A DNA stretch of 64,000 nt from Candidatus Lustribacter sp. (GCA_965277805.1 OZ255842.1:3648001-3712000); one strand, 5' to 3'. Counted from the stretch's first letter, positions 1 to 64,000 are shown. The notes: a model not told the origin generated them from the sequence alone. Translations and numbers: made by a program.

Positions 1-22
1 CACCGACAACCATCAGACGCAT
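1..22 (-). CDS. 5' fragment of a downstream gene, possibly 3-hydroxyacyl-CoA dehydrogenase (runs off the window)
   Basis: Reverse complement of 1-22 reads ATG CGT CTG ATG GTT GTC GGT (MRLMVVG), like the first beta-strand of a Rossmann fold, 3 nt after the thiolase stop. Product guessed from context only. Confidence 0.3.
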
Positions 23-25
23 GGA

Positions 26-1345
26 TTATCCGACGCGTACCAGGATCGCGTCACCTTGGCCGCCACCGCTGCAGATCGCGGCGATGCCGAGGCCGCCGCC
101 GCGCCGGCGCAGCTGGTGAATGACCGACGCGGTCACTCGCGCGCCCGACGCGCCGAGCGGATGACCGAACGCGACCGCGCCGCCTTGCACGTTGATCGTG
201 GTCGGATCGAGACCGAGGCGTCCCGCCGCCGTGAGCGCGACCGCGGCGAAGGCTTCGTTGAATTCCCACACCGCGATGTCGGAGGTCTTGAGCTTCATGC
301 GATCGAGCAGTTTCTGCGTGGCCATCGCGGGCGTCAGTGCGAGATACGGCGGATCCCACGCGGCGCCGGCGTGCCCTTCGATCGAACCGAGCACTTCGAC
401 CCCGTTGCGCTTGGCATAGTCGGCGCTCGCGAGCACGAGCGCTGCGGCGCCGTCGTTCACGCCGGGCGCGTTGCCGGCCGTCACGGTACCGTCTTTATCG
501 AGCGGCTTGAGTTTCGCCATCGCTTCGATCGACGCGTCGGCACGCACCGGTTCGTCGCGATCGACGAGGGTCGCCGGCACGTCGCCGGTGACGTACGCGC
601 TGTACTTCTTCGGATCGGCGACCATCGCCGAGGGATGTCCCCAGACGGAGCCATTGCCGCCCGCGGCAACCGGCACGCGCTCGCGCGCCGGGATCGGAAG
701 TTCGTCGACGACGATCTTGCCCTTCGCCTTCGTCGCTACGCGAATCGGCGCAATTTCAGCGGCCAGATATCCGGCTTCGTGCGCGGCATGCGCGCGCGCA
801 TGCGACTGGTACGCGAACTGATCTTGCACTTCGCGCGTCAGGCCGAGTTCGGCCGCGACCTTGGCCGCTTGCGACGCCATCGCCTCATCGAAGTAGTAGT
901 CGAGCAGCCCGTCGTTGATCATGAGATCGACCAGCTCGCCGTTGCCGAAGCGGTACCCCGACCGCGCGTTGGGCAGCAAGTAGGGCGCGTTGGACATCGA
1001 TTCCATGCCGCCGGCGACCACCACATCGTGCTCGTTGCCGTCGATCAGCCGCATGCCCATTGCGACCGCGACCATGCCCGACGCGCAGACCTTGTTGATC
1101 GTCTCGGCGGTGGTCGTTTTGGCCAGGCCGGCCTTGAACATCGCCTGGCGGGCAGGAGCCTGGCCGGCGCCCCCTTGGAGCACCTGGCCCATGATCACGT
1201 GCTCGATCTCGGCCGGATCGATGCCGGCCCGCGCTACGGCGTTGCGGATTGCATCGCCGCCGAGCGTCGTGGCGGAGAGGGACGACAGCGCGCCACCGAG
1301 GCGGCCGAACGGGGTACGGGCGGTAGCGAGAACGACGGTCGGCAT
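26..1345 (-). CDS. Acetyl-CoA C-acetyltransferase (thiolase)
   Basis: ARTPFG N-terminus, INKVCASG catalytic Cys, NEAF, GHPLGASG and ICSGGGQG motifs; AAGGAG SD upstream. Confidence 0.95.
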   Translation of the reverse strand: MPTVVLATARTPFGRLGGALSSLSATTLGGDAIRNAVARAGIDPAEIEHVIMGQVLQGGAGQAPARQAMFKAGLAKTTTAETINKVCASGMVAVAMGMRLIDGNEHDVVVAGGMESMSNAPYLLPNARSGYRFGNGELVDLMINDGLLDYYFDEAMASQAAKVAAELGLTREVQDQFAYQSHARAHAAHEAGYLAAEIAPIRVATKAKGKIVVDELPIPARERVPVAAGGNGSVWGHPSAMVADPKKYSAYVTGDVPATLVDRDEPVRADASIEAMAKLKPLDKDGTVTAGNAPGVNDGAAALVLASADYAKRNGVEVLGSIEGHAGAAWDPPYLALTPAMATQKLLDRMKLKTSDIAVWEFNEAFAAVALTAAGRLGLDPTTINVQGGAVAFGHPLGASGARVTASVIHQLRRRGGGLGIAAICSGGGQGDAILVRVG

Positions 1346-1374
1346 AGGGCGCTCCTTACTTTTTTTGGGGAGCG

Positions 1375-2331
1375 TTACGTTCCGGACGTGGAAACGGGCT
1401 CCCTCGCATGCGGGTCAACTTGGGTGCAGACCACGCGGTCGTCCTCGGCGCACGATTCGCATTCGAACTGGACGGTCACGTGGGCGATCCCGTAAGCGTC
1501 GTGCATGGCCGTGGTGATCCGGTTGAGGACGGCCGTCGCCTCGCTCAGCCGGCGGTCGTCGAGCACGACGTGCGCCGAGAGCGCATGCGAGCCCGTGCCG
1601 ATCGTCCAGACGTGCAGGTCGTGCACCGCGACGACGCCGTCGCACGTTTCGATCGTTGCACGCACGAGCGGCAGGCGCGCGTGATCGGGGACCGACTCCA
1701 ACAACACGTGCATCGCCTGGCGCGCGACGTTGATGATGCCGGCAAGGATGATCGCCGCAACGAAGAGCGAGAGCGCGGGATCGATCCAGCTCATCCCCGT
1801 GGCGAGGATCACGAACCCGCCGGCAACGACCGCGATCGCGCCGAGCGCATCGCCGCCGACGTGCAAAAGCGCCGCGCGCATGTTGAGCGATTGTTTGTTC
1901 GCGCGCAGCAGCATCAGGCCGATCCCAAGATTTACCACGAAACCGATCGACGCGATCTCCGCCATCAGCATGCCTTCGGGCAACTGCGGCTGCACGAAGC
2001 GCTTGATCGCCTCGACGGCGATCAGCACGGTCACCGCGAGCAAGAGCGCGCTGTTGCCGAGCCCCGCCAGAATCTCGAGCCGCGCAAAGCCGAACGTCTG
2101 GCGCTCGTTCGCCGGCCGCGTCGACTGAATGCTCGCGGCGAGCGCGATCGCGAGCGCGACGACGTCCATCGTGACGTGCGCCGCGTCGGAGAGCAGCGCT
2201 AGCGAATGCGCTGCAAAGCCGCCGGCCGCTTCCAGGATCGCGACGGCTGCCGTCGCGACGAGGGCAATCTTCAGTTGGCCACTACCAGCTGCACCATGAT
2301 CGTCGTGCGCGTGGTCGTGGTGGCCGCTCAT
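1375..2331 (-). CDS. Cation diffusion facilitator (CzcD/ZitB-like Zn/Co/Cd efflux)
   Basis: His-rich N-terminus, SLALLSDAAH, TFGFARLE, HVGGD and HDLHVW motifs. Start moved to ATG 2331, which gives an ATGA overlap with the upstream stop. Confidence 0.92.
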   Translation of the reverse strand: MSGHHDHAHDDHGAAGSGQLKIALVATAAVAILEAAGGFAAHSLALLSDAAHVTMDVVALAIALAASIQSTRPANERQTFGFARLEILAGLGNSALLLAVTVLIAVEAIKRFVQPQLPEGMLMAEIASIGFVVNLGIGLMLLRANKQSLNMRAALLHVGGDALGAIAVVAGGFVILATGMSWIDPALSLFVAAIILAGIINVARQAMHVLLESVPDHARLPLVRATIETCDGVVAVHDLHVWTIGTGSHALSAHVVLDDRRLSEATAVLNRITTAMHDAYGIAHVTVQFECESCAEDDRVVCTQVDPHAREPVSTSGT

Positions 2332-2921
2332 TTTTTCCATGCCTTGACAGCGAGCGCGACGCACATCGCGCCGAACGTCAGGAAGGTGCGCGACTCGGCA
2401 CTCCCGATCACCGCCGGGTCGTATTCGCCCTGCCGGCTGCCGCCTGGCGACGTCCGCGGCAGGACGCGCGGCACGGCGGCGACGTATTCGTCGAACTCGG
2501 CACCGAAGGTCGAGCGCAGGTACCGCTCTTCGTGCGGCACGACCACGCTGTACACGCCGAGCATCGCACCGAGCGCACCGGTGACGAGCGCCGCGCGCAC
2601 GGCAGCGCTGTTCGCGCCGGTGAACGCGATCGCAAAGCCGGCCGCCGTGATGAAGTTGCCGACGTAGAGCGGATTACGAACGTACGCGTACGGTCCGTTC
2701 GTGACGAGCGCCGGCGCGGTGACGGCATCGCCGCGCGTCGTCACGCCGGAATAGCCGACGGCCCACGCGCGCACGGCTTCGCCGGCGAACGCGAGCGGCA
2801 GCCCGACGGCGATAGAAAATGCGCTCGGACGTCCGAACGCGGCAAGCACGACCGCCGGAACGGCCAGCAATTCTCCGCGGCGCGCGAAGACGAACGTGTC
2901 GATATCGCCGCCTTCGCTCAC
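2328..2921 (-). CDS. Isoprenylcysteine carboxyl methyltransferase / PEMT-family membrane methyltransferase
   Basis: LVTNGPYAYVRNPLYVG and EERYL..FG.EF.EY...VPR motifs; hydrophobic segments. Confidence 0.85.
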   Translation of the reverse strand: MSEGGDIDTFVFARRGELLAVPAVVLAAFGRPSAFSIAVGLPLAFAGEAVRAWAVGYSGVTTRGDAVTAPALVTNGPYAYVRNPLYVGNFITAAGFAIAFTGANSAAVRAALVTGALGAMLGVYSVVVPHEERYLRSTFGAEFDEYVAAVPRVLPRTSPGGSRQGEYDPAVIGSAESRTFLTFGAMCVALAVKAWKK

Positions 2922-3838
2922 GAACGAGCCGCCTGGTAGATGTCGCGCAACGATTCCGTCAGCGTGAACCGCGGCTCCCAGCCCAGTTCGGCGCGCAGTT
3001 TCGTCGAGTCACCGCTGAGCAGCGGCAATTCGGACGCGCGCATACGTTCCGAGTCCTCGCGAATCTCAACCGGAACCCGGGCGATGGTGATCAACTGCCG
3101 CAGTACCTCTCGAATGGCGACCGGATGGCCGCTACTAATGTTAAACACTTCGCCCGAACGTCCGTTTGCAAGCAACAGCACGTAGGCCGCGACGACGTCG
3201 CGCACGTCGAGGAAATCACGCTGTGCCTCGAGGTTGCCGACCTGCAGCAACGGCGGCGCGCCGGCCGCGATATCTGCCAATTGCCTGGCAAATGACGCCA
3301 CGACGAAACGCGGATCTTGCCCGGGACCGATATGGTTGAACGGCCGCGCTACGATGGAATCGAGGTCGTATGAGCGATGCCAGGCGAGTGCATAGGCTTC
3401 GGCCGCAACTTTGCTGGCAGCGTACGCATTTCCGGGCCGCAGCACGGTTGTTTCATCGAGCGGCATCCGCTCAGGCCGCTGGATACCATACACTTCGGCG
3501 CTGCTCACGACGAGCACGCGCAACGGCGCCTTGACTCGATCGCGATACGCACGCGCGGCTTCGAGGACATGCGCGGTTCCGGTCGCGTTGACCGCGAGCG
3601 TCGCCAACGGATCGGCAACGCTTTGCGGTACGAATGCTTGGCCGGCCAGATTGACGATCGCATCCGGCGCAGCCGCATCGACCGCAGCGCGCACCGCCGC
3701 CGCATCGAGGATATCGAACGTCAGCGGCGGCGCATCGTGCGGACCGCCGGCGGGAATCGGTTCGTGGCCCGCAGCACGCAACGCCTCGACCAGATGCCGG
3801 CCGACGAAACCTGTCGCACCGGTAACGAGGACACGCAT
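2918..3838 (-). CDS. rmd: GDP-4-dehydro-6-deoxy-D-mannose reductase (GDP-D-rhamnose synthesis)
   Basis: Extended SDR: GATGFVG, LAGQAFVPQS, YAASK, RPFNHIGPGQ, GNLEAQRDFLDVRD; directly downstream of gmd. Confidence 0.82.
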   Translation of the reverse strand: MRVLVTGATGFVGRHLVEALRAAGHEPIPAGGPHDAPPLTFDILDAAAVRAAVDAAAPDAIVNLAGQAFVPQSVADPLATLAVNATGTAHVLEAARAYRDRVKAPLRVLVVSSAEVYGIQRPERMPLDETTVLRPGNAYAASKVAAEAYALAWHRSYDLDSIVARPFNHIGPGQDPRFVVASFARQLADIAAGAPPLLQVGNLEAQRDFLDVRDVVAAYVLLLANGRSGEVFNISSGHPVAIREVLRQLITIARVPVEIREDSERMRASELPLLSGDSTKLRAELGWEPRFTLTESLRDIYQAARS

Positions 3839-3841
3839 GAG

Positions 3842-5529
<1,688 letters not shown>

Positions 5530-5567
5530 TATCTCATAGGTTTCCCGGCGGGCGAATAAGTTCCGGC

Positions 5568-6989
5568 CTAGAGGTCGGCTAGTTGCGAGCAGAAGGCCGC
5601 GCGGACGGCGGCCAGATCGGCATCACTGCCGATCCAGTCATCGATGCTCAAGGCGAAGATCAGCGTCCCGTGGGTTCGCGTGATCACGTAGCCGGCGAGA
5701 CCGCGCACATGCGACATCGAGCCCGTCTTGGCAATGACGTGGCCTTCCGCGGGCGTCCCGCGCATCGCGCCGCGCAGGTCGCCGCGCACACCGGCCATCG
5801 GCAGCGCGTTGAGGACGGTTTGACGATTCGGACCGTGCCAGTCGTGGCTGAGGATCGCGACGAGCGCGCGCGGCGTGAGACGGTTGTACTGCGAGAGACC
5901 GCTGCCGTCGGCGAGCGTTAGCGTGGCCGGATCGACGCCGATGCCGCGCAACCACGTCCGCTCGAGCGCGTGGCCGCCTTCGAGCGTCCCGGCATGCGCG
6001 TTCGCCGCGACGTCGACTTCGCGCAACAATTCTTCAGCGATGAGGTTGTCTGACGGCAGCCACATGTCGGCGAGCAGCGCGGCGAGCGGCTCGCCGTCGT
6101 GACGCCACACTACCGTTGGGGCTGCCGGCGCCGGCGTGAACGGCGCGTCGACGACATCGGGGATCGGGCCGGGCCATGACATTGACGGTTCGACCGTCAC
6201 GCCGCGGCGCTGCAGCGCATCCGCGAAGTAGCGCAGCGCGAGCACTTCGGGCTGATCGACCGCAGCGTCGACGTGCGAGGGAGCGCCGAGCGGCGCCTCG
6301 CCGGTGATGACGACGTCGCCGCACGGGCCGGCGTGCACGTCCGTCGTGTCGGCGCGGCCTTGCGCGACCGTTCGCGCGGCCATCGTGAACGCCAGCAGCG
6401 TCGGTCCCGGACGGCACGGCACCGTCGTCGCATCGATCGGCACGAACGGCACCGGCAGCTGCAACACCGGCGGCGCGCCGATTGCGGCGCCCGGCGCGAG
6501 CGTGAGCGCGAGAACGTTCTCTTCGAACGGTAACCCGTTCACCACGGGCGCGTAATCTTGCAGCACGTCGTCGACCGACCAGCCCGGCGCGCGACGTTCG
6601 GCCGGCGTCACGTGCGACTCATCGAGCACCACGTGCGCGCTGACGATGCCGGCGCGTTGCACGGCATCGGCTGCCGCATCGAGATCGACGCGGTGCAGCA
6701 GCGGATCGCCGCCGCCATGGAGCACGAGCGTATCGCCGTCGCCGTGCGCGAGGACGGTCGCAAAGCGATAAGCGGGACCGAGCCGTTCGAGCGCGACGCT
6801 GCCGACGAGCAGCTTCATCGTCGACGCGGGCTGGATCGTGTCGTCGGCGTCGTGGCTGTAGAGCGTTTGGCCGTCGCTGGCCGTTACGAGCGTCGCAACG
6901 TGCGCGGCGTGCAGCGTCGGAGCAGCGAGGATGTGGTCGAGGGCGGCCGTCAAACCGAGGCCGGCTGCGACTGCAACGGCTACGAGCAA
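5568..6989 (-). CDS. dacB: D-alanyl-D-alanine carboxypeptidase/endopeptidase (peptidase S13, PBP4)
   Basis: PASTMK (SxxK), GGGDP, SDN, DGSGLS and AKTG motifs; signal-peptide-like N-terminus. Exact start uncertain. Confidence 0.92.
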   Translation of the reverse strand: MLVAVAVAAGLGLTAALDHILAAPTLHAAHVATLVTASDGQTLYSHDADDTIQPASTMKLLVGSVALERLGPAYRFATVLAHGDGDTLVLHGGGDPLLHRVDLDAAADAVQRAGIVSAHVVLDESHVTPAERRAPGWSVDDVLQDYAPVVNGLPFEENVLALTLAPGAAIGAPPVLQLPVPFVPIDATTVPCRPGPTLLAFTMAARTVAQGRADTTDVHAGPCGDVVITGEAPLGAPSHVDAAVDQPEVLALRYFADALQRRGVTVEPSMSWPGPIPDVVDAPFTPAPAAPTVVWRHDGEPLAALLADMWLPSDNLIAEELLREVDVAANAHAGTLEGGHALERTWLRGIGVDPATLTLADGSGLSQYNRLTPRALVAILSHDWHGPNRQTVLNALPMAGVRGDLRGAMRGTPAEGHVIAKTGSMSHVRGLAGYVITRTHGTLIFALSIDDWIGSDADLAAVRAAFCSQLADL

Positions 6990-7837
6990 CGCGCCTCGAT
7001 GAATTCATCGAGCGCCGTCTGCCAGCGCGGCAGCGGCGGGAGTCCCAACGCGGCAAACGTCGTGTTATCGAGCGCCGAATACATCGGCCGCTGCACGGGA
7101 TTGTTGAACGATGCGTAGGGGACGGGCTCGATTTCCGCATCGCCCAAGCCCGCCTTGACAAACGCCGCTTGCACGAACTCGAACCACGTGCACGCCCCGG
7201 CGTTCGTGACGTGATGTATTCCATACGCTTGCGCATCGATCAAACCGTGGATCGCGCGCGCAACGTGCGGTGCGTACGATGGCGAGAACGTCATGTCGGC
7301 GACCATACGCGTCGGCTCGCCGCGTTCGGCTTGGCCCAGCACCTTGTTGATGAGCGTGTAGCCCTTGCTCGACGTACCGGTCGTGCCGAAGACGCCGCTC
7401 GTGCGAATGACGTAGTGCTTGGGCCCGCTGCGACGGGTGAGCAACTCGCCGCCGAGTTTCGAGACGCCGTACGCGGTGCGCGGACCGGTGGCATCGGATT
7501 CGCGATACGGTCGCGGCGCGGTCCCTTCGAACACGTAGTCGGTGCTGATCGTCATGAAGGGGACGTCGCGTTGCGCGCACGCGCGGGCAAAGCCGTCGAC
7601 GGCCAGCGTATTCGCGGCAAACGCTTTATCCGGTTCGCGTTCGCACAGATCGACGTTGTGAAACGCCGCGCAGTTGATGGCGATATCGTACTTCGCGCCA
7701 TCGAGCAAGGCTGCCGGATCGTCGGAAACGAGATCGAATGCAACGTGCGCCGGCGCAGAGATCTCCGCGCCGGACAATTCCGCCCGCAGCGCGGTTCCCA
7801 GCTGCCCCGACCCGCCGATGAGCAGGATCCGTTTCAT
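6980..7837 (-). CDS. rfbD: dTDP-4-dehydrorhamnose reductase
   Basis: GGSGQLG, NCAA..NVDLCE, ISTDYVF and YGVSK motifs; start taken at ATG 7837. Confidence 0.93.
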   Translation of the reverse strand: MKRILLIGGSGQLGTALRAELSGAEISAPAHVAFDLVSDDPAALLDGAKYDIAINCAAFHNVDLCEREPDKAFAANTLAVDGFARACAQRDVPFMTISTDYVFEGTAPRPYRESDATGPRTAYGVSKLGGELLTRRSGPKHYVIRTSGVFGTTGTSSKGYTLINKVLGQAERGEPTRMVADMTFSPSYAPHVARAIHGLIDAQAYGIHHVTNAGACTWFEFVQAAFVKAGLGDAEIEPVPYASFNNPVQRPMYSALDNTTFAALGLPPLPRWQTALDEFIEARCS

Positions 7838-7845
7838 CACGGCGG

Positions 7846-7873
7846 AGGTTCGCTCGAACGGCGAGGCCAACCC
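7846..7873. promoter_or_regulatory. Overlapping divergent promoter-like motifs for rfbC (+) and rfbD (-)
   Basis: Plus strand: AGG(7846-48)-N18-CCAA(7867-70), 11 nt before ATG 7882. Minus strand: GGG(7873-71)-N18-CGAA(7852-49), 11 nt before ATG 7837. Confidence 0.5.
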
Positions 7874-7881
7874 CCGGCGCA

Positions 7882-8406
7882 ATGGCGCTCCAAGTACGCG
7901 ACCTGACGATCGCCGGTGCCCGCGTATTCACCCCCGATGTGTTCCGGGACGAACGCGGATATTTCAAAGAAATTTACACAACCTCGAAATACCGGTCGCT
8001 CGGCATTCCCGACGAGTTCGTTCAGGACAGCGTCTCGTTTTCCACCAAGAACGTGCTACGCGGTTTGCACGGCGATCCGGAGATGAGCAAACTCGTGACC
8101 GTGCTCGCCGGCAAGGTGTGGGACGTCATCGTCGACGTGCGCAAAGACTCACCCACCTATAAGAAGTGGGAAGGCCTCGAACTGAGCGGCGACAACCACG
8201 CGCAACTCTACATCCCGAAGGGCTGCGCGCACGGATTCCTCACGCTCACCGATAACGTCGTCTTCGCCTACAAACACGGCGCGCTGTACGACCCGCAACG
8301 CGAGTTCGCATACCGGTGGAACGACCCGGCGTTCGCAATCACGTGGCCGCTCACCGGCGACCCGATCCTCTCCCCCAAAGACCGCGCAGCGCCGCTCTTC
8401 GAGTAG
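7882..8406 (+). CDS. rfbC: dTDP-4-dehydrorhamnose 3,5-epimerase
   Basis: DERGYF, FVQD..SFS, VLRGLH, DVIVDVRKDSPTY and IPKGCAHGF motifs. Confidence 0.96.
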   Translation: MALQVRDLTIAGARVFTPDVFRDERGYFKEIYTTSKYRSLGIPDEFVQDSVSFSTKNVLRGLHGDPEMSKLVTVLAGKVWDVIVDVRKDSPTYKKWEGLELSGDNHAQLYIPKGCAHGFLTLTDNVVFAYKHGALYDPQREFAYRWNDPAFAITWPLTGDPILSPKDRAAPLFE

Positions 8407-8409
8407 TCT

Positions 8410-8441
8410 TGTCATCCCGAGCTTGTCGAGGGACCGCCACC
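8410..8441 (+). repeat. REP-like palindromic repeat, copy 1 (intergenic)
   Basis: TGTCATCCCGAGC-TT-GTCGAGGGACCGCC; both arms match the minus-strand copy at 54621-54674 exactly. Confidence 0.7.
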
Positions 8442-8445
8442 AGGC

Positions 8446-8471
8446 TGGAACTTTCGCGCGCGGGCTGCGTA
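8446..8471 (+). promoter_or_regulatory. Putative autoregulated ECF sigma promoter (SigW-like)
   Basis: TGGAAC(8446-51)-N16-CGTA(8468-71) versus the Bacillus SigW consensus TGAAAC-N16-CGTA; lies directly upstream of the ECF gene. Confidence 0.6.
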
Positions 8472-8504
8472 TCTAGGATGGTGCCCACTCTCGCAGAGGG
8501 ACGG

Positions 8505-9137
8505 ATGATCATCGAAGAGGCCGCCGACGAGCAGCTCGTCGGCCAGATACTTGCCGGAGACCGGGACGCTTTCGCTCTCCTGGTCGAGCGGTATAAGCGT
8601 GGAATCGCGAATTTTATCGGCGCGGGCGTTCGCTCGTCCTCGGACGTGGCGGATCTAACCCAGGAGACGTTTCTCCGGGCCTACGCCCATTTGGGGACTT
8701 ACAACGCCGAGCTCGGCCGGTTCTCGACCTGGCTCTACCACATCGCCCGCAACGTCGTGCGGACGTTCCTCGGCCGCTCGCAGCGCCGCCCCGTGGCCGC
8801 CGAGCTCGGCGAGGACCGCACGCTCGAGAACAGCCTGCCCGACGCCTCGGCCGATGCCGACCCGATGGGCGGGGTGCTGCGCAGCGAAGCCGAGGCCGAA
8901 GTGCGCGCCGCACTGGCCGATCTGCCGGAACGCACGCGCACGGTGCTCGCGCTGCGCTACTACGACAACATGGATTACCAGTCGATCGCGACCACGATGG
9001 GTCTCTCGCTCGGCAACGTCAAGACGCTGATCCATCGCGGCAAACTCGCGCTTGCGCAGAAGTTCCGCGAACGCGAAGCCGCCGCCGTTGCGGGCGCCGG
9101 CATTATACGGGGACACGGTGATCTGCAGCTGGTGTGA
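8505..9137 (+). CDS. ECF RNA polymerase sigma factor
   Basis: DEQLV, DLTQETFLRAY, FSTWLYHIARN and region-4 IATTMGLSLGNVKTLIHRGK; alternative in-frame start at ATG 8478. Confidence 0.93.
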   Translation: MIIEEAADEQLVGQILAGDRDAFALLVERYKRGIANFIGAGVRSSSDVADLTQETFLRAYAHLGTYNAELGRFSTWLYHIARNVVRTFLGRSQRRPVAAELGEDRTLENSLPDASADADPMGGVLRSEAEAEVRAALADLPERTRTVLALRYYDNMDYQSIATTMGLSLGNVKTLIHRGKLALAQKFREREAAAVAGAGIIRGHGDLQLV

Positions 9138-9663
9138 GGAGCGCTTCGAGCGCTTCATCGACGGTGAGCTGAGCGACGGCGAACGCGCGCGTTTGCTCGC
9201 GCACGTCGACACCTGCGATGCATGCCGCGGCTTGCTGGAAGAGCTGCGCGTCGTCGATGCGCTGCTGCTGACACCGCGCACGATCGAGCTGCCGGAAAAC
9301 TTCACCTTCGCGACGATGGCCGACGTGAAGGCGCTGCCGCACCCGTGCCCGTTACGGACGCCGCTCGCCGCCACGCTGATCGCATACGTGGTCGGCGCAT
9401 GGTCACTGCTCGGCGCGGCCGCGCTCATCGCGCCGCAACACGTGATCGCTGCCTGCCAAAGCATTTTCGCCGTGGCCGGCACGGTGATGGCCGCCTTCGG
9501 CGGACTCTGGCATACGTTCGTGCACCTGGGCGATCGCAGCGGACTCGGATCCGTGACGACGCTTGCGGGCGGCGCGCTCCTGGCCGACGGCATCGTACTG
9601 CTGGCCATCGTGCTCTTGCTGCGCGCCGCACGGCCGCTCATCGCCGAGCGTTTGCGCTGGTGA
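9118..9663 (+). CDS. Zinc-binding (zf-HC2) membrane anti-sigma factor
   Basis: GTG start overlapping the sigma gene; IDGELS and HVDTCDAC (HxxxCxxC); C-terminal TM helices. Confidence 0.88.
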   Translation: MICSWCEERFERFIDGELSDGERARLLAHVDTCDACRGLLEELRVVDALLLTPRTIELPENFTFATMADVKALPHPCPLRTPLAATLIAYVVGAWSLLGAAALIAPQHVIAACQSIFAVAGTVMAAFGGLWHTFVHLGDRSGLGSVTTLAGGALLADGIVLLAIVLLLRAARPLIAERLRW

Positions 9664-10520
9664 TCGCGCGTTTGCGCCCATTGCTGCTGCTCGCGCTCGT
9701 CGTGCTCGCCTTCGCGGCGATCGCACCGCGCGCGGCGAGCGCGCACATCGACGATCACGGCAAGACGGTCTTCTTTCACAACGTCACGATCGGCTCGGAT
9801 GAAACCGTCGACGGCGACCTGACCGTGGTTTTCGGCGACGCGCACGTCGCCGGCCACGTCCGCGGTGACGTCAACACGATCTTCGGCAAGTGCTTCATCG
9901 AAGACGGCGCGCAGGTCGACGGTCAAGCCAACTGCATCACCGACGACGGTGCGCGCGCGCTCGCGCCGTGGTTCATGAACTCGGCCGCGTTCGATGCGTT
10001 CAAGAATCAGGACAAGCACCTGTTGGTGCGGTTCGGCGCGAGCGTGATCGTCCTACTCGTCTTCTTACTCTTTCCGGTGCGCATGCGTATGGCGCTCGAC
10101 CGGGTGGAACGGCACCCGGGGCTCTCGGCATTCGCCGGCATCGCCGCGGTGATGGCGTTCTTTCCGGTGGCCATCATGCTCGCGATTACGATCGTCGGCA
10201 TCCCGCTGATCGTCCTCGAATGCGCTGCGGTGTTCGTCGGGATCTGGCTCGGAACGGGCGCGATCGCGCTGCTGGTCGGCAAACGGCTGACGGAACTGAT
10301 CATGCCGTCGATCACGCCCTCGCCGCTGTGGGCCCTCATTTTGGGCCTCGTGATCGTCAGCGCCGCAGAGACGGTACCGTACATCGGCTGGGCCGTCACC
10401 GCCCTCGTGTGGCTGGTGGGCCTGGGGGCGTCGATCCTCGCGTTCTTGGGAACATCACCGATAGCAACGATGCGCCGGGTCGGGATTGGCGGGCCGCCGA
10501 TGCCCACGCGGCAAATCTAA
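9660..10520 (+). CDS. Membrane protein with an N-terminal bactofilin-like/beta-helical segment
   Basis: GTGA overlap with the anti-sigma stop; signal peptide; VDGDLTVVFGDAHVAGHVRGDV repeats followed by several TM helices. Confidence 0.65.
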   Translation: MIARLRPLLLLALVVLAFAAIAPRAASAHIDDHGKTVFFHNVTIGSDETVDGDLTVVFGDAHVAGHVRGDVNTIFGKCFIEDGAQVDGQANCITDDGARALAPWFMNSAAFDAFKNQDKHLLVRFGASVIVLLVFLLFPVRMRMALDRVERHPGLSAFAGIAAVMAFFPVAIMLAITIVGIPLIVLECAAVFVGIWLGTGAIALLVGKRLTELIMPSITPSPLWALILGLVIVSAAETVPYIGWAVTALVWLVGLGASILAFLGTSPIATMRRVGIGGPPMPTRQI

Positions 10521-10561
10521 ACGCCCCTCCGTTCCGCTACCCGTCCAAGCGAGGTCCTTCC

Positions 10562-10999
10562 GTGCCTTTCGTCGTGACCGGAATTTCCCAAGATGGTGAC
10601 ACCGCTGCCCTCGAGCAGACGCTAACGGCGGCCGGGCTGTCGCTCGAAGCGTTTGAGGTGTTAGGCCCCGAGAGCACGGGCGAATCTCACATCGGCGCCG
10701 GACTGGTCGATACGAGCATCTTGACCGGGGGCGGACTCGAAACGGGGACCGGCGTTCCCGGCCTCACCGGCAGCGGCGTTCCCGGGGTTTCCGGTGCTCC
10801 GAGCATCACCCAGATCGGCACCGAATCGCTGTGGGAACGCCTCGCGGATTTCGCGATCCCCGACGATGAAGTCGAGAATTACGCCGAAGCGTTGGAAGCC
10901 GGCCGAAGTATCGTCGCCTACCACGCTGACTCGAAGAGCGTGGCCAAGGTCGAGGGGCTGTTCAGCAGCGCCGGACTCTCGAAGATCAAGACGTTCTAG
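10562..10999 (+). CDS. Hypothetical protein (general-stress-protein-like)
   Basis: GAGG SD then GTG 10562; Gly-rich centre; C-terminal LADFAIPDDEVENYAEALEAGRSIV pattern. Confidence 0.6.
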   Translation: MPFVVTGISQDGDTAALEQTLTAAGLSLEAFEVLGPESTGESHIGAGLVDTSILTGGGLETGTGVPGLTGSGVPGVSGAPSITQIGTESLWERLADFAIPDDEVENYAEALEAGRSIVAYHADSKSVAKVEGLFSSAGLSKIKTF

Positions 11000-12237
11000 C
11001 GTCCGAGAAATCGGCGCGCGACATTGCGGATTCTGGCCTTCAGCAGCGGGGGCGTTCGCTCCGCGATGGGCCGGACAAGTTCTTCGAAGTGCGTCGCCTC
11101 GCGCGGCAGCATCTCAAACCACGTGACGTGTTCGGAAACGAGATCGAGCGAGAACTGATGTTCCGGCGGCGGAACGGGTAGCGAAAACGTCGCGGAGACG
11201 TCGTCGCCGGGGTTGACGCCGTCCGCCGATACCGGGATGCGTGCATAGTTCGGATTGACGATGTCGCCGTTCGGCCCGACGAGCCGTACGCCGAGGCCGA
11301 CCGAGCCGATCGTTTCACCGGACGGCAACCACTTCGCCGTGCCGGTATTGCGCGCAGTGAACGTCACGACGGTGCCGTCCGCGCCGTAGTCGATCGTCGA
11401 GGTTAGGTTGCCGGCAAGACCGCGGGCACTGCGGCTATCGGTCGCTTCCGAGCCGGGCTTCCGCAAAAAGAACGTGCGGGTGACGAGACTCGCCCCGATC
11501 GCACCCAACACGGCCTCGGCTTCGCCGGGGGAAAATTGGCCGGAGATGCGGCGGTTGAACGACGCGACGTCCAGCAGATTCGCCGCCGGCGTATAAAACG
11601 CGACCTCCATCGGGAGGAAGCCGATCTCGCCGGCAAAGCGATCGAGATCCTCGATCACGATGTCGTTTTCGATGACGTCATGATGCGTCATTTCATATTG
11701 TGATTGCGGCGATCGCGAATGCTCCGGGCCGGGCTCGGCGAATGCGATGCGGCCGCCCGGACGAAGGATGCGGTAAAACTCACGCAGCGTACCGGCTTGA
11801 TCTGCGACGTGATGAAACGAGTCCATGCAGACGATCCGGTCGACGTCTTCATCCGGTAACGGGATGCCCTTGGCGTCCGTGCGCGCGAACGCGATCGGCA
11901 AATCGCGCGCGATCGGATCCTCGGCTTTGATACGCGCACCCTGCTCGAGGGCACGTGCAGACACGTCGGTGGCAATCACATCGCAACCGAGATACGCGAA
12001 GATGATGCTCAGCCAACACGTGCCGGCACCGAAATCGAGCAGGCGAAGGCCCGGGCGCAGGTCGAGATTATCGAGAATCAACGACAGGGCGCGGGTGATG
12101 CCTTGCGCCTCCATAGCGTTCATCCAAGGCTTGCGCCGAAGGAGCCAGTTATCGCCGATGCCTTCGAAATACGCGTCGGCCCGCGCTGCGTGTTCCTCCG
12201 GCGAATACCGGGCAATCAAATCCCGGACATCAATCAT
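10996..12237 (-). CDS. Class I SAM-dependent methyltransferase with a C-terminal Ig-like domain
   Basis: LLDFGAGTCW, DSFHHV, ILRPGG; C-terminal FTARNTGTAKW...LDLVSEHVTWF beta domain. Confidence 0.85.
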   Translation of the reverse strand: MIDVRDLIARYSPEEHAARADAYFEGIGDNWLLRRKPWMNAMEAQGITRALSLILDNLDLRPGLRLLDFGAGTCWLSIIFAYLGCDVIATDVSARALEQGARIKAEDPIARDLPIAFARTDAKGIPLPDEDVDRIVCMDSFHHVADQAGTLREFYRILRPGGRIAFAEPGPEHSRSPQSQYEMTHHDVIENDIVIEDLDRFAGEIGFLPMEVAFYTPAANLLDVASFNRRISGQFSPGEAEAVLGAIGASLVTRTFFLRKPGSEATDSRSARGLAGNLTSTIDYGADGTVVTFTARNTGTAKWLPSGETIGSVGLGVRLVGPNGDIVNPNYARIPVSADGVNPGDDVSATFSLPVPPPEHQFSLDLVSEHVTWFEMLPREATHFEELVRPIAERTPPLLKARIRNVARRFLGR

Positions 12238-12279
12238 CCGGGCCGATTCTCTAGCGCCAGTGCGCTATCCGCCCACACG

Positions 12280-13005
12280 TTAGTGCTCGGCGCGTTTTGC
12301 CGCGACGAGCTGGCTGGCGCGAAAAAGGCTCTCGAATTGGCCGGCGTCCGTCCACCAGCCATCCAAGATGTCATAGCGCAAATCGCCGGCCGCCACATAG
12401 GCGTTGTTGACGTCGGTGATTTCCAGCTCACCGCGCTTCGAAGGCTTCAAGACGCGGCAATAGTCGAACACGCGACCGTCGTACATGTAGATGCCGGTAA
12501 CCGCGTATTTGCTTTTCGGCACCTTCGGCTTCTCTTCGATGCTGACGATGCGGTCGCCGTCGAGTTCGGGCACGCCGAAACGTTCGGGATCTTCGACTTC
12601 CTTGAGCAGCAAACGCGCACCGCTCTTCTGCGCCTTGAACTTCTCGACGTACGGCGTGATGTCGTCTTCGATGATATTGTCGCCAAGAATCACGCACACC
12701 GAGTCGCCTTTGGCGAAATGTTCGCACAGCTTGAGCGCATCGGCAATCCCGCCTTCGCCCTCCTGATACGTGTACGAGATATCGTTCAAGCCGAACTCGC
12801 GGCCGTTGCCGAGCAGGCGCAGAAAGTCGCCGGCCGAGTTACCGCCGGTGACGACCATGATTTCGCTGATGCCTGCCTGGCACAACGTCTCGAGCGGATA
12901 GTAGATCATCGGCTTGTCGTACACCGGCAGCAGATGCTTGTTCGTGACCTTCGTCAGGGGCCGTAGACGCGAACCGAGTCCGCCGGCGAGAATGATGCCC
13001 TTCAT
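12280..13005 (-). CDS. rfbA: Glucose-1-phosphate thymidylyltransferase (short form)
   Basis: MKGIILAGGLGSRLRPLT, KHLLPVYDKPMIYYP, LGDN, EKP and RGELEITD motifs. Confidence 0.92.
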   Translation of the reverse strand: MKGIILAGGLGSRLRPLTKVTNKHLLPVYDKPMIYYPLETLCQAGISEIMVVTGGNSAGDFLRLLGNGREFGLNDISYTYQEGEGGIADALKLCEHFAKGDSVCVILGDNIIEDDITPYVEKFKAQKSGARLLLKEVEDPERFGVPELDGDRIVSIEEKPKVPKSKYAVTGIYMYDGRVFDYCRVLKPSKRGELEITDVNNAYVAAGDLRYDILDGWWTDAGQFESLFRASQLVAAKRAEH

Positions 13006-13067
13006 GCGTCGGCTCGGGTTCGCCGAGGGGAGCGATAGCACCGTCCATGCGAACATAGGCCAACGCA

Positions 13068-13838
13068 ATGGATCTGCGCTTATCGCTCGCCGGCCTCATC
13101 GTGGGCATCTTCGTCGGTCTTTCCGGCGTGGGCGGGAGCGCAATCTTGGCCCCGGTGCTCATTTTGCTCTTGGGCGTGAAGCCCACGCTCGTGATTGGCA
13201 CCGACCTGCTCTACAGCGTACCGACGAAGATCTTCGCGGCCGTGCTCCACTATCGGCAAGGCACGATCGACTGGGCCGTGACGCGCATGCTCCTTGCCGG
13301 CGGTGTCCCCGGGGCGATTGCCGGCATCATCACCTTCGGCGAGTTGCGAGCGCACCTGCCCGTCGACGTCTTCGAGACGGCCCTGCGGCACGGCATCGGC
13401 GTCGCGATCCTCTTGGCCAGCGGCGGGTCGCTCTTGCTGATTTTCCGTCCGCGCCCACCGCAATCGGAATCGGCCAACGCGTTGCCGGAACGCCCGGTCG
13501 CGGTCGCCGCAATCGGTGCGGTCGTTGGTGCGCTCGTCGCGCTGACGTCGGTCGGCAGCGGCTCGATCACGCTGCCGTTGCTACTGCTCACACTGCCCGC
13601 GATCGCGATGCGGCGGCTGATCGGCTCGGAGATTGCGTTCGCCGCATTTCTCGTGCCCGTTGCCGCGGTCGGCCAAGGCGCGTTCGGAAACGTCAGCTGG
13701 CCGATGGCCGGCGCGCTGCTTTTGGGCTCGGTCCCCGGCGTATGGATCGGCGCGAAACTCTGCAGCTGGCTCGGTGACGCGTGGCTGCGTCCCGCGATCG
13801 TTATCGTATTGGCGTTCGCCGGCTCGCGACTGCTCTAA
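13068..13838 (+). CDS. Sulfite exporter TauE/SafE family protein
   Basis: GLSGVGG, IGTDL and LTSVGSGS motifs in two repeated halves; highly hydrophobic. Confidence 0.88.
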   Translation: MDLRLSLAGLIVGIFVGLSGVGGSAILAPVLILLLGVKPTLVIGTDLLYSVPTKIFAAVLHYRQGTIDWAVTRMLLAGGVPGAIAGIITFGELRAHLPVDVFETALRHGIGVAILLASGGSLLLIFRPRPPQSESANALPERPVAVAAIGAVVGALVALTSVGSGSITLPLLLLTLPAIAMRRLIGSEIAFAAFLVPVAAVGQGAFGNVSWPMAGALLLGSVPGVWIGAKLCSWLGDAWLRPAIVIVLAFAGSRLL

Positions 13839-13846
13839 CCGCCGCG

Positions 13847-14857
13847 CTAGCGCGAAGCGTACTGCGTCTTGTAGTACTCGCGGAATTCGCCGGACTTGAT
13901 CGGCCGCCACCAGGCTTCATTCGTGCGGTACCATTCCACCGTGTCGCGCAGCCCGCGTTCGAAATCGACGGTGGGCGTCCAGCCTAAGCGCGCGGCTTTC
14001 GAGGCATCGAGCGAATAGCGGCGGTCGTGTCCGGCGCGATCCGTCACGTGGCGCACGTGCGTGTCCCACGTGCGGCCGGTGGCCGCGAGCAAGACCTTCG
14101 TGATCTCGAGGTTCTCGCGGCTGTTGCCGCCGCCGAGGTTGTAGATCTCCCCGAGCGTGCCGTGCTCGAGCACGTGCAGGATGCCGCGCGCGTGATCGTC
14201 GACGTGCATCCAATCGCGGATCTGTTTGCCGTCACCGTAGACCGGCACCGGCGCGTCGTCGATCAGATTGGTCGCGAAGAGCGGTATCAGCTTTTCCGGA
14301 TATTGATACGGGCCGTACGTGTTGGAACCGCGCGTGATGAGGACGGGCGTATCGTAGGTCGTCGCGTACGCAAGGACTTGCAGGTCGCCGCCGGCTTTCG
14401 ATGCGGCGTAGGGCGAGCGCGGCCGGATCGGATCTTCTTCGGTCGAGCTGCCGCGCTCGATGTCGCCGTAGACTTCGTCGGTCGAAACTTGAAGGAAGCG
14501 CGCGATCTTCTGTTCGCGCACCGCTTCGAGCAGCACGTGCGTGCCGAGCACGTCCGTCTTGATGAACTGCTCGGGCGCGAGGATCGAGCGATCGACGTGC
14601 GACTCCGCGGCGAAATTCACGATCGCGGTTGCGCCGGTGCCGATTGCCTCACGCACCGCGCTCGCATCGCAGATGTCGCCGCGGACGAACCGATAGCGTG
14701 CGTCGCCGGCGACCTCGCGCACGTTCTCGGGGTTGGCCGCATAGGTCATCGCATCAAGCACGGTCACGTGAAGGCCGGGACGCTCGCGTACGATCATCCG
14801 GACGAACGCCGATCCGATGAAGCCGAGACCACCCGTGACAACCCAGTGCTGGTTCAC
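13847..14857 (-). CDS. rfbB: dTDP-glucose 4,6-dehydratase
   Basis: VTGGLGFIGS, FAAESHVDRSI, VSTDEVYG, SPYAASKA, QYPEKLIP and DRAGHDRRY motifs. Confidence 0.96.
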   Translation of the reverse strand: MNQHWVVTGGLGFIGSAFVRMIVRERPGLHVTVLDAMTYAANPENVREVAGDARYRFVRGDICDASAVREAIGTGATAIVNFAAESHVDRSILAPEQFIKTDVLGTHVLLEAVREQKIARFLQVSTDEVYGDIERGSSTEEDPIRPRSPYAASKAGGDLQVLAYATTYDTPVLITRGSNTYGPYQYPEKLIPLFATNLIDDAPVPVYGDGKQIRDWMHVDDHARGILHVLEHGTLGEIYNLGGGNSRENLEITKVLLAATGRTWDTHVRHVTDRAGHDRRYSLDASKAARLGWTPTVDFERGLRDTVEWYRTNEAWWRPIKSGEFREYYKTQYASR

Positions 14858-14942
14858 GTTAGCGGCCTGCGCGAACGGAGCATGCCGCTCCTTCCTTCAT
14901 GAGACGCGAGGGGCGGGATTCAAGGGACAAGAAACGCGGGGA

Positions 14943-16817
14943 GTGCACGCTAAATCGTGGATGTTCTACGCCGCGACGGCCATCCTCGCGTTTCTCGGCG
15001 CATTCTTCATCATGCACCTGTGGGACATGCATCTGAACGTCCCGCTCTACTTTGCCCGCGGCGGCGACGAGTTACCGACGCTGGTTTGGGTCAAAGCGAT
15101 GATGGACGACGGGTGGGTCAATACGATCACGCACCTCGGTGCACCAACCGCCCTTTCGACCGGCGATTTTCCGGTCACGGCGCTCGTCCATCTCGGCGTT
15201 CTCAAAATTCTGACGCTCATCGTGCACGACGTCGGAACCGCGATCAACCTGTATTTCATCGCGGGCTTCTCGCTGATTGCGATATCGAGCGCTTATGTCT
15301 TGCGACGCTTCGGCATCTCGTGGCCGGCGGCGATGATGGTTTCCGTCGTATACGCGCTGTTGCCGATGCGTTTCTATCGCAACGAAGCGCATCTTCCGTA
15401 CGGACAATACTTTCTCTATCCCATCCTTGCGCTCGCGACGCTTTGGATCTACCGGGGCGAACGGCTATTCGACGCGAGCAAGCGACGCCCAACCCGCGAC
15501 GGCTACATTTATCTCATCGGGCTCGTTGCCGTCGCGTGGGATAACCCGTTGCTCGCGGCCTTCGCGATTATGATCCTCGCGCTGGCGGGACTAGCATCGG
15601 CGATACGGACGCGCACGTGGAAAGGCGCGATGACCGCCGTAGCCGGCGTCGTGCTTCTCGTCGTTGCATTGGAAGCGAGCATGCTTCCGAACATACTCTA
15701 CGTCAAGCAGCACGGCAAGAACCCCGTCGCGATGGCCTACTCGGGAGAAGGCACCGAGCTTTACGCCTTGACGCTGCCCCAACTCGTGTTACCGATTCAG
15801 TCACATCGCATTCCGGCTCTTGCGCAGGTACGTGCTCGCTTCGATTCGGGCATACCGATGTTTTCGAACGAAAACAGCTCGGCCACGCTCGGGCTCCTGG
15901 CGACGCTCGGCTTCGTAGGATCGATTGTTGCATTTCTGCTGTTCCGGGCCAACGCGTTCGAGGCACTCTGGCCCGATCTCGCGCGGCTCAACATCGCCAC
16001 GTTTCTCTTGATCACCATTGGGTCAGTCGGCGCGCTGATCGGATTCTATTTCGAGCCCGACCTTCGCGGCTACAACCGGTACTCGCCGATGATCGGATTC
16101 CTATCGCTCGCGACCGTTGCAATCGCGCTCGACGCGATCCGGCGACGCTGGCCGGAAACGCGCGCTCGGGACGGCGCCTGGATCGCAGCGCTGCTCCTCA
16201 TCGGCGTGCTCGCGATCCTCGATCAAACCTCCGACGCGTTTGTCCCGGCATACGCAGCCGATCTTCAAGCCTACACCGGGGATGCGCACTATGCGGCGGT
16301 GCTCGAGAAGCACTTCGCCCCGAACGCCGCCCTCTATCAGATCCCATACGTGCCGTTCCCCGTCTGGCCCACCGTCGTGAACCTCGGGTCGTGGGAACAG
16401 ACGGCGCTCTATTTGCATTCGACCACCCTGCGGTACAGCTACGGTTCGACGAACGGACGCCCCAGCGGTGAGTGGCAAGAGTACGTTGCCGCCCAAGACC
16501 CGCGGCAGTTTCTCGAACAGATTATCCTCGGCGGCTTCGACGGCGTTCTCGTGTATCGTCGCGGCTATAAGGACAACGGCGCCGCGATCGAAAAAGACCT
16601 CGGCTCGCTGCTGCGCCAAACGCCGATCGTCCGCGACGACGGCACGATTGCAGCCTACGATATCAGCAAACTACAAGCAAGCTACGAAGCCCGCGCCGGC
16701 ACGGCGCTTGTAGATCACGTGCGGACAGAATTGCTGACGCCCAAAGTCGACTGGGATACGTCGCTGACAGCGGCGACGAAAATCGTCGACCAGCTGCTCG
16801 CGGAGACGTCCCGTTGA
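14943..16817 (+). CDS. Polytopic membrane protein, probable GT-C (YfhO-like) glycosyltransferase
   Basis: First TM followed by an acidic loop (GGDE), many TM helices and a soluble C-terminal domain; paralog of the next gene. GTG start at 14943 inferred. Confidence 0.6.
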   Translation: MHAKSWMFYAATAILAFLGAFFIMHLWDMHLNVPLYFARGGDELPTLVWVKAMMDDGWVNTITHLGAPTALSTGDFPVTALVHLGVLKILTLIVHDVGTAINLYFIAGFSLIAISSAYVLRRFGISWPAAMMVSVVYALLPMRFYRNEAHLPYGQYFLYPILALATLWIYRGERLFDASKRRPTRDGYIYLIGLVAVAWDNPLLAAFAIMILALAGLASAIRTRTWKGAMTAVAGVVLLVVALEASMLPNILYVKQHGKNPVAMAYSGEGTELYALTLPQLVLPIQSHRIPALAQVRARFDSGIPMFSNENSSATLGLLATLGFVGSIVAFLLFRANAFEALWPDLARLNIATFLLITIGSVGALIGFYFEPDLRGYNRYSPMIGFLSLATVAIALDAIRRRWPETRARDGAWIAALLLIGVLAILDQTSDAFVPAYAADLQAYTGDAHYAAVLEKHFAPNAALYQIPYVPFPVWPTVVNLGSWEQTALYLHSTTLRYSYGSTNGRPSGEWQEYVAAQDPRQFLEQIILGGFDGVLVYRRGYKDNGAAIEKDLGSLLRQTPIVRDDGTIAAYDISKLQASYEARAGTALVDHVRTELLTPKVDWDTSLTAATKIVDQLLAETSR

Positions 16818-19084
16818 GCAGAACTCGCGTCGGCCCCTACATTTGGAGCGCGCTCGTTGCGTTGATCGGCGCCGTCGTCGTCATGCACCTGTGGCACATG
16901 CGCGTCGGCATCCCGCTCTACTACAGCCGCGGCGGCGAAGAGCTGATGGTCCTTACGTGGACGAAGGCGATGCTCGACGGCGGATGGTACGGCACGATCG
17001 CGCACCTCGGCGCGCCGTTTGCGATGTCAACGGCCGACTATCCGCTCCCGGACCTGCTGCACACCCTGGTGCTGCGCGTCATCACCCTTGTGGTGCATCA
17101 CGCACCGGTTGCCGTGAACCTTTACTTCATCGCGGGCTTTCCGTTGATCGCACTGGCCGGCACCTACGCTCTGCGGCGTCTGGGCGTCTCGTCGGGCGCG
17201 GCCGTTGCGATGTCGGTCATCTACGCGCTGTTGCCGTTTCGCTTCATGCGCAACGAAGGGGCCCTGTTCGCCTCTCAGTACTACATCCTGCCGCTGCTGG
17301 TGCTCGCAGTTGTCTGGGTTCTGCGCGAACACGCGCTGTTCGATCCGGGCCGCCGCAGGCCGACGCGAGACGGCTACATCTTTCTCGTAAGCCTGCTCGC
17401 GCTCTCGTGGGATAACACCTACGATGCCGCCTTCGGCGTGATGCTTCTCGCCTTCGCGGCGGCGGCGTCGTATGCACGCACGCGCGCTTGGCGCGGCGCA
17501 GCGGCGGCGCTCGTGGGGATCATCGTGATCTTCGCCGGTGCCGAGATCGAACTTCTGCCGTCGACCATCTACCAGCTCCAGCACGGCAAGGATGCCGCCA
17601 TCGTCTCCCTAGCGCCGCAGACATCCGAGTATAACGCGTTGACGCTGGCGCAACTCGTCCTCCCGATCCAGAACCACCGCATCCCGAAACTGGCTCGCAT
17701 GCGGGCGAAGTTTGATTCGGGGCTTGTTGACTTTATCAACGAGAACTCCTCAGCCACGCTCGGAGTGGTGGGCGCGCTGGGCTTTCTCGGCACCTTGGCG
17801 GCGCTGCTGCTCGTGCGCACCGAGCGCGACGGCGATCTGTGGCCCGAGCTCTCGCGATTGAATCTAGCGATGTTTTTCATCGCGACCATCGGCGGGGTGG
17901 GGGCGCTGATCACGTACTATCTCGTTCCACAGCTGGATCTCTACAATCGCATCTCGCCGCTGATCGCCTTCGTTTCTCTGGCGGCGGTCGCGCTCGTTCT
18001 CGATACGATCCGGCGACGCCGGCTCGCGGAGTGGAACGGCGTGTGGGCGATGGGCCTCACGCTTTTGACGGCGGTTGCGATCTTCGATCAAACCTCAGCC
18101 ACCTACGTGCCGAACTATAACGCCGACATTCAAGCGTATAACGCTGATACCGGATTCGCGACAATGCTCGAAAGCCGCCTCGGGCCCAATGCGCAGGTGT
18201 ATCAGTTACCGCACGTCGCGTTCCCGAGCATCGCCCCAGTCGAGCGGCTCCAACCCTGGGACCAAACGGCGCTCTACCTGCAATCGCACACCCTGCACTA
18301 CAGCTTTGGGACGACCGTCGGGCGCAAAGACGACGATTGGCAACTCGCCACGAACGCGCTGCCCTTGCATGCATCGCTCATGGAACTCGTACTTGCCGGG
18401 TTCCAGGGCATCGTGGTCTACACAGCCGGCTACGCGGACAACGGGAACGCCGAGATCGGCGCGCTATCATCGCAGCTGGGAACCGACCCGGTCCTTCGCG
18501 ACGACCGCATGGCCGCGTTCTTCGACCTCAGCAAGCTGCACGCGCGCTACATCGCGGCCGTCGGAGCCGATAAGGCGGCCTCCGTACGCGCGACGATCAT
18601 TCACGCCGTACCCGGCGGCATCCAGCATCCGCCTGAGGACATTGCTATGGCAATGGGTACGGCCGGGCGATTACTCGACGCGGTGAGCACGCCGCCGGCG
18701 ACGGCAATCGACGTCACCTTCGCGGCGGGCTGCTACGCGCCGGAGCGAAACGCCACATCGGATTGGCATTGGTGCGGCAACTCAGCCCTCCTGACACTTC
18801 TGAACCATGGCCCGGCGCAACGCATCGTGCTGAAGTACACGTTGACAACCGGCGCGCCGGCGCAGGTGACGGCTGCCGCAAATGGGACGCGCGCAATACT
18901 CGAGGGTTCGCCGCAAGGAAGTTCCGTCAATGAAACACTCCTCGTTCCGCCCGGACGAACCGCCCTGCGGCTCACCACCAGCGCGCAGCCCATCGCGGCA
19001 CCCGCCGATCCGCGCCGTCTTACGATGCAAATTGCGAATTTACGGGTATTTCAAACACACGCAGGTAACGTAACACCGCCTTGA
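16814..19084 (+). CDS. Polytopic membrane protein, probable GT-C glycosyltransferase with an extra C-terminal beta domain
   Basis: Clear paralog of 14943-16817 (GGEE, QLVLPIQNHRIP, NENSSATLG, DQTS); added GCYAPE...WHWC...DPRRL domain. Confidence 0.6.
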   Translation: MSRTRVGPYIWSALVALIGAVVVMHLWHMRVGIPLYYSRGGEELMVLTWTKAMLDGGWYGTIAHLGAPFAMSTADYPLPDLLHTLVLRVITLVVHHAPVAVNLYFIAGFPLIALAGTYALRRLGVSSGAAVAMSVIYALLPFRFMRNEGALFASQYYILPLLVLAVVWVLREHALFDPGRRRPTRDGYIFLVSLLALSWDNTYDAAFGVMLLAFAAAASYARTRAWRGAAAALVGIIVIFAGAEIELLPSTIYQLQHGKDAAIVSLAPQTSEYNALTLAQLVLPIQNHRIPKLARMRAKFDSGLVDFINENSSATLGVVGALGFLGTLAALLLVRTERDGDLWPELSRLNLAMFFIATIGGVGALITYYLVPQLDLYNRISPLIAFVSLAAVALVLDTIRRRRLAEWNGVWAMGLTLLTAVAIFDQTSATYVPNYNADIQAYNADTGFATMLESRLGPNAQVYQLPHVAFPSIAPVERLQPWDQTALYLQSHTLHYSFGTTVGRKDDDWQLATNALPLHASLMELVLAGFQGIVVYTAGYADNGNAEIGALSSQLGTDPVLRDDRMAAFFDLSKLHARYIAAVGADKAASVRATIIHAVPGGIQHPPEDIAMAMGTAGRLLDAVSTPPATAIDVTFAAGCYAPERNATSDWHWCGNSALLTLLNHGPAQRIVLKYTLTTGAPAQVTAAANGTRAILEGSPQGSSVNETLLVPPGRTALRLTTSAQPIAAPADPRRLTMQIANLRVFQTHAGNVTPP

Positions 19085-19956
19085 AGATTTGCACCAATTG
19101 CAGCACTCGCTACGACGGGCCGAATTGGGACTGCCCGAATTGTTCGTTCAAACCCGATCGGTTGGCATCCCACATTCGCTTCGCACCGGAAGTCGCGACG
19201 GAGACGGCAGGCTTCGAGCCGGAATTCTTCGAGAACCTGTTCGCCCTCGAGGCAAGCAACTTTTGGTTTCGCGCCCGGAACGAACTCATTCTCTGGGCAA
19301 TGAAGGCCTACTTCAGCACGGCGCGATCGATGCTCGAAATCGGATGCGGAACGGGCTTCGTGCTCTCGGGAGTGGAGCGAGCGTTCCCGCAGCTGGTGCT
19401 TTCCGGAACCGAAGTGCTCGATCGCGGGCTGGAGCTGACCGCCAAACGCATCAAGTCCGCGACGCTCTATCAGATGGATGCGCGCTCCATACCCTTTGAG
19501 AATGAGTTCGACGTGATCGGCGCGTTCGACGTCATCGAGCACATCGTGGAAGATTCGCGCGTGCTGGCGGAGATGTACCGCGCCGTGAAACCCGGGGGCG
19601 GCATCCTCGTGACCGTACCGCAGCATCCCTGGCTCTGGAGCCAGGGCGACGTTCACGCTCACCACGAACGCCGGTATGTCGCCGCGGACTTCGCACGACA
19701 GGTGCGCACGGCCGGTTTCCGGATTTCGCGGATGACGTCGTTCGTGTCGCTCCTCTTGCCGCTCTTACTGATTTCACGGCGGCGAAACACGGGAGCGTCT
19801 TTCGATCCCCACGCCGAATTCAAAATCCCCGCCTATCAAAACGCGATCCTCGAATGGGCTCTGGGGATCGAACGCTCCCTGATCCAGGCAGGCGTCAATT
19901 TTCCCGCCGGCGGATCACTGCTCGTCATCGCTCACAAACCGGAGTCTGCCGGATGA
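19081..19956 (+). CDS. Class I SAM-dependent methyltransferase with an N-terminal Cys motif
   Basis: CTNC...CPNC, NFWFRARN, LEIGCGTG, FDVIEHI and HHERRY motifs; TTG start overlapping the previous stop. Confidence 0.88.
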   Translation: MKICTNCSTRYDGPNWDCPNCSFKPDRLASHIRFAPEVATETAGFEPEFFENLFALEASNFWFRARNELILWAMKAYFSTARSMLEIGCGTGFVLSGVERAFPQLVLSGTEVLDRGLELTAKRIKSATLYQMDARSIPFENEFDVIGAFDVIEHIVEDSRVLAEMYRAVKPGGGILVTVPQHPWLWSQGDVHAHHERRYVAADFARQVRTAGFRISRMTSFVSLLLPLLLISRRRNTGASFDPHAEFKIPAYQNAILEWALGIERSLIQAGVNFPAGGSLLVIAHKPESAG

Positions 19957-20681
19957 TCTCCATCGAACCAAACGTCGTCGACGCCGAACTCGAGAAGCGC
20001 GGCTACCTCATTATCAAAGATGCAGCGCTGACCGAGTTGTGCAGCGCCGCTCACGACGAATACTACCGGTGCTTTGAGGCGTCGACGCTACACGCGCCAC
20101 GCGACCGGTTCCACTATACCGACCTGATCAAGAATCCGTGGCGCAAACTGACGATCGGCTCCGGCAACGGGCTCGGCGAAGCGTACGCCCAGAATCTGCA
20201 GACGACGTATTTTCATTTCGACGATCCGAACTACCCGAGGCTCGGCTCGTTGTTCAAGATGATGACCGTCATGCGCAACAAGCTCATGGGCGTTTCCGAG
20301 TCGTTCGGTTCGGATCCCGATCACGATCGCTTTTGGGACGCTTGCCGCGTGCATCACTATCCGCGCGGCGGCGGTTTTATGGCCGTCCACCGCGATACGT
20401 ACTTCCCCCAGATCATCGACGCGCAGATCGGCAAGCCGTACTATCAGATCTGCGTGCTGCTCAGTCGCAAAGGCACGGACTTCGGGACGGGCGGCGGAAT
20501 TATCATCGATAACGACGACGCCAAGGTCGACCTCGAAACGGCGGCCGGCTTCGGCTCGCTCATCCTATTCGATGGCCGCGCGCGCCACGCCGTCGAGGAC
20601 GTCGATCTCGATACCATCATCGACTTCAATCGGGCCGACGGGCGGTTAGCTGCCTTCGTGAACCTCTACGCGGTCCGATAG
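19953..20681 (+). CDS. Putative 2OG-Fe(II) oxygenase-fold protein
   Basis: YPRGGGFMAVHRD (HxD), GGG, ILFDG..RHAV (distal His) and GRLAAF (Arg); ATGA overlap with the previous gene. Confidence 0.6.
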   Translation: MISIEPNVVDAELEKRGYLIIKDAALTELCSAAHDEYYRCFEASTLHAPRDRFHYTDLIKNPWRKLTIGSGNGLGEAYAQNLQTTYFHFDDPNYPRLGSLFKMMTVMRNKLMGVSESFGSDPDHDRFWDACRVHHYPRGGGFMAVHRDTYFPQIIDAQIGKPYYQICVLLSRKGTDFGTGGGIIIDNDDAKVDLETAAGFGSLILFDGRARHAVEDVDLDTIIDFNRADGRLAAFVNLYAVR

Positions 20682-21599
20682 CGGGCCGCCATAGACCTTG
20701 CGGACGACCGTGAGCGGACGCCGCTTCGTCTCCGAGAGAATGTTCGCGACATAGATGCCCTGAATGCCGAGAATGACCGTCGAGAGCGCGCCGAAAAACC
20801 AGATCGACACGATGATCGATGTGAAGCCGGTGACGGGAACACGTGCAAACGCGTAAAGCAGCACGAAGTACACGATCAGCGCCGCAGCAACGGCCGTCAG
20901 CGCGAGGCCGAGATAGAAGACCATGTAGAGCAGCTTGGTCGACGACGTCGTCAGGTGCTTGACGAAATACTGCACGCGCATGCGGAACGAGTAGGTCGAC
21001 GTCGAGCTCATATGCTTCGTCGCCGCGATGCCGACTTGCCGGAAGCCGGACGACGCCCACAGCTGCGAGATGAGGAACTCGCGATCGCGGTGCTCGAGCA
21101 GCGCGTCGACATAATCTCGCTTCATGAGCCTGGCCGTCATGATGTTGCGCGGAATCCGGTCGGTGCTGAGCTTATCGAGGAGCCAAAAGTAGACTTCGCC
21201 CGTGAACTGCGTCATGAAGCCGCCGCGCCGCTGGGGCTGAAACCCGTACACGACGTCGCAATCGCCTTCCATCAGACGAGCGTAAAAGATGCCGAGCAGT
21301 TCGGGATCTTCATCGAGATCGCTATCGAGCAGAAACACGAGGTCACCGCTCGCATGCGCGAGCCCCGTCATGAGCGCCTTATGGTGCCCGAAATTCCGCG
21401 AGAGGTCGACCACGACGACGCGGGGGTCCAGTTGCCGCAACGCGAGGGCGCGACCGAGACTGTCGTCGGGCGAGCCGTCGTTGACCATGATGAGCTCCAG
21501 CTCGTAGCCGAGGGGTTCGGCTGCCGCCACGGCGCGCAGGTAGAACTCATTGATCGTCCCGGCCGACCGGTACAGCGTCGTCACGATGGACAGCTTCAT
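20646..21599 (-). CDS. GT2 polyprenol-phosphate glycosyltransferase (GtrB/ArnC-like)
   Basis: VNDGSPD, LSRNFGHHKAL, DSDLDEDP, two C-terminal TM helices and ETKRRP. Confidence 0.9.
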   Translation of the reverse strand: MKLSIVTTLYRSAGTINEFYLRAVAAAEPLGYELELIMVNDGSPDDSLGRALALRQLDPRVVVVDLSRNFGHHKALMTGLAHASGDLVFLLDSDLDEDPELLGIFYARLMEGDCDVVYGFQPQRRGGFMTQFTGEVYFWLLDKLSTDRIPRNIMTARLMKRDYVDALLEHRDREFLISQLWASSGFRQVGIAATKHMSSTSTYSFRMRVQYFVKHLTTSSTKLLYMVFYLGLALTAVAAALIVYFVLLYAFARVPVTGFTSIIVSIWFFGALSTVILGIQGIYVANILSETKRRPLTVVRKVYGGPLSDRVEVHEGS

Positions 21600-22390
21600 G
21601 CGGCGTTGTTCCAGGGCGTCAGGCGAAGAAACTTCTCCAAGTTCGTTCGGCCGATTGCCTCCGTTTTCTTGTCATCGAGGCCGCCCGCGAGATCCTCAAA
21701 GCGCGCTCGCACGGCTGCGTGCCCGTAGTCGGGAAAATCCGCACCGATGCAGATCCGGCTCTCAAATGCCCGGAAGAGAAACTTCAAATCGAGATCGATC
21801 GAGCTTCCCTGGTATTTCATCATCGTGTGCGAGAGGTCGAGAAGCAGGTTCGGCGAGTGCCGAGCGAGCTGCGCATAGCGCATCAGTTCAACGTCGCCGC
21901 CGTGAACCAGCACCAGACGGCAATCGCCCGCGTCTTGCAGCGCCGCAACCAGATCGTAGAGGGGATCATGGCGCGGATACGCGTCGACCCCGGCGTGAAA
22001 GTACGTGCACAAGAAGACCACGAGATCACGCTCGGCTGCCGCGCGAAATGCGGGCGCCAGCGACGGATCGCGCAGATCAACTCCGGAGTTGCGCGGATGA
22101 ATCTTGATGCCGCGGAACCCGAGCGTGGCGATCGCGTCGAACTGCGCAGTCACGTCTGCAGCGCGCGGGTCGACGCCCGCGATCGGCACGAGTTCCGGAT
22201 ACGGGCGGCACATTGCCGCAAACTCGGCATGCGCGTAGCCCTCGATACCGGCCAGACCGACGGCACAAGCGCGTGCGAAACCATTGTCTCGCATCGACGC
22301 AACGAGCGTTTCGACCCTCGCATCGCGGTCACTGTTCGGCCAGCGGCCGGAGAGTGTCGGATGTGCCAGAGAGTCAAAGAGACCCGTCAT
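21596..22390 (-). CDS. Amidohydrolase_2 family protein
   Basis: GFRGIKIHP, LVLVHGG, PNLLLDLS and IGADFP motifs; the N-terminal DxHxH reads DSLAH. Confidence 0.75.
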   Translation of the reverse strand: MTGLFDSLAHPTLSGRWPNSDRDARVETLVASMRDNGFARACAVGLAGIEGYAHAEFAAMCRPYPELVPIAGVDPRAADVTAQFDAIATLGFRGIKIHPRNSGVDLRDPSLAPAFRAAAERDLVVFLCTYFHAGVDAYPRHDPLYDLVAALQDAGDCRLVLVHGGDVELMRYAQLARHSPNLLLDLSHTMMKYQGSSIDLDLKFLFRAFESRICIGADFPDYGHAAVRARFEDLAGGLDDKKTEAIGRTNLEKFLRLTPWNNAA

Positions 22391-23583
22391 CCGGGCAGAT
22401 CGGTTTTTCGCCGGACCCCGCTCGCGGCAAGGCTCTTGATCTTGCGCAAGGCTGCAATGAATCGATCCTCGGGTTCAAAGCCAAGCGAGGCGCGCACGAA
22501 CCGGTCCGTACTCGCGCCATACGCCGAGCCCGGAACAACAGAGATCTTATCGTTGATCAGGAGATCGATCGCAAAGTCGTCGGCACTGCCCGGGTAGTTC
22601 TCAATCGAGATGAAGTAGTAAAACGTTCCCGTACCGGCCATCTTGACGAGGCCGATCTCGTCCATGATGCCGGCGATCCGGAGACGCTGCTCGGCGAGAA
22701 GGCGCGCCTGCGGCAATGTCGCCGCCGTCAGCTCATCGAAATAGCGCGCGACATATTGCTGCAGAATCGTCGGCGCGCAGGTAATAATGTGCTGATTGAG
22801 CTTCAGGCATTGTTTGACGAAGGCCGAATCGGCAATGAGATAGCCGAGCCGCCAACCGGCGATGCCCATGCTCTTGGAGAGCGAGTTGACAACGATCGCG
22901 CCGTCTTTATCCGGGACGATGGACGCCAGCGACACGAACTCATCGGCGGAGAGAAAGTCGCTATACGCCTCATCCATCAGGAGATAAACACCGCGCTCGC
23001 GGCACTGCGCGAACACCGATGCAATTTCGCGAGCGCCGTAGACGCGGCCCGCCGGGTTGTTGGGATTGTTGAGGATGAGGAGTTTTGTCCGCGGCGTGAA
23101 CTGCTCGGCAATCCGTGCGATGTCGACGTCGTGCGGAATAAAGCGAGGCACGGCACCGACGATGCCGGCCTGCTCTTGATAGCTCACCCAGGCGGGCTCG
23201 GGGATCGCGACCTCATCGCCCGGCTCGAGAGCCGCGAGCATGACCATGAAGATCGCTACTTTTGATCCGGCGGTAACCAGGATCTCAGTCGCCGGATCGA
23301 CCTGCGCTCCGTAATGCGCGCGATAAAACTCCGCCAGTTTGGCGCGCAGTTCGGCGATACCACGGCTGTCCGAGTAGTTGCTGCCCTTGTCGAGGTCCAT
23401 GGCATCGAAGCTCGGCCAGTCCATCGAAAAGAACGTGTCGCCCAGCGAGAGGACCGTCAGGTCTTCTCCCCTCGCCTTCAAATCGGCCACGATTTGATTC
23501 ATGCGAATCGACGCGGACTCGGCGATGTTGCGGACGCGCCGGCTCAACTGCATCGGCGGGTGCGCCGCGGTCGTTTCGCTCAC
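22387..23583 (-). CDS. PLP-dependent aminotransferase, class I/II
   Basis: VTAGSK, NNPNNPAG, DEAY, NSLSKSMGIAGWRLGY and VPGSAYG motifs. Confidence 0.92.
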   Translation of the reverse strand: MSETTAAHPPMQLSRRVRNIAESASIRMNQIVADLKARGEDLTVLSLGDTFFSMDWPSFDAMDLDKGSNYSDSRGIAELRAKLAEFYRAHYGAQVDPATEILVTAGSKVAIFMVMLAALEPGDEVAIPEPAWVSYQEQAGIVGAVPRFIPHDVDIARIAEQFTPRTKLLILNNPNNPAGRVYGAREIASVFAQCRERGVYLLMDEAYSDFLSADEFVSLASIVPDKDGAIVVNSLSKSMGIAGWRLGYLIADSAFVKQCLKLNQHIITCAPTILQQYVARYFDELTAATLPQARLLAEQRLRIAGIMDEIGLVKMAGTGTFYYFISIENYPGSADDFAIDLLINDKISVVPGSAYGASTDRFVRASLGFEPEDRFIAALRKIKSLAASGVRRKTDLPG

Positions 23584-24590
23584 GCTTCGACGTGTTGAAC
23601 GAGGCCCGAAGCGACGCGCTCCATCGTCTCGACGCTCGGATCGAGCCGATCCACGTCGCCCAAGGCAATGATCAGGCGCTTCGGGTCGACCGGAATCCGC
23701 TGCACCACGCCTTGGAGACGCGAGAGGAAGCTCGAGTGGAATCCGCCGATGCCGATGGCGACATCGAGTGAGGTGGAGCCGCCGCCGTCCGCCATGAGGG
23801 GACGAACGAACTCTTCACCGGCAGCGAGCACGCCGTAAATGTCGATGCCGGTCGGGACATCGAGCTTGTTGCAGATCGCAACGAGCGCTTCGGTTTGCGC
23901 GTTGCCGCCGCCGCGCCCGATACCCTGAAGCGTACAATCAACGATCGCCGCACCCGCGCGGTAGGCAGCCAAGCTGTTTGCATTGGCCATCAAGAGATTG
24001 TTGTGCCCGTGGAAGCCGACCGGGATCGACACGGCTGCGCATGTTTCACGAACGTACGCCGACACTTCATCGGGCAGCATGCAGCCGGCCGAATCGACCA
24101 CCGCGACAACGTCGGCACCCCATTGCTCGACCACGCGGACCGTCTCGGCATATTCCTCGGGTGAGAGCAAATACGATTTCATCGCGTTGTACGAAACGTA
24201 CAAGCCGAGGCTCTTCGCGTACTCGATGAAGGGCCGCGCCTGAGCAACTTCGGTCACGTTCGTGCCGATGCGCAGGAAGCCGAGTCCATGCTCACGTGCG
24301 GCCTTGATGTCTTCTTCACGGCCGATGCCGGGAATGATGAATGCACCGAACCGGGCCGTCGTGAGAACGCTGGTCGCCGCATCGCAGTATTCGATATCCG
24401 TCGCCGCCGCAACGCCGCGTTGCGGGTGCGATCCATTGAGGCCGACACCATGGCCGATCTCGATGAATTGAACGCCGGCATTTTCCAACGCCGAGCAGAT
24501 GGCGCGCGTATGCTGCGTCGTCCATTGGTAGTCGATCGCGTAGCTACCGTCGCGGATCGTGCAATCGAGTAAGGTGAGTGGCTTATTCAT
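23580..24590 (-). CDS. 4-hydroxy-2-oxovalerate aldolase-like enzyme (DRE-TIM metallolyase)
   Basis: DCTIRDGSY, IEIGHGVGL, IPGIG, VVDSAG, GFHGHNN, GRGGGN and HSSFL motifs, DmpG/MhpE-like. Confidence 0.88.
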   Translation of the reverse strand: MNKPLTLLDCTIRDGSYAIDYQWTTQHTRAICSALENAGVQFIEIGHGVGLNGSHPQRGVAAATDIEYCDAATSVLTTARFGAFIIPGIGREEDIKAAREHGLGFLRIGTNVTEVAQARPFIEYAKSLGLYVSYNAMKSYLLSPEEYAETVRVVEQWGADVVAVVDSAGCMLPDEVSAYVRETCAAVSIPVGFHGHNNLLMANANSLAAYRAGAAIVDCTLQGIGRGGGNAQTEALVAICNKLDVPTGIDIYGVLAAGEEFVRPLMADGGGSTSLDVAIGIGGFHSSFLSRLQGVVQRIPVDPKRLIIALGDVDRLDPSVETMERVASGLVQHVEA

Positions 24591-24594
24591 ATAC

Positions 24595-25365
24595 CTATCG
24601 CGCTACTGCGAGATCGACGGCCTCGGCGACCCGAGTGTTGGTGGCAAGCTTATTGACCGCAAAGATGGCCATCCATCGGCCTTCGAATGAGAGCCAATCG
24701 GCGTCTTTCTTCGTATCGATGTTTGCGACGCCGTGCGCCAGCTTCGGGCTGAAGAGGACGACGTCGCCCGGGCTCGTGTGCTTCTCGATCATCTCGATCT
24801 CGCCGTCGGCGCCCCGGACGAAGATGCCGCCTTCGTCGAAATCGCGGCCCAGCTCCGACATCATCAACAACGGCACGACGGCCTGGTGCGGACCGACCGG
24901 ATCGATGTGTTCGTTCATCCCGCCGATGCCCTTCGGATAAAACTGGAACGACAAGCGCGCGATGCAGTCGTCATAGGCCTCATAGCCGAGATAGGCACCG
25001 GGTTCGGCACAGGAGAGCAGATTGCGCAACTCAAAGATGAGCCGCAGCCGGCTGAACAGGCCAAAGACGTCGTCGTTCCACGGGAAGAACGAAAATTGAT
25101 GGAAGCACGCTTTTACATACGAGCGCTCGTCCCAGTGGCTGATGCGATGAAAATTTGAACAGTTCGGGAGGATCGCTTGCCAGCCGGGAAGCGAGCCCCG
25201 GCCGACCTGGCTCAGGTATGCGATCCACGCGGCAATTTCTTTGCGCGAAACGACGTTCCGGATGATGCATATGCGCTCGTCATCGAGCTGCTTCAAGAGC
25301 TCCTGACGGCACGCAGAATCTCGGACCAGATCATTCAACGGAGCTGTTTCGAAAATCTGGGTCAT
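24595..25365 (-). CDS. Putative 2OG-Fe(II) oxygenase-fold protein
   Basis: YPKGIGGMNEHID (HxD), EGG, GDVVLF..LAHGV and GRWMAIF; same motif order as 19953-20681. Confidence 0.6.
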   Translation of the reverse strand: MTQIFETAPLNDLVRDSACRQELLKQLDDERICIIRNVVSRKEIAAWIAYLSQVGRGSLPGWQAILPNCSNFHRISHWDERSYVKACFHQFSFFPWNDDVFGLFSRLRLIFELRNLLSCAEPGAYLGYEAYDDCIARLSFQFYPKGIGGMNEHIDPVGPHQAVVPLLMMSELGRDFDEGGIFVRGADGEIEMIEKHTSPGDVVLFSPKLAHGVANIDTKKDADWLSFEGRWMAIFAVNKLATNTRVAEAVDLAVAR

Positions 25366-26039
25366 TCGGAGTCGACCTCGCCGGTAGGGATGAACCCAAG
25401 GTATTCGGGGAAAATTGTGTATTTCTTGTCGAAATCGTCCTGCAAGTCGACAAAGATCGTGAACTCGAACGGCATATAGTCCTGCCTGAGCACCACACGC
25501 TTGGAGTAGCTGTACGCCAGGTCCAAGACGGCGCAGGGGTCGGCGTTGTACAAGGACTCGTCCCGGAAGTCCACGCGATCGGTGATGAAGTTGGCGGCGA
25601 AGCCCCGCCGTGCCTTAGCGCGGAAGAGGTCGAAGGTTTCGCGGATAAAGCCCCAGTTGTCGGCCATGCGGAAGTTATAGAGGCCCGACGCCACGATGAC
25701 GTCGTAGCCTTGCGGCAATCCATCCGTCGAAATATCGAGCGCGCGCAGGTCGGCCTCGGGATAGCGCTCGCGGCCGGCTTCGATCAGGCGCGGGTTGAGA
25801 TCGATCCCGTGATAGCGCACATCCGCGCGACCGCTCTGCCGGCAGTAGTCGTACATGTCGCCGAAGCCGCAGCCGAAATCGAGCAAGTCGGCGTTCGCAA
25901 GATTCCAATACGACAGTAATATATCATAGCGGAGGATATGCTGACGCTTCGTCCAGCCGAGCGTGCGCGCGTCATGGCCGTACTGCTTGAGCCGCGCGTT
26001 GTAGCGTTCGAGCGTGGAGCGTTTCTCGTCGTCGTTCAC
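25362..26039 (-). CDS. Class I SAM-dependent methyltransferase
   Basis: LLDFGCGFGD, YHGIDL, DVIVASG and GFAANF motifs. Confidence 0.88.
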   Translation of the reverse strand: MNDDEKRSTLERYNARLKQYGHDARTLGWTKRQHILRYDILLSYWNLANADLLDFGCGFGDMYDYCRQSGRADVRYHGIDLNPRLIEAGRERYPEADLRALDISTDGLPQGYDVIVASGLYNFRMADNWGFIRETFDLFRAKARRGFAANFITDRVDFRDESLYNADPCAVLDLAYSYSKRVVLRQDYMPFEFTIFVDLQDDFDKKYTIFPEYLGFIPTGEVDSE

Positions 26040-26983
26040 TCCGCAGGTTGTCCGTCGACGCGTTCGGCATACCCGATCCCGGCGCGGCCGTATCCGTTAC
26101 CGGCGTACAGGAGATAGGTCGCGTGCGGGAGCCGCATCAGGCGCGGGTAACATTGCATTTCGCTGTCGAAGTCGCTGCGGGCGAGTTCGAACGGGGCGGG
26201 CAAGCGGGTCCACGTATTCGGCGGTCCCTCGATCGAAGCGAACAGGCGATAACGATGTCCGCGCGCGGTGAAATACATGTAGCGCGTGCCGTCGACGGTA
26301 TCGATGTCGGGCGCGCCGAGCGCGTACTCATCGGGCGGGATAAGATCGACGATCACCGTGCCCGGTCGCTCCCAATGAATGCCGTCCCGCGAGTGCGCTT
26401 CACGAATATGATAGTAGTGGCGCGGCCCATCGGGACGGCGTTCCCAGCGCAAAAAGTTCGTATAGAACATGCGCCAGCCATCAGGCACCCGCTCCACGCA
26501 AATGGATCCGTTGCCCAGCGGTTCTTCATCGGTCATCGGCAACAGCGGCGCGCGCGTGGCGCGCCGGAACGTCTTGCCGCCGTCCGAGCTGATTGCTAAG
26601 CCGATCTGATTGCGAAACGGGATATCGCCGCCGAGCCGATTCCAGCCGACATAGTACATCCAAAGCTCGCCGTCGCGTTCGACGATCCAGGGATAGCTCA
26701 CGCCGTCCATGTCGAAGCATCCCGGCTCGCCTAAATCAAAGACCGGCTCTCGCGTGATTCCCGTCAGTTGCGGCGTGTCGCCCCACTTGAAGGTTGCGAT
26801 GCCGATTCTGCTCCGCACCGACTCATCTCGGCCCGTGAGAAAAAGCCGAACCGTTCCGTCGTCGGAAACGAGCGGGAAGAATGCCCCGAGGCCGCCGCCC
26901 ATCCAGCCGATCGAAAAGTCAGGCCGGAACACGACCCCGCGCGTTGCCCACGCAATCATGGTTTGCCGGTCATGCAGTGGCAA
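26036..26983 (-). CDS. Five-bladed beta-propeller glycosidase-like protein (GH32/43/130-like fold)
   Basis: LGEPGCFD, WMYYVGW, IGLAISSDGGKTF, SRDGIHW, MQCYP and YAGNGYG motifs; alternative start at ATG 26959. Confidence 0.7.
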   Translation of the reverse strand: MPLHDRQTMIAWATRGVVFRPDFSIGWMGGGLGAFFPLVSDDGTVRLFLTGRDESVRSRIGIATFKWGDTPQLTGITREPVFDLGEPGCFDMDGVSYPWIVERDGELWMYYVGWNRLGGDIPFRNQIGLAISSDGGKTFRRATRAPLLPMTDEEPLGNGSICVERVPDGWRMFYTNFLRWERRPDGPRHYYHIREAHSRDGIHWERPGTVIVDLIPPDEYALGAPDIDTVDGTRYMYFTARGHRYRLFASIEGPPNTWTRLPAPFELARSDFDSEMQCYPRLMRLPHATYLLYAGNGYGRAGIGYAERVDGQPAE

Positions 26984-28202
26984 GGAACGTCAGGGGTTGG
27001 CAAAAGGCTCCATCGGTCGTTTCGAGTCGGATCTGCGAGGCAATGTTCTGTGCGCGCGCAAGCGCCGCCGGCCCATCTTCCGCGACCACGCCGACGTAAC
27101 CGCTGCGTTGCGACGTCCACCTGATCGGCTCGATGATGCCGTCGGACGGTAGCCAGTAGTCGAAGTCGATCACGCCGTCGCTTTCGGGCAGGCCTTCGGG
27201 TACATGCATCGTGCGCGCCGTGCAGGGGGGGAAAGCGAGAAACATGAGCACGGCACCTCGGTGTGCCGGCGAGATGTCAGCGTTGTCGGAGACGTTGCAC
27301 GCGAGACGAGCGGCTTCAACCATCGGATGATAACCACCGGTGTGCGCCGCAAGATCTGGCGTGATGCTGCCGCCGCAACGGGCGGCTAGTTCGATCGGCT
27401 TCGGCCCCTCGCTCGTCAGGGTGAATTCGATGTGCCCCGGACCCTTCGAAATACCGAGCAGCGCGGTGGCTTTATTGCACATCCGCTCGATGGCAGCGAC
27501 CGTTTTGGGATCTGTCTCGCCCGGATAGCCGATCGCCAAGTCGACACGATAGGGCGGTTCCGACTTTATCTTCCGTCCGAGGGCGAGAACGTGCGTCTTT
27601 CCATCCCTCACGAGCAGTTCGGCACTGAATTGCGGACCCGAAAGTGCCTGCTCGACGAGAATGTCGGAGCCTGGCAATGCATGCTCCTGCGCGAATGCGA
27701 AGGCGCCCGCGATATCGGCCTTATCGGAAACGAGGCTCACGCCGCGGGAACCACCGTGACTCATATCCGGCTTGATGATGACGGGCAAGCCGCCCACGGA
27801 GTCGACAGCCCGCATCGCCTCGTCTGCGGATGCAACGGTTTCGTACGGCACCAAGAGTTCGGAATCATCTGCCCAGTGGCGGCGCTGTGCGAGCTTGCTA
27901 ATCGTGCGATCGATAATCGCGCGTGGCAGACCGGGAAGCTTAAAGCGCGGCTGCAGATCGGCGGCACTGAGCATCGCGACTTCATTGATACCGATGATGC
28001 CGTCGACGCCGCCCATGTCGCGAATGGCCGCGTCGAGCGCGTCGACGTCGGCAGGCGCGATTTCGAGTCCGATGTTCGCCTCGGCTAGCGCATACTGCCG
28101 CGGCAGCTTATCTGCGACGGCTACCTCAAAACCGGCAGCACGCAACGCCTTGATCGACCCGATCGTGGAGCGATTGCCCCCGATCATCAATACGCGCGGC
28201 AC
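26970..28202 (-). CDS. ATP-grasp domain ligase
   Basis: PVIIKPD..GGSRGV, LVEQALSGPQFSAE, HIEF and IELAARCGG motifs. Confidence 0.88.
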   Translation of the reverse strand: MPRVLMIGGNRSTIGSIKALRAAGFEVAVADKLPRQYALAEANIGLEIAPADVDALDAAIRDMGGVDGIIGINEVAMLSAADLQPRFKLPGLPRAIIDRTISKLAQRRHWADDSELLVPYETVASADEAMRAVDSVGGLPVIIKPDMSHGGSRGVSLVSDKADIAGAFAFAQEHALPGSDILVEQALSGPQFSAELLVRDGKTHVLALGRKIKSEPPYRVDLAIGYPGETDPKTVAAIERMCNKATALLGISKGPGHIEFTLTSEGPKPIELAARCGGSITPDLAAHTGGYHPMVEAARLACNVSDNADISPAHRGAVLMFLAFPPCTARTMHVPEGLPESDGVIDFDYWLPSDGIIEPIRWTSQRSGYVGVVAEDGPAALARAQNIASQIRLETTDGAFCQPLTFLATA

Positions 28203-28210
28203 GTTTGTGC

Positions 28211-29368
28211 CTACGCTCTAATCGCCGGCGAACCGGCCGAAAACGCGGTAACCGCTTGGATAACGCGCTCCTGCTCTTCGGCAGTCATCGTATTGTACAG
28301 CGGCAGCCGGATCAGACGATCGCTGCTCGATTCGGTTATGGGAAATTGTCCGTTGTGATAGCCGAGCTTCGCGCCATATTCCGACAGATGGAGGGGGACG
28401 TAGTGAAACACCGCGCCGATGTTCAAGCGCGCGAGATAGGCGATCAGCGCATCGCGGTCCTCAGTGGTCGGCAGCAACATGTAATAGAGGTGGTACGGCT
28501 GCGTGCAGTACTCGGGAACGGTCGGCTGTTGCACGCCGGAGCGCGAGCACCATTCGGCGAGTTCGCGCTGGTAGCGATCCCAGATCACTCCCCGGCGGGC
28601 TTGTATCTCGTCGGCCTTCTCTAGTTGCCCAAACAGAAATGCCGCCAGCAAATCGCTTCCAAGATATGAGGAACCGGGCTCGACCCAGCTATACTTGTCG
28701 ACGAGGCCTCTAAAGAAACGGCTCCGGTTCGTGCCCTTTTCGCGCACGATCTCCGCCCGCTCCACAAAGTTCGGATCGTTGACGATGAGCGCCCCGCCCT
28801 CACCGCAGACGATATTTTTGGTCTCGTGAAAGCTTTGGGTCGCGAAGGTCCCGAATGAGCCCAGCGGCCGGCCACGATACGCCCCAAAAAGTCCGTGGGC
28901 GTTATCCTCGACGATGTGCAATCCGTGCCGCGCCGCGATTTCGCTGATCTGATCCATCTCGCAGCTGACGCCGGCGTAGTGCACGATAGCGATCGCGCGC
29001 GTTCGCGGCGTTATCGCCGCCTCGATTAGGCGTTCGTCGATGTTCAGGGTGTCCGGACGAACGTCCACAAAAATCGGGCGGGCTCCCCGCAGGACGAACG
29101 CGTTCGCGGTCGACACGAACGTGAAGGACGGCATGATCACTTCGTCGCCTGGCTCCAAATCCAGCAGAAGCGCGCTCATATCGAGGGCGTGCGTACAGGA
29201 CGTGGTGAAGAGCGCCTTGAGCCCGCCGGTGGCACGTTCGAGCAGTTCGCTTGCCCGCTTCGTATAATGGCCGTCACCCGACAGGTGAGCGCGAGCGATG
29301 GCGTCGGTCATATAACCGACCTCGTCGCCCATGAGCACAGGGCGGTTGAAGGGGACTCGGTCGCTCAC
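28211..29368 (-). CDS. wecE: dTDP-4-amino-4,6-dideoxygalactose transaminase
   Basis: VPFNRP, SGDG, TTSCTHAL, MPSFTFVSTANAF, SFHETKN, GEGGAL, EKGTNRSRF and AVFHYVPLH motifs. Confidence 0.93.
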   Translation of the reverse strand: MSDRVPFNRPVLMGDEVGYMTDAIARAHLSGDGHYTKRASELLERATGGLKALFTTSCTHALDMSALLLDLEPGDEVIMPSFTFVSTANAFVLRGARPIFVDVRPDTLNIDERLIEAAITPRTRAIAIVHYAGVSCEMDQISEIAARHGLHIVEDNAHGLFGAYRGRPLGSFGTFATQSFHETKNIVCGEGGALIVNDPNFVERAEIVREKGTNRSRFFRGLVDKYSWVEPGSSYLGSDLLAAFLFGQLEKADEIQARRGVIWDRYQRELAEWCSRSGVQQPTVPEYCTQPYHLYYMLLPTTEDRDALIAYLARLNIGAVFHYVPLHLSEYGAKLGYHNGQFPITESSSDRLIRLPLYNTMTAEEQERVIQAVTAFSAGSPAIRA

Positions 29369-29457
29369 GCCTGTAGCTTTGCCTCCAGGATACGGGCAAA
29401 CCCTCCCTCGCCGTGGTCTAGGTTCGCATAACCGCTAGCTCGAAACGCGGCACGTAT

Positions 29458-30057
29458 ATGCACATCCGTGACATTCTTAATTATGCGGCGGTCTACCGAG
29501 CGTTTACGGCTGTTGTCGGCGGGACTCGCGGCCGTACGCATTTTTCAGAATTCATTCGCGCGAAGGACGGGGACCGGATTCTGGATCTGGGTTGCGGACC
29601 CGCCGATATTGTTGAGTACCTGCCCAACGTGGAGTATATCGGGCTAGATTCAAATCCCGCATACATCGAAAATGCGCAGCAGCGCTGGGGAGTGAGAGGA
29701 ACGTTCATTTGCGCACCTGTCGCTGAAGCAACCGCTCAGCATGCCGGCACCTTCGACATCGTGCTTGCCATCGGCGTCCTTCATCACCTCACCGATAGCG
29801 AGGTTACCGAACTCTTCAAGGATGCGTTCCTCGCGCTGCGGCCCGGTGGAAGACTCGTCACCCTCGACGGCGTTTACACCAAGCGCCAAAACCCGCTGGC
29901 CCGGTTCTTGCTCTCGCAAGACCGCGGCAGATTCGTTCGCACGCAGACCGAGTACGAACGCCTCGCGCATACATCGTTTGCAAACATCGCATGCCACGTG
30001 GATAATCTCGCTGCACCCGTGCCATACACGCACTTGATCATGGAGTGCGCCAAATAA
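29458..30057 (+). CDS. Class I SAM-dependent methyltransferase
   Basis: ILDLGCGP, GVLHHL, LRPGG and QDRGRFVR motifs. Confidence 0.88.
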   Translation: MHIRDILNYAAVYRAFTAVVGGTRGRTHFSEFIRAKDGDRILDLGCGPADIVEYLPNVEYIGLDSNPAYIENAQQRWGVRGTFICAPVAEATAQHAGTFDIVLAIGVLHHLTDSEVTELFKDAFLALRPGGRLVTLDGVYTKRQNPLARFLLSQDRGRFVRTQTEYERLAHTSFANIACHVDNLAAPVPYTHLIMECAK

Positions 30058-30074
30058 GACGTCCCGGCAGCTCA

Positions 30075-31763
30075 ATGCAACCTGCCACTCTCTATCTATA
30101 CCTCGCCGGCCTAGCCGTCTTTCCGCTAGTATTACTGGCCGTTAATAGCTCGTGGGTGTTCCCACCTGTCGGGTGGCTCGATCCTTGGATTTATTCCGGA
30201 TACCATATGCACTTCAAAATGATGTGGGACGCTTGGCCACACGAGTATTACGGCTCACGCGCGCCTTGGACCGTGCTTGGCTTTATTGTCCACCGATTTT
30301 TTTCACCGGGCAGGTCGCTCATCATTCTTGCGTTGCTGCTCTTTTATGCTTCGGCCTATTCGCTTTTTTACGCGATTTACGCAGTCTTCAAGAATGCCTC
30401 AGCCGGATTTATTGCGGCATGCTGTCTCGGAACGAACTCGTGGTTTCTGCTCGCAATCGGCTGGAACTATGTAGATGGCCCGTCAATCGCCTGTACGCTG
30501 CTGAGCATTGCTGCGTTGGTCGCAACAGCACACGGAAAATGGTGCCGGACCGGCAGTGCCGTTTGGGGTGTCCTGTCGGCGGTATTAGTCGCGCTCTATC
30601 CGTTCAATCTCATCTTACTACCGGTAGAGCTATTGCTGTTTCTCGGAATCGATCGGCTCGCAAACCGACGCGCCGGCCTAAACATCGCCGCCTTTTGGGT
30701 CGCAGGCTTCGCCGGCGGCATCGTCGCGATCGGATTGGCTAACTGGGCCTTTGGGGGGAAGTTCGATTTCATCAGCGCGACGGTCGGCGCACTGCACCTT
30801 TTGACGCCGGCGGCCACAAACTACATCTACGTCGTTCCTTGGCACACGTGGGTGCGCGAGGCAGCGTGGCTGCTGATCCCATCAATCGCCTTTGTCGCTG
30901 GGATTGCACTGGTCGTCGCCAAACGTGAAACACTCGCACGTCGTTGGCAAGCCCCTAGCTCGGCGGCACGAGACGAAGAAGCTAGCACGCTGGTTCTCTC
31001 AATGGGTTTGATCGTGGCTGCTTGCTGCTTCCTTCTCATGCAGGCGTTGCAGTTCAGCGTTCTTGCGTTGTTCTTCCGCGCTAACGCGCTCTTGCCGTTT
31101 GCCTACCTTGCTTTCGGTGGTTTTGTCGCCGTTGCGCTTTCAGGCAAAACGCGCCGCGCTGCCGTAGCATTCTCCATTGCCGCAGCAGTAATACTCTTCG
31201 CACCGTGGCTGCTGGGATATTTTAAGGTCATAACTCTGCCACTACCTGCCGAGGTGTATCAGAACTTATTAACTGGCGTCGTTCGCGAATCGCTCTGGAC
31301 CCTCGCTGGCTCTGCGCTTCTTTTTTGCACGGTGCTATTTCGCTATCGGGTAATCGCACTATTATTGGTTGTGTTTATGGCAGTACTCAACGTCGCCACG
31401 TTGTCGCCGGGCAGTACAATTCACTTACCGCAGGACATGGCCGACCGCGATCGGACACTGGCGACGTTTGCTGCCTCAAAACTCATCGATCACGAGTTTA
31501 GCCGTATCCCGGCTATCTGGTGGGATCATACTGACCCCGAGGCGCCCACGTTTGCAAGCCTTGCCATAATGTACTTGGATCAGGGGCCGGCAGCAACACT
31601 CGCTCACGGCGACCGCGTCGTATTCATCCGCACATCAGGATTCCAGGACCTACTGGCTGTGTCGCCTTTTTCCGATCATCCTCTCCCGCTAACGGGAGTG
31701 CTCCGGCGCCACGTCCAGCGAGGCGCTACGGCTTTCGACCTGATAATCGGAACCGTCAAATGA
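30075..31763 (+). CDS. Polytopic membrane protein, GT-C-like
   Basis: TM1 followed by WLDPWIYSGY and YYGSR, WNYVDG, many TM helices; paralog of 34967-37180. Confidence 0.55.
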   Translation: MQPATLYLYLAGLAVFPLVLLAVNSSWVFPPVGWLDPWIYSGYHMHFKMMWDAWPHEYYGSRAPWTVLGFIVHRFFSPGRSLIILALLLFYASAYSLFYAIYAVFKNASAGFIAACCLGTNSWFLLAIGWNYVDGPSIACTLLSIAALVATAHGKWCRTGSAVWGVLSAVLVALYPFNLILLPVELLLFLGIDRLANRRAGLNIAAFWVAGFAGGIVAIGLANWAFGGKFDFISATVGALHLLTPAATNYIYVVPWHTWVREAAWLLIPSIAFVAGIALVVAKRETLARRWQAPSSAARDEEASTLVLSMGLIVAACCFLLMQALQFSVLALFFRANALLPFAYLAFGGFVAVALSGKTRRAAVAFSIAAAVILFAPWLLGYFKVITLPLPAEVYQNLLTGVVRESLWTLAGSALLFCTVLFRYRVIALLLVVFMAVLNVATLSPGSTIHLPQDMADRDRTLATFAASKLIDHEFSRIPAIWWDHTDPEAPTFASLAIMYLDQGPAATLAHGDRVVFIRTSGFQDLLAVSPFSDHPLPLTGVLRRHVQRGATAFDLIIGTVK

Positions 31764-31842
31764 TTGCGCGATGGAGGATGGCTAAAGGCACTCCAGGATC
31801 GCCAACGCAGGGGCACAGTCTTACAGATAAAACCTGTCTACA

Positions 31843-33006
31843 ATGAAGATCCTCGTGCTTGGTGGAGATGGCTTCTGCGGCTGGCCCTCGGCACTGCACC
31901 TTTCAGCCCGAGGTCACGATGTCACGATCGTCGATAATCTTTCGCGACGAAAAATCGACGTCGAACTCGAGGTCCAGTCTCTAACCCCGATCGCCCCGCT
32001 GGGGACACGACTCAACACATGGGCCGAGCTCTCAGGTAAGAGCATTCTGTTCCATCAGTTCGATATCGCGGAACATTATCACCGTCTGCTAACGCTGTTC
32101 AATGAATGGAAGCCCGACGCGGTAGTGCATTTCGCCGAACAACGTGCTGCGCCGTATTCGATGAAGTCATCTTTTCATAAGCGTTACACTGTCAATAACA
32201 ATCTCAATGCAACGAACAACGTGCTTGCCGCAGTTGTTGAATCGGGGTTGGACATCCACATCGTCCATCTTGGCACAATGGGCGTGTACGGCTACGGAAC
32301 TGCAGGCATGAAGATACCTGAGGGTTATCTTCGCGTGAAAATCGACAAGCCTGGCGGCGAACCCGTAGATCAAGAGATCCTCTACCCGTCGAATCCCGGA
32401 AGTATCTATCATTTAACTAAAACCCAGGACCAATTGTTTTTTGCATTTTATGCCAAAAACGATAAAGTCCGGATAACTGATCTTCATCAAGGCATCGTCT
32501 GGGGCACGCAAACGAGGGAAACGATGCTAGACGAACGGCTAATCAATCGCTTCGATTACGACGGCGACTACGGTACCGTCTTAAACCGGTTCTTGATGCA
32601 GGCGGCTCTCGATTATCCCTTAACGGTCCACGGCACGGGCGGGCAGTCGCGAGCCTTTATCAATATCCAGGATACCGTGCGTTGCGTTGAGCTAGCGATC
32701 TTGAACGCTCCGAATCGTGGCGACAGAGTCAATATTCTCAATCAGATGACGGAGGTTCATCGGGTGAGAGATTTGGCACAAATGATCTCCGATATGACGA
32801 ACGTACCTATATCGTATTTGAAGAACCCGCGTAATGAAGCGGACGAAAACGACCTTCACGTTGAAAATGCACAACTACGGAATCTAGGCCTGGAACCCAT
32901 CACCCTTCAGTCCGGCCTTATGCGCGAAGTGACAGAGATCGCTCGCAAGTACGCATATCGTTGCGACCAAACGAAAATCCCGTGCACGTCTCTTTGGCGA
33001 GCGTAA
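31843..33006 (+). CDS. sqdB: UDP-sulfoquinovose synthase
   Basis: GGDGFCGWP, HFAEQRAAPYSM, HLGTMGVYG, PGSIYHLTK, TDLHQGIVWG, RFDYDGDYGTVLNRF and NPRNEA motifs. Confidence 0.96.
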   Translation: MKILVLGGDGFCGWPSALHLSARGHDVTIVDNLSRRKIDVELEVQSLTPIAPLGTRLNTWAELSGKSILFHQFDIAEHYHRLLTLFNEWKPDAVVHFAEQRAAPYSMKSSFHKRYTVNNNLNATNNVLAAVVESGLDIHIVHLGTMGVYGYGTAGMKIPEGYLRVKIDKPGGEPVDQEILYPSNPGSIYHLTKTQDQLFFAFYAKNDKVRITDLHQGIVWGTQTRETMLDERLINRFDYDGDYGTVLNRFLMQAALDYPLTVHGTGGQSRAFINIQDTVRCVELAILNAPNRGDRVNILNQMTEVHRVRDLAQMISDMTNVPISYLKNPRNEADENDLHVENAQLRNLGLEPITLQSGLMREVTEIARKYAYRCDQTKIPCTSLWRA

Positions 33007-33085
33007 CTGAGACGACCGGGATTGCCCATGGCGGAGTGAAAAGGACAATATATGGGTCATACGGCTTAAGTCTTGATAGGTAGAG

Positions 33086-34960
33086 TTGAAGCAATTTAGT
33101 ATGCCGCGATTCGCTTGCGCACGCGGCCGCCTCCTCGTTCCAGTACTGCTGATCGCAGTAATACTTAGCATGATGTACATGCATCCTTCGATCCCATTTG
33201 CGAACGATGGTCACTGCGACCCTTGGTACATCTTTGGGTTGTTCTATACGTTCCCGAGTGCACTGCATTGGTGGTCCGGGGCGTATCAAGTCAGTCGGCT
33301 AACGGAAATCTTGCCCGGGTATATCTTTACTCGACTCTTTCCAGGTGTCGGAGCCGATTATGTATTGTTTCTTTTTAATTTGGGCATCTCGGTCGTTGCG
33401 TTCTATGGCGCCGTTCGTCGATTACTAACAATCCAAGTGGCGGTCATGTCCAGTCTGTTTCTGGCGCTCAGCCCGCTTATGCTGGGAAACTATTCCGCGA
33501 CGCTGGATGCGCCGGCCGTTACGTGGGACATCGTTAACCTTTACCTCGTGGCAGCCGCGATGACGTGCCCCGATTCGCGACGACGTTACGCCCTTGTATT
33601 CGCCTCTGGAATTGCTCTTGGACTAGCCCTCAACGCGTACGTAGCAATTGGCATCTTTGCGGCGGGAAACTATGTGATTTACTCTGTCTACGTGCTTGCT
33701 GACGGATCGCAAACGACTCGCAGGCGCGCTTACGCTATCCTGGTATCGCTACTTTTTACGGCGGGCGGTGCGCTGGCAACGATGCTGCTGCTCGGTTTCC
33801 TCGTGCTCGGATTCCATGGCACTTTCGACGAGGCATTCACGCAGTTCAACCTCTTCCTATCGATAATTTTCAACTTCGGCAAATCCGGCAGCGGCGGTGC
33901 GACATATTGGCAATCGAACTGGTATGCGGTGGGCGGAGTAACCGGAATGCTCGCCTTGACCGGCGCTACGTCTATTCTGAATCTTATCCGCTTGCGCACG
34001 GGGGACTTGGAGAAGAACCCCGACTATCGGAAGAAGCTTCTCGCCATTTCCAGCGGCGCACTTTTCGTCGTAGCTGCACTTCTGGTAGCAAATATCGCGG
34101 GATTTGTGCTACTGCAATACGACTACTACTACGTATTTTTCGTTCCCTACCTGGCGCTGGCGATCTTTTCGCCGCTGCTTTTCCTCGGCCCGATCTCCGA
34201 TATACTTCTGACCATCTTAGTGACCATTTTCTGCGCTGCGGGCTTCGTCGCGAATTCACTCCCATTTGCGAAACTGCCGTCAGTATATGGAGGCAGCGCT
34301 CAAAGCCAGGCCTCGATCATGACCGCACTCTTAGTAGCTGCGCTTTTTGCCGCTGTTGCTTTGCACAAGCGAGGACTGGCGCTAGTATTGATTCTGATAC
34401 TGGGCTCGTCGGCAATTTTAGTTGACCGGCCGGTACAAATGGGCACAGAAATGTGGTCCGGAAGCCGCACTGATGAACAGTTAGCAGCCGGCAGCTACGC
34501 TCGCGTACGACAGGGGCTCACCTACTTGCATAGTCTGCGCTTGACGGCCGCTCCATCTGTTTTTTGGTTAGAGCCCGATCCCAGTTTTGGCACGGAACTC
34601 GTCGCCTATCCAAGATCGTACTTGCAATGCGACTTCTGGAGTTTTCCAGCCCATCCAACTAACTCGCCTCCACTCAAGGCGGGGGAAGAGATTGTAGTGG
34701 TGGCCTCGTTAGATCACTTAGAGCAAAGGGCATCAGAGGCTCTTGCAAATCTGAACGCTCGGGATCAACCGATCTCCAAATATGAGATTAATTTTGGTGG
34801 CGTTCAATATGAAATACTGGTGTTGCGCATTACCGGATTCATTCGATCGGTCGGCAACTCGGCAAGCAATGGATTCGCTGAAGTTCCGTTACCGCGCAAG
34901 TTATCGTGCTCTGGCCAGCTATCCGAAGGGCGCGGCGTGCTAGCAAGTCATTATAACTGA
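33086..34960 (+). CDS. Polytopic membrane protein, GT-C-like
   Basis: TM1 followed by HCDPWYIFG and YQVSR (distantly like the 30075/34967 pair), many TM helices. Start uncertain (TTG 33086 or ATG 33101). Confidence 0.5.
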   Translation: MKQFSMPRFACARGRLLVPVLLIAVILSMMYMHPSIPFANDGHCDPWYIFGLFYTFPSALHWWSGAYQVSRLTEILPGYIFTRLFPGVGADYVLFLFNLGISVVAFYGAVRRLLTIQVAVMSSLFLALSPLMLGNYSATLDAPAVTWDIVNLYLVAAAMTCPDSRRRYALVFASGIALGLALNAYVAIGIFAAGNYVIYSVYVLADGSQTTRRRAYAILVSLLFTAGGALATMLLLGFLVLGFHGTFDEAFTQFNLFLSIIFNFGKSGSGGATYWQSNWYAVGGVTGMLALTGATSILNLIRLRTGDLEKNPDYRKKLLAISSGALFVVAALLVANIAGFVLLQYDYYYVFFVPYLALAIFSPLLFLGPISDILLTILVTIFCAAGFVANSLPFAKLPSVYGGSAQSQASIMTALLVAALFAAVALHKRGLALVLILILGSSAILVDRPVQMGTEMWSGSRTDEQLAAGSYARVRQGLTYLHSLRLTAAPSVFWLEPDPSFGTELVAYPRSYLQCDFWSFPAHPTNSPPLKAGEEIVVVASLDHLEQRASEALANLNARDQPISKYEINFGGVQYEILVLRITGFIRSVGNSASNGFAEVPLPRKLSCSGQLSEGRGVLASHYN

Positions 34961-34966
34961 CCGCTC

Positions 34967-37180
34967 ATGACAAACCCAACTATTAGCAGTCGGCTGTACC
35001 ACGCAGTGTGCAAGCTCCCGACGCCTTATGTGATCGGCCTCTTCGTTTTCCCATTGCTTCTTTTAATTATTAATGACTCTTGGGTATTTCCGCCGACGAG
35101 TTGGATCGATGCGTGGATTTACTCTGGGTACCACATGCACATCGCAAGATTACTACAGGATATACCGTCTGCCTATTATGGTTCTCGTGTACCTTGGACC
35201 GTTTTAGGCTGGGCCGTCCACCGAGTTGCCTCTCCAGAGGCGTCCCTGTTTGTTCTTGCTATGCTGATTGTTTACGCGTCAGCGTTTTCTTTGTTTTATT
35301 TAGTTTACACACTCTTCAACAATGCCGCTGCAGCTTTCATTTCCGCATGCCTTCTCGGGACGAATTCTTTTTTTCTTTTTGCAGCCGGTTGGAACTATGT
35401 CGATGGACCGTTAATTGCGTGTATCTCGCTTAGTTTGGCGACGTTGGTTGAGACCGCACGTGGGCGTTATTGGCGTATAGCAGCCGTTCTTTGGGGCGTA
35501 GTGACGGCGACAATGCTCGCGATCTACCTCATGAATGCAGTTTTGATTCCGATCGAAATTCTGCTTTTCATAGTACTTGATCGCATGGGTTCGCGTCGAT
35601 CACCGCGATCGATCGCTTTGCTATGGGTCGCAGGAGCTTTTGCGGCCGTGGTCGCGATGGGATTAGCAAATCGCATCGTCGGTGGGAGCTTTGATTTTTT
35701 TGGACCGACGCTGGCGGTCTTGGGTGCTCTAACGCCGGCGGGGACAAAAGACGTCTATTACGCGCCATGGCATGGGTGGTTACCCATCGCTTCCTGGATG
35801 ATTCTCCCAGGCATAATCGCAATCGCGAGCGTAGTTTTTTTCGTAGGCCGAGCCAAAGTCATTTTTCACAATTGGCGGCGGAAGGATACCAGCCCGGCGT
35901 GGAGCGCGGAAGCAAGCCTCCTGGTTTTCGCGACGGCTTATGTTCTAACCATATGTGGATTGGGCGTTATGCAGGTTTTCCACTGGGACATGCTATCGCT
36001 ATTTTTTCGAGCGAATACTCTCTGGCCGTTTGCCTTTGTCGTCCTAGGCGGTTTCCTCTCACTTCCACTAACGAATGCCTCAGCTCGCTTGCAGCTTGGT
36101 TTAGCCTCTGCTGCGGCGATCATTTGTATAGCGCCGTGGCTGTTGGGCGCTTTCGGCGCTATCCGTGCACCCTTTGCGTTCTGGCCGCCGGTCCACTCTC
36201 CGACTCAAATAATGATACGTCCCTCCCTTATTCTTTATGGGGAACGTTCTGAGGCCGTTTGGATTCTTACCGGAGCCGCGCTGCTAGTTGGAATGTGGTT
36301 ACTACCTCTTCGCAGCTTGTTGCTTCTTCCGGTTACTTTTTTTTCCATACTTAGTATTGCGTCGATTTCAACCGACACCGGAATACGTCTGCCCGAGGAT
36401 GCCGCAGTCAGCGATCGCTCATTGGCAGCTTTCGATGCGGCCGGCATTATCGACAGCAGTGTAACGAATCGCTTCGTTCTCTGGTGGTATCCGGGCGAGC
36501 AGGATCAGGACATTTTCTTGAGCCTTGGTTCCATGTACTTGCAGCCAACCCCGGTTCAGTTCGCACCTGGAGATCGCGTTATTTTTCTTGGTTCCAGCGA
36601 ATTGCCGCCCAAGAGAGTCGAGCCGTTACTGGCTCGCAATCATCTGATACTGGAGGCACCAGTCATCAAGCGCGTTCAGCGGGGTACCGTTGCTTTCGGT
36701 CTAGATATTGCGCAGGTTGGTCTCGATCCACAGTTTTTCGGGAGAACGGAATTACCGATTACCGGGCTCATCGCTCCAGCTACGTCGGTACCGTCGCCCA
36801 CTTCTTCAAACGCAGGTGTCAACATCATGACACCAGCACAAGCGTGGGCTTATGGTGCCGTACTTGGGATTCCGCAAGAGATTAAGCGCGCTCATCCATC
36901 ACGCGTTTTCATGCGCGTGCGCCTCCGCGTCGTTAGCGGCGACATGGGGGTCGGCGTGACGACGAAGGACGGCACCGCCTGGGTGGATCGGAAGTTCGTC
37001 CACAGTTCGTCCATGGAGCGTGAAGTCTACCTAACTATTCCAGCGTTAGAGAATGCGGGTGATCTCGTCTTTTGCAGTAATGGCGCAAACGTCGCGAGCA
37101 CAGCGAATGTTCGTTCTATCAGCATCCTTTACGAAAAAGCAACCGCAAGCCCGAAGATCCGACTATTAGTGCACCCGTGA
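34967..37180 (+). CDS. Polytopic membrane protein, GT-C-like, with a C-terminal beta domain
   Basis: SWVFPPTSWIDAWIYSGYHMH, YYGSRVPW and WNYVDGP shared with 30075-31763; extra soluble C-terminus. Confidence 0.55.
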   Translation: MTNPTISSRLYHAVCKLPTPYVIGLFVFPLLLLIINDSWVFPPTSWIDAWIYSGYHMHIARLLQDIPSAYYGSRVPWTVLGWAVHRVASPEASLFVLAMLIVYASAFSLFYLVYTLFNNAAAAFISACLLGTNSFFLFAAGWNYVDGPLIACISLSLATLVETARGRYWRIAAVLWGVVTATMLAIYLMNAVLIPIEILLFIVLDRMGSRRSPRSIALLWVAGAFAAVVAMGLANRIVGGSFDFFGPTLAVLGALTPAGTKDVYYAPWHGWLPIASWMILPGIIAIASVVFFVGRAKVIFHNWRRKDTSPAWSAEASLLVFATAYVLTICGLGVMQVFHWDMLSLFFRANTLWPFAFVVLGGFLSLPLTNASARLQLGLASAAAIICIAPWLLGAFGAIRAPFAFWPPVHSPTQIMIRPSLILYGERSEAVWILTGAALLVGMWLLPLRSLLLLPVTFFSILSIASISTDTGIRLPEDAAVSDRSLAAFDAAGIIDSSVTNRFVLWWYPGEQDQDIFLSLGSMYLQPTPVQFAPGDRVIFLGSSELPPKRVEPLLARNHLILEAPVIKRVQRGTVAFGLDIAQVGLDPQFFGRTELPITGLIAPATSVPSPTSSNAGVNIMTPAQAWAYGAVLGIPQEIKRAHPSRVFMRVRLRVVSGDMGVGVTTKDGTAWVDRKFVHSSSMEREVYLTIPALENAGDLVFCSNGANVASTANVRSISILYEKATASPKIRLLVHP

Positions 37181-38733
37181 GGACTTCGTGGGAATGGTAT
37201 GACACGCTAGACGTACCTCTGGTTTGTCTTGCAACGCTACTTTTTGTGATTCCACTCTTTATCGCACCACTCACCTTTCCCACGTATTACGATGACGAGA
37301 GTTGGACATATCTCCCAGTTTTCGAAGCATTGCGAGGGAACGGCTTTTCCTTTGCAGCGCTAGGCGCGAACCATGTGCTCTTTATTGTATCGGACGTTCT
37401 TCTCTGGCCAATCGCGAGACTCTCAGTTTTCTCGCCTGAGATAACCGTCCGCCTTTCCGGGACGTTAGTCGGGACCGCGCTTATTCTTGCGGTCTGGCAA
37501 CTAGGGAAGCGTCTGGTCCGGGGCACGGCATTCGTCGCACCAGCGCTCCTCGTTATGGTTCCACTGGCATTTACGACATACCGCTACGGGAGGATCGACG
37601 CGCTTGCACTCGCGCTGGGGGTATGGGCAGCGGTGCTAGCGGTCGACCGTAAACCAGTTTCCGGCGCGCTAGTCTCCCTCGCAGTCTGCGTGCACCCTAT
37701 GATGATTTGGTGCATCCCGTTCTGCGTCTTCATGATGTCGCGCGACCGCAACATACGCCCGATCCTTATGTTCGCTGCATTCGGAATTTTGGCGTTACTG
37801 CCGCAAATCATCTGGTTTATCGCATACCGCGATGAGTTGCTCGTCTTCGCTCACAAATTTGTTGTGTCGAGCAGTATTGCGCCCGGACGCAGCTTCGCGA
37901 CACAAATTGTCCCATTAGTAGCCGGCGAGTGGATGCAGCTTTCCGATTACGTCGGCCAGCTCTCTTCCGGTGACAAGGTGCTGGAGTCAATCTTGATCGC
38001 CGCGCCAATGTTGTTATCCGTTTACCGTAACCGGTTGCTATGCACGCTGCTGGTCATACCGGTATTGCTATGTCTCACTTTTCTGTTCAGACTGAAGAAT
38101 CCATATTATCTGATCTTTCTCGTTCCGGTCGTGGTGATCGTTGCAGCGCATGGAATTTCCCTCTTGCCGAGACGGTTCGCTGTCGTGGCGACTGTGGTAG
38201 CGCTAACAGCCACGTTAATTCATTTGATGGGCGGATTGACCCAGGCAGAAAGTGCCGCGGGTATTGTTTCCTTCAAGGAAGCCATAGAACCGGACTTGCC
38301 CAAGCAAGCTATCGTTTTTGGCCCTGCTATCTTGGGCGGTATCATACGCGATCGACCCGATCTCCAGTTCTTCACTTATCACGCACTATCCGATCGATCT
38401 GGCTGGGGCTACCCATCGACGTGTGCGCAACTCGACGCTCGTTTCAGAGAGAGAATCGCGGACGACCCTCGGCCCACATCGCGCCGGACCGGCGCCGCGT
38501 CCAATACGGTATTCCTAGCCGGGGCTTCGCCATTCGACATCGTCGGCTATCTCAAGCTCATCTGGCCGAATCTTTCGCTCGAAGAGGCCAACTGTATTCT
38601 TCATTCTCCAGGAGAAACAATTGAGCGGATACCGCTCAGATGCGCAGATGGGAAGATCTGCGGCACAGCAACCCTCGCCACAAGGCCACTAGTAAAGCCG
38701 GCGACGAAGACCAGCTTACCGTATTCGCAATGA
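37177..38733 (+). CDS. ArnT/PMT-like GT-C glycosyltransferase
   Basis: YYDDESW acidic motif after TM1, VRLS, YGRID, HP and KNPYY patterns; multiple TM helices. Confidence 0.65.
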   Translation: MRTSWEWYDTLDVPLVCLATLLFVIPLFIAPLTFPTYYDDESWTYLPVFEALRGNGFSFAALGANHVLFIVSDVLLWPIARLSVFSPEITVRLSGTLVGTALILAVWQLGKRLVRGTAFVAPALLVMVPLAFTTYRYGRIDALALALGVWAAVLAVDRKPVSGALVSLAVCVHPMMIWCIPFCVFMMSRDRNIRPILMFAAFGILALLPQIIWFIAYRDELLVFAHKFVVSSSIAPGRSFATQIVPLVAGEWMQLSDYVGQLSSGDKVLESILIAAPMLLSVYRNRLLCTLLVIPVLLCLTFLFRLKNPYYLIFLVPVVVIVAAHGISLLPRRFAVVATVVALTATLIHLMGGLTQAESAAGIVSFKEAIEPDLPKQAIVFGPAILGGIIRDRPDLQFFTYHALSDRSGWGYPSTCAQLDARFRERIADDPRPTSRRTGAASNTVFLAGASPFDIVGYLKLIWPNLSLEEANCILHSPGETIERIPLRCADGKICGTATLATRPLVKPATKTSLPYSQ

Positions 38734-38751
38734 GGGGATGCCAGGCGAGGA

Positions 38752-39588
38752 ATGAGGAGTTTCGAAGCTGTACCGATCGATGCCGTTCGTGAGTTTTGGG
38801 ATGGGCGCCCGTGTAATATTCGGCATTCGCCAAAACCGGTCGGAACGCGCGAATATTTCGACGAAGTCGAGGCGCGCAAATATTTCGTCGAGCCGCACAT
38901 CCTTCGATTTGCGGACTTTCCTCACTGGAAGGGGAAGCGCGTCCTAGAAATCGGCTGTGGGATCGGAACCGCGACCATCGGCTTTCTGCGTGAAGGAGCG
39001 ACCGTAACGGCGGTCGACCTTTCTAAGGAGTCCCTCGAACTTGCGCGCCGCCGAGCAGATCTATATGGGTTTTCGGATCGAGTGGCTTTTGCTGAAGCCG
39101 ATGCTGAACGGCTTAGCGACTCGATTGCTGCCTTACCCTACGACCTCGTGTACTCGTTCGGTGTCTTGCACCATACGCCGCACCCCGAACGAGCCATTGA
39201 CCAGATACGCTCGTTCGTGAAGCCCGGCAGCACCGTGAAACTCATGATGTACTACACGTTTTCGTGGAAAGTCATTTGGGCAGTGCTGCGGTATGGGCGC
39301 GGCCGGCTCTGGGACTGGCGCCGCATAATTGCAACCTACTCCGAGGCACAAACGGGATGCCCGGTAACCTACACCTATACGAAGAGCGAACTGTCGCAAA
39401 TCCTCGAGAAGCGCGGCTACCGCGTGACCGAAGTCTTTGTCGATCACATCTTCCCGTACAGTATTCCGGAGTATGTTCAATATCGGTACAAGCGAGTGTG
39501 GTATTTCCGCTGGATGCCGACTCCGCTGTTCCGCTGGTTCGAACGGAACTTCGGCTGGCATCTTTGCATCACGGCCGTCGCCGAGTAA
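38752..39588 (+). CDS. Class I SAM-dependent methyltransferase
   Basis: VLEIGCGIG, VDLS, VYSFGVLHHTP and VKPG motifs. Confidence 0.9.
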   Translation: MRSFEAVPIDAVREFWDGRPCNIRHSPKPVGTREYFDEVEARKYFVEPHILRFADFPHWKGKRVLEIGCGIGTATIGFLREGATVTAVDLSKESLELARRRADLYGFSDRVAFAEADAERLSDSIAALPYDLVYSFGVLHHTPHPERAIDQIRSFVKPGSTVKLMMYYTFSWKVIWAVLRYGRGRLWDWRRIIATYSEAQTGCPVTYTYTKSELSQILEKRGYRVTEVFVDHIFPYSIPEYVQYRYKRVWYFRWMPTPLFRWFERNFGWHLCITAVAE

Positions 39589-39596
39589 TTCGCGAA

Positions 39597-40610
39597 CTAT
39601 CTGTTCGCGATCTCCGGTATCCGGCTGCCTGCGACCATCTGGTCGTAGATCCAGCGGTACGTCTTCTCTAATCCCGTTGCGAGCGAAATCGACGGCTCCC
39701 AACCGAACTGCTTCTTAATAAGCGTATTGTCCGAACTGCGGCCGCGCACGCCCTTCGGTGCATCGAGATCGTAGCTGCGCTTGACCTTAATGCCGGCGAT
39801 CTTTTCGATGATGTCGACCATCTGATTGATGGTGACGAGTTCCGCTGAGCCGATGTTGATCGGTTCCGCAAAGTCGCTCGCGGTCAGCATGAGCGTGCCT
39901 TTTACGCAATCGTCGATGTACATGAACGTGCGCGTCTGCTCGCCGTCGCCCCAAATCTCGATCTCGTGTTTGCCCGACAACTTCGCGGCAGCGATTTTGC
40001 GGCAGGTTGCTGCCGGCGCTTTCTCACGTCCGCCTTCCCATGTGCCGAAGGGCCCGTAGACGTTATGGTAGCGCGCGACGCGCGTCTGAACGCCGAAGTC
40101 TTCGAGGAAATGCCGGCACATGCGTTCGGAGAAGAGCTTCTCCCAGCCGTAGCCGTCCTCGGGCATCGCCGGATACGCGTCTTCTTCCTTTAGCGGCGTC
40201 ACATCCGCTTCGCGCTGCTTGTCTACGTTATACACGCACGCCGATGATGCATAGAAGTACCGTTCGACGCCGGCTTCGCGTGCGGCGCATAGCAAATTCG
40301 TGTTGATCAAAACCGAGATCATACACTTCGCGCGATGGGCTTCAATAAAGCCCATACCGCCCATATCGGCCGCGAGGCAAATGACATAATCCATCCCGCG
40401 CACCGCGCGGCGGCATTCGTCCGGGTTGCTCAAATCGAGAATCAGGTTATCGGCATCGGCATGCACCTGATACCACTCTTCGCGCGGCTTGATGTCGACG
40501 CAGCGCACGTGTGAGAAGCCTCGATCGAGGGCTTCCTTCACCATCCAGCCACCAATAAAGCCACCGCCACCAGCGATCAGGATCGAGCGGCGGGTATCGA
40601 GTTCAACCAT
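39597..40610 (-). CDS. GDP-mannose 3,5-epimerase-like NAD-dependent epimerase
   Basis: GGGGFIG, LAADMGGMGFI, YASSACVY, YGWEK, GGREKAPAA.CRK, WGDGEQTR and GVRGR.SDN, characteristic of the GME family. Confidence 0.85.
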   Translation of the reverse strand: MVELDTRRSILIAGGGGFIGGWMVKEALDRGFSHVRCVDIKPREEWYQVHADADNLILDLSNPDECRRAVRGMDYVICLAADMGGMGFIEAHRAKCMISVLINTNLLCAAREAGVERYFYASSACVYNVDKQREADVTPLKEEDAYPAMPEDGYGWEKLFSERMCRHFLEDFGVQTRVARYHNVYGPFGTWEGGREKAPAATCRKIAAAKLSGKHEIEIWGDGEQTRTFMYIDDCVKGTLMLTASDFAEPINIGSAELVTINQMVDIIEKIAGIKVKRSYDLDAPKGVRGRSSDNTLIKKQFGWEPSISLATGLEKTYRWIYDQMVAGSRIPEIANR

Positions 40611-40726
40611 GGGGTGGCCTCCGGCAGAGCATGGCTTCAGAAATTAGCGGACGTGTCAGCTCCTCTCCTGTTGCCGAGCAGCGGCCATCCAGGCAAAGGC
40701 CTCCGGGCGGCCGAAAATGCGGCACA

Positions 40727-42058
40727 ATGAGGGTTTCCGTTATCGGTCTTGGCAAACTCGGCGCGCCCATGGCGGCGGTCTTTGCGGCAAAGGGGCACGA
40801 CGTGATCGGCCTCGACATCAACCCCGCTTTCGTTTCCGCCCTCGGAGCGGGGAAGGCGCCGGTCGAAGAGCCGCGGCTGCAAGAGATGATTGACGCGGGC
40901 CGTGCCCGCCTCAGCGCCACGCTCGACCACGACGAGCTGATCGCCAAAAGCGACATCACTTTTATCATTGTGCCGACTCCGAGCGGGCCGGACGGGGCCT
41001 TCACAAACGACTACGTGATCGCAGCCCTGGAAAGGCTTGGTGCAGCACTTCGACGGAAGTCGCTGTATCACGTATTGGTCGTGACCTCGACCGTTATGCC
41101 CGGATCGATGGACGGTCCGATTCGCGAGGCGCTCGAGCGCGCTTCCGGCCGCCGCGTCGGCGAAGACATTGGGCTTTGCTATAACCCGGAGTTCATCGCA
41201 CTGGGCAGCGTTGTCAACAATATGCTCGAGCCCGACTTCCTCCTAATCGGGGAGAGCGATGAGCGGGCCGGCACCCTGTGCGCTTCTGTTTATGAAACGG
41301 TCTGCCCCAATCATCCGTCCGCGAGGCGCATGAATTTCGTCAACGCCGAACTCTCGAAAATCTCCGTCAATACATTTGTAACTACGAAAATCTCGTACGC
41401 CAACATGCTGGCCGATATTTGTGACCGCTTGCCGGGTGCCGATGCCGATGTTGTCGCGGCCGCAGTTGGTTCTGATAGCCGCATCGGCCGCAAATACTTA
41501 CGCGGAGCCGTCGGTTACGGTGGTCCGTGCTTTCCACGCGACAATATCGCGTTCGGCGTCCTGGCTGACCGGCTCGGCGCGCACGCCGATATTGCGCGGG
41601 CAACGGACTCGATCAACCGTTACCAAATCGATCGCCTTTCGAGTGCCGTGAAATCGCGGGTTTCTAAAGGGGCACGCGTCGCTATACTCGGGATGTCGTA
41701 CAAACAAGACACCGGCGTTATCGAAGAAAGCCAGGGTGTAATGCTCGCGCGTCGTCTTAGCGACGAGGGGTACGCCGTAACGATTCACGATCCGGCGGCG
41801 CTGTCCGCAGCGGCACAAGAGCTGGGCGACGGCGTTTCGCAAGCGACGTCCGCGCTTGAAGCCGTGAAGGATGCCGATCTTGCGGTGATTGTGACACCAT
41901 GGCCGGAATATGCGGAATTGCAAAGCGCCGCACTACCGCGCCGGCTTACCGTGATCGATTGTTGGCGGCAACTACCTCGCGGTCCGGTCGGTGATTTTCT
42001 CGACGTTGCCTGGCTCGGCTACGGCAATCACGAGACGATATCTTCGGCTTCTGCCTAG
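40727..42058 (+). CDS. UDP-glucose/GDP-mannose dehydrogenase family protein
   Basis: VIGLGKLG, VPTP, STVMPG, YNPEF, KISYAN and GYGGPCFPRD motifs. Confidence 0.92.
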   Translation: MRVSVIGLGKLGAPMAAVFAAKGHDVIGLDINPAFVSALGAGKAPVEEPRLQEMIDAGRARLSATLDHDELIAKSDITFIIVPTPSGPDGAFTNDYVIAALERLGAALRRKSLYHVLVVTSTVMPGSMDGPIREALERASGRRVGEDIGLCYNPEFIALGSVVNNMLEPDFLLIGESDERAGTLCASVYETVCPNHPSARRMNFVNAELSKISVNTFVTTKISYANMLADICDRLPGADADVVAAAVGSDSRIGRKYLRGAVGYGGPCFPRDNIAFGVLADRLGAHADIARATDSINRYQIDRLSSAVKSRVSKGARVAILGMSYKQDTGVIEESQGVMLARRLSDEGYAVTIHDPAALSAAAQELGDGVSQATSALEAVKDADLAVIVTPWPEYAELQSAALPRRLTVIDCWRQLPRGPVGDFLDVAWLGYGNHETISSASA

Positions 42059-45000
42059 CCCGCAGTGAACCGGCGAACGCGTACCGCCGTAAGCCGAACC
42101 TTAGGCTTGTTCGCTCCCCACATACGGAATTCAAGTAGCCCTGGTTCGACGTTCGGTGTTTCGCTAGCAACTTCGAATTCTAACGTGCTGCTAAACGTGC
42201 GGCGACGTTTTCCGAGGAAACGTTCGAAACGGCGTCCGGTCCATAGCAGATCCCGCGCGGTGTGCTCAGCCAGGATTACGCTGCCTTGTTTAGTCGCGAC
42301 ATCGAAGGTCACAGCCGCGTTCCGCTCGGCTCGCTCGGCCGCCACTTCGAACTCAGCCTCGTAGCGCCCAGAGGGCAAGGAAATGTATGGGCCGTGCGCG
42401 ATCGCGCCATCGCCATCCGGAACCGCCTCGATCCCGCCGGCAACCCGTCGGCCGTTGGGCCCGACTCGCAACCACCAGAGAAGATTTTCTACACCGACGG
42501 GATCGGTGTCCGGCCGCGAGAGAGACTGCGATGCATCGATTCTGCGTAACTCTATCGCCGCAACTTCAAACGCGCCCACACCCGCCGACAAAACCCGAAA
42601 CTCGAGCAAACCGGTCTCGATAGGCGGCGCGTCGCCGACAATTTCAAACGTAAGTGCAATCCGGGCGCTTTTGCCGCGGCCGAGCACGTCTTTTGGCTCA
42701 AGGACGTGTCCGGCGATGAGGTCGCGACCAAGTCCGCTCGCAACCTCCATTCGAACATCGTTGACTAGTCGCGTTACATTGTCTGCCCGGATCTCAAACG
42801 TTACTTCAAATACCCCGGGCAGGAGCCATAGGTAGGGTCCTTGCGCGACCACGCCCGAAACGTTCTCGAGCGAGACAATTGATTGCGCCACGCGCGTGCC
42901 CGCGGGTCCGGCTTGCGAAAGCCACAGGGCGTCTTGCGCGGGTCCTCCGAGAGAACTTGGTCGACCCAGATGACGAGCTAGCGCCTCGCGAGCGGGATCG
43001 AGTCGGCCGTCAAACAACCGGCCCATGATCGGCTCTGCAGGGCCCGCATCTCCAGTACGCCGTACGTCAAGACCAACTACGGCAAACTCAGCGCCTTCCG
43101 ACCAGATGCGGCATTCCAATAGGCCGTCACGAAACATACCGCCGGCCGCTGGAATGTCGAACTGCAACAAGCCGTTGCTGGGCACCCAAGCACCATGACT
43201 ACTGCTTAGCGCTTCATAACAATCGATGATCTGTTCGGCGTAGAGGTCTTCACCGAACCGGGCAACGACTTCGATCCGCGCCACGACACCGCCCCGCTGA
43301 GACGAGACCCGTGAATAAATTGAGAATGTCGCCTCGTAATGTCCGGGCATTAACCAAACGTGGGGACCGTACGCTACGAAGTCCGCAATGCCCGGCTTTG
43401 AGTAGATGATCGGGGCTCCGACATCCGTAACGTTCTTCGCGCTACCCGGCAGTGCGCCGTAGGTGCCCGCTCTGCCAACCGTTAGCAGCGGCAGAAAATC
43501 GAACGTTGCAGGCAATTCATTTAGTGCCGAGACCGTAGGCCGCTCCAGTACGGCACGTTGGATTGTAATGTCTGACCAACCGACCGTCCGGAAGCGAAAC
43601 TCCGTTTCCGGCCAGCCCATCGCGTCGCCCATAGCAGACGGAATATTGAACTCAAAAATAAACTCGCGCCGTACCACCTCGTTGATGGTGATAGCCCGGC
43701 TTCCGAGTAGGTTCGAACTCGAAATGGCCTCGATAACGAGGCCCGATGTTCCGGGACTCCCGGCGGCTGAGATTTCCGCGTCGAACTCTACTCTTAAATT
43801 ATAGCTACCGCTGTCGAGCAATAGGTATGGGCCGTAGAAAATACACCCGGCTTCCCCATTCTTGGCAACGATGCAGCCTCCAACTTTACGTCCAACATCG
43901 CCGCAATTGAGGGCGGGCAAGAGCTCTTGCAGCTCAAGGAGATTGTTGACGTAACCTTGCCGCATTCGGGTTGCAATTGGAGTGCGCGCCGCCCCGACCA
44001 AGTCGTGAAACGGTCGCTCTGCGTCGTTTGCAACCGCATTAATGCCAATGAAACGACGAGGGTGACAATCTTCCGAGAGTCGCCTGCGCTCTTCGCGAAC
44101 GGCAATCCGTAGGGCTATTGAAACGCCTCTGATCTGCTTGCTGGCGTTGAAATCCCATTCCTTCGGCCAGGCCGTTTCCGGGCGACCCCAATCAAACAGC
44201 AAAACGTCCGATTCCGCGATCGCGCGCTCTTCCGGAGACCAAATGCAGCCCTCCGGCAATTCCGGACCTAGCCATGACATCGCGGAACCGACGAGAATAT
44301 CCGACGTAAATCCCAATGCGCGCCACACTTGGGCAAATCGTTCGAGCAGCGTTCGTTTGCTGCCGAACCACGCAAGAACGGTGTGGCGCGGACTACTCGC
44401 GAACGCGTCGGCCAAAAACGGCAGCACGTGATCGACGCTATAATCGATGAGATTGTGGTTTTCGCGCGCATAGAACACCCGGGGTGCCTTCCCGGCGAGT
44501 GGTAAAGGAGTGGTGGCCGCCAGCGCATCGATATACGAGCGACTAGTAGAATTGACGCTGACTTCCTCAATGTTCTGTCCAGCTAGTCCCCATGTCTCTG
44601 CCTGCTCCGAGACGCCGGCTGTGGTTACGTCGTCGAAAAAGACCCGGAGATCATTTTCTACTGCCCGGTGGCGGTGAGCAGGCGTTACTTGCCGCGTATG
44701 GTCGCAATGGTAGCCGAGTACGTCGTCCAAAATATCGCCGGCGACGCGCGGCAAAAGCGAAATCCGCTTCGCCAAGTTCGAATCGACATGCCAGCCAAGT
44801 AGCATCGCTTCGTGGAACCCGTGCATTGCCCACAAGTCGGACCTTAAGACCAGTTGGAAGTCACCAGGCGCGTCATAGTGCACCGTGGGGTCGCCGCCGA
44901 CGACGATCTCATTGAGGTGGAACTCACGGCCCCACCGACCGAAGGCCTCGATCGTGCCTTTTGGATCGAGACGATCTGCACTTTCCCAAAGTGTTTCCGG

Positions 45001-45438
45001 GACTTCGAATCTCGGTAGCGGGTAAAACGCATCCGGCAACCGGCTGACAACTTCCGAGAGCGTCTCACCGCGTTGAGGGACAAATACCATGTCCGTATTC
45101 GTCGAGAGAATCCACCGATTAGCCGGGTTCGATCGCCGCAGCGCCACGTTGCGAGCGATCGGCTCAAGGGCCACGAGTCGCGTCAGGTGCCGAAAGGGCT
45201 CATGCTGGCTCGGGCGCACGCGCAGGATACGCAGAACCTTCTTCGCCTGACCCGTTAGTGTGTCTTGAATAGCCTCGGGAAACGTTGGAAAGTCGTCGGG
45301 CGTGTTGTAGTCGACGAAGAGAATTTCGTCATCAGGAGAGGTGAGCATCTCCGCCATGCAATTTAAGCTTATCGCTGCGCGCTTGTGCAGGTTGTATCCG
45401 TAACTATCGTTACGGCCGTACAAGATGAGCGAGAGCAT
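42055..45438 (-). CDS. Large protein: N-terminal GT-A-like domain plus four tandem beta-sandwich repeats
   Basis: LSLILYGRND, ILFVDYN, ARNVALRR, STNTD, GDFQL and GWHVDS resemble a GT2-type fold; four GP[YH]..L..G.[YF]...F repeats follow. TAATG overlap with the wzt stop. Confidence 0.6.
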   Translation of the reverse strand: MLSLILYGRNDSYGYNLHKRAAISLNCMAEMLTSPDDEILFVDYNTPDDFPTFPEAIQDTLTGQAKKVLRILRVRPSQHEPFRHLTRLVALEPIARNVALRRSNPANRWILSTNTDMVFVPQRGETLSEVVSRLPDAFYPLPRFEVPETLWESADRLDPKGTIEAFGRWGREFHLNEIVVGGDPTVHYDAPGDFQLVLRSDLWAMHGFHEAMLLGWHVDSNLAKRISLLPRVAGDILDDVLGYHCDHTRQVTPAHRHRAVENDLRVFFDDVTTAGVSEQAETWGLAGQNIEEVSVNSTSRSYIDALAATTPLPLAGKAPRVFYARENHNLIDYSVDHVLPFLADAFASSPRHTVLAWFGSKRTLLERFAQVWRALGFTSDILVGSAMSWLGPELPEGCIWSPEERAIAESDVLLFDWGRPETAWPKEWDFNASKQIRGVSIALRIAVREERRRLSEDCHPRRFIGINAVANDAERPFHDLVGAARTPIATRMRQGYVNNLLELQELLPALNCGDVGRKVGGCIVAKNGEAGCIFYGPYLLLDSGSYNLRVEFDAEISAAGSPGTSGLVIEAISSSNLLGSRAITINEVVRREFIFEFNIPSAMGDAMGWPETEFRFRTVGWSDITIQRAVLERPTVSALNELPATFDFLPLLTVGRAGTYGALPGSAKNVTDVGAPIIYSKPGIADFVAYGPHVWLMPGHYEATFSIYSRVSSQRGGVVARIEVVARFGEDLYAEQIIDCYEALSSSHGAWVPSNGLLQFDIPAAGGMFRDGLLECRIWSEGAEFAVVGLDVRRTGDAGPAEPIMGRLFDGRLDPAREALARHLGRPSSLGGPAQDALWLSQAGPAGTRVAQSIVSLENVSGVVAQGPYLWLLPGVFEVTFEIRADNVTRLVNDVRMEVASGLGRDLIAGHVLEPKDVLGRGKSARIALTFEIVGDAPPIETGLLEFRVLSAGVGAFEVAAIELRRIDASQSLSRPDTDPVGVENLLWWLRVGPNGRRVAGGIEAVPDGDGAIAHGPYISLPSGRYEAEFEVAAERAERNAAVTFDVATKQGSVILAEHTARDLLWTGRRFERFLGKRRRTFSSTLEFEVASETPNVEPGLLEFRMWGANKPKVRLTAVRVRRFTAG

Positions 45439-46424
45439 TACAGGGAGACTGCGCTACTCAAAAGCTCTATCGGCTGTCCTTCCGGAATGCTCTCGAGCGC
45501 ATCGTCATCAAAGAGCAGAGCTTCCTTAAGTTCGAGTTTGTGCAGCGCGAGAAATTCCTGGTCGCGCAGCAATCGACGCTGACCATCGACCAAAGCATAG
45601 ACCAGGCCCGCGTGCGGCGAATTGGCCTCGTGCGAACCGAGCAGCAGGACGGGCGAGCCGTGCTCGAGCGAACGCCGATCAGCTTCAACACTGAGCCTAT
45701 AACGCAGCACGGCCTGAGGCGCCGGCCCATCGAACTTGAGCGCACCCTTTTCGAGCCATATCCCGCGATCGCACTGACGGCTAATAAAGTCGAGGTCGTG
45801 TGAAACGACGATGATCGTCGTGTGCTCGTCCCACAGCGCATCGATGCGCTCTTGACACTTTCGCTTGAACGACTCATCGCCGACAGCAAGCACTTCGTCG
45901 AGGATAAGGATGTCCGGCCGGAACTCCGTCGCGATCGCAAAGCCGAGGCGCGCGACCATGCCCGATGATAACGTTTTTACCGGCTCGGTACGGTGCTCTT
46001 GAAGTTCCGCAAAATCAAGAATAGCATCGAGATGGGCAAGCATTCGTTTGCGCTCGATCCCGAGTAAAAGGCCGTAGTAAATGACGTTGTCGATCAGCGA
46101 GAGCTCGGGGTCGAAACCCGCACCGAGTTCGATCAGCGGGGCAATGCCGCCGACTACGGCTACGGTTCCAGTCGTGGGACGAAGTATTCCGCAGATCACT
46201 TTGAGCAGGGTTGATTTTCCCGACCCATTCGGACCAACGATGCCAATCTTCTCGCCGCCTCGCACCGTCAGGCTCATATTCTCGAGCACCTGACGACGAT
46301 TCGGGGCGCGAAACTTCATCTTTAGCAAATTAAAGATGAAGCGCTTAAAATCGTAGTGAAACTCTTCTTGCGTCCGTCGCCACAGCGTGACGTTCTGAAC
46401 GAGAATTGCCGGGTCGTCGGTCAC
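45438..46424 (-). CDS. wzt: Polysaccharide ABC transporter ATP-binding subunit
   Basis: GPNGSGKST, LIELGAGFDPELS, LSSGMVARLGFA, LDEVLAVGD and VSHD motifs; GTG start overlapping the wzm stop. Confidence 0.92.
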   Translation of the reverse strand: MTDDPAILVQNVTLWRRTQEEFHYDFKRFIFNLLKMKFRAPNRRQVLENMSLTVRGGEKIGIVGPNGSGKSTLLKVICGILRPTTGTVAVVGGIAPLIELGAGFDPELSLIDNVIYYGLLLGIERKRMLAHLDAILDFAELQEHRTEPVKTLSSGMVARLGFAIATEFRPDILILDEVLAVGDESFKRKCQERIDALWDEHTTIIVVSHDLDFISRQCDRGIWLEKGALKFDGPAPQAVLRYRLSVEADRRSLEHGSPVLLLGSHEANSPHAGLVYALVDGQRRLLRDQEFLALHKLELKEALLFDDDALESIPEGQPIELLSSAVSL

Positions 46425-47251
46425 AGCAGATCCATCGCCTGTTTCTGCACGGAAACAAAAATTGCGCCGCCGGCAACTGCTGTGACGACGGCGATTAAGA
46501 ACGTAAGCGCGAAAGAATGCCACTGCGTGTGTATCGGGCCGCGATAGAATGCAATCTGTCGAAGGTCGTTAACAATCGCTGCGATGGGGTTGAGGTCGAT
46601 CAAAGCCCGAAATTTCGCGGGTACGATTTCTTCCGGATAGAAAATCGGACTCGTCATCCAGCACACGAAAACAACCAGGTCCCAGATATACGGCAAGTCA
46701 CGAAAGAACACGAAGAGCGCCGACACTGCAAGCGAAGCTCCCACCGTGACGAGAAGTAGCGAGATCGCCGGCACGATGAGTAAGATGACGCGTTCGATGC
46801 TATGGCTGGACAAAGCCGTCACGATCACCAGCACGGGTAAAACACCAACCAGAAATTGGAACAAGTTCGCAACGACGACCGAGACCGGAAAGACGCTGAG
46901 CGGAATCCGAATCTTGTTTACGAGCGACCCGTTCGAAACCACCGACTGGAGCGCCTGACCCGTTGCTTGCGAGAAGAACGTGACGACGACGAGCCCCATG
47001 AACACAGCTAGGATGTAGTTGATGATGGAGCCGTCATAGTATTTCGCGAACGCCGTCCCGAAGATGATCGCGTACACGACGGTCATGATAAGCGGGTTAG
47101 AAAGCGACCAAAATACGCCCAGGACCGAGCCCCGGTAGCGGCCCTTGATATTGCGCTCGGCGATCGTCGTTACCAGCTCGAAGTAACGTCGAATATCTGG
47201 TCCGCCGATTGCGGAATTCAAGAGTGATTTTGGCGAACGAGCTGAAAGCAT
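46421..47251 (-). CDS. wzm: Polysaccharide ABC transporter permease
   Basis: KGRYRGSVLGVFWSLSNP, LVNKIRIP, FFRD, SPIFYP and LNP motifs. Confidence 0.92.
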   Translation of the reverse strand: MLSARSPKSLLNSAIGGPDIRRYFELVTTIAERNIKGRYRGSVLGVFWSLSNPLIMTVVYAIIFGTAFAKYYDGSIINYILAVFMGLVVVTFFSQATGQALQSVVSNGSLVNKIRIPLSVFPVSVVVANLFQFLVGVLPVLVIVTALSSHSIERVILLIVPAISLLLVTVGASLAVSALFVFFRDLPYIWDLVVFVCWMTSPIFYPEEIVPAKFRALIDLNPIAAIVNDLRQIAFYRGPIHTQWHSFALTFLIAVVTAVAGGAIFVSVQKQAMDLL

Positions 47252-47341
47252 GAAACAGGGGGCGATTCGGGGGTCAAACGGCCCGTCCCCCCTCCTGGGA
47301 GGGCCGTGGGAGCGCCCCGACGTAACGCGATGACGGCCTCC

Positions 47342-47797
47342 ATGATCAAACCAAACAATCCGTTAGTCGATGCGGAAGCACTGATGCTTCGAGTGCGCGA
47401 AGGAGCCGCGCGCCTTCGCTCGGGAAACGAACTCGATGATGCGCGGCTGAAGCGCTGGAACGCCGCCACGAACCGGCTTCCCGAGATCATCGATCGCCAA
47501 AATGCGATCATCGTACACTTGGCCCTCGCCGAAAATCGCAATCAGCCGCGAACGCAGGTTCCAGGGCGCCTTGCCAAGCTTCGCACCTTCGGTGATGCGC
47601 CGCTTCGATTGATGTTGCGGATCGTGAATTATCTGTTTAAGCAACAACGCGAGGTCGACGCCGCTCAGAACGTCGCGCTGCGTGAGATGTCGGCACTCAT
47701 TGTGGCTGCCGCCCAAGACCTGAACGATATCAATAAACGTCTCTCCGATATAACCGAGCGCTTGGAACGGCAGCAAAGCGACACCGATAAGACGTGA
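47342..47797 (+). CDS. Hypothetical coiled-coil protein
   Basis: MIKPNNPLVDAEALM N-terminus and helical C-terminus; paralog of 54617-55138; alternative start at ATG 47330. Confidence 0.65.
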   Translation: MIKPNNPLVDAEALMLRVREGAARLRSGNELDDARLKRWNAATNRLPEIIDRQNAIIVHLALAENRNQPRTQVPGRLAKLRTFGDAPLRLMLRIVNYLFKQQREVDAAQNVALREMSALIVAAAQDLNDINKRLSDITERLERQQSDTDKT

Positions 47798-50067
47798 TGC
47801 GACGCCGCATCGCGATCGTCACGCCATGGTACGGACCTGAGGCGACGGGCGGAGCGGAGACCCTCGCGCGCGAGTTAGCCAGCCATCTATCCGCGACCGA
47901 TGACGTGACGATCGTTACGACGACCGCGCGCTCCTTTCTCGCGAGTTGGAGTAAGGACTACTTCAAACCCGGCCGTACCAAAGACAATGGGTACGCCGTT
48001 CTCCGCTTTCGGCTCGGCGGCCGCGACGACGCGGCGTTCCATCGACTCAACGGCGAGCTCATGCAGATGCCTCGCTCGGAATGGCGCACACTGGGCCGGC
48101 TGCACCGGGACACGCAAGCGTTCGTTAACGAATCCATCAACTCGCCGCAGCTCGAGGCCTACCTCGCCGGCAAGGCAGCGGCAACGTACGATGCGGTCGT
48201 CTTCCTTCCTTACCTTTATGGCGTCGTCGTTCGCGGGATCGAAGCGTTTCCGGGTCGCGCTCATCTCCTACCGTGTTTGCACGACGAAATCTACGCGCGG
48301 CTGCCACGCGTCGAAGATGCCATACACCGGGCGGCAACGCTGCTCTTCAACAGCGAGGGCGAAGCCGAGCTCGCCTTGCGGATCTATGGCCCCGGCATTC
48401 TGCATAAGTCGCATGTCATCGGCACCGGCGTCGCGCTGCCGGTCAACGGCGCCGCCGCGAATGCAGTCAACGGACCGTACTTCTTGTTCCTCGGCCGGCG
48501 CGACGAAACCAAGGGGGTCGACTTTCTCGTCGATGCGTTTGGGCAATACCGGGAGCAACACTCGTCGCCGTATTCGCTGGTCCTCGCGGGTCCGGGCAAT
48601 GCGTCGTATCATGCGCCCGAGCGTGGAATCATCGATCTCGGATTCGTCGATGAGAAGACGAAACGCGCGCTGATTCGCAATACGCGCGGTTTGGCACAGC
48701 CGAGTCTCAATGAAAGTTACTCGCGCGTCATGATGGAGGCGTGGCGAGAACAGGTTCCCGTCGTCGCTCGTGCCCAGTGTCTGGCCACCGCTATCGCTGT
48801 GGAACGGTCGGGTGGTGGCATCGTTGCGGAAAGCGCGACGGACTGGGCGAACGCATTTCAACGGCTGGAAACGGCAAGCGCGGAAGAACTCGCCGAGTTC
48901 GGACGGCGGGGCTCGGCTTATGCCGCGCTTCATGCCGATTGGCCGCGCGTTATCGAACGCTTTCGCCTCGCAACGCATCTCGATGCCCCGGCACAATTGC
49001 CTCCGCGAGGAAAGCGCGTCGATCAGGTCATCGAATCGATGGCCTACGGCGACGCCATCTCCAACTATGCCGTCACCCTGCAGGCGCATCTCAAAACGCA
49101 AGGCCACGATGGAGCGATCTTCGCCCGCGAAATTCATGCGGGAGTTTTCGATGCTGCCAGACCGCTAGCGTCCGCGACGTTCAGTGCGTCGGAGACCTTG
49201 ATTTACCATCACTCGATCGCATTTAACGAGATCGACCGCATCCTCTCCGCACCGAGTCAGAAGGCGCTGATCTATCACAACATTACGCCGGCAGACTTTT
49301 TCCGCGACTACGACGCCGTGTTCGCCGACCATTTGGAGCGCGGGCGCGCGCAGCTCGCTCAAATTGCAGGCGCGTTCAGCACATGCGCGGCCGACTCCGC
49401 ATACAACGCTCACGAACTGCGCGAACTGGGCTTTAAGAACGTCAAGGTCGTCCCGGTGCCGGTGAACTTCGCCCGCTTCGACGTCACGCCGGCGGATCTA
49501 CCGCGGAGCGAAAAAGGCAACGGTGCGCGGTGGCTGTTCGTCGGACGCGTGTCTCCCAACAAAGGCTTGCGTCCGTTGCTCGAGGCGTTTGAAGCCTATG
49601 TGTGCATCGATCCGTTGGCGCGCTTGGTTATCGTCGGGGCATACAACCGGGGTGACCGCTATTTGCGAGAACTCGCAACGTACGTCGCCGACCGCAGCCT
49701 CGACGCACATGTGTTTTTTGCCGGCGTCGTCGACGAAGCGATGCTCACGGCCCACTATCGCAACGCGGACCTCTACGTTTGCATGAGCGAACACGAGGGC
49801 TTTTGCGTTCCCCTCGTCGAGGCGATGTTCTTCGATGTTCCGGTCATCGCGAGCGCGAACTCCGCCATCGTTGAGACGCTCGGGGATTCCGGTATTTTGG
49901 TCGATCCCGGTGCAGACCCCGTTGAGATCGCCTTGACGGCGCGCGAAATCTACACGGACCTCGACTTGCGGCGGCGGGTCATCGCGTCGCAGCGCGTCCG
50001 CCGCGCGGCGTTCTTGCCCGAGCGCATTCTGCCGATCGTCGATGCTTTCGTAGCGGATATCGCATGA
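47794..50067 (+). CDS. Two-domain GT4 glycosyltransferase
   Basis: VTPWYG..GGAE, PCLHDE, FLGR, PSLNESYS (domain 1); GDAISN, YHNITP, FVGRVSPNK, SEHEGFCVPLVEAM (domain 2). Confidence 0.92.
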   Translation: MMRRRIAIVTPWYGPEATGGAETLARELASHLSATDDVTIVTTTARSFLASWSKDYFKPGRTKDNGYAVLRFRLGGRDDAAFHRLNGELMQMPRSEWRTLGRLHRDTQAFVNESINSPQLEAYLAGKAAATYDAVVFLPYLYGVVVRGIEAFPGRAHLLPCLHDEIYARLPRVEDAIHRAATLLFNSEGEAELALRIYGPGILHKSHVIGTGVALPVNGAAANAVNGPYFLFLGRRDETKGVDFLVDAFGQYREQHSSPYSLVLAGPGNASYHAPERGIIDLGFVDEKTKRALIRNTRGLAQPSLNESYSRVMMEAWREQVPVVARAQCLATAIAVERSGGGIVAESATDWANAFQRLETASAEELAEFGRRGSAYAALHADWPRVIERFRLATHLDAPAQLPPRGKRVDQVIESMAYGDAISNYAVTLQAHLKTQGHDGAIFAREIHAGVFDAARPLASATFSASETLIYHHSIAFNEIDRILSAPSQKALIYHNITPADFFRDYDAVFADHLERGRAQLAQIAGAFSTCAADSAYNAHELRELGFKNVKVVPVPVNFARFDVTPADLPRSEKGNGARWLFVGRVSPNKGLRPLLEAFEAYVCIDPLARLVIVGAYNRGDRYLRELATYVADRSLDAHVFFAGVVDEAMLTAHYRNADLYVCMSEHEGFCVPLVEAMFFDVPVIASANSAIVETLGDSGILVDPGADPVEIALTAREIYTDLDLRRRVIASQRVRRAAFLPERILPIVDAFVADIA

Positions 50068-51260
50068 GCGGCCGCCCGCGGATTGCGATGGTCGTTCAGC
50101 GCTGCGGCATCGAGGTCAACGGCGGCGCCGAAGCCGCCTGCCTCGATGTAGCCCGTGAAATGAGCGCCGTCTGGGACGTCGACATCATCACCACGTGCGC
50201 GCTTGACTACCAAACGTGGAACGACCACTACCCGCCGGGTGAAACGATGATCGACGGCGTGCGCGTCATCCGCTTCCGCGTCGACCATCCGCGCAGCGTG
50301 CACTTCAACAACCTCTCGGTGAAGGCGCTCCGGCGCGGCTCTGAGCAAACGCCGCAAGAACTCGAAGAGTGGATGAAGGCGCAAGGTCCTTACTCAAGCA
50401 CGCTCTTGCGGTACATCAAAGACAACGCGAAGGCGTACGATAGCTGGTTCTTCTTCACGTATCTCTACGCGACGACGTTCTTCGGGCTGCCGCTCGTCGC
50501 CGATCGCGCAGTGCTCGTGCCGTTCGCACATGATGAGTGGCCGATCCACCAGCCGGGGATGAGCGACTTCTTCCGCCTCCCGCAGCGTCTGGTGTACAGC
50601 ACGGAAGAGGAGCGGGACTTTCTGCTGCGCCGGTTTGCGGATTGCAATCTGCAGGGCGAAGTCGTCGGCGTCGGCATCCGGCCGCCTGACAACGTACGCG
50701 AGGATCATTTTCGCCACCGCTTCGGCGTCTTCGGTAAGTACGCGCTCTATCTCGGGCGCATCGACGTCGCCAAAGGGTGCGATGTCATGTTGCGCGATTT
50801 CGAAGCCGCCAAAGAACCCGATCTCCAGCTTTTGATGATCGGTCGCGAAGTCATGGACGTGCCGCAACATCCGTGGTTGCGGCTTTTCGGCTTCGTCGAC
50901 GAACAGACGAAGTACGAAGCCATTCGCGGCGCCGAGTTCGTTATCGCGCCGTCGGCGCTCGAGAGCCTATCGCTCGTTTTACTCGAGGCGTGGAGCCAAG
51001 AGCGACCGGTTCTCGTGAATGCCGCGAGCGACGTGATGGTCGGTCAGTGCCGTCGCGCCGGCGGTGGGCTCTGGTATGGGGATCAGTTCGAGTTTGCCGC
51101 CGCCATCCCGCTGCTCCGCGATGAAGAGATCAATCGCGGTCTAGGCAAAAGCGGCAAACGTTACCTCGACGACAACTATACGTGGCCCGTCATTCGCAGC
51201 GCCTACGAGCGCGTTCTCAGGGAGGTTGCTGCGGAACAGCGTTCGTCGACCACACCCTGA
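50064..51260 (+). CDS. GT4 glycosyltransferase
   Basis: VVQR...GGAE, AHDE, YLGRID..KG and PSALESLSLVLLEAW motifs. Confidence 0.92.
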   Translation: MSGRPRIAMVVQRCGIEVNGGAEAACLDVAREMSAVWDVDIITTCALDYQTWNDHYPPGETMIDGVRVIRFRVDHPRSVHFNNLSVKALRRGSEQTPQELEEWMKAQGPYSSTLLRYIKDNAKAYDSWFFFTYLYATTFFGLPLVADRAVLVPFAHDEWPIHQPGMSDFFRLPQRLVYSTEEERDFLLRRFADCNLQGEVVGVGIRPPDNVREDHFRHRFGVFGKYALYLGRIDVAKGCDVMLRDFEAAKEPDLQLLMIGREVMDVPQHPWLRLFGFVDEQTKYEAIRGAEFVIAPSALESLSLVLLEAWSQERPVLVNAASDVMVGQCRRAGGGLWYGDQFEFAAAIPLLRDEEINRGLGKSGKRYLDDNYTWPVIRSAYERVLREVAAEQRSSTTP

Positions 51261-52473
51261 AGAGCATCGATAGCAAGACGAGCCCGTGACCCGCGGCCAA
51301 CACCCCGACAACCGCGGCGAGATTGGGGTGCCAAAGGGATAGGACGCTGATTTCGGCGATTGCCGCGATCAGCGCGGGGATAACGAAATCGTAGCGGTGG
51401 AGACCCATCTTGTACGCCGACACCACGTAGGCCATCGAGAGGCAGCCGCTCGCGATCGCGTAGGTCAAGACGAGCGGCGCGGCATCGCCGAACGCACGGC
51501 CGGAGATCAAGGTTACGATAAAGCGTGGCGCTATGGCGGAAATGAGCAGCGCGATCGCAATCATCCCCGCCGCGAGGGCCACCGCACTGCCGAGTAGGGG
51601 CAGTGTCGATTGACCGGCCGCCGCGCGCGAGGAGACTTTCGGCATAACCAGGGTCGGCACGAACGATACCGCGGCGACGATGGCGCGCCCAACAAACGCA
51701 GCCGATGCATACAATCCGGCCGCGCGCGGATCGAAGAAATGCTTCACCAGCGGAATGTCATAGTACGTCAGGATCACGAGCGTCAGCTGACCCAACCCCA
51801 CATGCGAGATGATTCGGCCGATGACGCCGGCTTCGAGACGAAGCCGTTCCCGCTGAGCGCCGAAGCGGACATGAAACGCGTACACTCCGTACGCCGCGGA
51901 AGCGACGCCGCCCAAAACCACCCCGGTGAGCGCACCATTCGCGCCGAACGGGCCGGCCAGCGCGACGCCGATCGCGACCTTCGTTGCGGCCTCGATCGAG
52001 AGCGACAGAGAGAAATCACCGTAGTGCTGCGCGCCTTGTAACACGCCGCGTTGCACGGAGATGACCCCGAGAACGGCCAGCGCCACCACCACGATGACGA
52101 CCGGCTCGACCTCGTTCAGCTGGAAATAGGCGGCGATCGATTCACGAAAGACATAGCCGAGCGCAATCACGATACCGGCGACGACGCATGAGCCCGCCGT
52201 CACCACGTCTGCGAGCCGGCGCAAGGCGGCCGTGTCTTTGCGATTCGCGAGATCCGCAGCCAGACGCGCGCAAATCAATTGCGCGACGATTGCCGGTGCG
52301 CCGATGACGAGTTCCGCCGAAACGAGCGACGTGACGACGCCGTAGGGTTCGACGCCGAGACGGCGGCCCAGCAGCGAGAAGAACAAATAGCCGAAGACGT
52401 TCGTGAAGACGACGCCCGCGAACACGAGCGTGCCGTGGCGAACGAGTTCGCTTCGGCGTAGGCGGGAGATCAC
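51217..52473 (-). CDS. Oligosaccharide flippase (Wzx/MOP family)
   Basis: About 12 hydrophobic segments; GRRLG...YG, RGVLQG, DIPLVKHF and AGLYASA patterns. Confidence 0.82.
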   Translation of the reverse strand: MISRLRRSELVRHGTLVFAGVVFTNVFGYLFFSLLGRRLGVEPYGVVTSLVSAELVIGAPAIVAQLICARLAADLANRKDTAALRRLADVVTAGSCVVAGIVIALGYVFRESIAAYFQLNEVEPVVIVVVALAVLGVISVQRGVLQGAQHYGDFSLSLSIEAATKVAIGVALAGPFGANGALTGVVLGGVASAAYGVYAFHVRFGAQRERLRLEAGVIGRIISHVGLGQLTLVILTYYDIPLVKHFFDPRAAGLYASAAFVGRAIVAAVSFVPTLVMPKVSSRAAAGQSTLPLLGSAVALAAGMIAIALLISAIAPRFIVTLISGRAFGDAAPLVLTYAIASGCLSMAYVVSAYKMGLHRYDFVIPALIAAIAEISVLSLWHPNLAAVVGVLAAGHGLVLLSMLFRVWSTNAVPQQPP

Positions 52474-54620
52474 TCCACGTCGGCGGTTTCGGTGGCCGGA
52501 TGGATCTGCTCGAGGGCCTCTAGCACCGCCGTTGCAACCGCGGCCGGGGCATAGCGTGCGCGAACACGCCGGCCTTCGCCGGCCATTGCAGTGCGCAGCC
52601 CGCGGTCGGTGGCGACGATGCGCACCAGCGCGGCGATCCGCCGAGCATCGAAGGTGTCGGCCACGATACCGCAGGCTTCGATCGTCTCGAGCACCGTTAC
52701 GTCGCCGAGCGCAACGATCGGGAGGTCGAACCAGAGGGGCGTCACGGCGCTTTCAATCGAGATCGGCCGGCCCACGGCGAGCGCGACGGTGGCCGCGCGA
52801 TAGGCGGCGTAGCGTTCCGTCGATCCGTCGCCGACGAGCACGACTTCGTTGTGCAGATCGAGTTCCTCGCGCTCGTGCAGCAGCGTTCGCTGCGCCTCGT
52901 CATCGCAGTCGGCCGCGAACACTAAGAGACGCGCTTCGCGTTCGAACGCGAGATACGCAACAAACGTATCGAGCAGCCGGCGTGCTTCGTCGGGTCCGAG
53001 CGGCGAAATCGAGAGCAGCACGTACTTGCCGTCGGACCAGCGATCGTGCGCCGGGTGCAGCCCCTCCCACGGCGCGGGCGATACGGCGTGCGGAAGCACG
53101 CGCGCGATGATGCCCGCTTCTTCCAGTTGCGCCGCGACCGCGTGTGACGGCGCGAAAACCGGCCGGCTTTGCCGCGAAGCGGGCAACTCACCGTCGTGTG
53201 CGACGTACGCGTCGGCCGCAATCGGAGGCGAGGCCGCCGTAACGTGCGAGATCCGGCGCGCATCCGGGTGCGGCCGCAACGATCCCGCGATCGTGACGGT
53301 GGAAACGGCGCCGGCGGCGTTCAGCGCTTCTGATAGTGCTTGCGCGTAACGCGCTACCGGGGCGTCGCCTAACGGGACGACGTTCTCAATGCGCGGTCCG
53401 GCCGGTGGAGAGAGGCGCGAGGTGAGGGCGTCGAGCGTGCGGCGCGCGACGGCGTCCCAACCGCCGTTGTCGAGCGCCGCAGCCCAGCCGCGGGCACCGA
53501 GCGCATCGACGTCCTCGTCGGCCGATTCGTCCACGGCCGCGAGCATGCGGATCCAGTCCTCGAGCGACGTGCCGATCCAGCCGCCGCCGGCGTCTTCCAC
53601 CGCACGCGCCGTTGCACGGCAATCACCGTGAACGAGAACGGGGCGGCGCGCAAACCACGCTTCGTAGATTGCGCGCGAAAAACTTTCGTGAATGCTGGGC
53701 TGCGCCAGCGCCCGCGCGTACGTGAGCAGTGCCGCCTTTGCCGGCTCGTTGACGGCGCCGAGATCGAGGATGCCGTCGCCGCTGCGCGATGCGCTGCGCG
53801 GGCCGGCCAGCACCAGTTGCAGCGACGTCGAGATGCGACGCTTGCGGAACGTGCTGAATGCTTCGACGAGGAAGTCGACGTTTTTCGATGTGTCTTGACG
53901 GCCGAGATAAAGCACGTAGCGCGAACGGTGCGGGGCGAAGCCGCCGACCGTGATTGGCTTGGCCGGCGGTGCTACGGGCTCGACTGCGTGGCCGATCACG
54001 CGGCTTTTCGCCAGCACGCCCGGACCGTAGATCGCGGTCGCGGTTTCTTCTTCGCCTGCGCTGTTGAAGAGCAGGCCTTTCGCGGCGGCGAACTCCGCGC
54101 GCACGGGGTCGATGTAGGCGTAGGCTTCGTCGTGCAGACATGGGATCAGGAACGCGCGATCGGCGACGAGCGAAACGCCGGAGAGTGCCGGGCCGTAGAG
54201 GTACGGTACGAAGATTACGGCATCGTACGACGCGCCGGCATCGCGCAGATGCGCGAGCAGGGCGCGACTGTTGATGTTTTCGTTGACGAAGGCGCGCGTT
54301 TGTACGGGGTCGAGCGAGTTGCGGTCGCCGCGCAGGCCGATGCGCGGCATGGTCGTGAGAACGGTGTTGGCGCGGTTGAACGCGACGCGATCGCGCGTGT
54401 CGACGGGGAAGCGGCGGAGGATCACGCCGGTACCGTCTTCGGTGACGCCGCTGCGATGGTAGTTGGCCCCCCAGTCGTCGAGGAACGAGCGACAGCAGGT
54501 TGATAGCACGTCGACCTTTGCGCCGGCGCGGACGAGTGCGTGGGCGATCTCCCAAGCGAGGCGTTCTGCGCCGCCGATGAGTTCGCGGCCGTACCATGGG
54601 GTGACGAGCGCTAATCTCAC
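52470..54620 (-). CDS. Two-domain GT4 glycosyltransferase (second domain degenerate)
   Basis: Start inferred at GTG 54620 (VRLALVTPWYGRELIGGAE, GTGA overlap); PCLHDE, YLGR, PSIHESFS; paralog of 47794-50067. Confidence 0.88.
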   Translation of the reverse strand: MRLALVTPWYGRELIGGAERLAWEIAHALVRAGAKVDVLSTCCRSFLDDWGANYHRSGVTEDGTGVILRRFPVDTRDRVAFNRANTVLTTMPRIGLRGDRNSLDPVQTRAFVNENINSRALLAHLRDAGASYDAVIFVPYLYGPALSGVSLVADRAFLIPCLHDEAYAYIDPVRAEFAAAKGLLFNSAGEEETATAIYGPGVLAKSRVIGHAVEPVAPPAKPITVGGFAPHRSRYVLYLGRQDTSKNVDFLVEAFSTFRKRRISTSLQLVLAGPRSASRSGDGILDLGAVNEPAKAALLTYARALAQPSIHESFSRAIYEAWFARRPVLVHGDCRATARAVEDAGGGWIGTSLEDWIRMLAAVDESADEDVDALGARGWAAALDNGGWDAVARRTLDALTSRLSPPAGPRIENVVPLGDAPVARYAQALSEALNAAGAVSTVTIAGSLRPHPDARRISHVTAASPPIAADAYVAHDGELPASRQSRPVFAPSHAVAAQLEEAGIIARVLPHAVSPAPWEGLHPAHDRWSDGKYVLLSISPLGPDEARRLLDTFVAYLAFEREARLLVFAADCDDEAQRTLLHEREELDLHNEVVLVGDGSTERYAAYRAATVALAVGRPISIESAVTPLWFDLPIVALGDVTVLETIEACGIVADTFDARRIAALVRIVATDRGLRTAMAGEGRRVRARYAPAAVATAVLEALEQIHPATETADVE

Positions 54621-55138
54621 GGTGGGGGCGGTCCCTCGACGGCGCGCCCTTTGGGCGCTTTGCTCGGGATGACATCGCCACCAACACTGCTGCCGCTGCT
54701 GGCACTTGCGTCGCTGCGGGTGGCGATGCGTTGGGCTCGGGTGGTGGCGCGTTCGGCTTCTAGGCGGACTTCTAGGGTTTCGATGCGGTCGAGGAGGGTT
54801 TGGATGAGGGCTAGTGTTTCGCGCTGGGCGCGGATTAGGGCGTTGTTGGCTTCGTATTGGTCGCGGAACGCCATCGACATGATTGAGAGGACGGCTTTTT
54901 TTAGCCGTTCCGACGATGAGATGAGCGGGACGCGGAGATCGGCGGGCCAGGTGGCGCGCGGCGTCGAGCGCTGCTCGGCGAAGTTCAACTGCGATTCGAT
55001 GGCGCGGGCGTGGACCGTAGCCGCTAGGCGGGCGAGACGTTCCTCGCCGTCTCCTGCCTCGGGATCGCGGGCGAGTTCGGCATCGATGCGGCGTTCGAGA
55101 TCGTCGACGTCGATGCGCGGATTGCGAGACCGGATCAT
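54617..55138 (-). CDS. Hypothetical coiled-coil protein; its C-terminus is encoded by the palindromic repeat
   Basis: MIRSRNPRIDVDDL N-terminus; paralog of 47342-47797; overlaps both neighbours by 4 nt. Confidence 0.7.
   Translation of the reverse strand: MIRSRNPRIDVDDLERRIDAELARDPEAGDGEERLARLAATVHARAIESQLNFAEQRSTPRATWPADLRVPLISSSERLKKAVLSIMSMAFRDQYEANNALIRAQRETLALIQTLLDRIETLEVRLEAERATTRAQRIATRSDASASSGSSVGGDVIPSKAPKGRAVEGPPPP
54621..54674 (-). repeat. REP-like palindromic repeat, copy 2 (intragenic)
   Basis: Minus strand TGTCATCCCGAGC-AAAGCGCCCAAAGGGCGCGCC-GTCGAGGGACCGCC; arms identical to 8410-8438; internal GCGCCC-AAA-GGGCGC hairpin. Confidence 0.7.
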
Positions 55139-56493
55139 CTTGCTCTCGTCTTTTCGCGAGACGGGCGAGGGGCAACTTCCGTCGCCCGTGCTTTGCGGCG
55201 GCCGATCCCGGTGTACGATAAGCCGGCCGCGACAACGGCCTCAGGATCGAACAGGTTACGGCCGTCGATCACTGCGTCGCCGCGCATCGTTTTTTTGACG
55301 CGCTCGAAGTCGAGGGTCTTGTACTCGTTCCATTCGGTTGCGAGCACCAGCGCGTCGCTGCCGGTCAGCGCGTCGTACACCCGTTCGCAGGCGACAATCC
55401 GCTCGCCGAGACGCTCGCGAACGCTTTTCAGCGCTACCGGATCGTGCGCGCGAACGTGCGCGCCGGCAGCGAGAAGCCGCTCGATCAGCAGCAACGCCGG
55501 CGCCTCCCGGATGTCGTCGGTGTCGGGTTTGAACGCCAGGCCGAGAACGCTAATGATTTTGCCGCTAACGGATCCGCCGAGTGCTGCCGCCACTTTGTCG
55601 CACGTGCGGCCGATTTGGCGGCGGTTCACGCCCGCGACAGCCCCCAAGAGCGACGCCTCATATTGCCGCGCGGCGGCGAGCTGCTCGAGTGCCTGAAGAT
55701 CCTTCGGCAAGCACGATCCGCCGAAGCCGATCCCCGCGCGCATTGCGTGCGTTCCGATCCGGTGATCGAGGCCGATGCCGCGCTGCACGGTGTCGATGTC
55801 GACATCGACCGCATCGCAGATGTTGGCGATCTCGTTCATGAACGAAATCTTCGTGGCCAAAAAAGCATTAGCGGCGTACTTGATCACTTCGGCCGTGCGA
55901 ACGTCGGTGACGACGATCGGCGCGTTGAGCGGACGATAGAGCTCGCGCACGATCGCTTCCGCCGCGGCGTCGTTCGCGCCGATCACGATGCGGTCGGGTT
56001 GCATGAAGTCGGCGATCGCCGAGCCTTCGCGCAAGAATTCGGGATTGCTGACAACGGCGACGCGGTGATGATCGGTTGAATTTTCCGCAATCAGCGACGC
56101 GATGAGTTCCCCGGTTTCCACCGGCGCCGTCGATTTGGAAACAATGACTTTCGAACCGTTGAGAGCGTTGCCGATCGCAACGGCTACCGCGCGCAGCGCC
56201 GAGAGATCGGCCATACCGTCTTCACCGGTTGGAGTGTCGACCGCGATGAAGACGATCTCCGCGGTCCGGACGGCCTCCGCCAGATCGGTCGAAAACGAAA
56301 GGCGCGCTGCGCCGAGATTGCGCGCGATCAGCTCCGCCAGCTGCGGTTCGTAGATCGGCGGCGTACCGGCGCGCAGCAACTCGATCTTCGCCTCGTTGTT
56401 GTCGACGCAGACCACGCTGTTGCCGAGTTCGGCGAAGCACGTACCGGTAACGAGGCCAACGTACCCCGTGCCGATCACCGCGATGCGCTTCAT
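55135..56493 (-). CDS. ugd: UDP-glucose 6-dehydrogenase
   Basis: IGTGYVGL, PIYEP, NPEFLREG, KYAANAFLATKISF, GFGGSCLPKD and GLAFKPDTDDIRE motifs; ATG 56493. Confidence 0.93.
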   Translation of the reverse strand: MKRIAVIGTGYVGLVTGTCFAELGNSVVCVDNNEAKIELLRAGTPPIYEPQLAELIARNLGAARLSFSTDLAEAVRTAEIVFIAVDTPTGEDGMADLSALRAVAVAIGNALNGSKVIVSKSTAPVETGELIASLIAENSTDHHRVAVVSNPEFLREGSAIADFMQPDRIVIGANDAAAEAIVRELYRPLNAPIVVTDVRTAEVIKYAANAFLATKISFMNEIANICDAVDVDIDTVQRGIGLDHRIGTHAMRAGIGFGGSCLPKDLQALEQLAAARQYEASLLGAVAGVNRRQIGRTCDKVAAALGGSVSGKIISVLGLAFKPDTDDIREAPALLLIERLLAAGAHVRAHDPVALKSVRERLGERIVACERVYDALTGSDALVLATEWNEYKTLDFERVKKTMRGDAVIDGRNLFDPEAVVAAGLSYTGIGRRKARATEVAPRPSREKTRAR

Positions 56494-57815
56494 GTCGACT
56501 CCGGTACGGGCCCGACGTCGTTGCGTGCGGCCAACACCTCGACAACGCCGATGGCCAGCAAGATCGCCCAGAACACGCCGACCTTCGGATAGAACCAGAG
56601 GTAGTCGAAGATCTGGTGGAGCGCCAACGCGATGTTGGCCGCAAACACGCCGATGAGCAGGGGCCGGCGCGAAAACGAACGCGCGAACGTCGCGAAAATC
56701 GTCCACAGGAGGTAGAGGGTCGCGGCGAAACCCACGAGGCCGGTTTCGCTCAGCGCCTGCAAGTAGAGGCTGTTGGCATGCGTCTGCACCTCCGGATGCC
56801 CAACGAGGCCAAGCTCGAATTCGAAGTTACCGGCGCCGATGCCCACCAGCGGCGACATGCGCCACAGATTGAGCGCCGCCATCCAAAGGATGTTGCGCGT
56901 CCCTAGGTGGTCGGGCGTCGAGACCTCCGCCACGCTGAAGAACCGCGCCTCGAGACCGAAGGCGAGCCCGACCCCGACGAGAATCGCGGCGACGATCGTG
57001 GCTCCCGCCGCGAAGCTCAGTCCCACGCGACGCGTCGGTCGCGTAACGATGAGGACGACGGCGAACGCCGCCAGCGCTGCGACGATGCCGGAGCGCGAAA
57101 TCGTCGCGGCCTCGGCGCAGGCGGACAACACGACGGCACCGATCAGCCACGGATTGCGATCAGTGAGCATCCGGGCGAACAGCACCGGAATCAGGAGATT
57201 CAACCAGCCGGCAAACTGGTTGGGACCTTCCAGCGTGCCGGCGACGCGCGGCACTTTCTGAATGCCGACGTAGAGTCCCGACGACGCCCCGAACAGCAGT
57301 TCCGAAACAGCGACGGCTGCCTCGAAGAACGCAATCCCGATCAGTGACGCCCAGATCGGACGATCATCAGGATCGAACGCAAAGCCCACGACCACGGCCG
57401 CGAAGACAGCGGTATATTCGAGCCACTTGAAGAGCTCGCGCACGACGGCATCTTCATGCAGCGCGTGGAGCGCTGACAGCACGATCGCGGCCAAAACTCC
57501 GCCAAGCGCCAGCAGCAGCGCACGGACCGGTTTTTCCCGGAGCACGCGCAGCGACGCGCGATGGAAGATCAGACCGATCACAAACCCGATCAGCGCCACC
57601 TTCGGCACGGTGATCGAGGTGCCGAGCACGTAGCGCGCGTCGGCAAACGGCGCGCTGAGGATCAATGCGCCGACGCCGAGCGACGGCCGCCGGTACGCAA
57701 GCAAGCCGACGCCGATCGCGATCACCACAAAGAACAGCGCGTTCAGCGGGTCGAGCGCGAGGTGCGGCGGCACCCACACCGCCGGAAAAACGTAACCCGG
57801 TTGCCAGCGGATCAT
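56490..57815 (-). CDS. O-antigen ligase / Wzy_C family protein
   Basis: RVAGTLEGPN, TISRSG, R..LW..A, PLVGIGAGNF and HANSLYLQALSETGLVG motifs. Confidence 0.88.
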   Translation of the reverse strand: MIRWQPGYVFPAVWVPPHLALDPLNALFFVVIAIGVGLLAYRRPSLGVGALILSAPFADARYVLGTSITVPKVALIGFVIGLIFHRASLRVLREKPVRALLLALGGVLAAIVLSALHALHEDAVVRELFKWLEYTAVFAAVVVGFAFDPDDRPIWASLIGIAFFEAAVAVSELLFGASSGLYVGIQKVPRVAGTLEGPNQFAGWLNLLIPVLFARMLTDRNPWLIGAVVLSACAEAATISRSGIVAALAAFAVVLIVTRPTRRVGLSFAAGATIVAAILVGVGLAFGLEARFFSVAEVSTPDHLGTRNILWMAALNLWRMSPLVGIGAGNFEFELGLVGHPEVQTHANSLYLQALSETGLVGFAATLYLLWTIFATFARSFSRRPLLIGVFAANIALALHQIFDYLWFYPKVGVFWAILLAIGVVEVLAARNDVGPVPEST

Positions 57816-57841
57816 GAGCGTGAAGGACGAAGATCGGAAAC

Positions 57842-58267
57842 GTGTTGCGTCTGCCCCTGATCGTACTGCTCATCGCGTTGCTCAACGGCATCGCCGCCGC
57901 CGAATCGTATGTCGTCAGCCCGAAAGCAAGCGACGAAACGAAGGCCGCGGTTGCCGCGGGACGTCCGCCCGAGCACGGATTCCCGGAAATTCATGACGTC
58001 GAGTTCACGAGTTCGGCGCAGCTCCGTCCGGGGACGAATCTTCAAGCGACCGTCGTGACCTCGCCCAACGTGACCTATGTTGAAGGCCGCGTGAAATATT
58101 GGAACGTTCCGTTCCGGCAAACGGCGTCCGGCAAGTTCGACATCGACTACCGCGTGCCGTTCTTGCCGCCGAATGCGCTCGGCCATTGGGATCTCGAAGT
58201 CATCGCGCGGTCGGTCGACGGCGTCGAGGTCAAGCGAACGTTCCCCGTCACCTACAAGTACTTCTAA
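57842..58267 (+). CDS. Hypothetical secreted protein (Ig-like)
   Basis: Signal-peptide-like N-terminus and beta-rich body; fills the gap between minus-strand genes. Confidence 0.65.
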   Translation: MLRLPLIVLLIALLNGIAAAESYVVSPKASDETKAAVAAGRPPEHGFPEIHDVEFTSSAQLRPGTNLQATVVTSPNVTYVEGRVKYWNVPFRQTASGKFDIDYRVPFLPPNALGHWDLEVIARSVDGVEVKRTFPVTYKYF

Positions 58268-58275
58268 CGGCACGT

Positions 58276-59865
58276 TCACGGTAAGGGGACCAGTTCGCGC
58301 GCTTTCCGCCGGAAGAGGATGTCGATCGCTAGATCCAGTTCCTCGCTGTCGACGATGCGCGCCAGCGCGAGGAACAGGAAGCCGCCGAAAATTAAATGCT
58401 CGACGAGGTTGGTCGAGCGCGCGATGAACGTCGGCTCGGGCGGAACGCGATAGATCTGCACGACCGCGAGCGCCACGCCCATCGCCGCGCTGCAGCTGAG
58501 CACCTTGAACGCGGACACCAGAATGCCGCGCACATCGAAACCGCCGAGCAACTGCCACACGACCGCACCCAGCGCAAGCGTTTGCAGCGTTTGACTCACC
58601 GCGTTGGCAAGCAACAGCCCCCGCGCGCCGAGGCTCGGCAGCCAATAGATCGAGAGCAGCACGTTCACCACGACGGTGGCAACCGAGATGATGATCGTCG
58701 CGCGCACGGCGTTGCACGCGAAGAGATAGCGCGTGAGGATGATGTTGCCGGCCACGGCCACGAGCCCGACGGCAGCATACGGCAGCAGCGACGCGCAAAG
58801 CACCGTGGCCTCGGGCGTGAACGCGCCGCGTTCGAACAGCGTTTGCACGATCGGGCCGGCGAGCATGCACAGGCCCATCACCGATGGGATCGTCAAGAAC
58901 AGCACGATCTTCAAGCCGGTCGCGATGCTGCGGCGCATCGCAGAGCGATTCTTGCTCGCGAATTGGCTCGCGAACACGGGGAAGATAACGGTGGCGATTG
59001 CGGCGACGAACACTTGTTGCGGAAACCCGACCAGCTTCACCGCGTAGTTCATGCCGGCGATCGAGCCGACGCTCAGCCCCGAGGCGAAGTAGCGATCGAA
59101 GAACAGCGCGATCTGTCCGGCGGCCGAACCGATGGCGATCGGCCCCAAGACGATGAGCAGCCGCCGCAAGCCCGGATGCTGCCAGTCGATCACGATGCGG
59201 AAGCGGCGCAGCGAAAAGAAAACCGGCACTTGGACCAGCAGCTGCGCGAATGCGCCGGCCAGCGTGCCGAGCACGAGCGCGCCGATGCCCCAGTTGTGAA
59301 ATCCGATTACCACAAACGCGATCGTGAGCACGTTGGCGAACACGCCCTGCAACGCGGTTGCCGCAAAGCGGTGATACGCGTTGAGAATTGCCGCGAGGAT
59401 GCCGCTCAGGCTCGTCGCGATGATGCACGGCATGAGCCAGCGCGTCATCACGATCGCTTCATCTAGCCGGTGGCCCTGGAAGCGCGCGATCCACGGCACG
59501 TACACCGGCGCGAACCACGCGCCGAGCGCCGCAGCAAGCACGAGGCCGGCCGTGATGCAGAGGATCAGCGTGCTGGCCAACTGCCACGCGTCTTCTTCGC
59601 GATCGTTCACGTAGTAATCGGAGAAAATCGGCACGAGCGCGCTGACGAGCGCGCCGTTGAACACGCCGAAGAGAATCGTCGGCACCACGGTGGCCGCGAG
59701 AAACGCGTCCATGTCGCCCGACGCGCCGAAGTAGCGCGCGTTGAGCACCTCGCGGCCGAAGCCGAGCACCATCGATGCCAGCGTCGCCGCCATGACGATC
59801 ATCGTCGAACGCGCGACACGTTGCGGCGCGTGGTGCGCGCCGACGACGGTCAACCGAGGCTGCAT
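58276..59865 (-). CDS. murJ: Lipid II flippase MurJ (MviN)
   Basis: LGFGRE...A.YFGA, DAF.AA, GAL..ALVP, DRYFAS.L, LFERGAF motifs. Confidence 0.93.
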   Translation of the reverse strand: MQPRLTVVGAHHAPQRVARSTMIVMAATLASMVLGFGREVLNARYFGASGDMDAFLAATVVPTILFGVFNGALVSALVPIFSDYYVNDREEDAWQLASTLILCITAGLVLAAALGAWFAPVYVPWIARFQGHRLDEAIVMTRWLMPCIIATSLSGILAAILNAYHRFAATALQGVFANVLTIAFVVIGFHNWGIGALVLGTLAGAFAQLLVQVPVFFSLRRFRIVIDWQHPGLRRLLIVLGPIAIGSAAGQIALFFDRYFASGLSVGSIAGMNYAVKLVGFPQQVFVAAIATVIFPVFASQFASKNRSAMRRSIATGLKIVLFLTIPSVMGLCMLAGPIVQTLFERGAFTPEATVLCASLLPYAAVGLVAVAGNIILTRYLFACNAVRATIIISVATVVVNVLLSIYWLPSLGARGLLLANAVSQTLQTLALGAVVWQLLGGFDVRGILVSAFKVLSCSAAMGVALAVVQIYRVPPEPTFIARSTNLVEHLIFGGFLFLALARIVDSEELDLAIDILFRRKARELVPLP

Positions 59866-59890
59866 CGGACCTCGCTACGCGGGGGTACGG

Positions 59891-60568
59891 TTAATGGGCA
59901 CCCACGCCGCGGATCACGGCAGGTATGGTTTGGGCGATGATCCCGAAATCGCCGAGCGGGGTCCACGTGTCGATGTACGCGTTATCCAATGCCATCCACT
60001 GCTCGAACGAGAGTTCGCACCGCCCCGAGACTTGCCACAAGCACGTCACGCCGGGCTTCACCGTGAGGCGGCGCCGCGCGCGTTCATCGTAGTGGGCCAC
60101 TTCCTCCGGGAGCGGGGGACGGGGCCCGACGATCGCCATATCGCCCAGCAGGACGTTCACGAAGTTGGGAAGTTCATCGATGCTGGTCCGCCGCAAGAGT
60201 GCGCCCAGCGGATGCAGCCGGGGGTCGCGCCGGAGCTTGAAGACGGGGCCGTCGGCCTCGTTGAGGTGGCGCACCTCGTGCCGGCGCTCGTGGGCGTCGG
60301 TCACCATGCTGCGGAGCTTATACATCTTGAATTTGCGGCCGTTCAGTCCCACGCGCTCCTGACGATAGAGCGGGCCCTCACCGGTGACCAGCACGATCCC
60401 GGCCATGGCGGCCAGCGTGATCGGCAGGGTGACCAGCAGGCCGACGGAGGCGACCGTGACGTCGATGGCGCGCTTGGCCGGACCATACCAAGCCGGCGTT
60501 TGGCGTGCCCCCAGGGTGCCGAGCGCGGACGGTGCCGGCGGCCCGAAGCGAGTCTCGAGAGCACTCAC
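59891..60568 (-). CDS. Initiating polyprenyl-phosphate sugar-1-phosphate transferase
   Basis: KRAIDV, KLRSM, DPR, RRTSIDELP, GDMAIVGPRP, VKPGVT.LWQVSGR motifs. Confidence 0.93.
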   Translation of the reverse strand: MSALETRFGPPAPSALGTLGARQTPAWYGPAKRAIDVTVASVGLLVTLPITLAAMAGIVLVTGEGPLYRQERVGLNGRKFKMYKLRSMVTDAHERRHEVRHLNEADGPVFKLRRDPRLHPLGALLRRTSIDELPNFVNVLLGDMAIVGPRPPLPEEVAHYDERARRRLTVKPGVTCLWQVSGRCELSFEQWMALDNAYIDTWTPLGDFGIIAQTIPAVIRGVGAH

Positions 60569-61692
60569 TTTGGCGTGGAACCCAAGATCGCGGCCATGCG
60601 CTCGCCGACCCGGCTCATACCGTCCACCACGCCGATGTCGGCGCCGGGGGCGGTGCCATATTCCAGGAACGGCACGTACTCGCGCGTGTGATCGCTCCCG
60701 GGGGCCGTCGGGTCACACCCGTGATCGGCGGTGAAAATGAGACCATCTCCCGGACGTATGCGCTCTAAGATGGCGGGGATCATTCCGTCCAGTCGTTCGA
60801 GGGCGTCGGCGTAGCCGCGGACATTGCGCCGGTGGCCGTATTTCGAGTCGAAATCGTTCAGGTTCACGAATACCAATCCATGGTCGAGCCCGTCCGCGAT
60901 CTGCAGGGCTTGCTCGACACCTTCGGTGTTGTCGGCAACGCGGATCGAGTCAACGATGCCGTGACCGCAGTAGATATCACAAATTTTACCGACGGCGTGG
61001 ATAGGGACGCCGTCGGCAGCAATGCGGTCGAGGATCGAGGGCGGGGGATCAACGGCATAATCACGTCGGTTTGCGGTGCGGGTATACCCACCGGGCGGTC
61101 CGGTAAACGGGCGCGCGATCACGCGATTAACCTCGTGCGGGCGCACGAGCATGGCCCGCGCCTTCTCGCACCAATCGTAGAGCGTTGCAAGCGGTACAGT
61201 ATCTTCGTGACACGCGACTTGGAACACGGAATCGGCTGACGTGTACAGGATCGGGCGGCCGGTTCGCTGGTGCTCCTCGCCCATTTCGGCGATGATTTCC
61301 GTACCGGAAGCCGGGATATTTCCGAGCGGCGGTTTGCCGGTGATGGCGCTGAATGCCTCGACGACCTCCGGCGGAAAGCCGTTGGGATACGTGGGAAACG
61401 GAATCTCCGTCACAATCCCAGCCATTTCCCAATGCCCCGTGATTGTGTCTTTGCCACGTGATTTCTCACGCAAACGGCCCACCGCACCAGCTGGATGATC
61501 GACCGCAGCGACCCCACGGATCGTCGTCGTGCGACCCAACCCAAGGCGCTCGAAGTTCGGCATATGCAAGCCGCCGACGCGTTCGGCGACATTACCGATC
61601 GTGTTAGCTTTCGGTGCATCACCGAAGCTCGCCGCATCGGGTAAAGCGCCCACGCCGGCTGAGTCCATTACGAAAGCGAGCACCCGCGGCAT
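60565..61692 (-). CDS. deoB: Phosphopentomutase
   Basis: MDSAGVG, GKDTITGHWE, YTSADSVFQ, RVIARPF, DFDSKYGHRR, TADHGCDP and DHTREYVP motifs. Confidence 0.96.
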   Translation of the reverse strand: MPRVLAFVMDSAGVGALPDAASFGDAPKANTIGNVAERVGGLHMPNFERLGLGRTTTIRGVAAVDHPAGAVGRLREKSRGKDTITGHWEMAGIVTEIPFPTYPNGFPPEVVEAFSAITGKPPLGNIPASGTEIIAEMGEEHQRTGRPILYTSADSVFQVACHEDTVPLATLYDWCEKARAMLVRPHEVNRVIARPFTGPPGGYTRTANRRDYAVDPPPSILDRIAADGVPIHAVGKICDIYCGHGIVDSIRVADNTEGVEQALQIADGLDHGLVFVNLNDFDSKYGHRRNVRGYADALERLDGMIPAILERIRPGDGLIFTADHGCDPTAPGSDHTREYVPFLEYGTAPGADIGVVDGMSRVGERMAAILGSTPK

Positions 61693-61759
61693 AGCAAAAT
61701 CCGGTTCTGTCCTCGCAGGACCGTCCCTCCCCTATGCGTGAACGCGCAGGACAGTCCTA

Positions 61760-63529
61760 ATGCGATTTTTCTTTTTATGCCTCTTCGTTTCGGTTTTGGC
61801 GCTGCTCGTCCCCAATTTTGCGGCTGCCGCCGACGACATCCGGAGCATCGAGTTGCGCGCGAACGTGGTCGACTTTTATAGCAACCGCTATATCTTGACG
61901 GCCGATGGGAACGTCAGCGCGCGTCTCACCGACGGCACGATGGTTACCGGCGACACGTTTACGATGGATCTTAAGCTGAATCGCTTCATGATCGCCGGCA
62001 ACGTGCATCTCGACGGGCCGCACATCCATGCGATGGGGGCGGCCTTTGCCGGATTCCCCGACATCTCGCGTGATTATATGGTGACCGAAGGTGACGTACC
62101 CGACCGTTATACCTATTACGGCGTCGATTTCAGCGATCCACACCCCGGGCGCCAGCAACCCGGCGACGCCTTCTACTTCCCCGATTTGAGCGGCGAGCGG
62201 CCCTACATCGTCTCGAACAGCGCGACGATCTTTCTCAAGAACAACCTCGAGTTTCCGGTCGGCGCGCGAATCCTCGTGCTCGGCGTGTACATTCCGACGC
62301 CGGGCTACGTCGTCAACTATTCATCGAACCCGAACTTCTACCAGAACGCGTTTGCGGGCGCGACGCTCGACATCGGCGTTCCGTTCAAAGCCGCGGCCGA
62401 TGCCATGTCGGCCGGGCACATTCGCTACGATCCGTACCGCGGCTGGTATACCGCCTTCGATCAGCACTTCGTGCACAATCTCGACTACGCGGTGTTGTCG
62501 GTCGATCCGGTCACGCAAACGCAGCGTCAGTACAATGCGATCTTCTACAAGCGGCTCTCGCCGGCGGTGGAAGCGCGCACGTTCTTTCAGCTCTCGGCGG
62601 ACTCGCAAGGACTGAGCCAGCCGGTCAGCGCGGCGAGCTACTGGAACTTCGCGATGAACGCGAAGGTCGGGAAGTACGCCGTCGGCTTGAACACCGATCA
62701 GTACAACAACAACCTGCTTTCCGGCGGTGCCGTGACGACCGATCCGTTCGGCGTGGTGCAAGCGAGCCATCCGTTCGACGCGACGCTCTCGGTGCAGAGT
62801 TACGAAGATGAGTTTAAGCTCTTCCGCTATCTCGGGGTGCCGGTCAAGTTTCAGTATCGCGGCGGCTACGGGTACAACTACAATTCCTACGGTCTCGCCA
62901 CGCTAGGCCCAGGTGCGCTGGATTTGCCGCCTGATTTCAACGGCGTTACCTACAACGCGATTTTCAACACGTATCTCGGCGTGACGGCGTACACGTCGTC
63001 GATGCGGGTCGCAAAGCAGCTTTCGATCTCGGCGAAAGCCGACCGGCTGGAGACCTGGTATAACTCGGGACATCACATCGTGACCACCGACGTGTCGACC
63101 ACGCTCGCGCGCACGCCGCTCTCGGTCAAGCTGCCCGCGTTTCTGCTGACGTACGACGTCCTGAACATCGGCGACTTTTGGGGCGCGAATCAGCTCACGG
63201 CCTACGTGCCGGCAGCCGATGTGTTCGTAGGGCCGTACGGGACGTTCTCGGGATTGTCGGCGTTTCGCGGCTTCGCGACCTCGCGCAGCCTGTCGGGCTC
63301 GATGGTCTACACGCCGACGCCGTTCTTCGCACTCAACTTGACGATGCAGAACTTCAACGTGTCGCCGGCACCGGTGCCCGGCCTCGGCGGACAAGCGCCC
63401 AACCAGTTCACGGCCGACGTACGCGTGCGGCTCAGTCACAACATTCTCGTCGACGTCTCGCGTACGTACTTCTTCAACTGGGCCGGCGAAGGCTGGGCGC
63501 CGCAGTACGGGGTCCAGTTCTCGCCATGA
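61760..63529 (+). CDS. Secreted protein, possible divergent LptD-like outer-membrane protein
   Basis: Signal peptide; OstA-like N-terminus (A..V.F......TADGNV...GD....DL......AGNV); Tyr/Phe/Asn-rich beta-strand C-terminus ending YGVQFSP. Confidence 0.5.
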   Translation: MRFFFLCLFVSVLALLVPNFAAAADDIRSIELRANVVDFYSNRYILTADGNVSARLTDGTMVTGDTFTMDLKLNRFMIAGNVHLDGPHIHAMGAAFAGFPDISRDYMVTEGDVPDRYTYYGVDFSDPHPGRQQPGDAFYFPDLSGERPYIVSNSATIFLKNNLEFPVGARILVLGVYIPTPGYVVNYSSNPNFYQNAFAGATLDIGVPFKAAADAMSAGHIRYDPYRGWYTAFDQHFVHNLDYAVLSVDPVTQTQRQYNAIFYKRLSPAVEARTFFQLSADSQGLSQPVSAASYWNFAMNAKVGKYAVGLNTDQYNNNLLSGGAVTTDPFGVVQASHPFDATLSVQSYEDEFKLFRYLGVPVKFQYRGGYGYNYNSYGLATLGPGALDLPPDFNGVTYNAIFNTYLGVTAYTSSMRVAKQLSISAKADRLETWYNSGHHIVTTDVSTTLARTPLSVKLPAFLLTYDVLNIGDFWGANQLTAYVPAADVFVGPYGTFSGLSAFRGFATSRSLSGSMVYTPTPFFALNLTMQNFNVSPAPVPGLGGQAPNQFTADVRVRLSHNILVDVSRTYFFNWAGEGWAPQYGVQFSP

Positions 63530-64000
63530 TCAAGTCGCTCTCTTCATTCATCCTCGTGCTTGCAATTGCGGCCAGCGCTGCGAACGCGCAATCGACTCCT
63601 CCGCCGCAGGTGAATCCGATGTCTACGCCGGCGCCGAATGTTCAAGGAATCCCGACGCCGCCGGCGGTTCCAACCGCGCCGCCCGTTGCAACTCCGTCGC
63701 CCGCGTTGACCGCAACGCCTGCGGCCGCTGCTCCGCCGACCGCGGCGGCTTCGGGCGCTCCTACGCCGCCGTCGAATCTCGTGAAGTACGTGGGGCAGTT
63801 GCTCGACTACCGCAACAACTACGTCTACTTCACGTCGGGCGATGCGTTCCCGGTGATCGAATTGCCGCGCATTCTCGACTACATGACGAGCCAGCCGACG
63901 TCGGTTCGGCCGCGCGCCAAGATGTTCGCGCAAGCCGTGTTCGACCCGACGACCAAAAAGATCATCGAGCTCGACATCACGACGCACCGTTTGGTGATGT
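63526..64000 (+). CDS. Secreted protein with a Pro/Thr/Ala-rich linker (partial; absent from the ORF track)
   Basis: ATGA overlap with the previous stop; MIKSLSSFILVLAIAASAANAQSTPPP... stays open to the window end. Confidence 0.75.
   Translation, partial: MIKSLSSFILVLAIAASAANAQSTPPPQVNPMSTPAPNVQGIPTPPAVPTAPPVATPSPALTATPAAAAPPTAAASGAPTPPSNLVKYVGQLLDYRNNYVYFTSGDAFPVIELPRILDYMTSQPTSVRPRAKMFAQAVFDPTTKKIIELDITTHRLVM

Follow-up and report, generated by a model that had tools for sequence, protein, structure and literature searches.

A conserved gene set for the probable synthesis of an unusual small acid and its attachment to an amino sugar ahead of export

In E. coli, dTDP-Fuc4NAc for the enterobacterial common antigen is made through RmlA, RmlB, WecE and WecD, and an RmlA-like protein, RmlB and WecE are likewise encoded in the window analysed here, a 64,000-nucleotide stretch of DNA from Candidatus Lustribacter sp.; in contrast to that route, no WecD-type GNAT is found among the 51 window ORFs scanned, and an ATP-grasp ligase gene adjoins wecE instead. 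The Arn pathway runs in the order ArnB, ArnA, ArnC, ArnD, ArnE/F and ArnT. Both it and the three-component GtrB/CsbB plus GT-C (YfhO) systems resemble the arrangement that we propose, in that a 4-amino sugar already N-acylated as the nucleotide sugar would be moved onto polyprenyl phosphate by a GT2 with a membrane hairpin and large polytopic proteins would act outside the cytoplasm. In contrast to these systems, the donor in the window would be a dTDP-6-deoxyhexose whose acyl group is installed by an ATP-grasp enzyme and is not formyl, the GT2 falls well short of the ArnC model (99.7 bits against a cutoff of 529), and no homologues of ArnD, ArnE/F or GtrA are seen in the window; nor do its polytopic proteins reach the cutoff of any GT-C family.

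In nikkomycin biosynthesis, the aldolase-like NikB takes part in building the acid, and NikK acts on the nucleoside part, not on the amino acid. An earlier note on this DNA had likened its aldolase, aminotransferase and ATP-grasp genes to NikB, NikK and NikS. One element of that parallel stands: the ATP-grasp enzymes NikS and PolG couple acids to aminonucleosides, the acid being non-proteinogenic and the amine that of a nucleoside derived from a sugar (PMC11641026). The trio as a whole is an analogy only, and the resemblance is functional only, nikkomycin and polyoxin being free antibiotic products of a Streptomyces secondary-metabolite pathway.

In C. difficile type B flagellin glycosylation (CDR20291_0244-0247), a PF13535 ATP-grasp gene beside an FdtB-like aminotransferase gene is needed for a peptidylamido sugar, and the ATP-grasp mutant lacks the terminal peptidylamido sugar, according to the portion of the report available (PMC5207246). 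That locus and the window share an ATP-grasp gene beside a dTDP-sugar aminotransferase gene; unlike the window, the locus as described there has FemAB-like and ornithine-cyclodeaminase-like genes and makes a 3-amino sugar, it modifies flagellin via cytoplasmic glycosyltransferases, and it includes no aldolase, oxygenase, amidohydrolase or GH130-like gene. Elaborate hydroxylated and methylated acyl groups are known on Qui4N, Qui3N, Fuc3N or Fuc4N, and the sections available give as examples hydroxylated, methylated 5-oxoprolyl groups in Vibrio and Plesiomonas and a pyrrolidone-substituted 4-amino-4,6-dideoxygalactose in M. marinum LOS-IV (PMC10609480; PMC12507525). Such N-acyl decorations are the kind of product that could come from a cassette encoding an aldolase together with two methyltransferases and two oxygenases; for 5-oxoprolyl and pyrrolidone-type groups the excerpts returned by our literature search gave structures only and no gene set, and no characterised pathway was matched that equals the cassette.

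The surface-glycan setting that the earlier note had proposed is evident from the large surrounding locus, with rmlA/rmlB/rmlD, Wzm/Wzt, GT4s, a Wzy_C protein and a phosphoglycosyltransferase, and the gene content, order and tight coupling that it had described are confirmed by ORF coordinates and family profile matches. The genes considered here are as follows.

12280..13068, minus strand: RmlA-like glucose-1-phosphate thymidylyltransferase, precursor supply (PF00483, 3.6e-59)
13847..14857, minus strand: RmlB, dTDP-glucose 4,6-dehydratase, makes the 4-keto substrate of WecE (TIGR01181)
14943..16817, plus strand: polytopic membrane protein, paralog 1, candidate extracytoplasmic transferase (~10 hydrophobic segments)
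16814..19084, plus strand: polytopic membrane protein, paralog 2, candidate extracytoplasmic transferase (~9 hydrophobic segments)
19081..19956, plus strand: class I SAM methyltransferase, MT1 (PF08241, 3.2e-14)
19953..20681, plus strand: second 2OG/Fe(II)-oxygenase-like protein, Oxy2 (weak PhyH and 2OG-FeII_Oxy_3 matches)
20646..21599, minus strand: GT2 with C-terminal membrane hairpin, candidate polyprenyl-phosphate glycosyltransferase (PF00535, 2.4e-22)
21596..22390, minus strand: Amidohydro_2-family protein, reaction unassigned (PF04909, 3.1e-15)
22387..23583, minus strand: class I (AspAT-like) PLP aminotransferase (PF00155, 4.8e-55)
23580..24590, minus strand: DmpG/BphI-like pyruvate aldolase with swapped catalytic dyad (PF00682, 3.4e-40; NF006049; 1nvm, 3.8e-53)
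24595..25365, minus strand: 2OG/Fe(II)-oxygenase-like protein of an unnamed family, 256 aa (weak cupin match, E 0.0073)
25362..26039, minus strand: class I SAM methyltransferase, MT2 (PF08242, 1.7e-9)
26036..26983, minus strand: GH130-like five-bladed propeller protein, 315 aa (family profile against 7fip)
26970..28202, minus strand: LAL-type ATP-grasp carboxylate-amine ligase (PF13535, 1.7e-14; LAL_C2, 1.1e-6)
28211..29368, minus strand: WecE, dTDP-4-keto-6-deoxyglucose 4-aminotransferase (PF01041, 2.8e-92; NF008687; TIGR02379)
29458..30057, plus strand: class I SAM methyltransferase, MT3, read divergently from wecE and possibly part of the set (PF13649, 9.3e-16)

The minus-strand operon begins with wecE and ends with the GT2 gene, its neighbouring ORFs overlapping by 4 or 14 nt or being separated by gaps of 4-8 nt, and its 3' end overlaps that of the plus-strand operon by 36 nt. 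All 14 genes compared with the nearest relative, locus L001, are under purifying selection (dN/dS 0.008-0.19) and are real genes. For sugar-nucleotide supply, RmlB scores above its model (TIGR01181, 436.9 bits, cutoff 365.1), the RmlA-like protein scores below TIGR01207 (256.8 bits, cutoff 360.65), and WecE passes two equivalog cutoffs (NF008687, 558 bits against 375; TIGR02379, 516.9 bits against 434.85) of models that name different C4 epimers, 4,6-dideoxygalactose and 4,6-dideoxy-D-glucose. Judged by these profiles, rmlA, rmlB and WecE are capable of providing a dTDP-4-amino-4,6-dideoxyhexose, the two models leaving both Fuc4N and Qui4N. As the earlier note had claimed, no acetyl- or formyltransferase cap is apparent: hexapeptide, GNAT and formyltransferase families have no match among the 51 window ORFs scanned, so that the WecE product lacks a conventional capping enzyme.

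Across a synteny set of 59 related loci, in which a neighbour was counted within 10 kb of the ATP-grasp gene, the ligase and a DmpG-like aldolase occur together in 43 loci (within 3 kb in 40), a DegT-type sugar aminotransferase is present in 44, and the ATP-grasp/aldolase loci span 11 phylum labels. The synteny comparison that the earlier note had called for thus finds ATP-grasp and aldolase genes recurring beside DegT-type sugar aminotransferases. This conserved synteny of ligase and aldolase is new here. Comparable gene sets are spread over many phyla, and we consider the one in this surface-sugar locus likely to make an unusual small acid and join it to an amino sugar ahead of export. The window's clade (7 rows) adds the GH130-like propeller, the 2OG-oxygenase-like protein and the Amidohydro_2 protein, usually with a true WecE alongside, and locus L003 reads rmlB-rmlA-wecE-aldolase-ligase-propeller-MT-oxygenase-amidohydrolase. 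A plasmid of the cultured Pseudoroseomonas cervicalis bears the clade gene set; when it is counted with the clade, WecE is found in six of eight loci. The NF008687 cutoff is passed in the window and three other loci, the L001 protein is 95% identical, and that of L063 is named rffA in RefSeq. The class I aminotransferase is not conserved: it is missing from six of these eight loci and is limited to the window, L001 and, distantly and independently, six Bacteroidota loci, so that an amino acid is not required as the acyl group. The window protein scores 222.8 bits against archaeal AspAT and 213 bits against GntC, both under cutoff.

From these family identities, the gene coupling, the purifying selection and the synteny, we infer the chemical steps, their order, the acyl group and the acceptor of what would be a glycan-decoration cassette. 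The reading that we prefer, and hold at about even confidence, is that an aldolase-derived, tailored acid is ligated by the ATP-grasp enzyme to dTDP-4-amino-4,6-dideoxyhexose and that the ArnC/GtrB-like GT2 loads the product onto polyprenyl phosphate. RmlA and RmlB would yield dTDP-4-keto-6-deoxyglucose, which WecE would aminate to dTDP-4-amino-4,6-dideoxyhexose; in parallel, the DmpG-like class II aldolase would join pyruvate and an aldehyde into a 4-hydroxy-2-oxo acid, which in the window lineage the class I aminotransferase would turn into a gamma-hydroxy amino acid. MT2, perhaps MT1, and the two 2OG-oxygenase-like proteins would then tailor the acid, and the LAL-type ATP-grasp enzyme would activate its carboxylate as an acyl phosphate and join it in amide linkage to the 4-amino group that is free on the nucleotide sugar. 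Two further proteins, the Amidohydro_2 protein and the GH130-like propeller, may act on the acyl-sugar; our guesses are reactions of a lactone or lactam, or the binding or transfer of a sugar nucleotide. The GT2 would next move the acylated sugar onto polyprenyl phosphate and, after flipping, for which no candidate flippase was found in the window, the polytopic paralogs would attach it to the surface glycan of the neighbouring Wzm/Wzt-type locus.

The ligase assignment rests on an ATP-grasp_4 core (PF13535, 54.2 bits, cutoff 27) joined to the LAL C-terminal domain 2 (PF18603, 29.2 bits, marginally below the cutoff of 29.4), the combination of L-amino acid ligases, and among solved structures its nearest match is BL00235, an L-amino acid ligase (3vot, 4.4e-14). 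Its gene follows wecE after 8 nt and is translationally coupled to it, in keeping with the coupling that had been described, and this genomic context argues for the sugar amine as the ligase substrate. A ligase working in the opposite sense, so that a custom amino acid from the aldolase and aminotransferase amidates a C6 carboxylate, either on a uronic acid residue or on a nucleotide sugar, much as with Cj1438, seems unlikely. Such an amide has a precedent, the C-terminal ATP-grasp domain of Campylobacter Cj1438 (Cj1438C) being reported to join the GlcA C6 carboxylate to serinol phosphate or ethanolamine phosphate (PMC11800379). The window encodes two nucleotide-sugar dehydrogenases (40631-42058 and 55135-56706), which provide uronic acids, and the ligase could use the carboxylates of these instead. 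Genes of the WbpB/WbpE/WbpD-like kind, which make sugars of the uronic-acid type, are present in several distant loci, and an Asn-synthase-type amidotransferase is encoded in L045. However, the window ligase is of LAL type, as opposed to the TupA-like type of Cj1438C, and it is coupled to wecE, whereas the dehydrogenases lie 12 kb and 27 kb away; an amine would also be required, yet six of the eight loci counted with the clade have no amino-acid aminotransferase, and the WecE amine would stay uncapped.

Our preferred reading, acylation of the WecE product, needs an acid, and here the aldolase shares fold and family with DmpG/BphI together with Arg17, Asp18, His200 and His202 of DmpG. It passes the broader subfamily model NF006049 (300.6 bits, cutoff 229) but misses the 4-hydroxy-2-oxovalerate aldolase equivalog TIGR03217 (270.7 bits, cutoff 286), and it carries Tyr in place of DmpG His21 and His in place of Tyr291, a swap present in 42 of 42 full-length rows. 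Set against the metal ligands and the Arg17/His21/Tyr291 catalytic set, residues whose roles we take to be as in DmpG/BphI, the enzyme thus departs at His21 and Tyr291, and its reaction may differ from 4-hydroxy-2-oxovalerate chemistry. The module also differs from DmpG/BphI in its context, which is glycan biosynthesis and not aromatic catabolism, and in its want of a DmpF/BphJ partner, none of the DmpF aldehyde-supplying type being present among the 51 ORFs scanned. The swapped dyad, the missed equivalog cutoff, the absent partner and the company that the propeller family keeps with sugar aminotransferases would all suit an aldolase that adds a pyruvate unit to a sugar-derived carbonyl, so extending or branching the sugar, the ligase and tailoring enzymes then modifying a higher-carbon sugar acid. 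We consider this very improbable: a ~385-aa domain or a class I aminotransferase comes after the aldolase, or is fused with it, at many of the loci, which fits the handling of a small 2-oxo acid, and no result here supports a sugar aldehyde as substrate.

For delivery of the acylated sugar, as we prefer to read the cassette, the GT2 has the GtrB/ArnC/DPMS-type architecture, a GT2 domain with C-terminal hydrophobic segments at 230-282 that aligns full-length with PgfS (residues 1-301) and ArnC (2-302), at scores far under the equivalog cutoffs (132.2 bits against 500 for PgfS; for ArnC as given above). It shows a dN/dS of 0.008 against L001 and adjoins the module in four of eight clade loci and 25 of 59 overall; its absence from the Pseudoroseomonas plasmid locus means that the module does not always include delivery by a lipid carrier. 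The idea of a GT2 followed by extracytoplasmic transfer, put forward earlier, gains from its recurrence: in Acidobacteriota-type loci the module precedes genes for an ArnC-like GT2, for an LPG_synthase_TM protein (in 22 loci) and for a GT-C protein of family GT87 (in 17 loci). The window's paralogs, 50% identical over 590 aa, have a GT-C-type layout of N-terminal helices, a first-loop acidic residue and a soluble C-terminus, features that are not GT-C-specific. The ORF of paralog 1, which matches no Pfam or NCBIfam family, opens at 14817, and a start at the in-frame GTG at 14943 keeps it clear of rmlB. Paralog 2 (dN/dS 0.19 against L001) has a soluble C-terminal half after its hydrophobic segments, and acidic residues at positions 42 and 75 of its first loop are kept in 24 of 26 homologues. 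A GT-C-like label for both is not established, its sole support being a sub-threshold YfhO match of paralog 2 (E 0.002, 17 bits, cutoff 28.5), a family matched weakly by 3 of 26 homologues; hhalign against a GT87 protein was negative (probability 0.2%).

The least probable account is that a free small molecule, for instance a dipeptide-like antimetabolite, comes from the aldolase, aminotransferase, tailoring enzymes and ligase, the glycan locus being incidental, for although the ligase's closest solved relatives are L-amino acid ligases, it weakly matches the dapdiamide synthase DdaF in NCBIfam and the Pseudoroseomonas plasmid locus has no glycosyltransferase beside the module, the operon runs from wecE to the GT2 through 4-nt overlaps, DegT-type sugar aminotransferases are widespread in the synteny set, WecE accompanies even the minimal Pseudoroseomonas set, and within the operon none of the exporter or resistance genes usual in antimetabolite clusters is seen.

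As for the candidate tailoring enzymes of the acylated amino sugar that we favour, the 256-aa protein has 217 homologues, none with a Pfam domain, and invariant H153, D155, H211 and R230 across 32 sequences; Atlas leads point to Fe2OG / PF09859 clusters, with no Pfam match above cutoff. Oxy2, which is related to this family (hhalign probability 96.6%) and has sub-threshold PhyH and 2OG-FeII_Oxy_3 matches (E 0.002-0.003), probably starts at the ATG at 19953, overlapping the MT1 stop codon, and occurs also in L001, L002 and L003. Genes resembling MT2 are found no more than 10 kb from the ATP-grasp gene in 32 of 59 loci, MT1 adjoins the module also in L001 and L002, and MT3 adjoins WecE also in L001 (96% identity) and L017 (33%). 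The Amidohydro_2 protein has invariant H98, H163 and D218, and its family profile finds the uncharacterised BB4693 as best solved relative (3irs, 3.1e-18). Searched alone, the propeller protein has no Pfam match; its family (2214 representatives) matches the GH130 phosphorylase 7fip as a profile over part of its length (4.1e-16), and 20 of 36 members tested match PF04041 (best 1e-10). Its Rhizobium and Tateyamaria homologues are annotated 'glycosylase' and positioned after DegT and WbqC genes.

ORF calling combined with Pfam and NCBIfam scans of the window reproduced, at the same coordinates, the gene list that the earlier note had drawn up, and placed it inside one large surface-glycan region. 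The minus-strand operon holds nine genes, from 29368 down to 20646, with overlaps of 4 or 14 nt or gaps of 4-8 nt between neighbours:

29368 downward, minus strand, gene 1: WecE (NF008687, 558 bits against a cutoff of 375)
26970-28202, minus strand, gene 2: LAL-type ATP-grasp ligase (PF13535 and LAL_C2)
26036-26983, minus strand, gene 3: 315-aa protein
25362-26039, minus strand, gene 4: class I methyltransferase
24595-25365, minus strand, gene 5: 256-aa protein
23580-24590, minus strand, gene 6: DmpG-like aldolase (NF006049, 300.6 bits against a cutoff of 229)
22387-23583, minus strand, gene 7: class I aminotransferase
21596-22390, minus strand, gene 8: Amidohydro_2 protein
20646-21599, minus strand, gene 9: GT2 protein

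The plus-strand operon has four genes, encoding two polytopic paralogs (14943-16817 and 16814-19084; 50% identity across 590 aa), a methyltransferase (19081-19956) and an oxygenase-like protein whose likely ATG at 19953 overlaps the stop codon of the gene before it; the 3' ends of the two operons overlap by 36 nt. The unnamed ORFs are real genes, because dN/dS lies between 0.008 and 0.19 in all 14 genes compared between the window and its nearest relative, L001 (L numbers denote loci of other genomes and plasmids). Rfam and tRNA scans of the window returned no match, and promoter-like and terminator-like sites in 13500-31000 were not commoner than in shuffled sequence. Across 14817-34960, protein identity to L001 is 100% for the GT2 and 98-99% for the aldolase, aminotransferase and 315-aa protein in the middle of the cassette and lower toward the flanks (85% for the second membrane paralog, 76% for a 572-aa ORF and 69% for a 624-aa ORF), a drop toward the edges of the glycan locus that fits recombination or faster change there.

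The check by synteny proposed in the earlier note was run on 62 loci obtained by aligning ligase homologues, one genome per species, of which 59 were kept at a ligase match coverage of at least 60% (local tblastn with 24 window proteins; L029, L035 and L060 dropped), and it placed an aldolase and a DegT-type aminotransferase beside most ligases.

Homologues of window genes within 10 kb of the ligase, in loci out of 59; many Acidobacteriota loci are close kin and do not count independently
Aldolase: 43 (40 within 3 kb)
DegT-type aminotransferase: 44
MT2-like methyltransferase (MT2 being gene 4): 32
RmlB-like SDR: 32
ArnC-like GT2: 25
Amidohydro_2 protein: 15
Class I aminotransferase: 7
315-aa propeller: 6
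256-aa oxygenase-like protein: 6

By inference, chance alone would put an HMGL-family gene at most 3 kb from a given gene in well below 1% of genomes. Three of the 16 loci that lack an aldolase are cut by a contig end, and eight carry ligases just 25-27% identical. The aldolase-bearing loci span 11 phylum-level labels (MAG labels as in the records), and carriers of the module include soil Acidobacteriota, Bacteroidota, Gemmatimonadota, Alphaproteobacteria, candidate phyla and one haloarchaeon. Separately, a capsule-type locus on a Parabacteroides distasonis plasmid (L064, 6630-12213) carries a phosphoglycosyltransferase gene with a LAL-like ATP-grasp gene on either side, then DegT, and no aldolase; pairs of ATP-grasp and sugar aminotransferase genes may be widespread in Bacteroidales capsule loci.

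The aldolases of these loci share a distinctive active site. Aligned with DmpG (1nvm), the window enzyme keeps Arg17, Asp18, His200 and His202 and has Tyr at His21 and His at Tyr291, six positions whose roles we take from work on DmpG and BphI. The same Tyr/His swap appears in 42 of 42 full-length rows (window plus 43 locus aldolases), the readable positions of two N-terminally truncated rows agree with it, and the Pseudoroseomonas enzyme shows it as well. The window enzyme also scores just under the 4-hydroxy-2-oxovalerate aldolase equivalog cutoff (270.7 against 286); the swapped-dyad aldolases are a distinct subfamily tied to glycan loci. No DmpF-type dehydrogenase is among the 51 window ORFs scanned. 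In many loci a domain of about 385 aa is fused to the aldolase or comes after it, and in Bacteroidota loci a class I aminotransferase follows the aldolase, which suggests that the 2-oxo group of the aldolase product usually undergoes further processing. The domain, which the window lacks, has no match in Pfam or NCBIfam; it is the conserved C-terminal part of the aldolase fusion in Acidobacteriota-type loci, as at L004:7736-9928, to which about 30 loci have homologous stretches, and one distant member gives faint NAD-binding-type matches.

In a maximum-likelihood tree inferred by a quick search from 50 ligases (the window's and those of 49 loci, the 13 loci under 85% coverage being excluded), the window falls in a seven-row clade with L001, L002, L003, L014, L019 and L033 (SH-aLRT 100), and exactly those seven rows carry the 315-aa and 256-aa genes. 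L001, labelled as a Candidatus Eremiobacteraeota MAG, has the window's gene order at 92-100% protein identity, and L003 reads rmlB-rmlA-wecE-aldolase-ligase-propeller-MT-oxygenase-amidohydrolase-Oxy2, Oxy2 being the plus-strand oxygenase-like gene of the window. WecE was confirmed above the NF008687 cutoff in L003, L014, L017 and L033, and none of nine DegT proteins from four distant loci scored above a curated cutoff. On pL11-D, a complete plasmid of a cultured Pseudoroseomonas cervicalis strain, rffA/WecE diverges from aldolase-propeller-amidohydrolase-oxygenase-ligase, module genes that RefSeq names merely hypothetical, amidohydrolase or ATP-grasp. The class I aminotransferase occurs in only two of the eight loci formed by this clade and the Pseudoroseomonas plasmid (the window and L001), and the window aldolase is 46-48% identical to the Acidobacteriota type against 37-38% to those of L002 and L003, which suggests that an aldolase-aminotransferase pair was swapped into the window lineage. 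The aminotransferase itself scores 213 bits with the GntC model and 222.8 bits with that of archaeal aspartate aminotransferase, both below cutoff. GntC is a PLP cyclodehydratase whose substrate is a gamma-hydroxy amino acid, and the window enzyme might perform gamma-substitution chemistry instead of plain transamination.

This clade adds three further families. The 315-aa protein, called a beta-propeller in the earlier note, can be sharpened to a GH130-like propeller, because PF04041 (GH130) matches 20 of 36 sampled members of its family (2214 representatives) and the family profile matches solved GH130 phosphorylases (7fip, 4.1e-16). A role as a bacterial/plant-type glutaminyl cyclase, which would suit a 5-oxoprolyl product, was dropped since the family profile points instead toward GH130/GH43/GH32-type propellers. 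Homologues at 32-33% identity, annotated 'glycosylase', lie on Rhizobium leguminosarum and Tateyamaria plasmids, and both plasmid loci examined share the cassette DegT - WbqC family - GH130-like 'glycosylase' - hypothetical - GNAT - methyltransferase - glycosyltransferase:

7171-12219 of L065, Tateyamaria plasmid: propeller-family cassette
7097-13052 of L066, Rhizobium leguminosarum plasmid: propeller-family cassette

This neighbourhood links the propeller family with amino-sugar modification even apart from the ATP-grasp module; as the propeller accompanies sugar aminotransferases where the ligase is missing, gene neighbourhoods argue for a function at the level of the amino sugar. For the 256-aa protein there are 217 homologues, each of them unnamed and lacking a Pfam domain, in which H153, D155, H211 and R230 are invariant. 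It is a distant paralog of the plus-strand oxygenase-like protein (BLASTP 29% over 100 aa; hhalign probability 96.6%), which has PhyH and 2OG-FeII_Oxy_3 matches, both sub-threshold; given these and the Fe2OG families among its Atlas leads, the label 2OG-oxygenase-like that it was first given is reasonable and falls short of proof. The amidohydrolase profile has a sole good match among solved proteins, to one uncharacterised protein.

The best-supported reading of these gene identities, their coupling, selection and synteny is a chain running from WecE through the aldolase and the ligase to the GT2, every chemical step of which is predicted. RmlA and RmlB, followed by WecE, would supply a dTDP-4-amino-4,6-dideoxyhexose; the aldolase, joined in the window by the aminotransferase, would make a gamma-hydroxy 2-oxo or 2-amino acid that would then be tailored by methylation and hydroxylation; the ATP-grasp enzyme would form an amide on the 4-amine of the sugar; and the GT2 would load the acylated sugar onto polyprenyl phosphate for transfer outside the membrane. 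The Clostridioides difficile type B flagellin locus offers a precedent for the ligation step, as a PF13535 ATP-grasp gene beside an FdtB-like aminotransferase gene is needed there for a peptidylamido sugar (PMC5207246), and ligases of the NikS/PolG type are a second (PMC11641026). The main rival reverses the polarity, with the ligase joining a uronic-acid carboxylate to an amine as Cj1438C does (PMC11800379); this less likely reading draws on the two nucleotide-sugar dehydrogenases that the window encodes.

Delivery of an acylated dideoxyhexose, as the WecE-aldolase-ligase-GT2 chain proposes, would begin with the GT2, which can be aligned along its whole length with PgfS and ArnC, scores far under both cutoffs and shows, in its C-terminal part, the hydrophobic hairpin usual in polyprenyl-phosphate glycosyltransferases. 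Downstream of the module, Acidobacteriota-type loci carry an ArnC-like GT2, then LPG_synthase_TM (22 loci have homologues), an SDR, DegT and a protein of GT87, a GT-C family (17 loci have homologues). In L026 the gene after the GT2 encodes a small EamA/TMEM234-like protein. The logic of a GT2 acting on a lipid carrier and then a polytopic transferase thus recurs with non-homologous parts. The polytopic paralogs had been called GT-C-like, a label that keeps some support in a weak YfhO match (E 0.002) and in acidic first-loop residues conserved among their homologues, but is not proven; hhalign of the paralog family against the Pfam-verified GT87 protein of L005 found no relation. A Pfam scan of 26 paralog homologues gave three weak YfhO and two weak Wzy_C matches and no others, and the window yielded no candidate flippase.

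The N-acyl groups of bacterial amino sugars cover a wide range and shape antigenicity and recognition by phages and the immune system; to our knowledge, the structures of most elaborate ones are known and their genes are not. Elaborate groups are documented for Qui4N, Qui3N, Fuc3N and Fuc4N, including hydroxylated, methylated 5-oxoprolyl (PMC10609480; bioRxiv 10.1101/050328), and, in Mycobacterium marinum LOS-IV, a pyrrolidone-substituted 4-amino-4,6-dideoxygalactose whose synthesis fails in a wecE mutant (PMC12507525; PMC7821131). In the literature covered, outside which most subscription journals lie, we found no genes assigned to such groups, no ATP-grasp enzyme with viosamine and nothing on DUF6311; nor, within the same incomplete coverage, an ATP-grasp enzyme and a DmpG-like aldolase together linked to glycans. 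The cassette fits best as a variant of two known kinds, N-acylated amino sugars and lipid-carrier decoration of the ArnC/GtrB type, and it includes the diagnostic aldolase subfamily and three uncharacterised families (the oxygenase-like family, an amidohydrolase subfamily and a GH130-like propeller subfamily). We tentatively propose, while judging it rather unlikely, a previously unrecognised route of surface-glycan decoration in many phyla, in which swapped-dyad aldolases would make a non-proteinogenic gamma-hydroxy acid, a LAL-type ATP-grasp enzyme would couple this acid to a nucleotide amino sugar at its amine, in the window's clade the acyl group would be modified further by two oxygenases, an amidohydrolase, the GH130-like protein and two or three methyltransferases (the third possibly that at 29458-30057 on the plus strand), and export would use polyprenyl phosphate; such a pathway could supply the route still missing for the 5-oxoprolyl-type N-acyl groups, hydroxylated and methylated, of O-antigens and mycobacterial LOS. 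If true, ATP-grasp chemistry would take in nucleotide amino sugars of glycan synthesis, and lipid-carrier decoration of the ArnC/GtrB type would gain a dTDP-6-deoxyhexose branch. The cassette is a concrete, testable gene set of a ligase, an aldolase family with a diagnostic residue swap and unnamed families, and since the module also occurs in cultured Roseomonas and Pseudoroseomonas strains, in which genetics is possible, it can be put to the test.

The surrounding region supplies further sugar genes:

2918-4813: gmd and an SDR
6980-14857: rmlD (above its equivalog cutoff), an rmlA-like gene and rmlB (437 bits against a cutoff of 365)

The rmlA-like ORF is short (262 aa) and under the RfbA cutoff, and no rmlC (3,5-epimerase) was present among the window ORFs scanned. 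No acetyl- or formyltransferase had been recognised earlier, and the scans bear this out, with hexapeptide, GNAT and formyl transferase matches in none of 51 window ORFs. Besides the dehydrogenases, the window encodes a Wzm/Wzt ABC exporter, GT4 enzymes, a Wzy_C protein and a phosphoglycosyltransferase; directly upstream of the Wzt/Wzm genes lies a 1127-aa ORF (42055-45438) that lacks hydrophobic segments and matches nothing in Pfam or NCBIfam. Four large polytopic ORFs at 30045-38733 (572, 624, 737 and 518 aa; 11-14 hydrophobic segments) could be assigned to no family in Pfam or NCBIfam; two of them, those of 572 and 737 aa, are paralogs at 43% identity, and GC around these ORFs is 52-56% against 62-67% in the flanks. 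An SDR at 31843-33006 scores 332.7 bits with the UDP-sulfoquinovose synthase model (cutoff 575), a hint that a sulfo-sugar or a related 6-modified sugar may belong to this glycan region.
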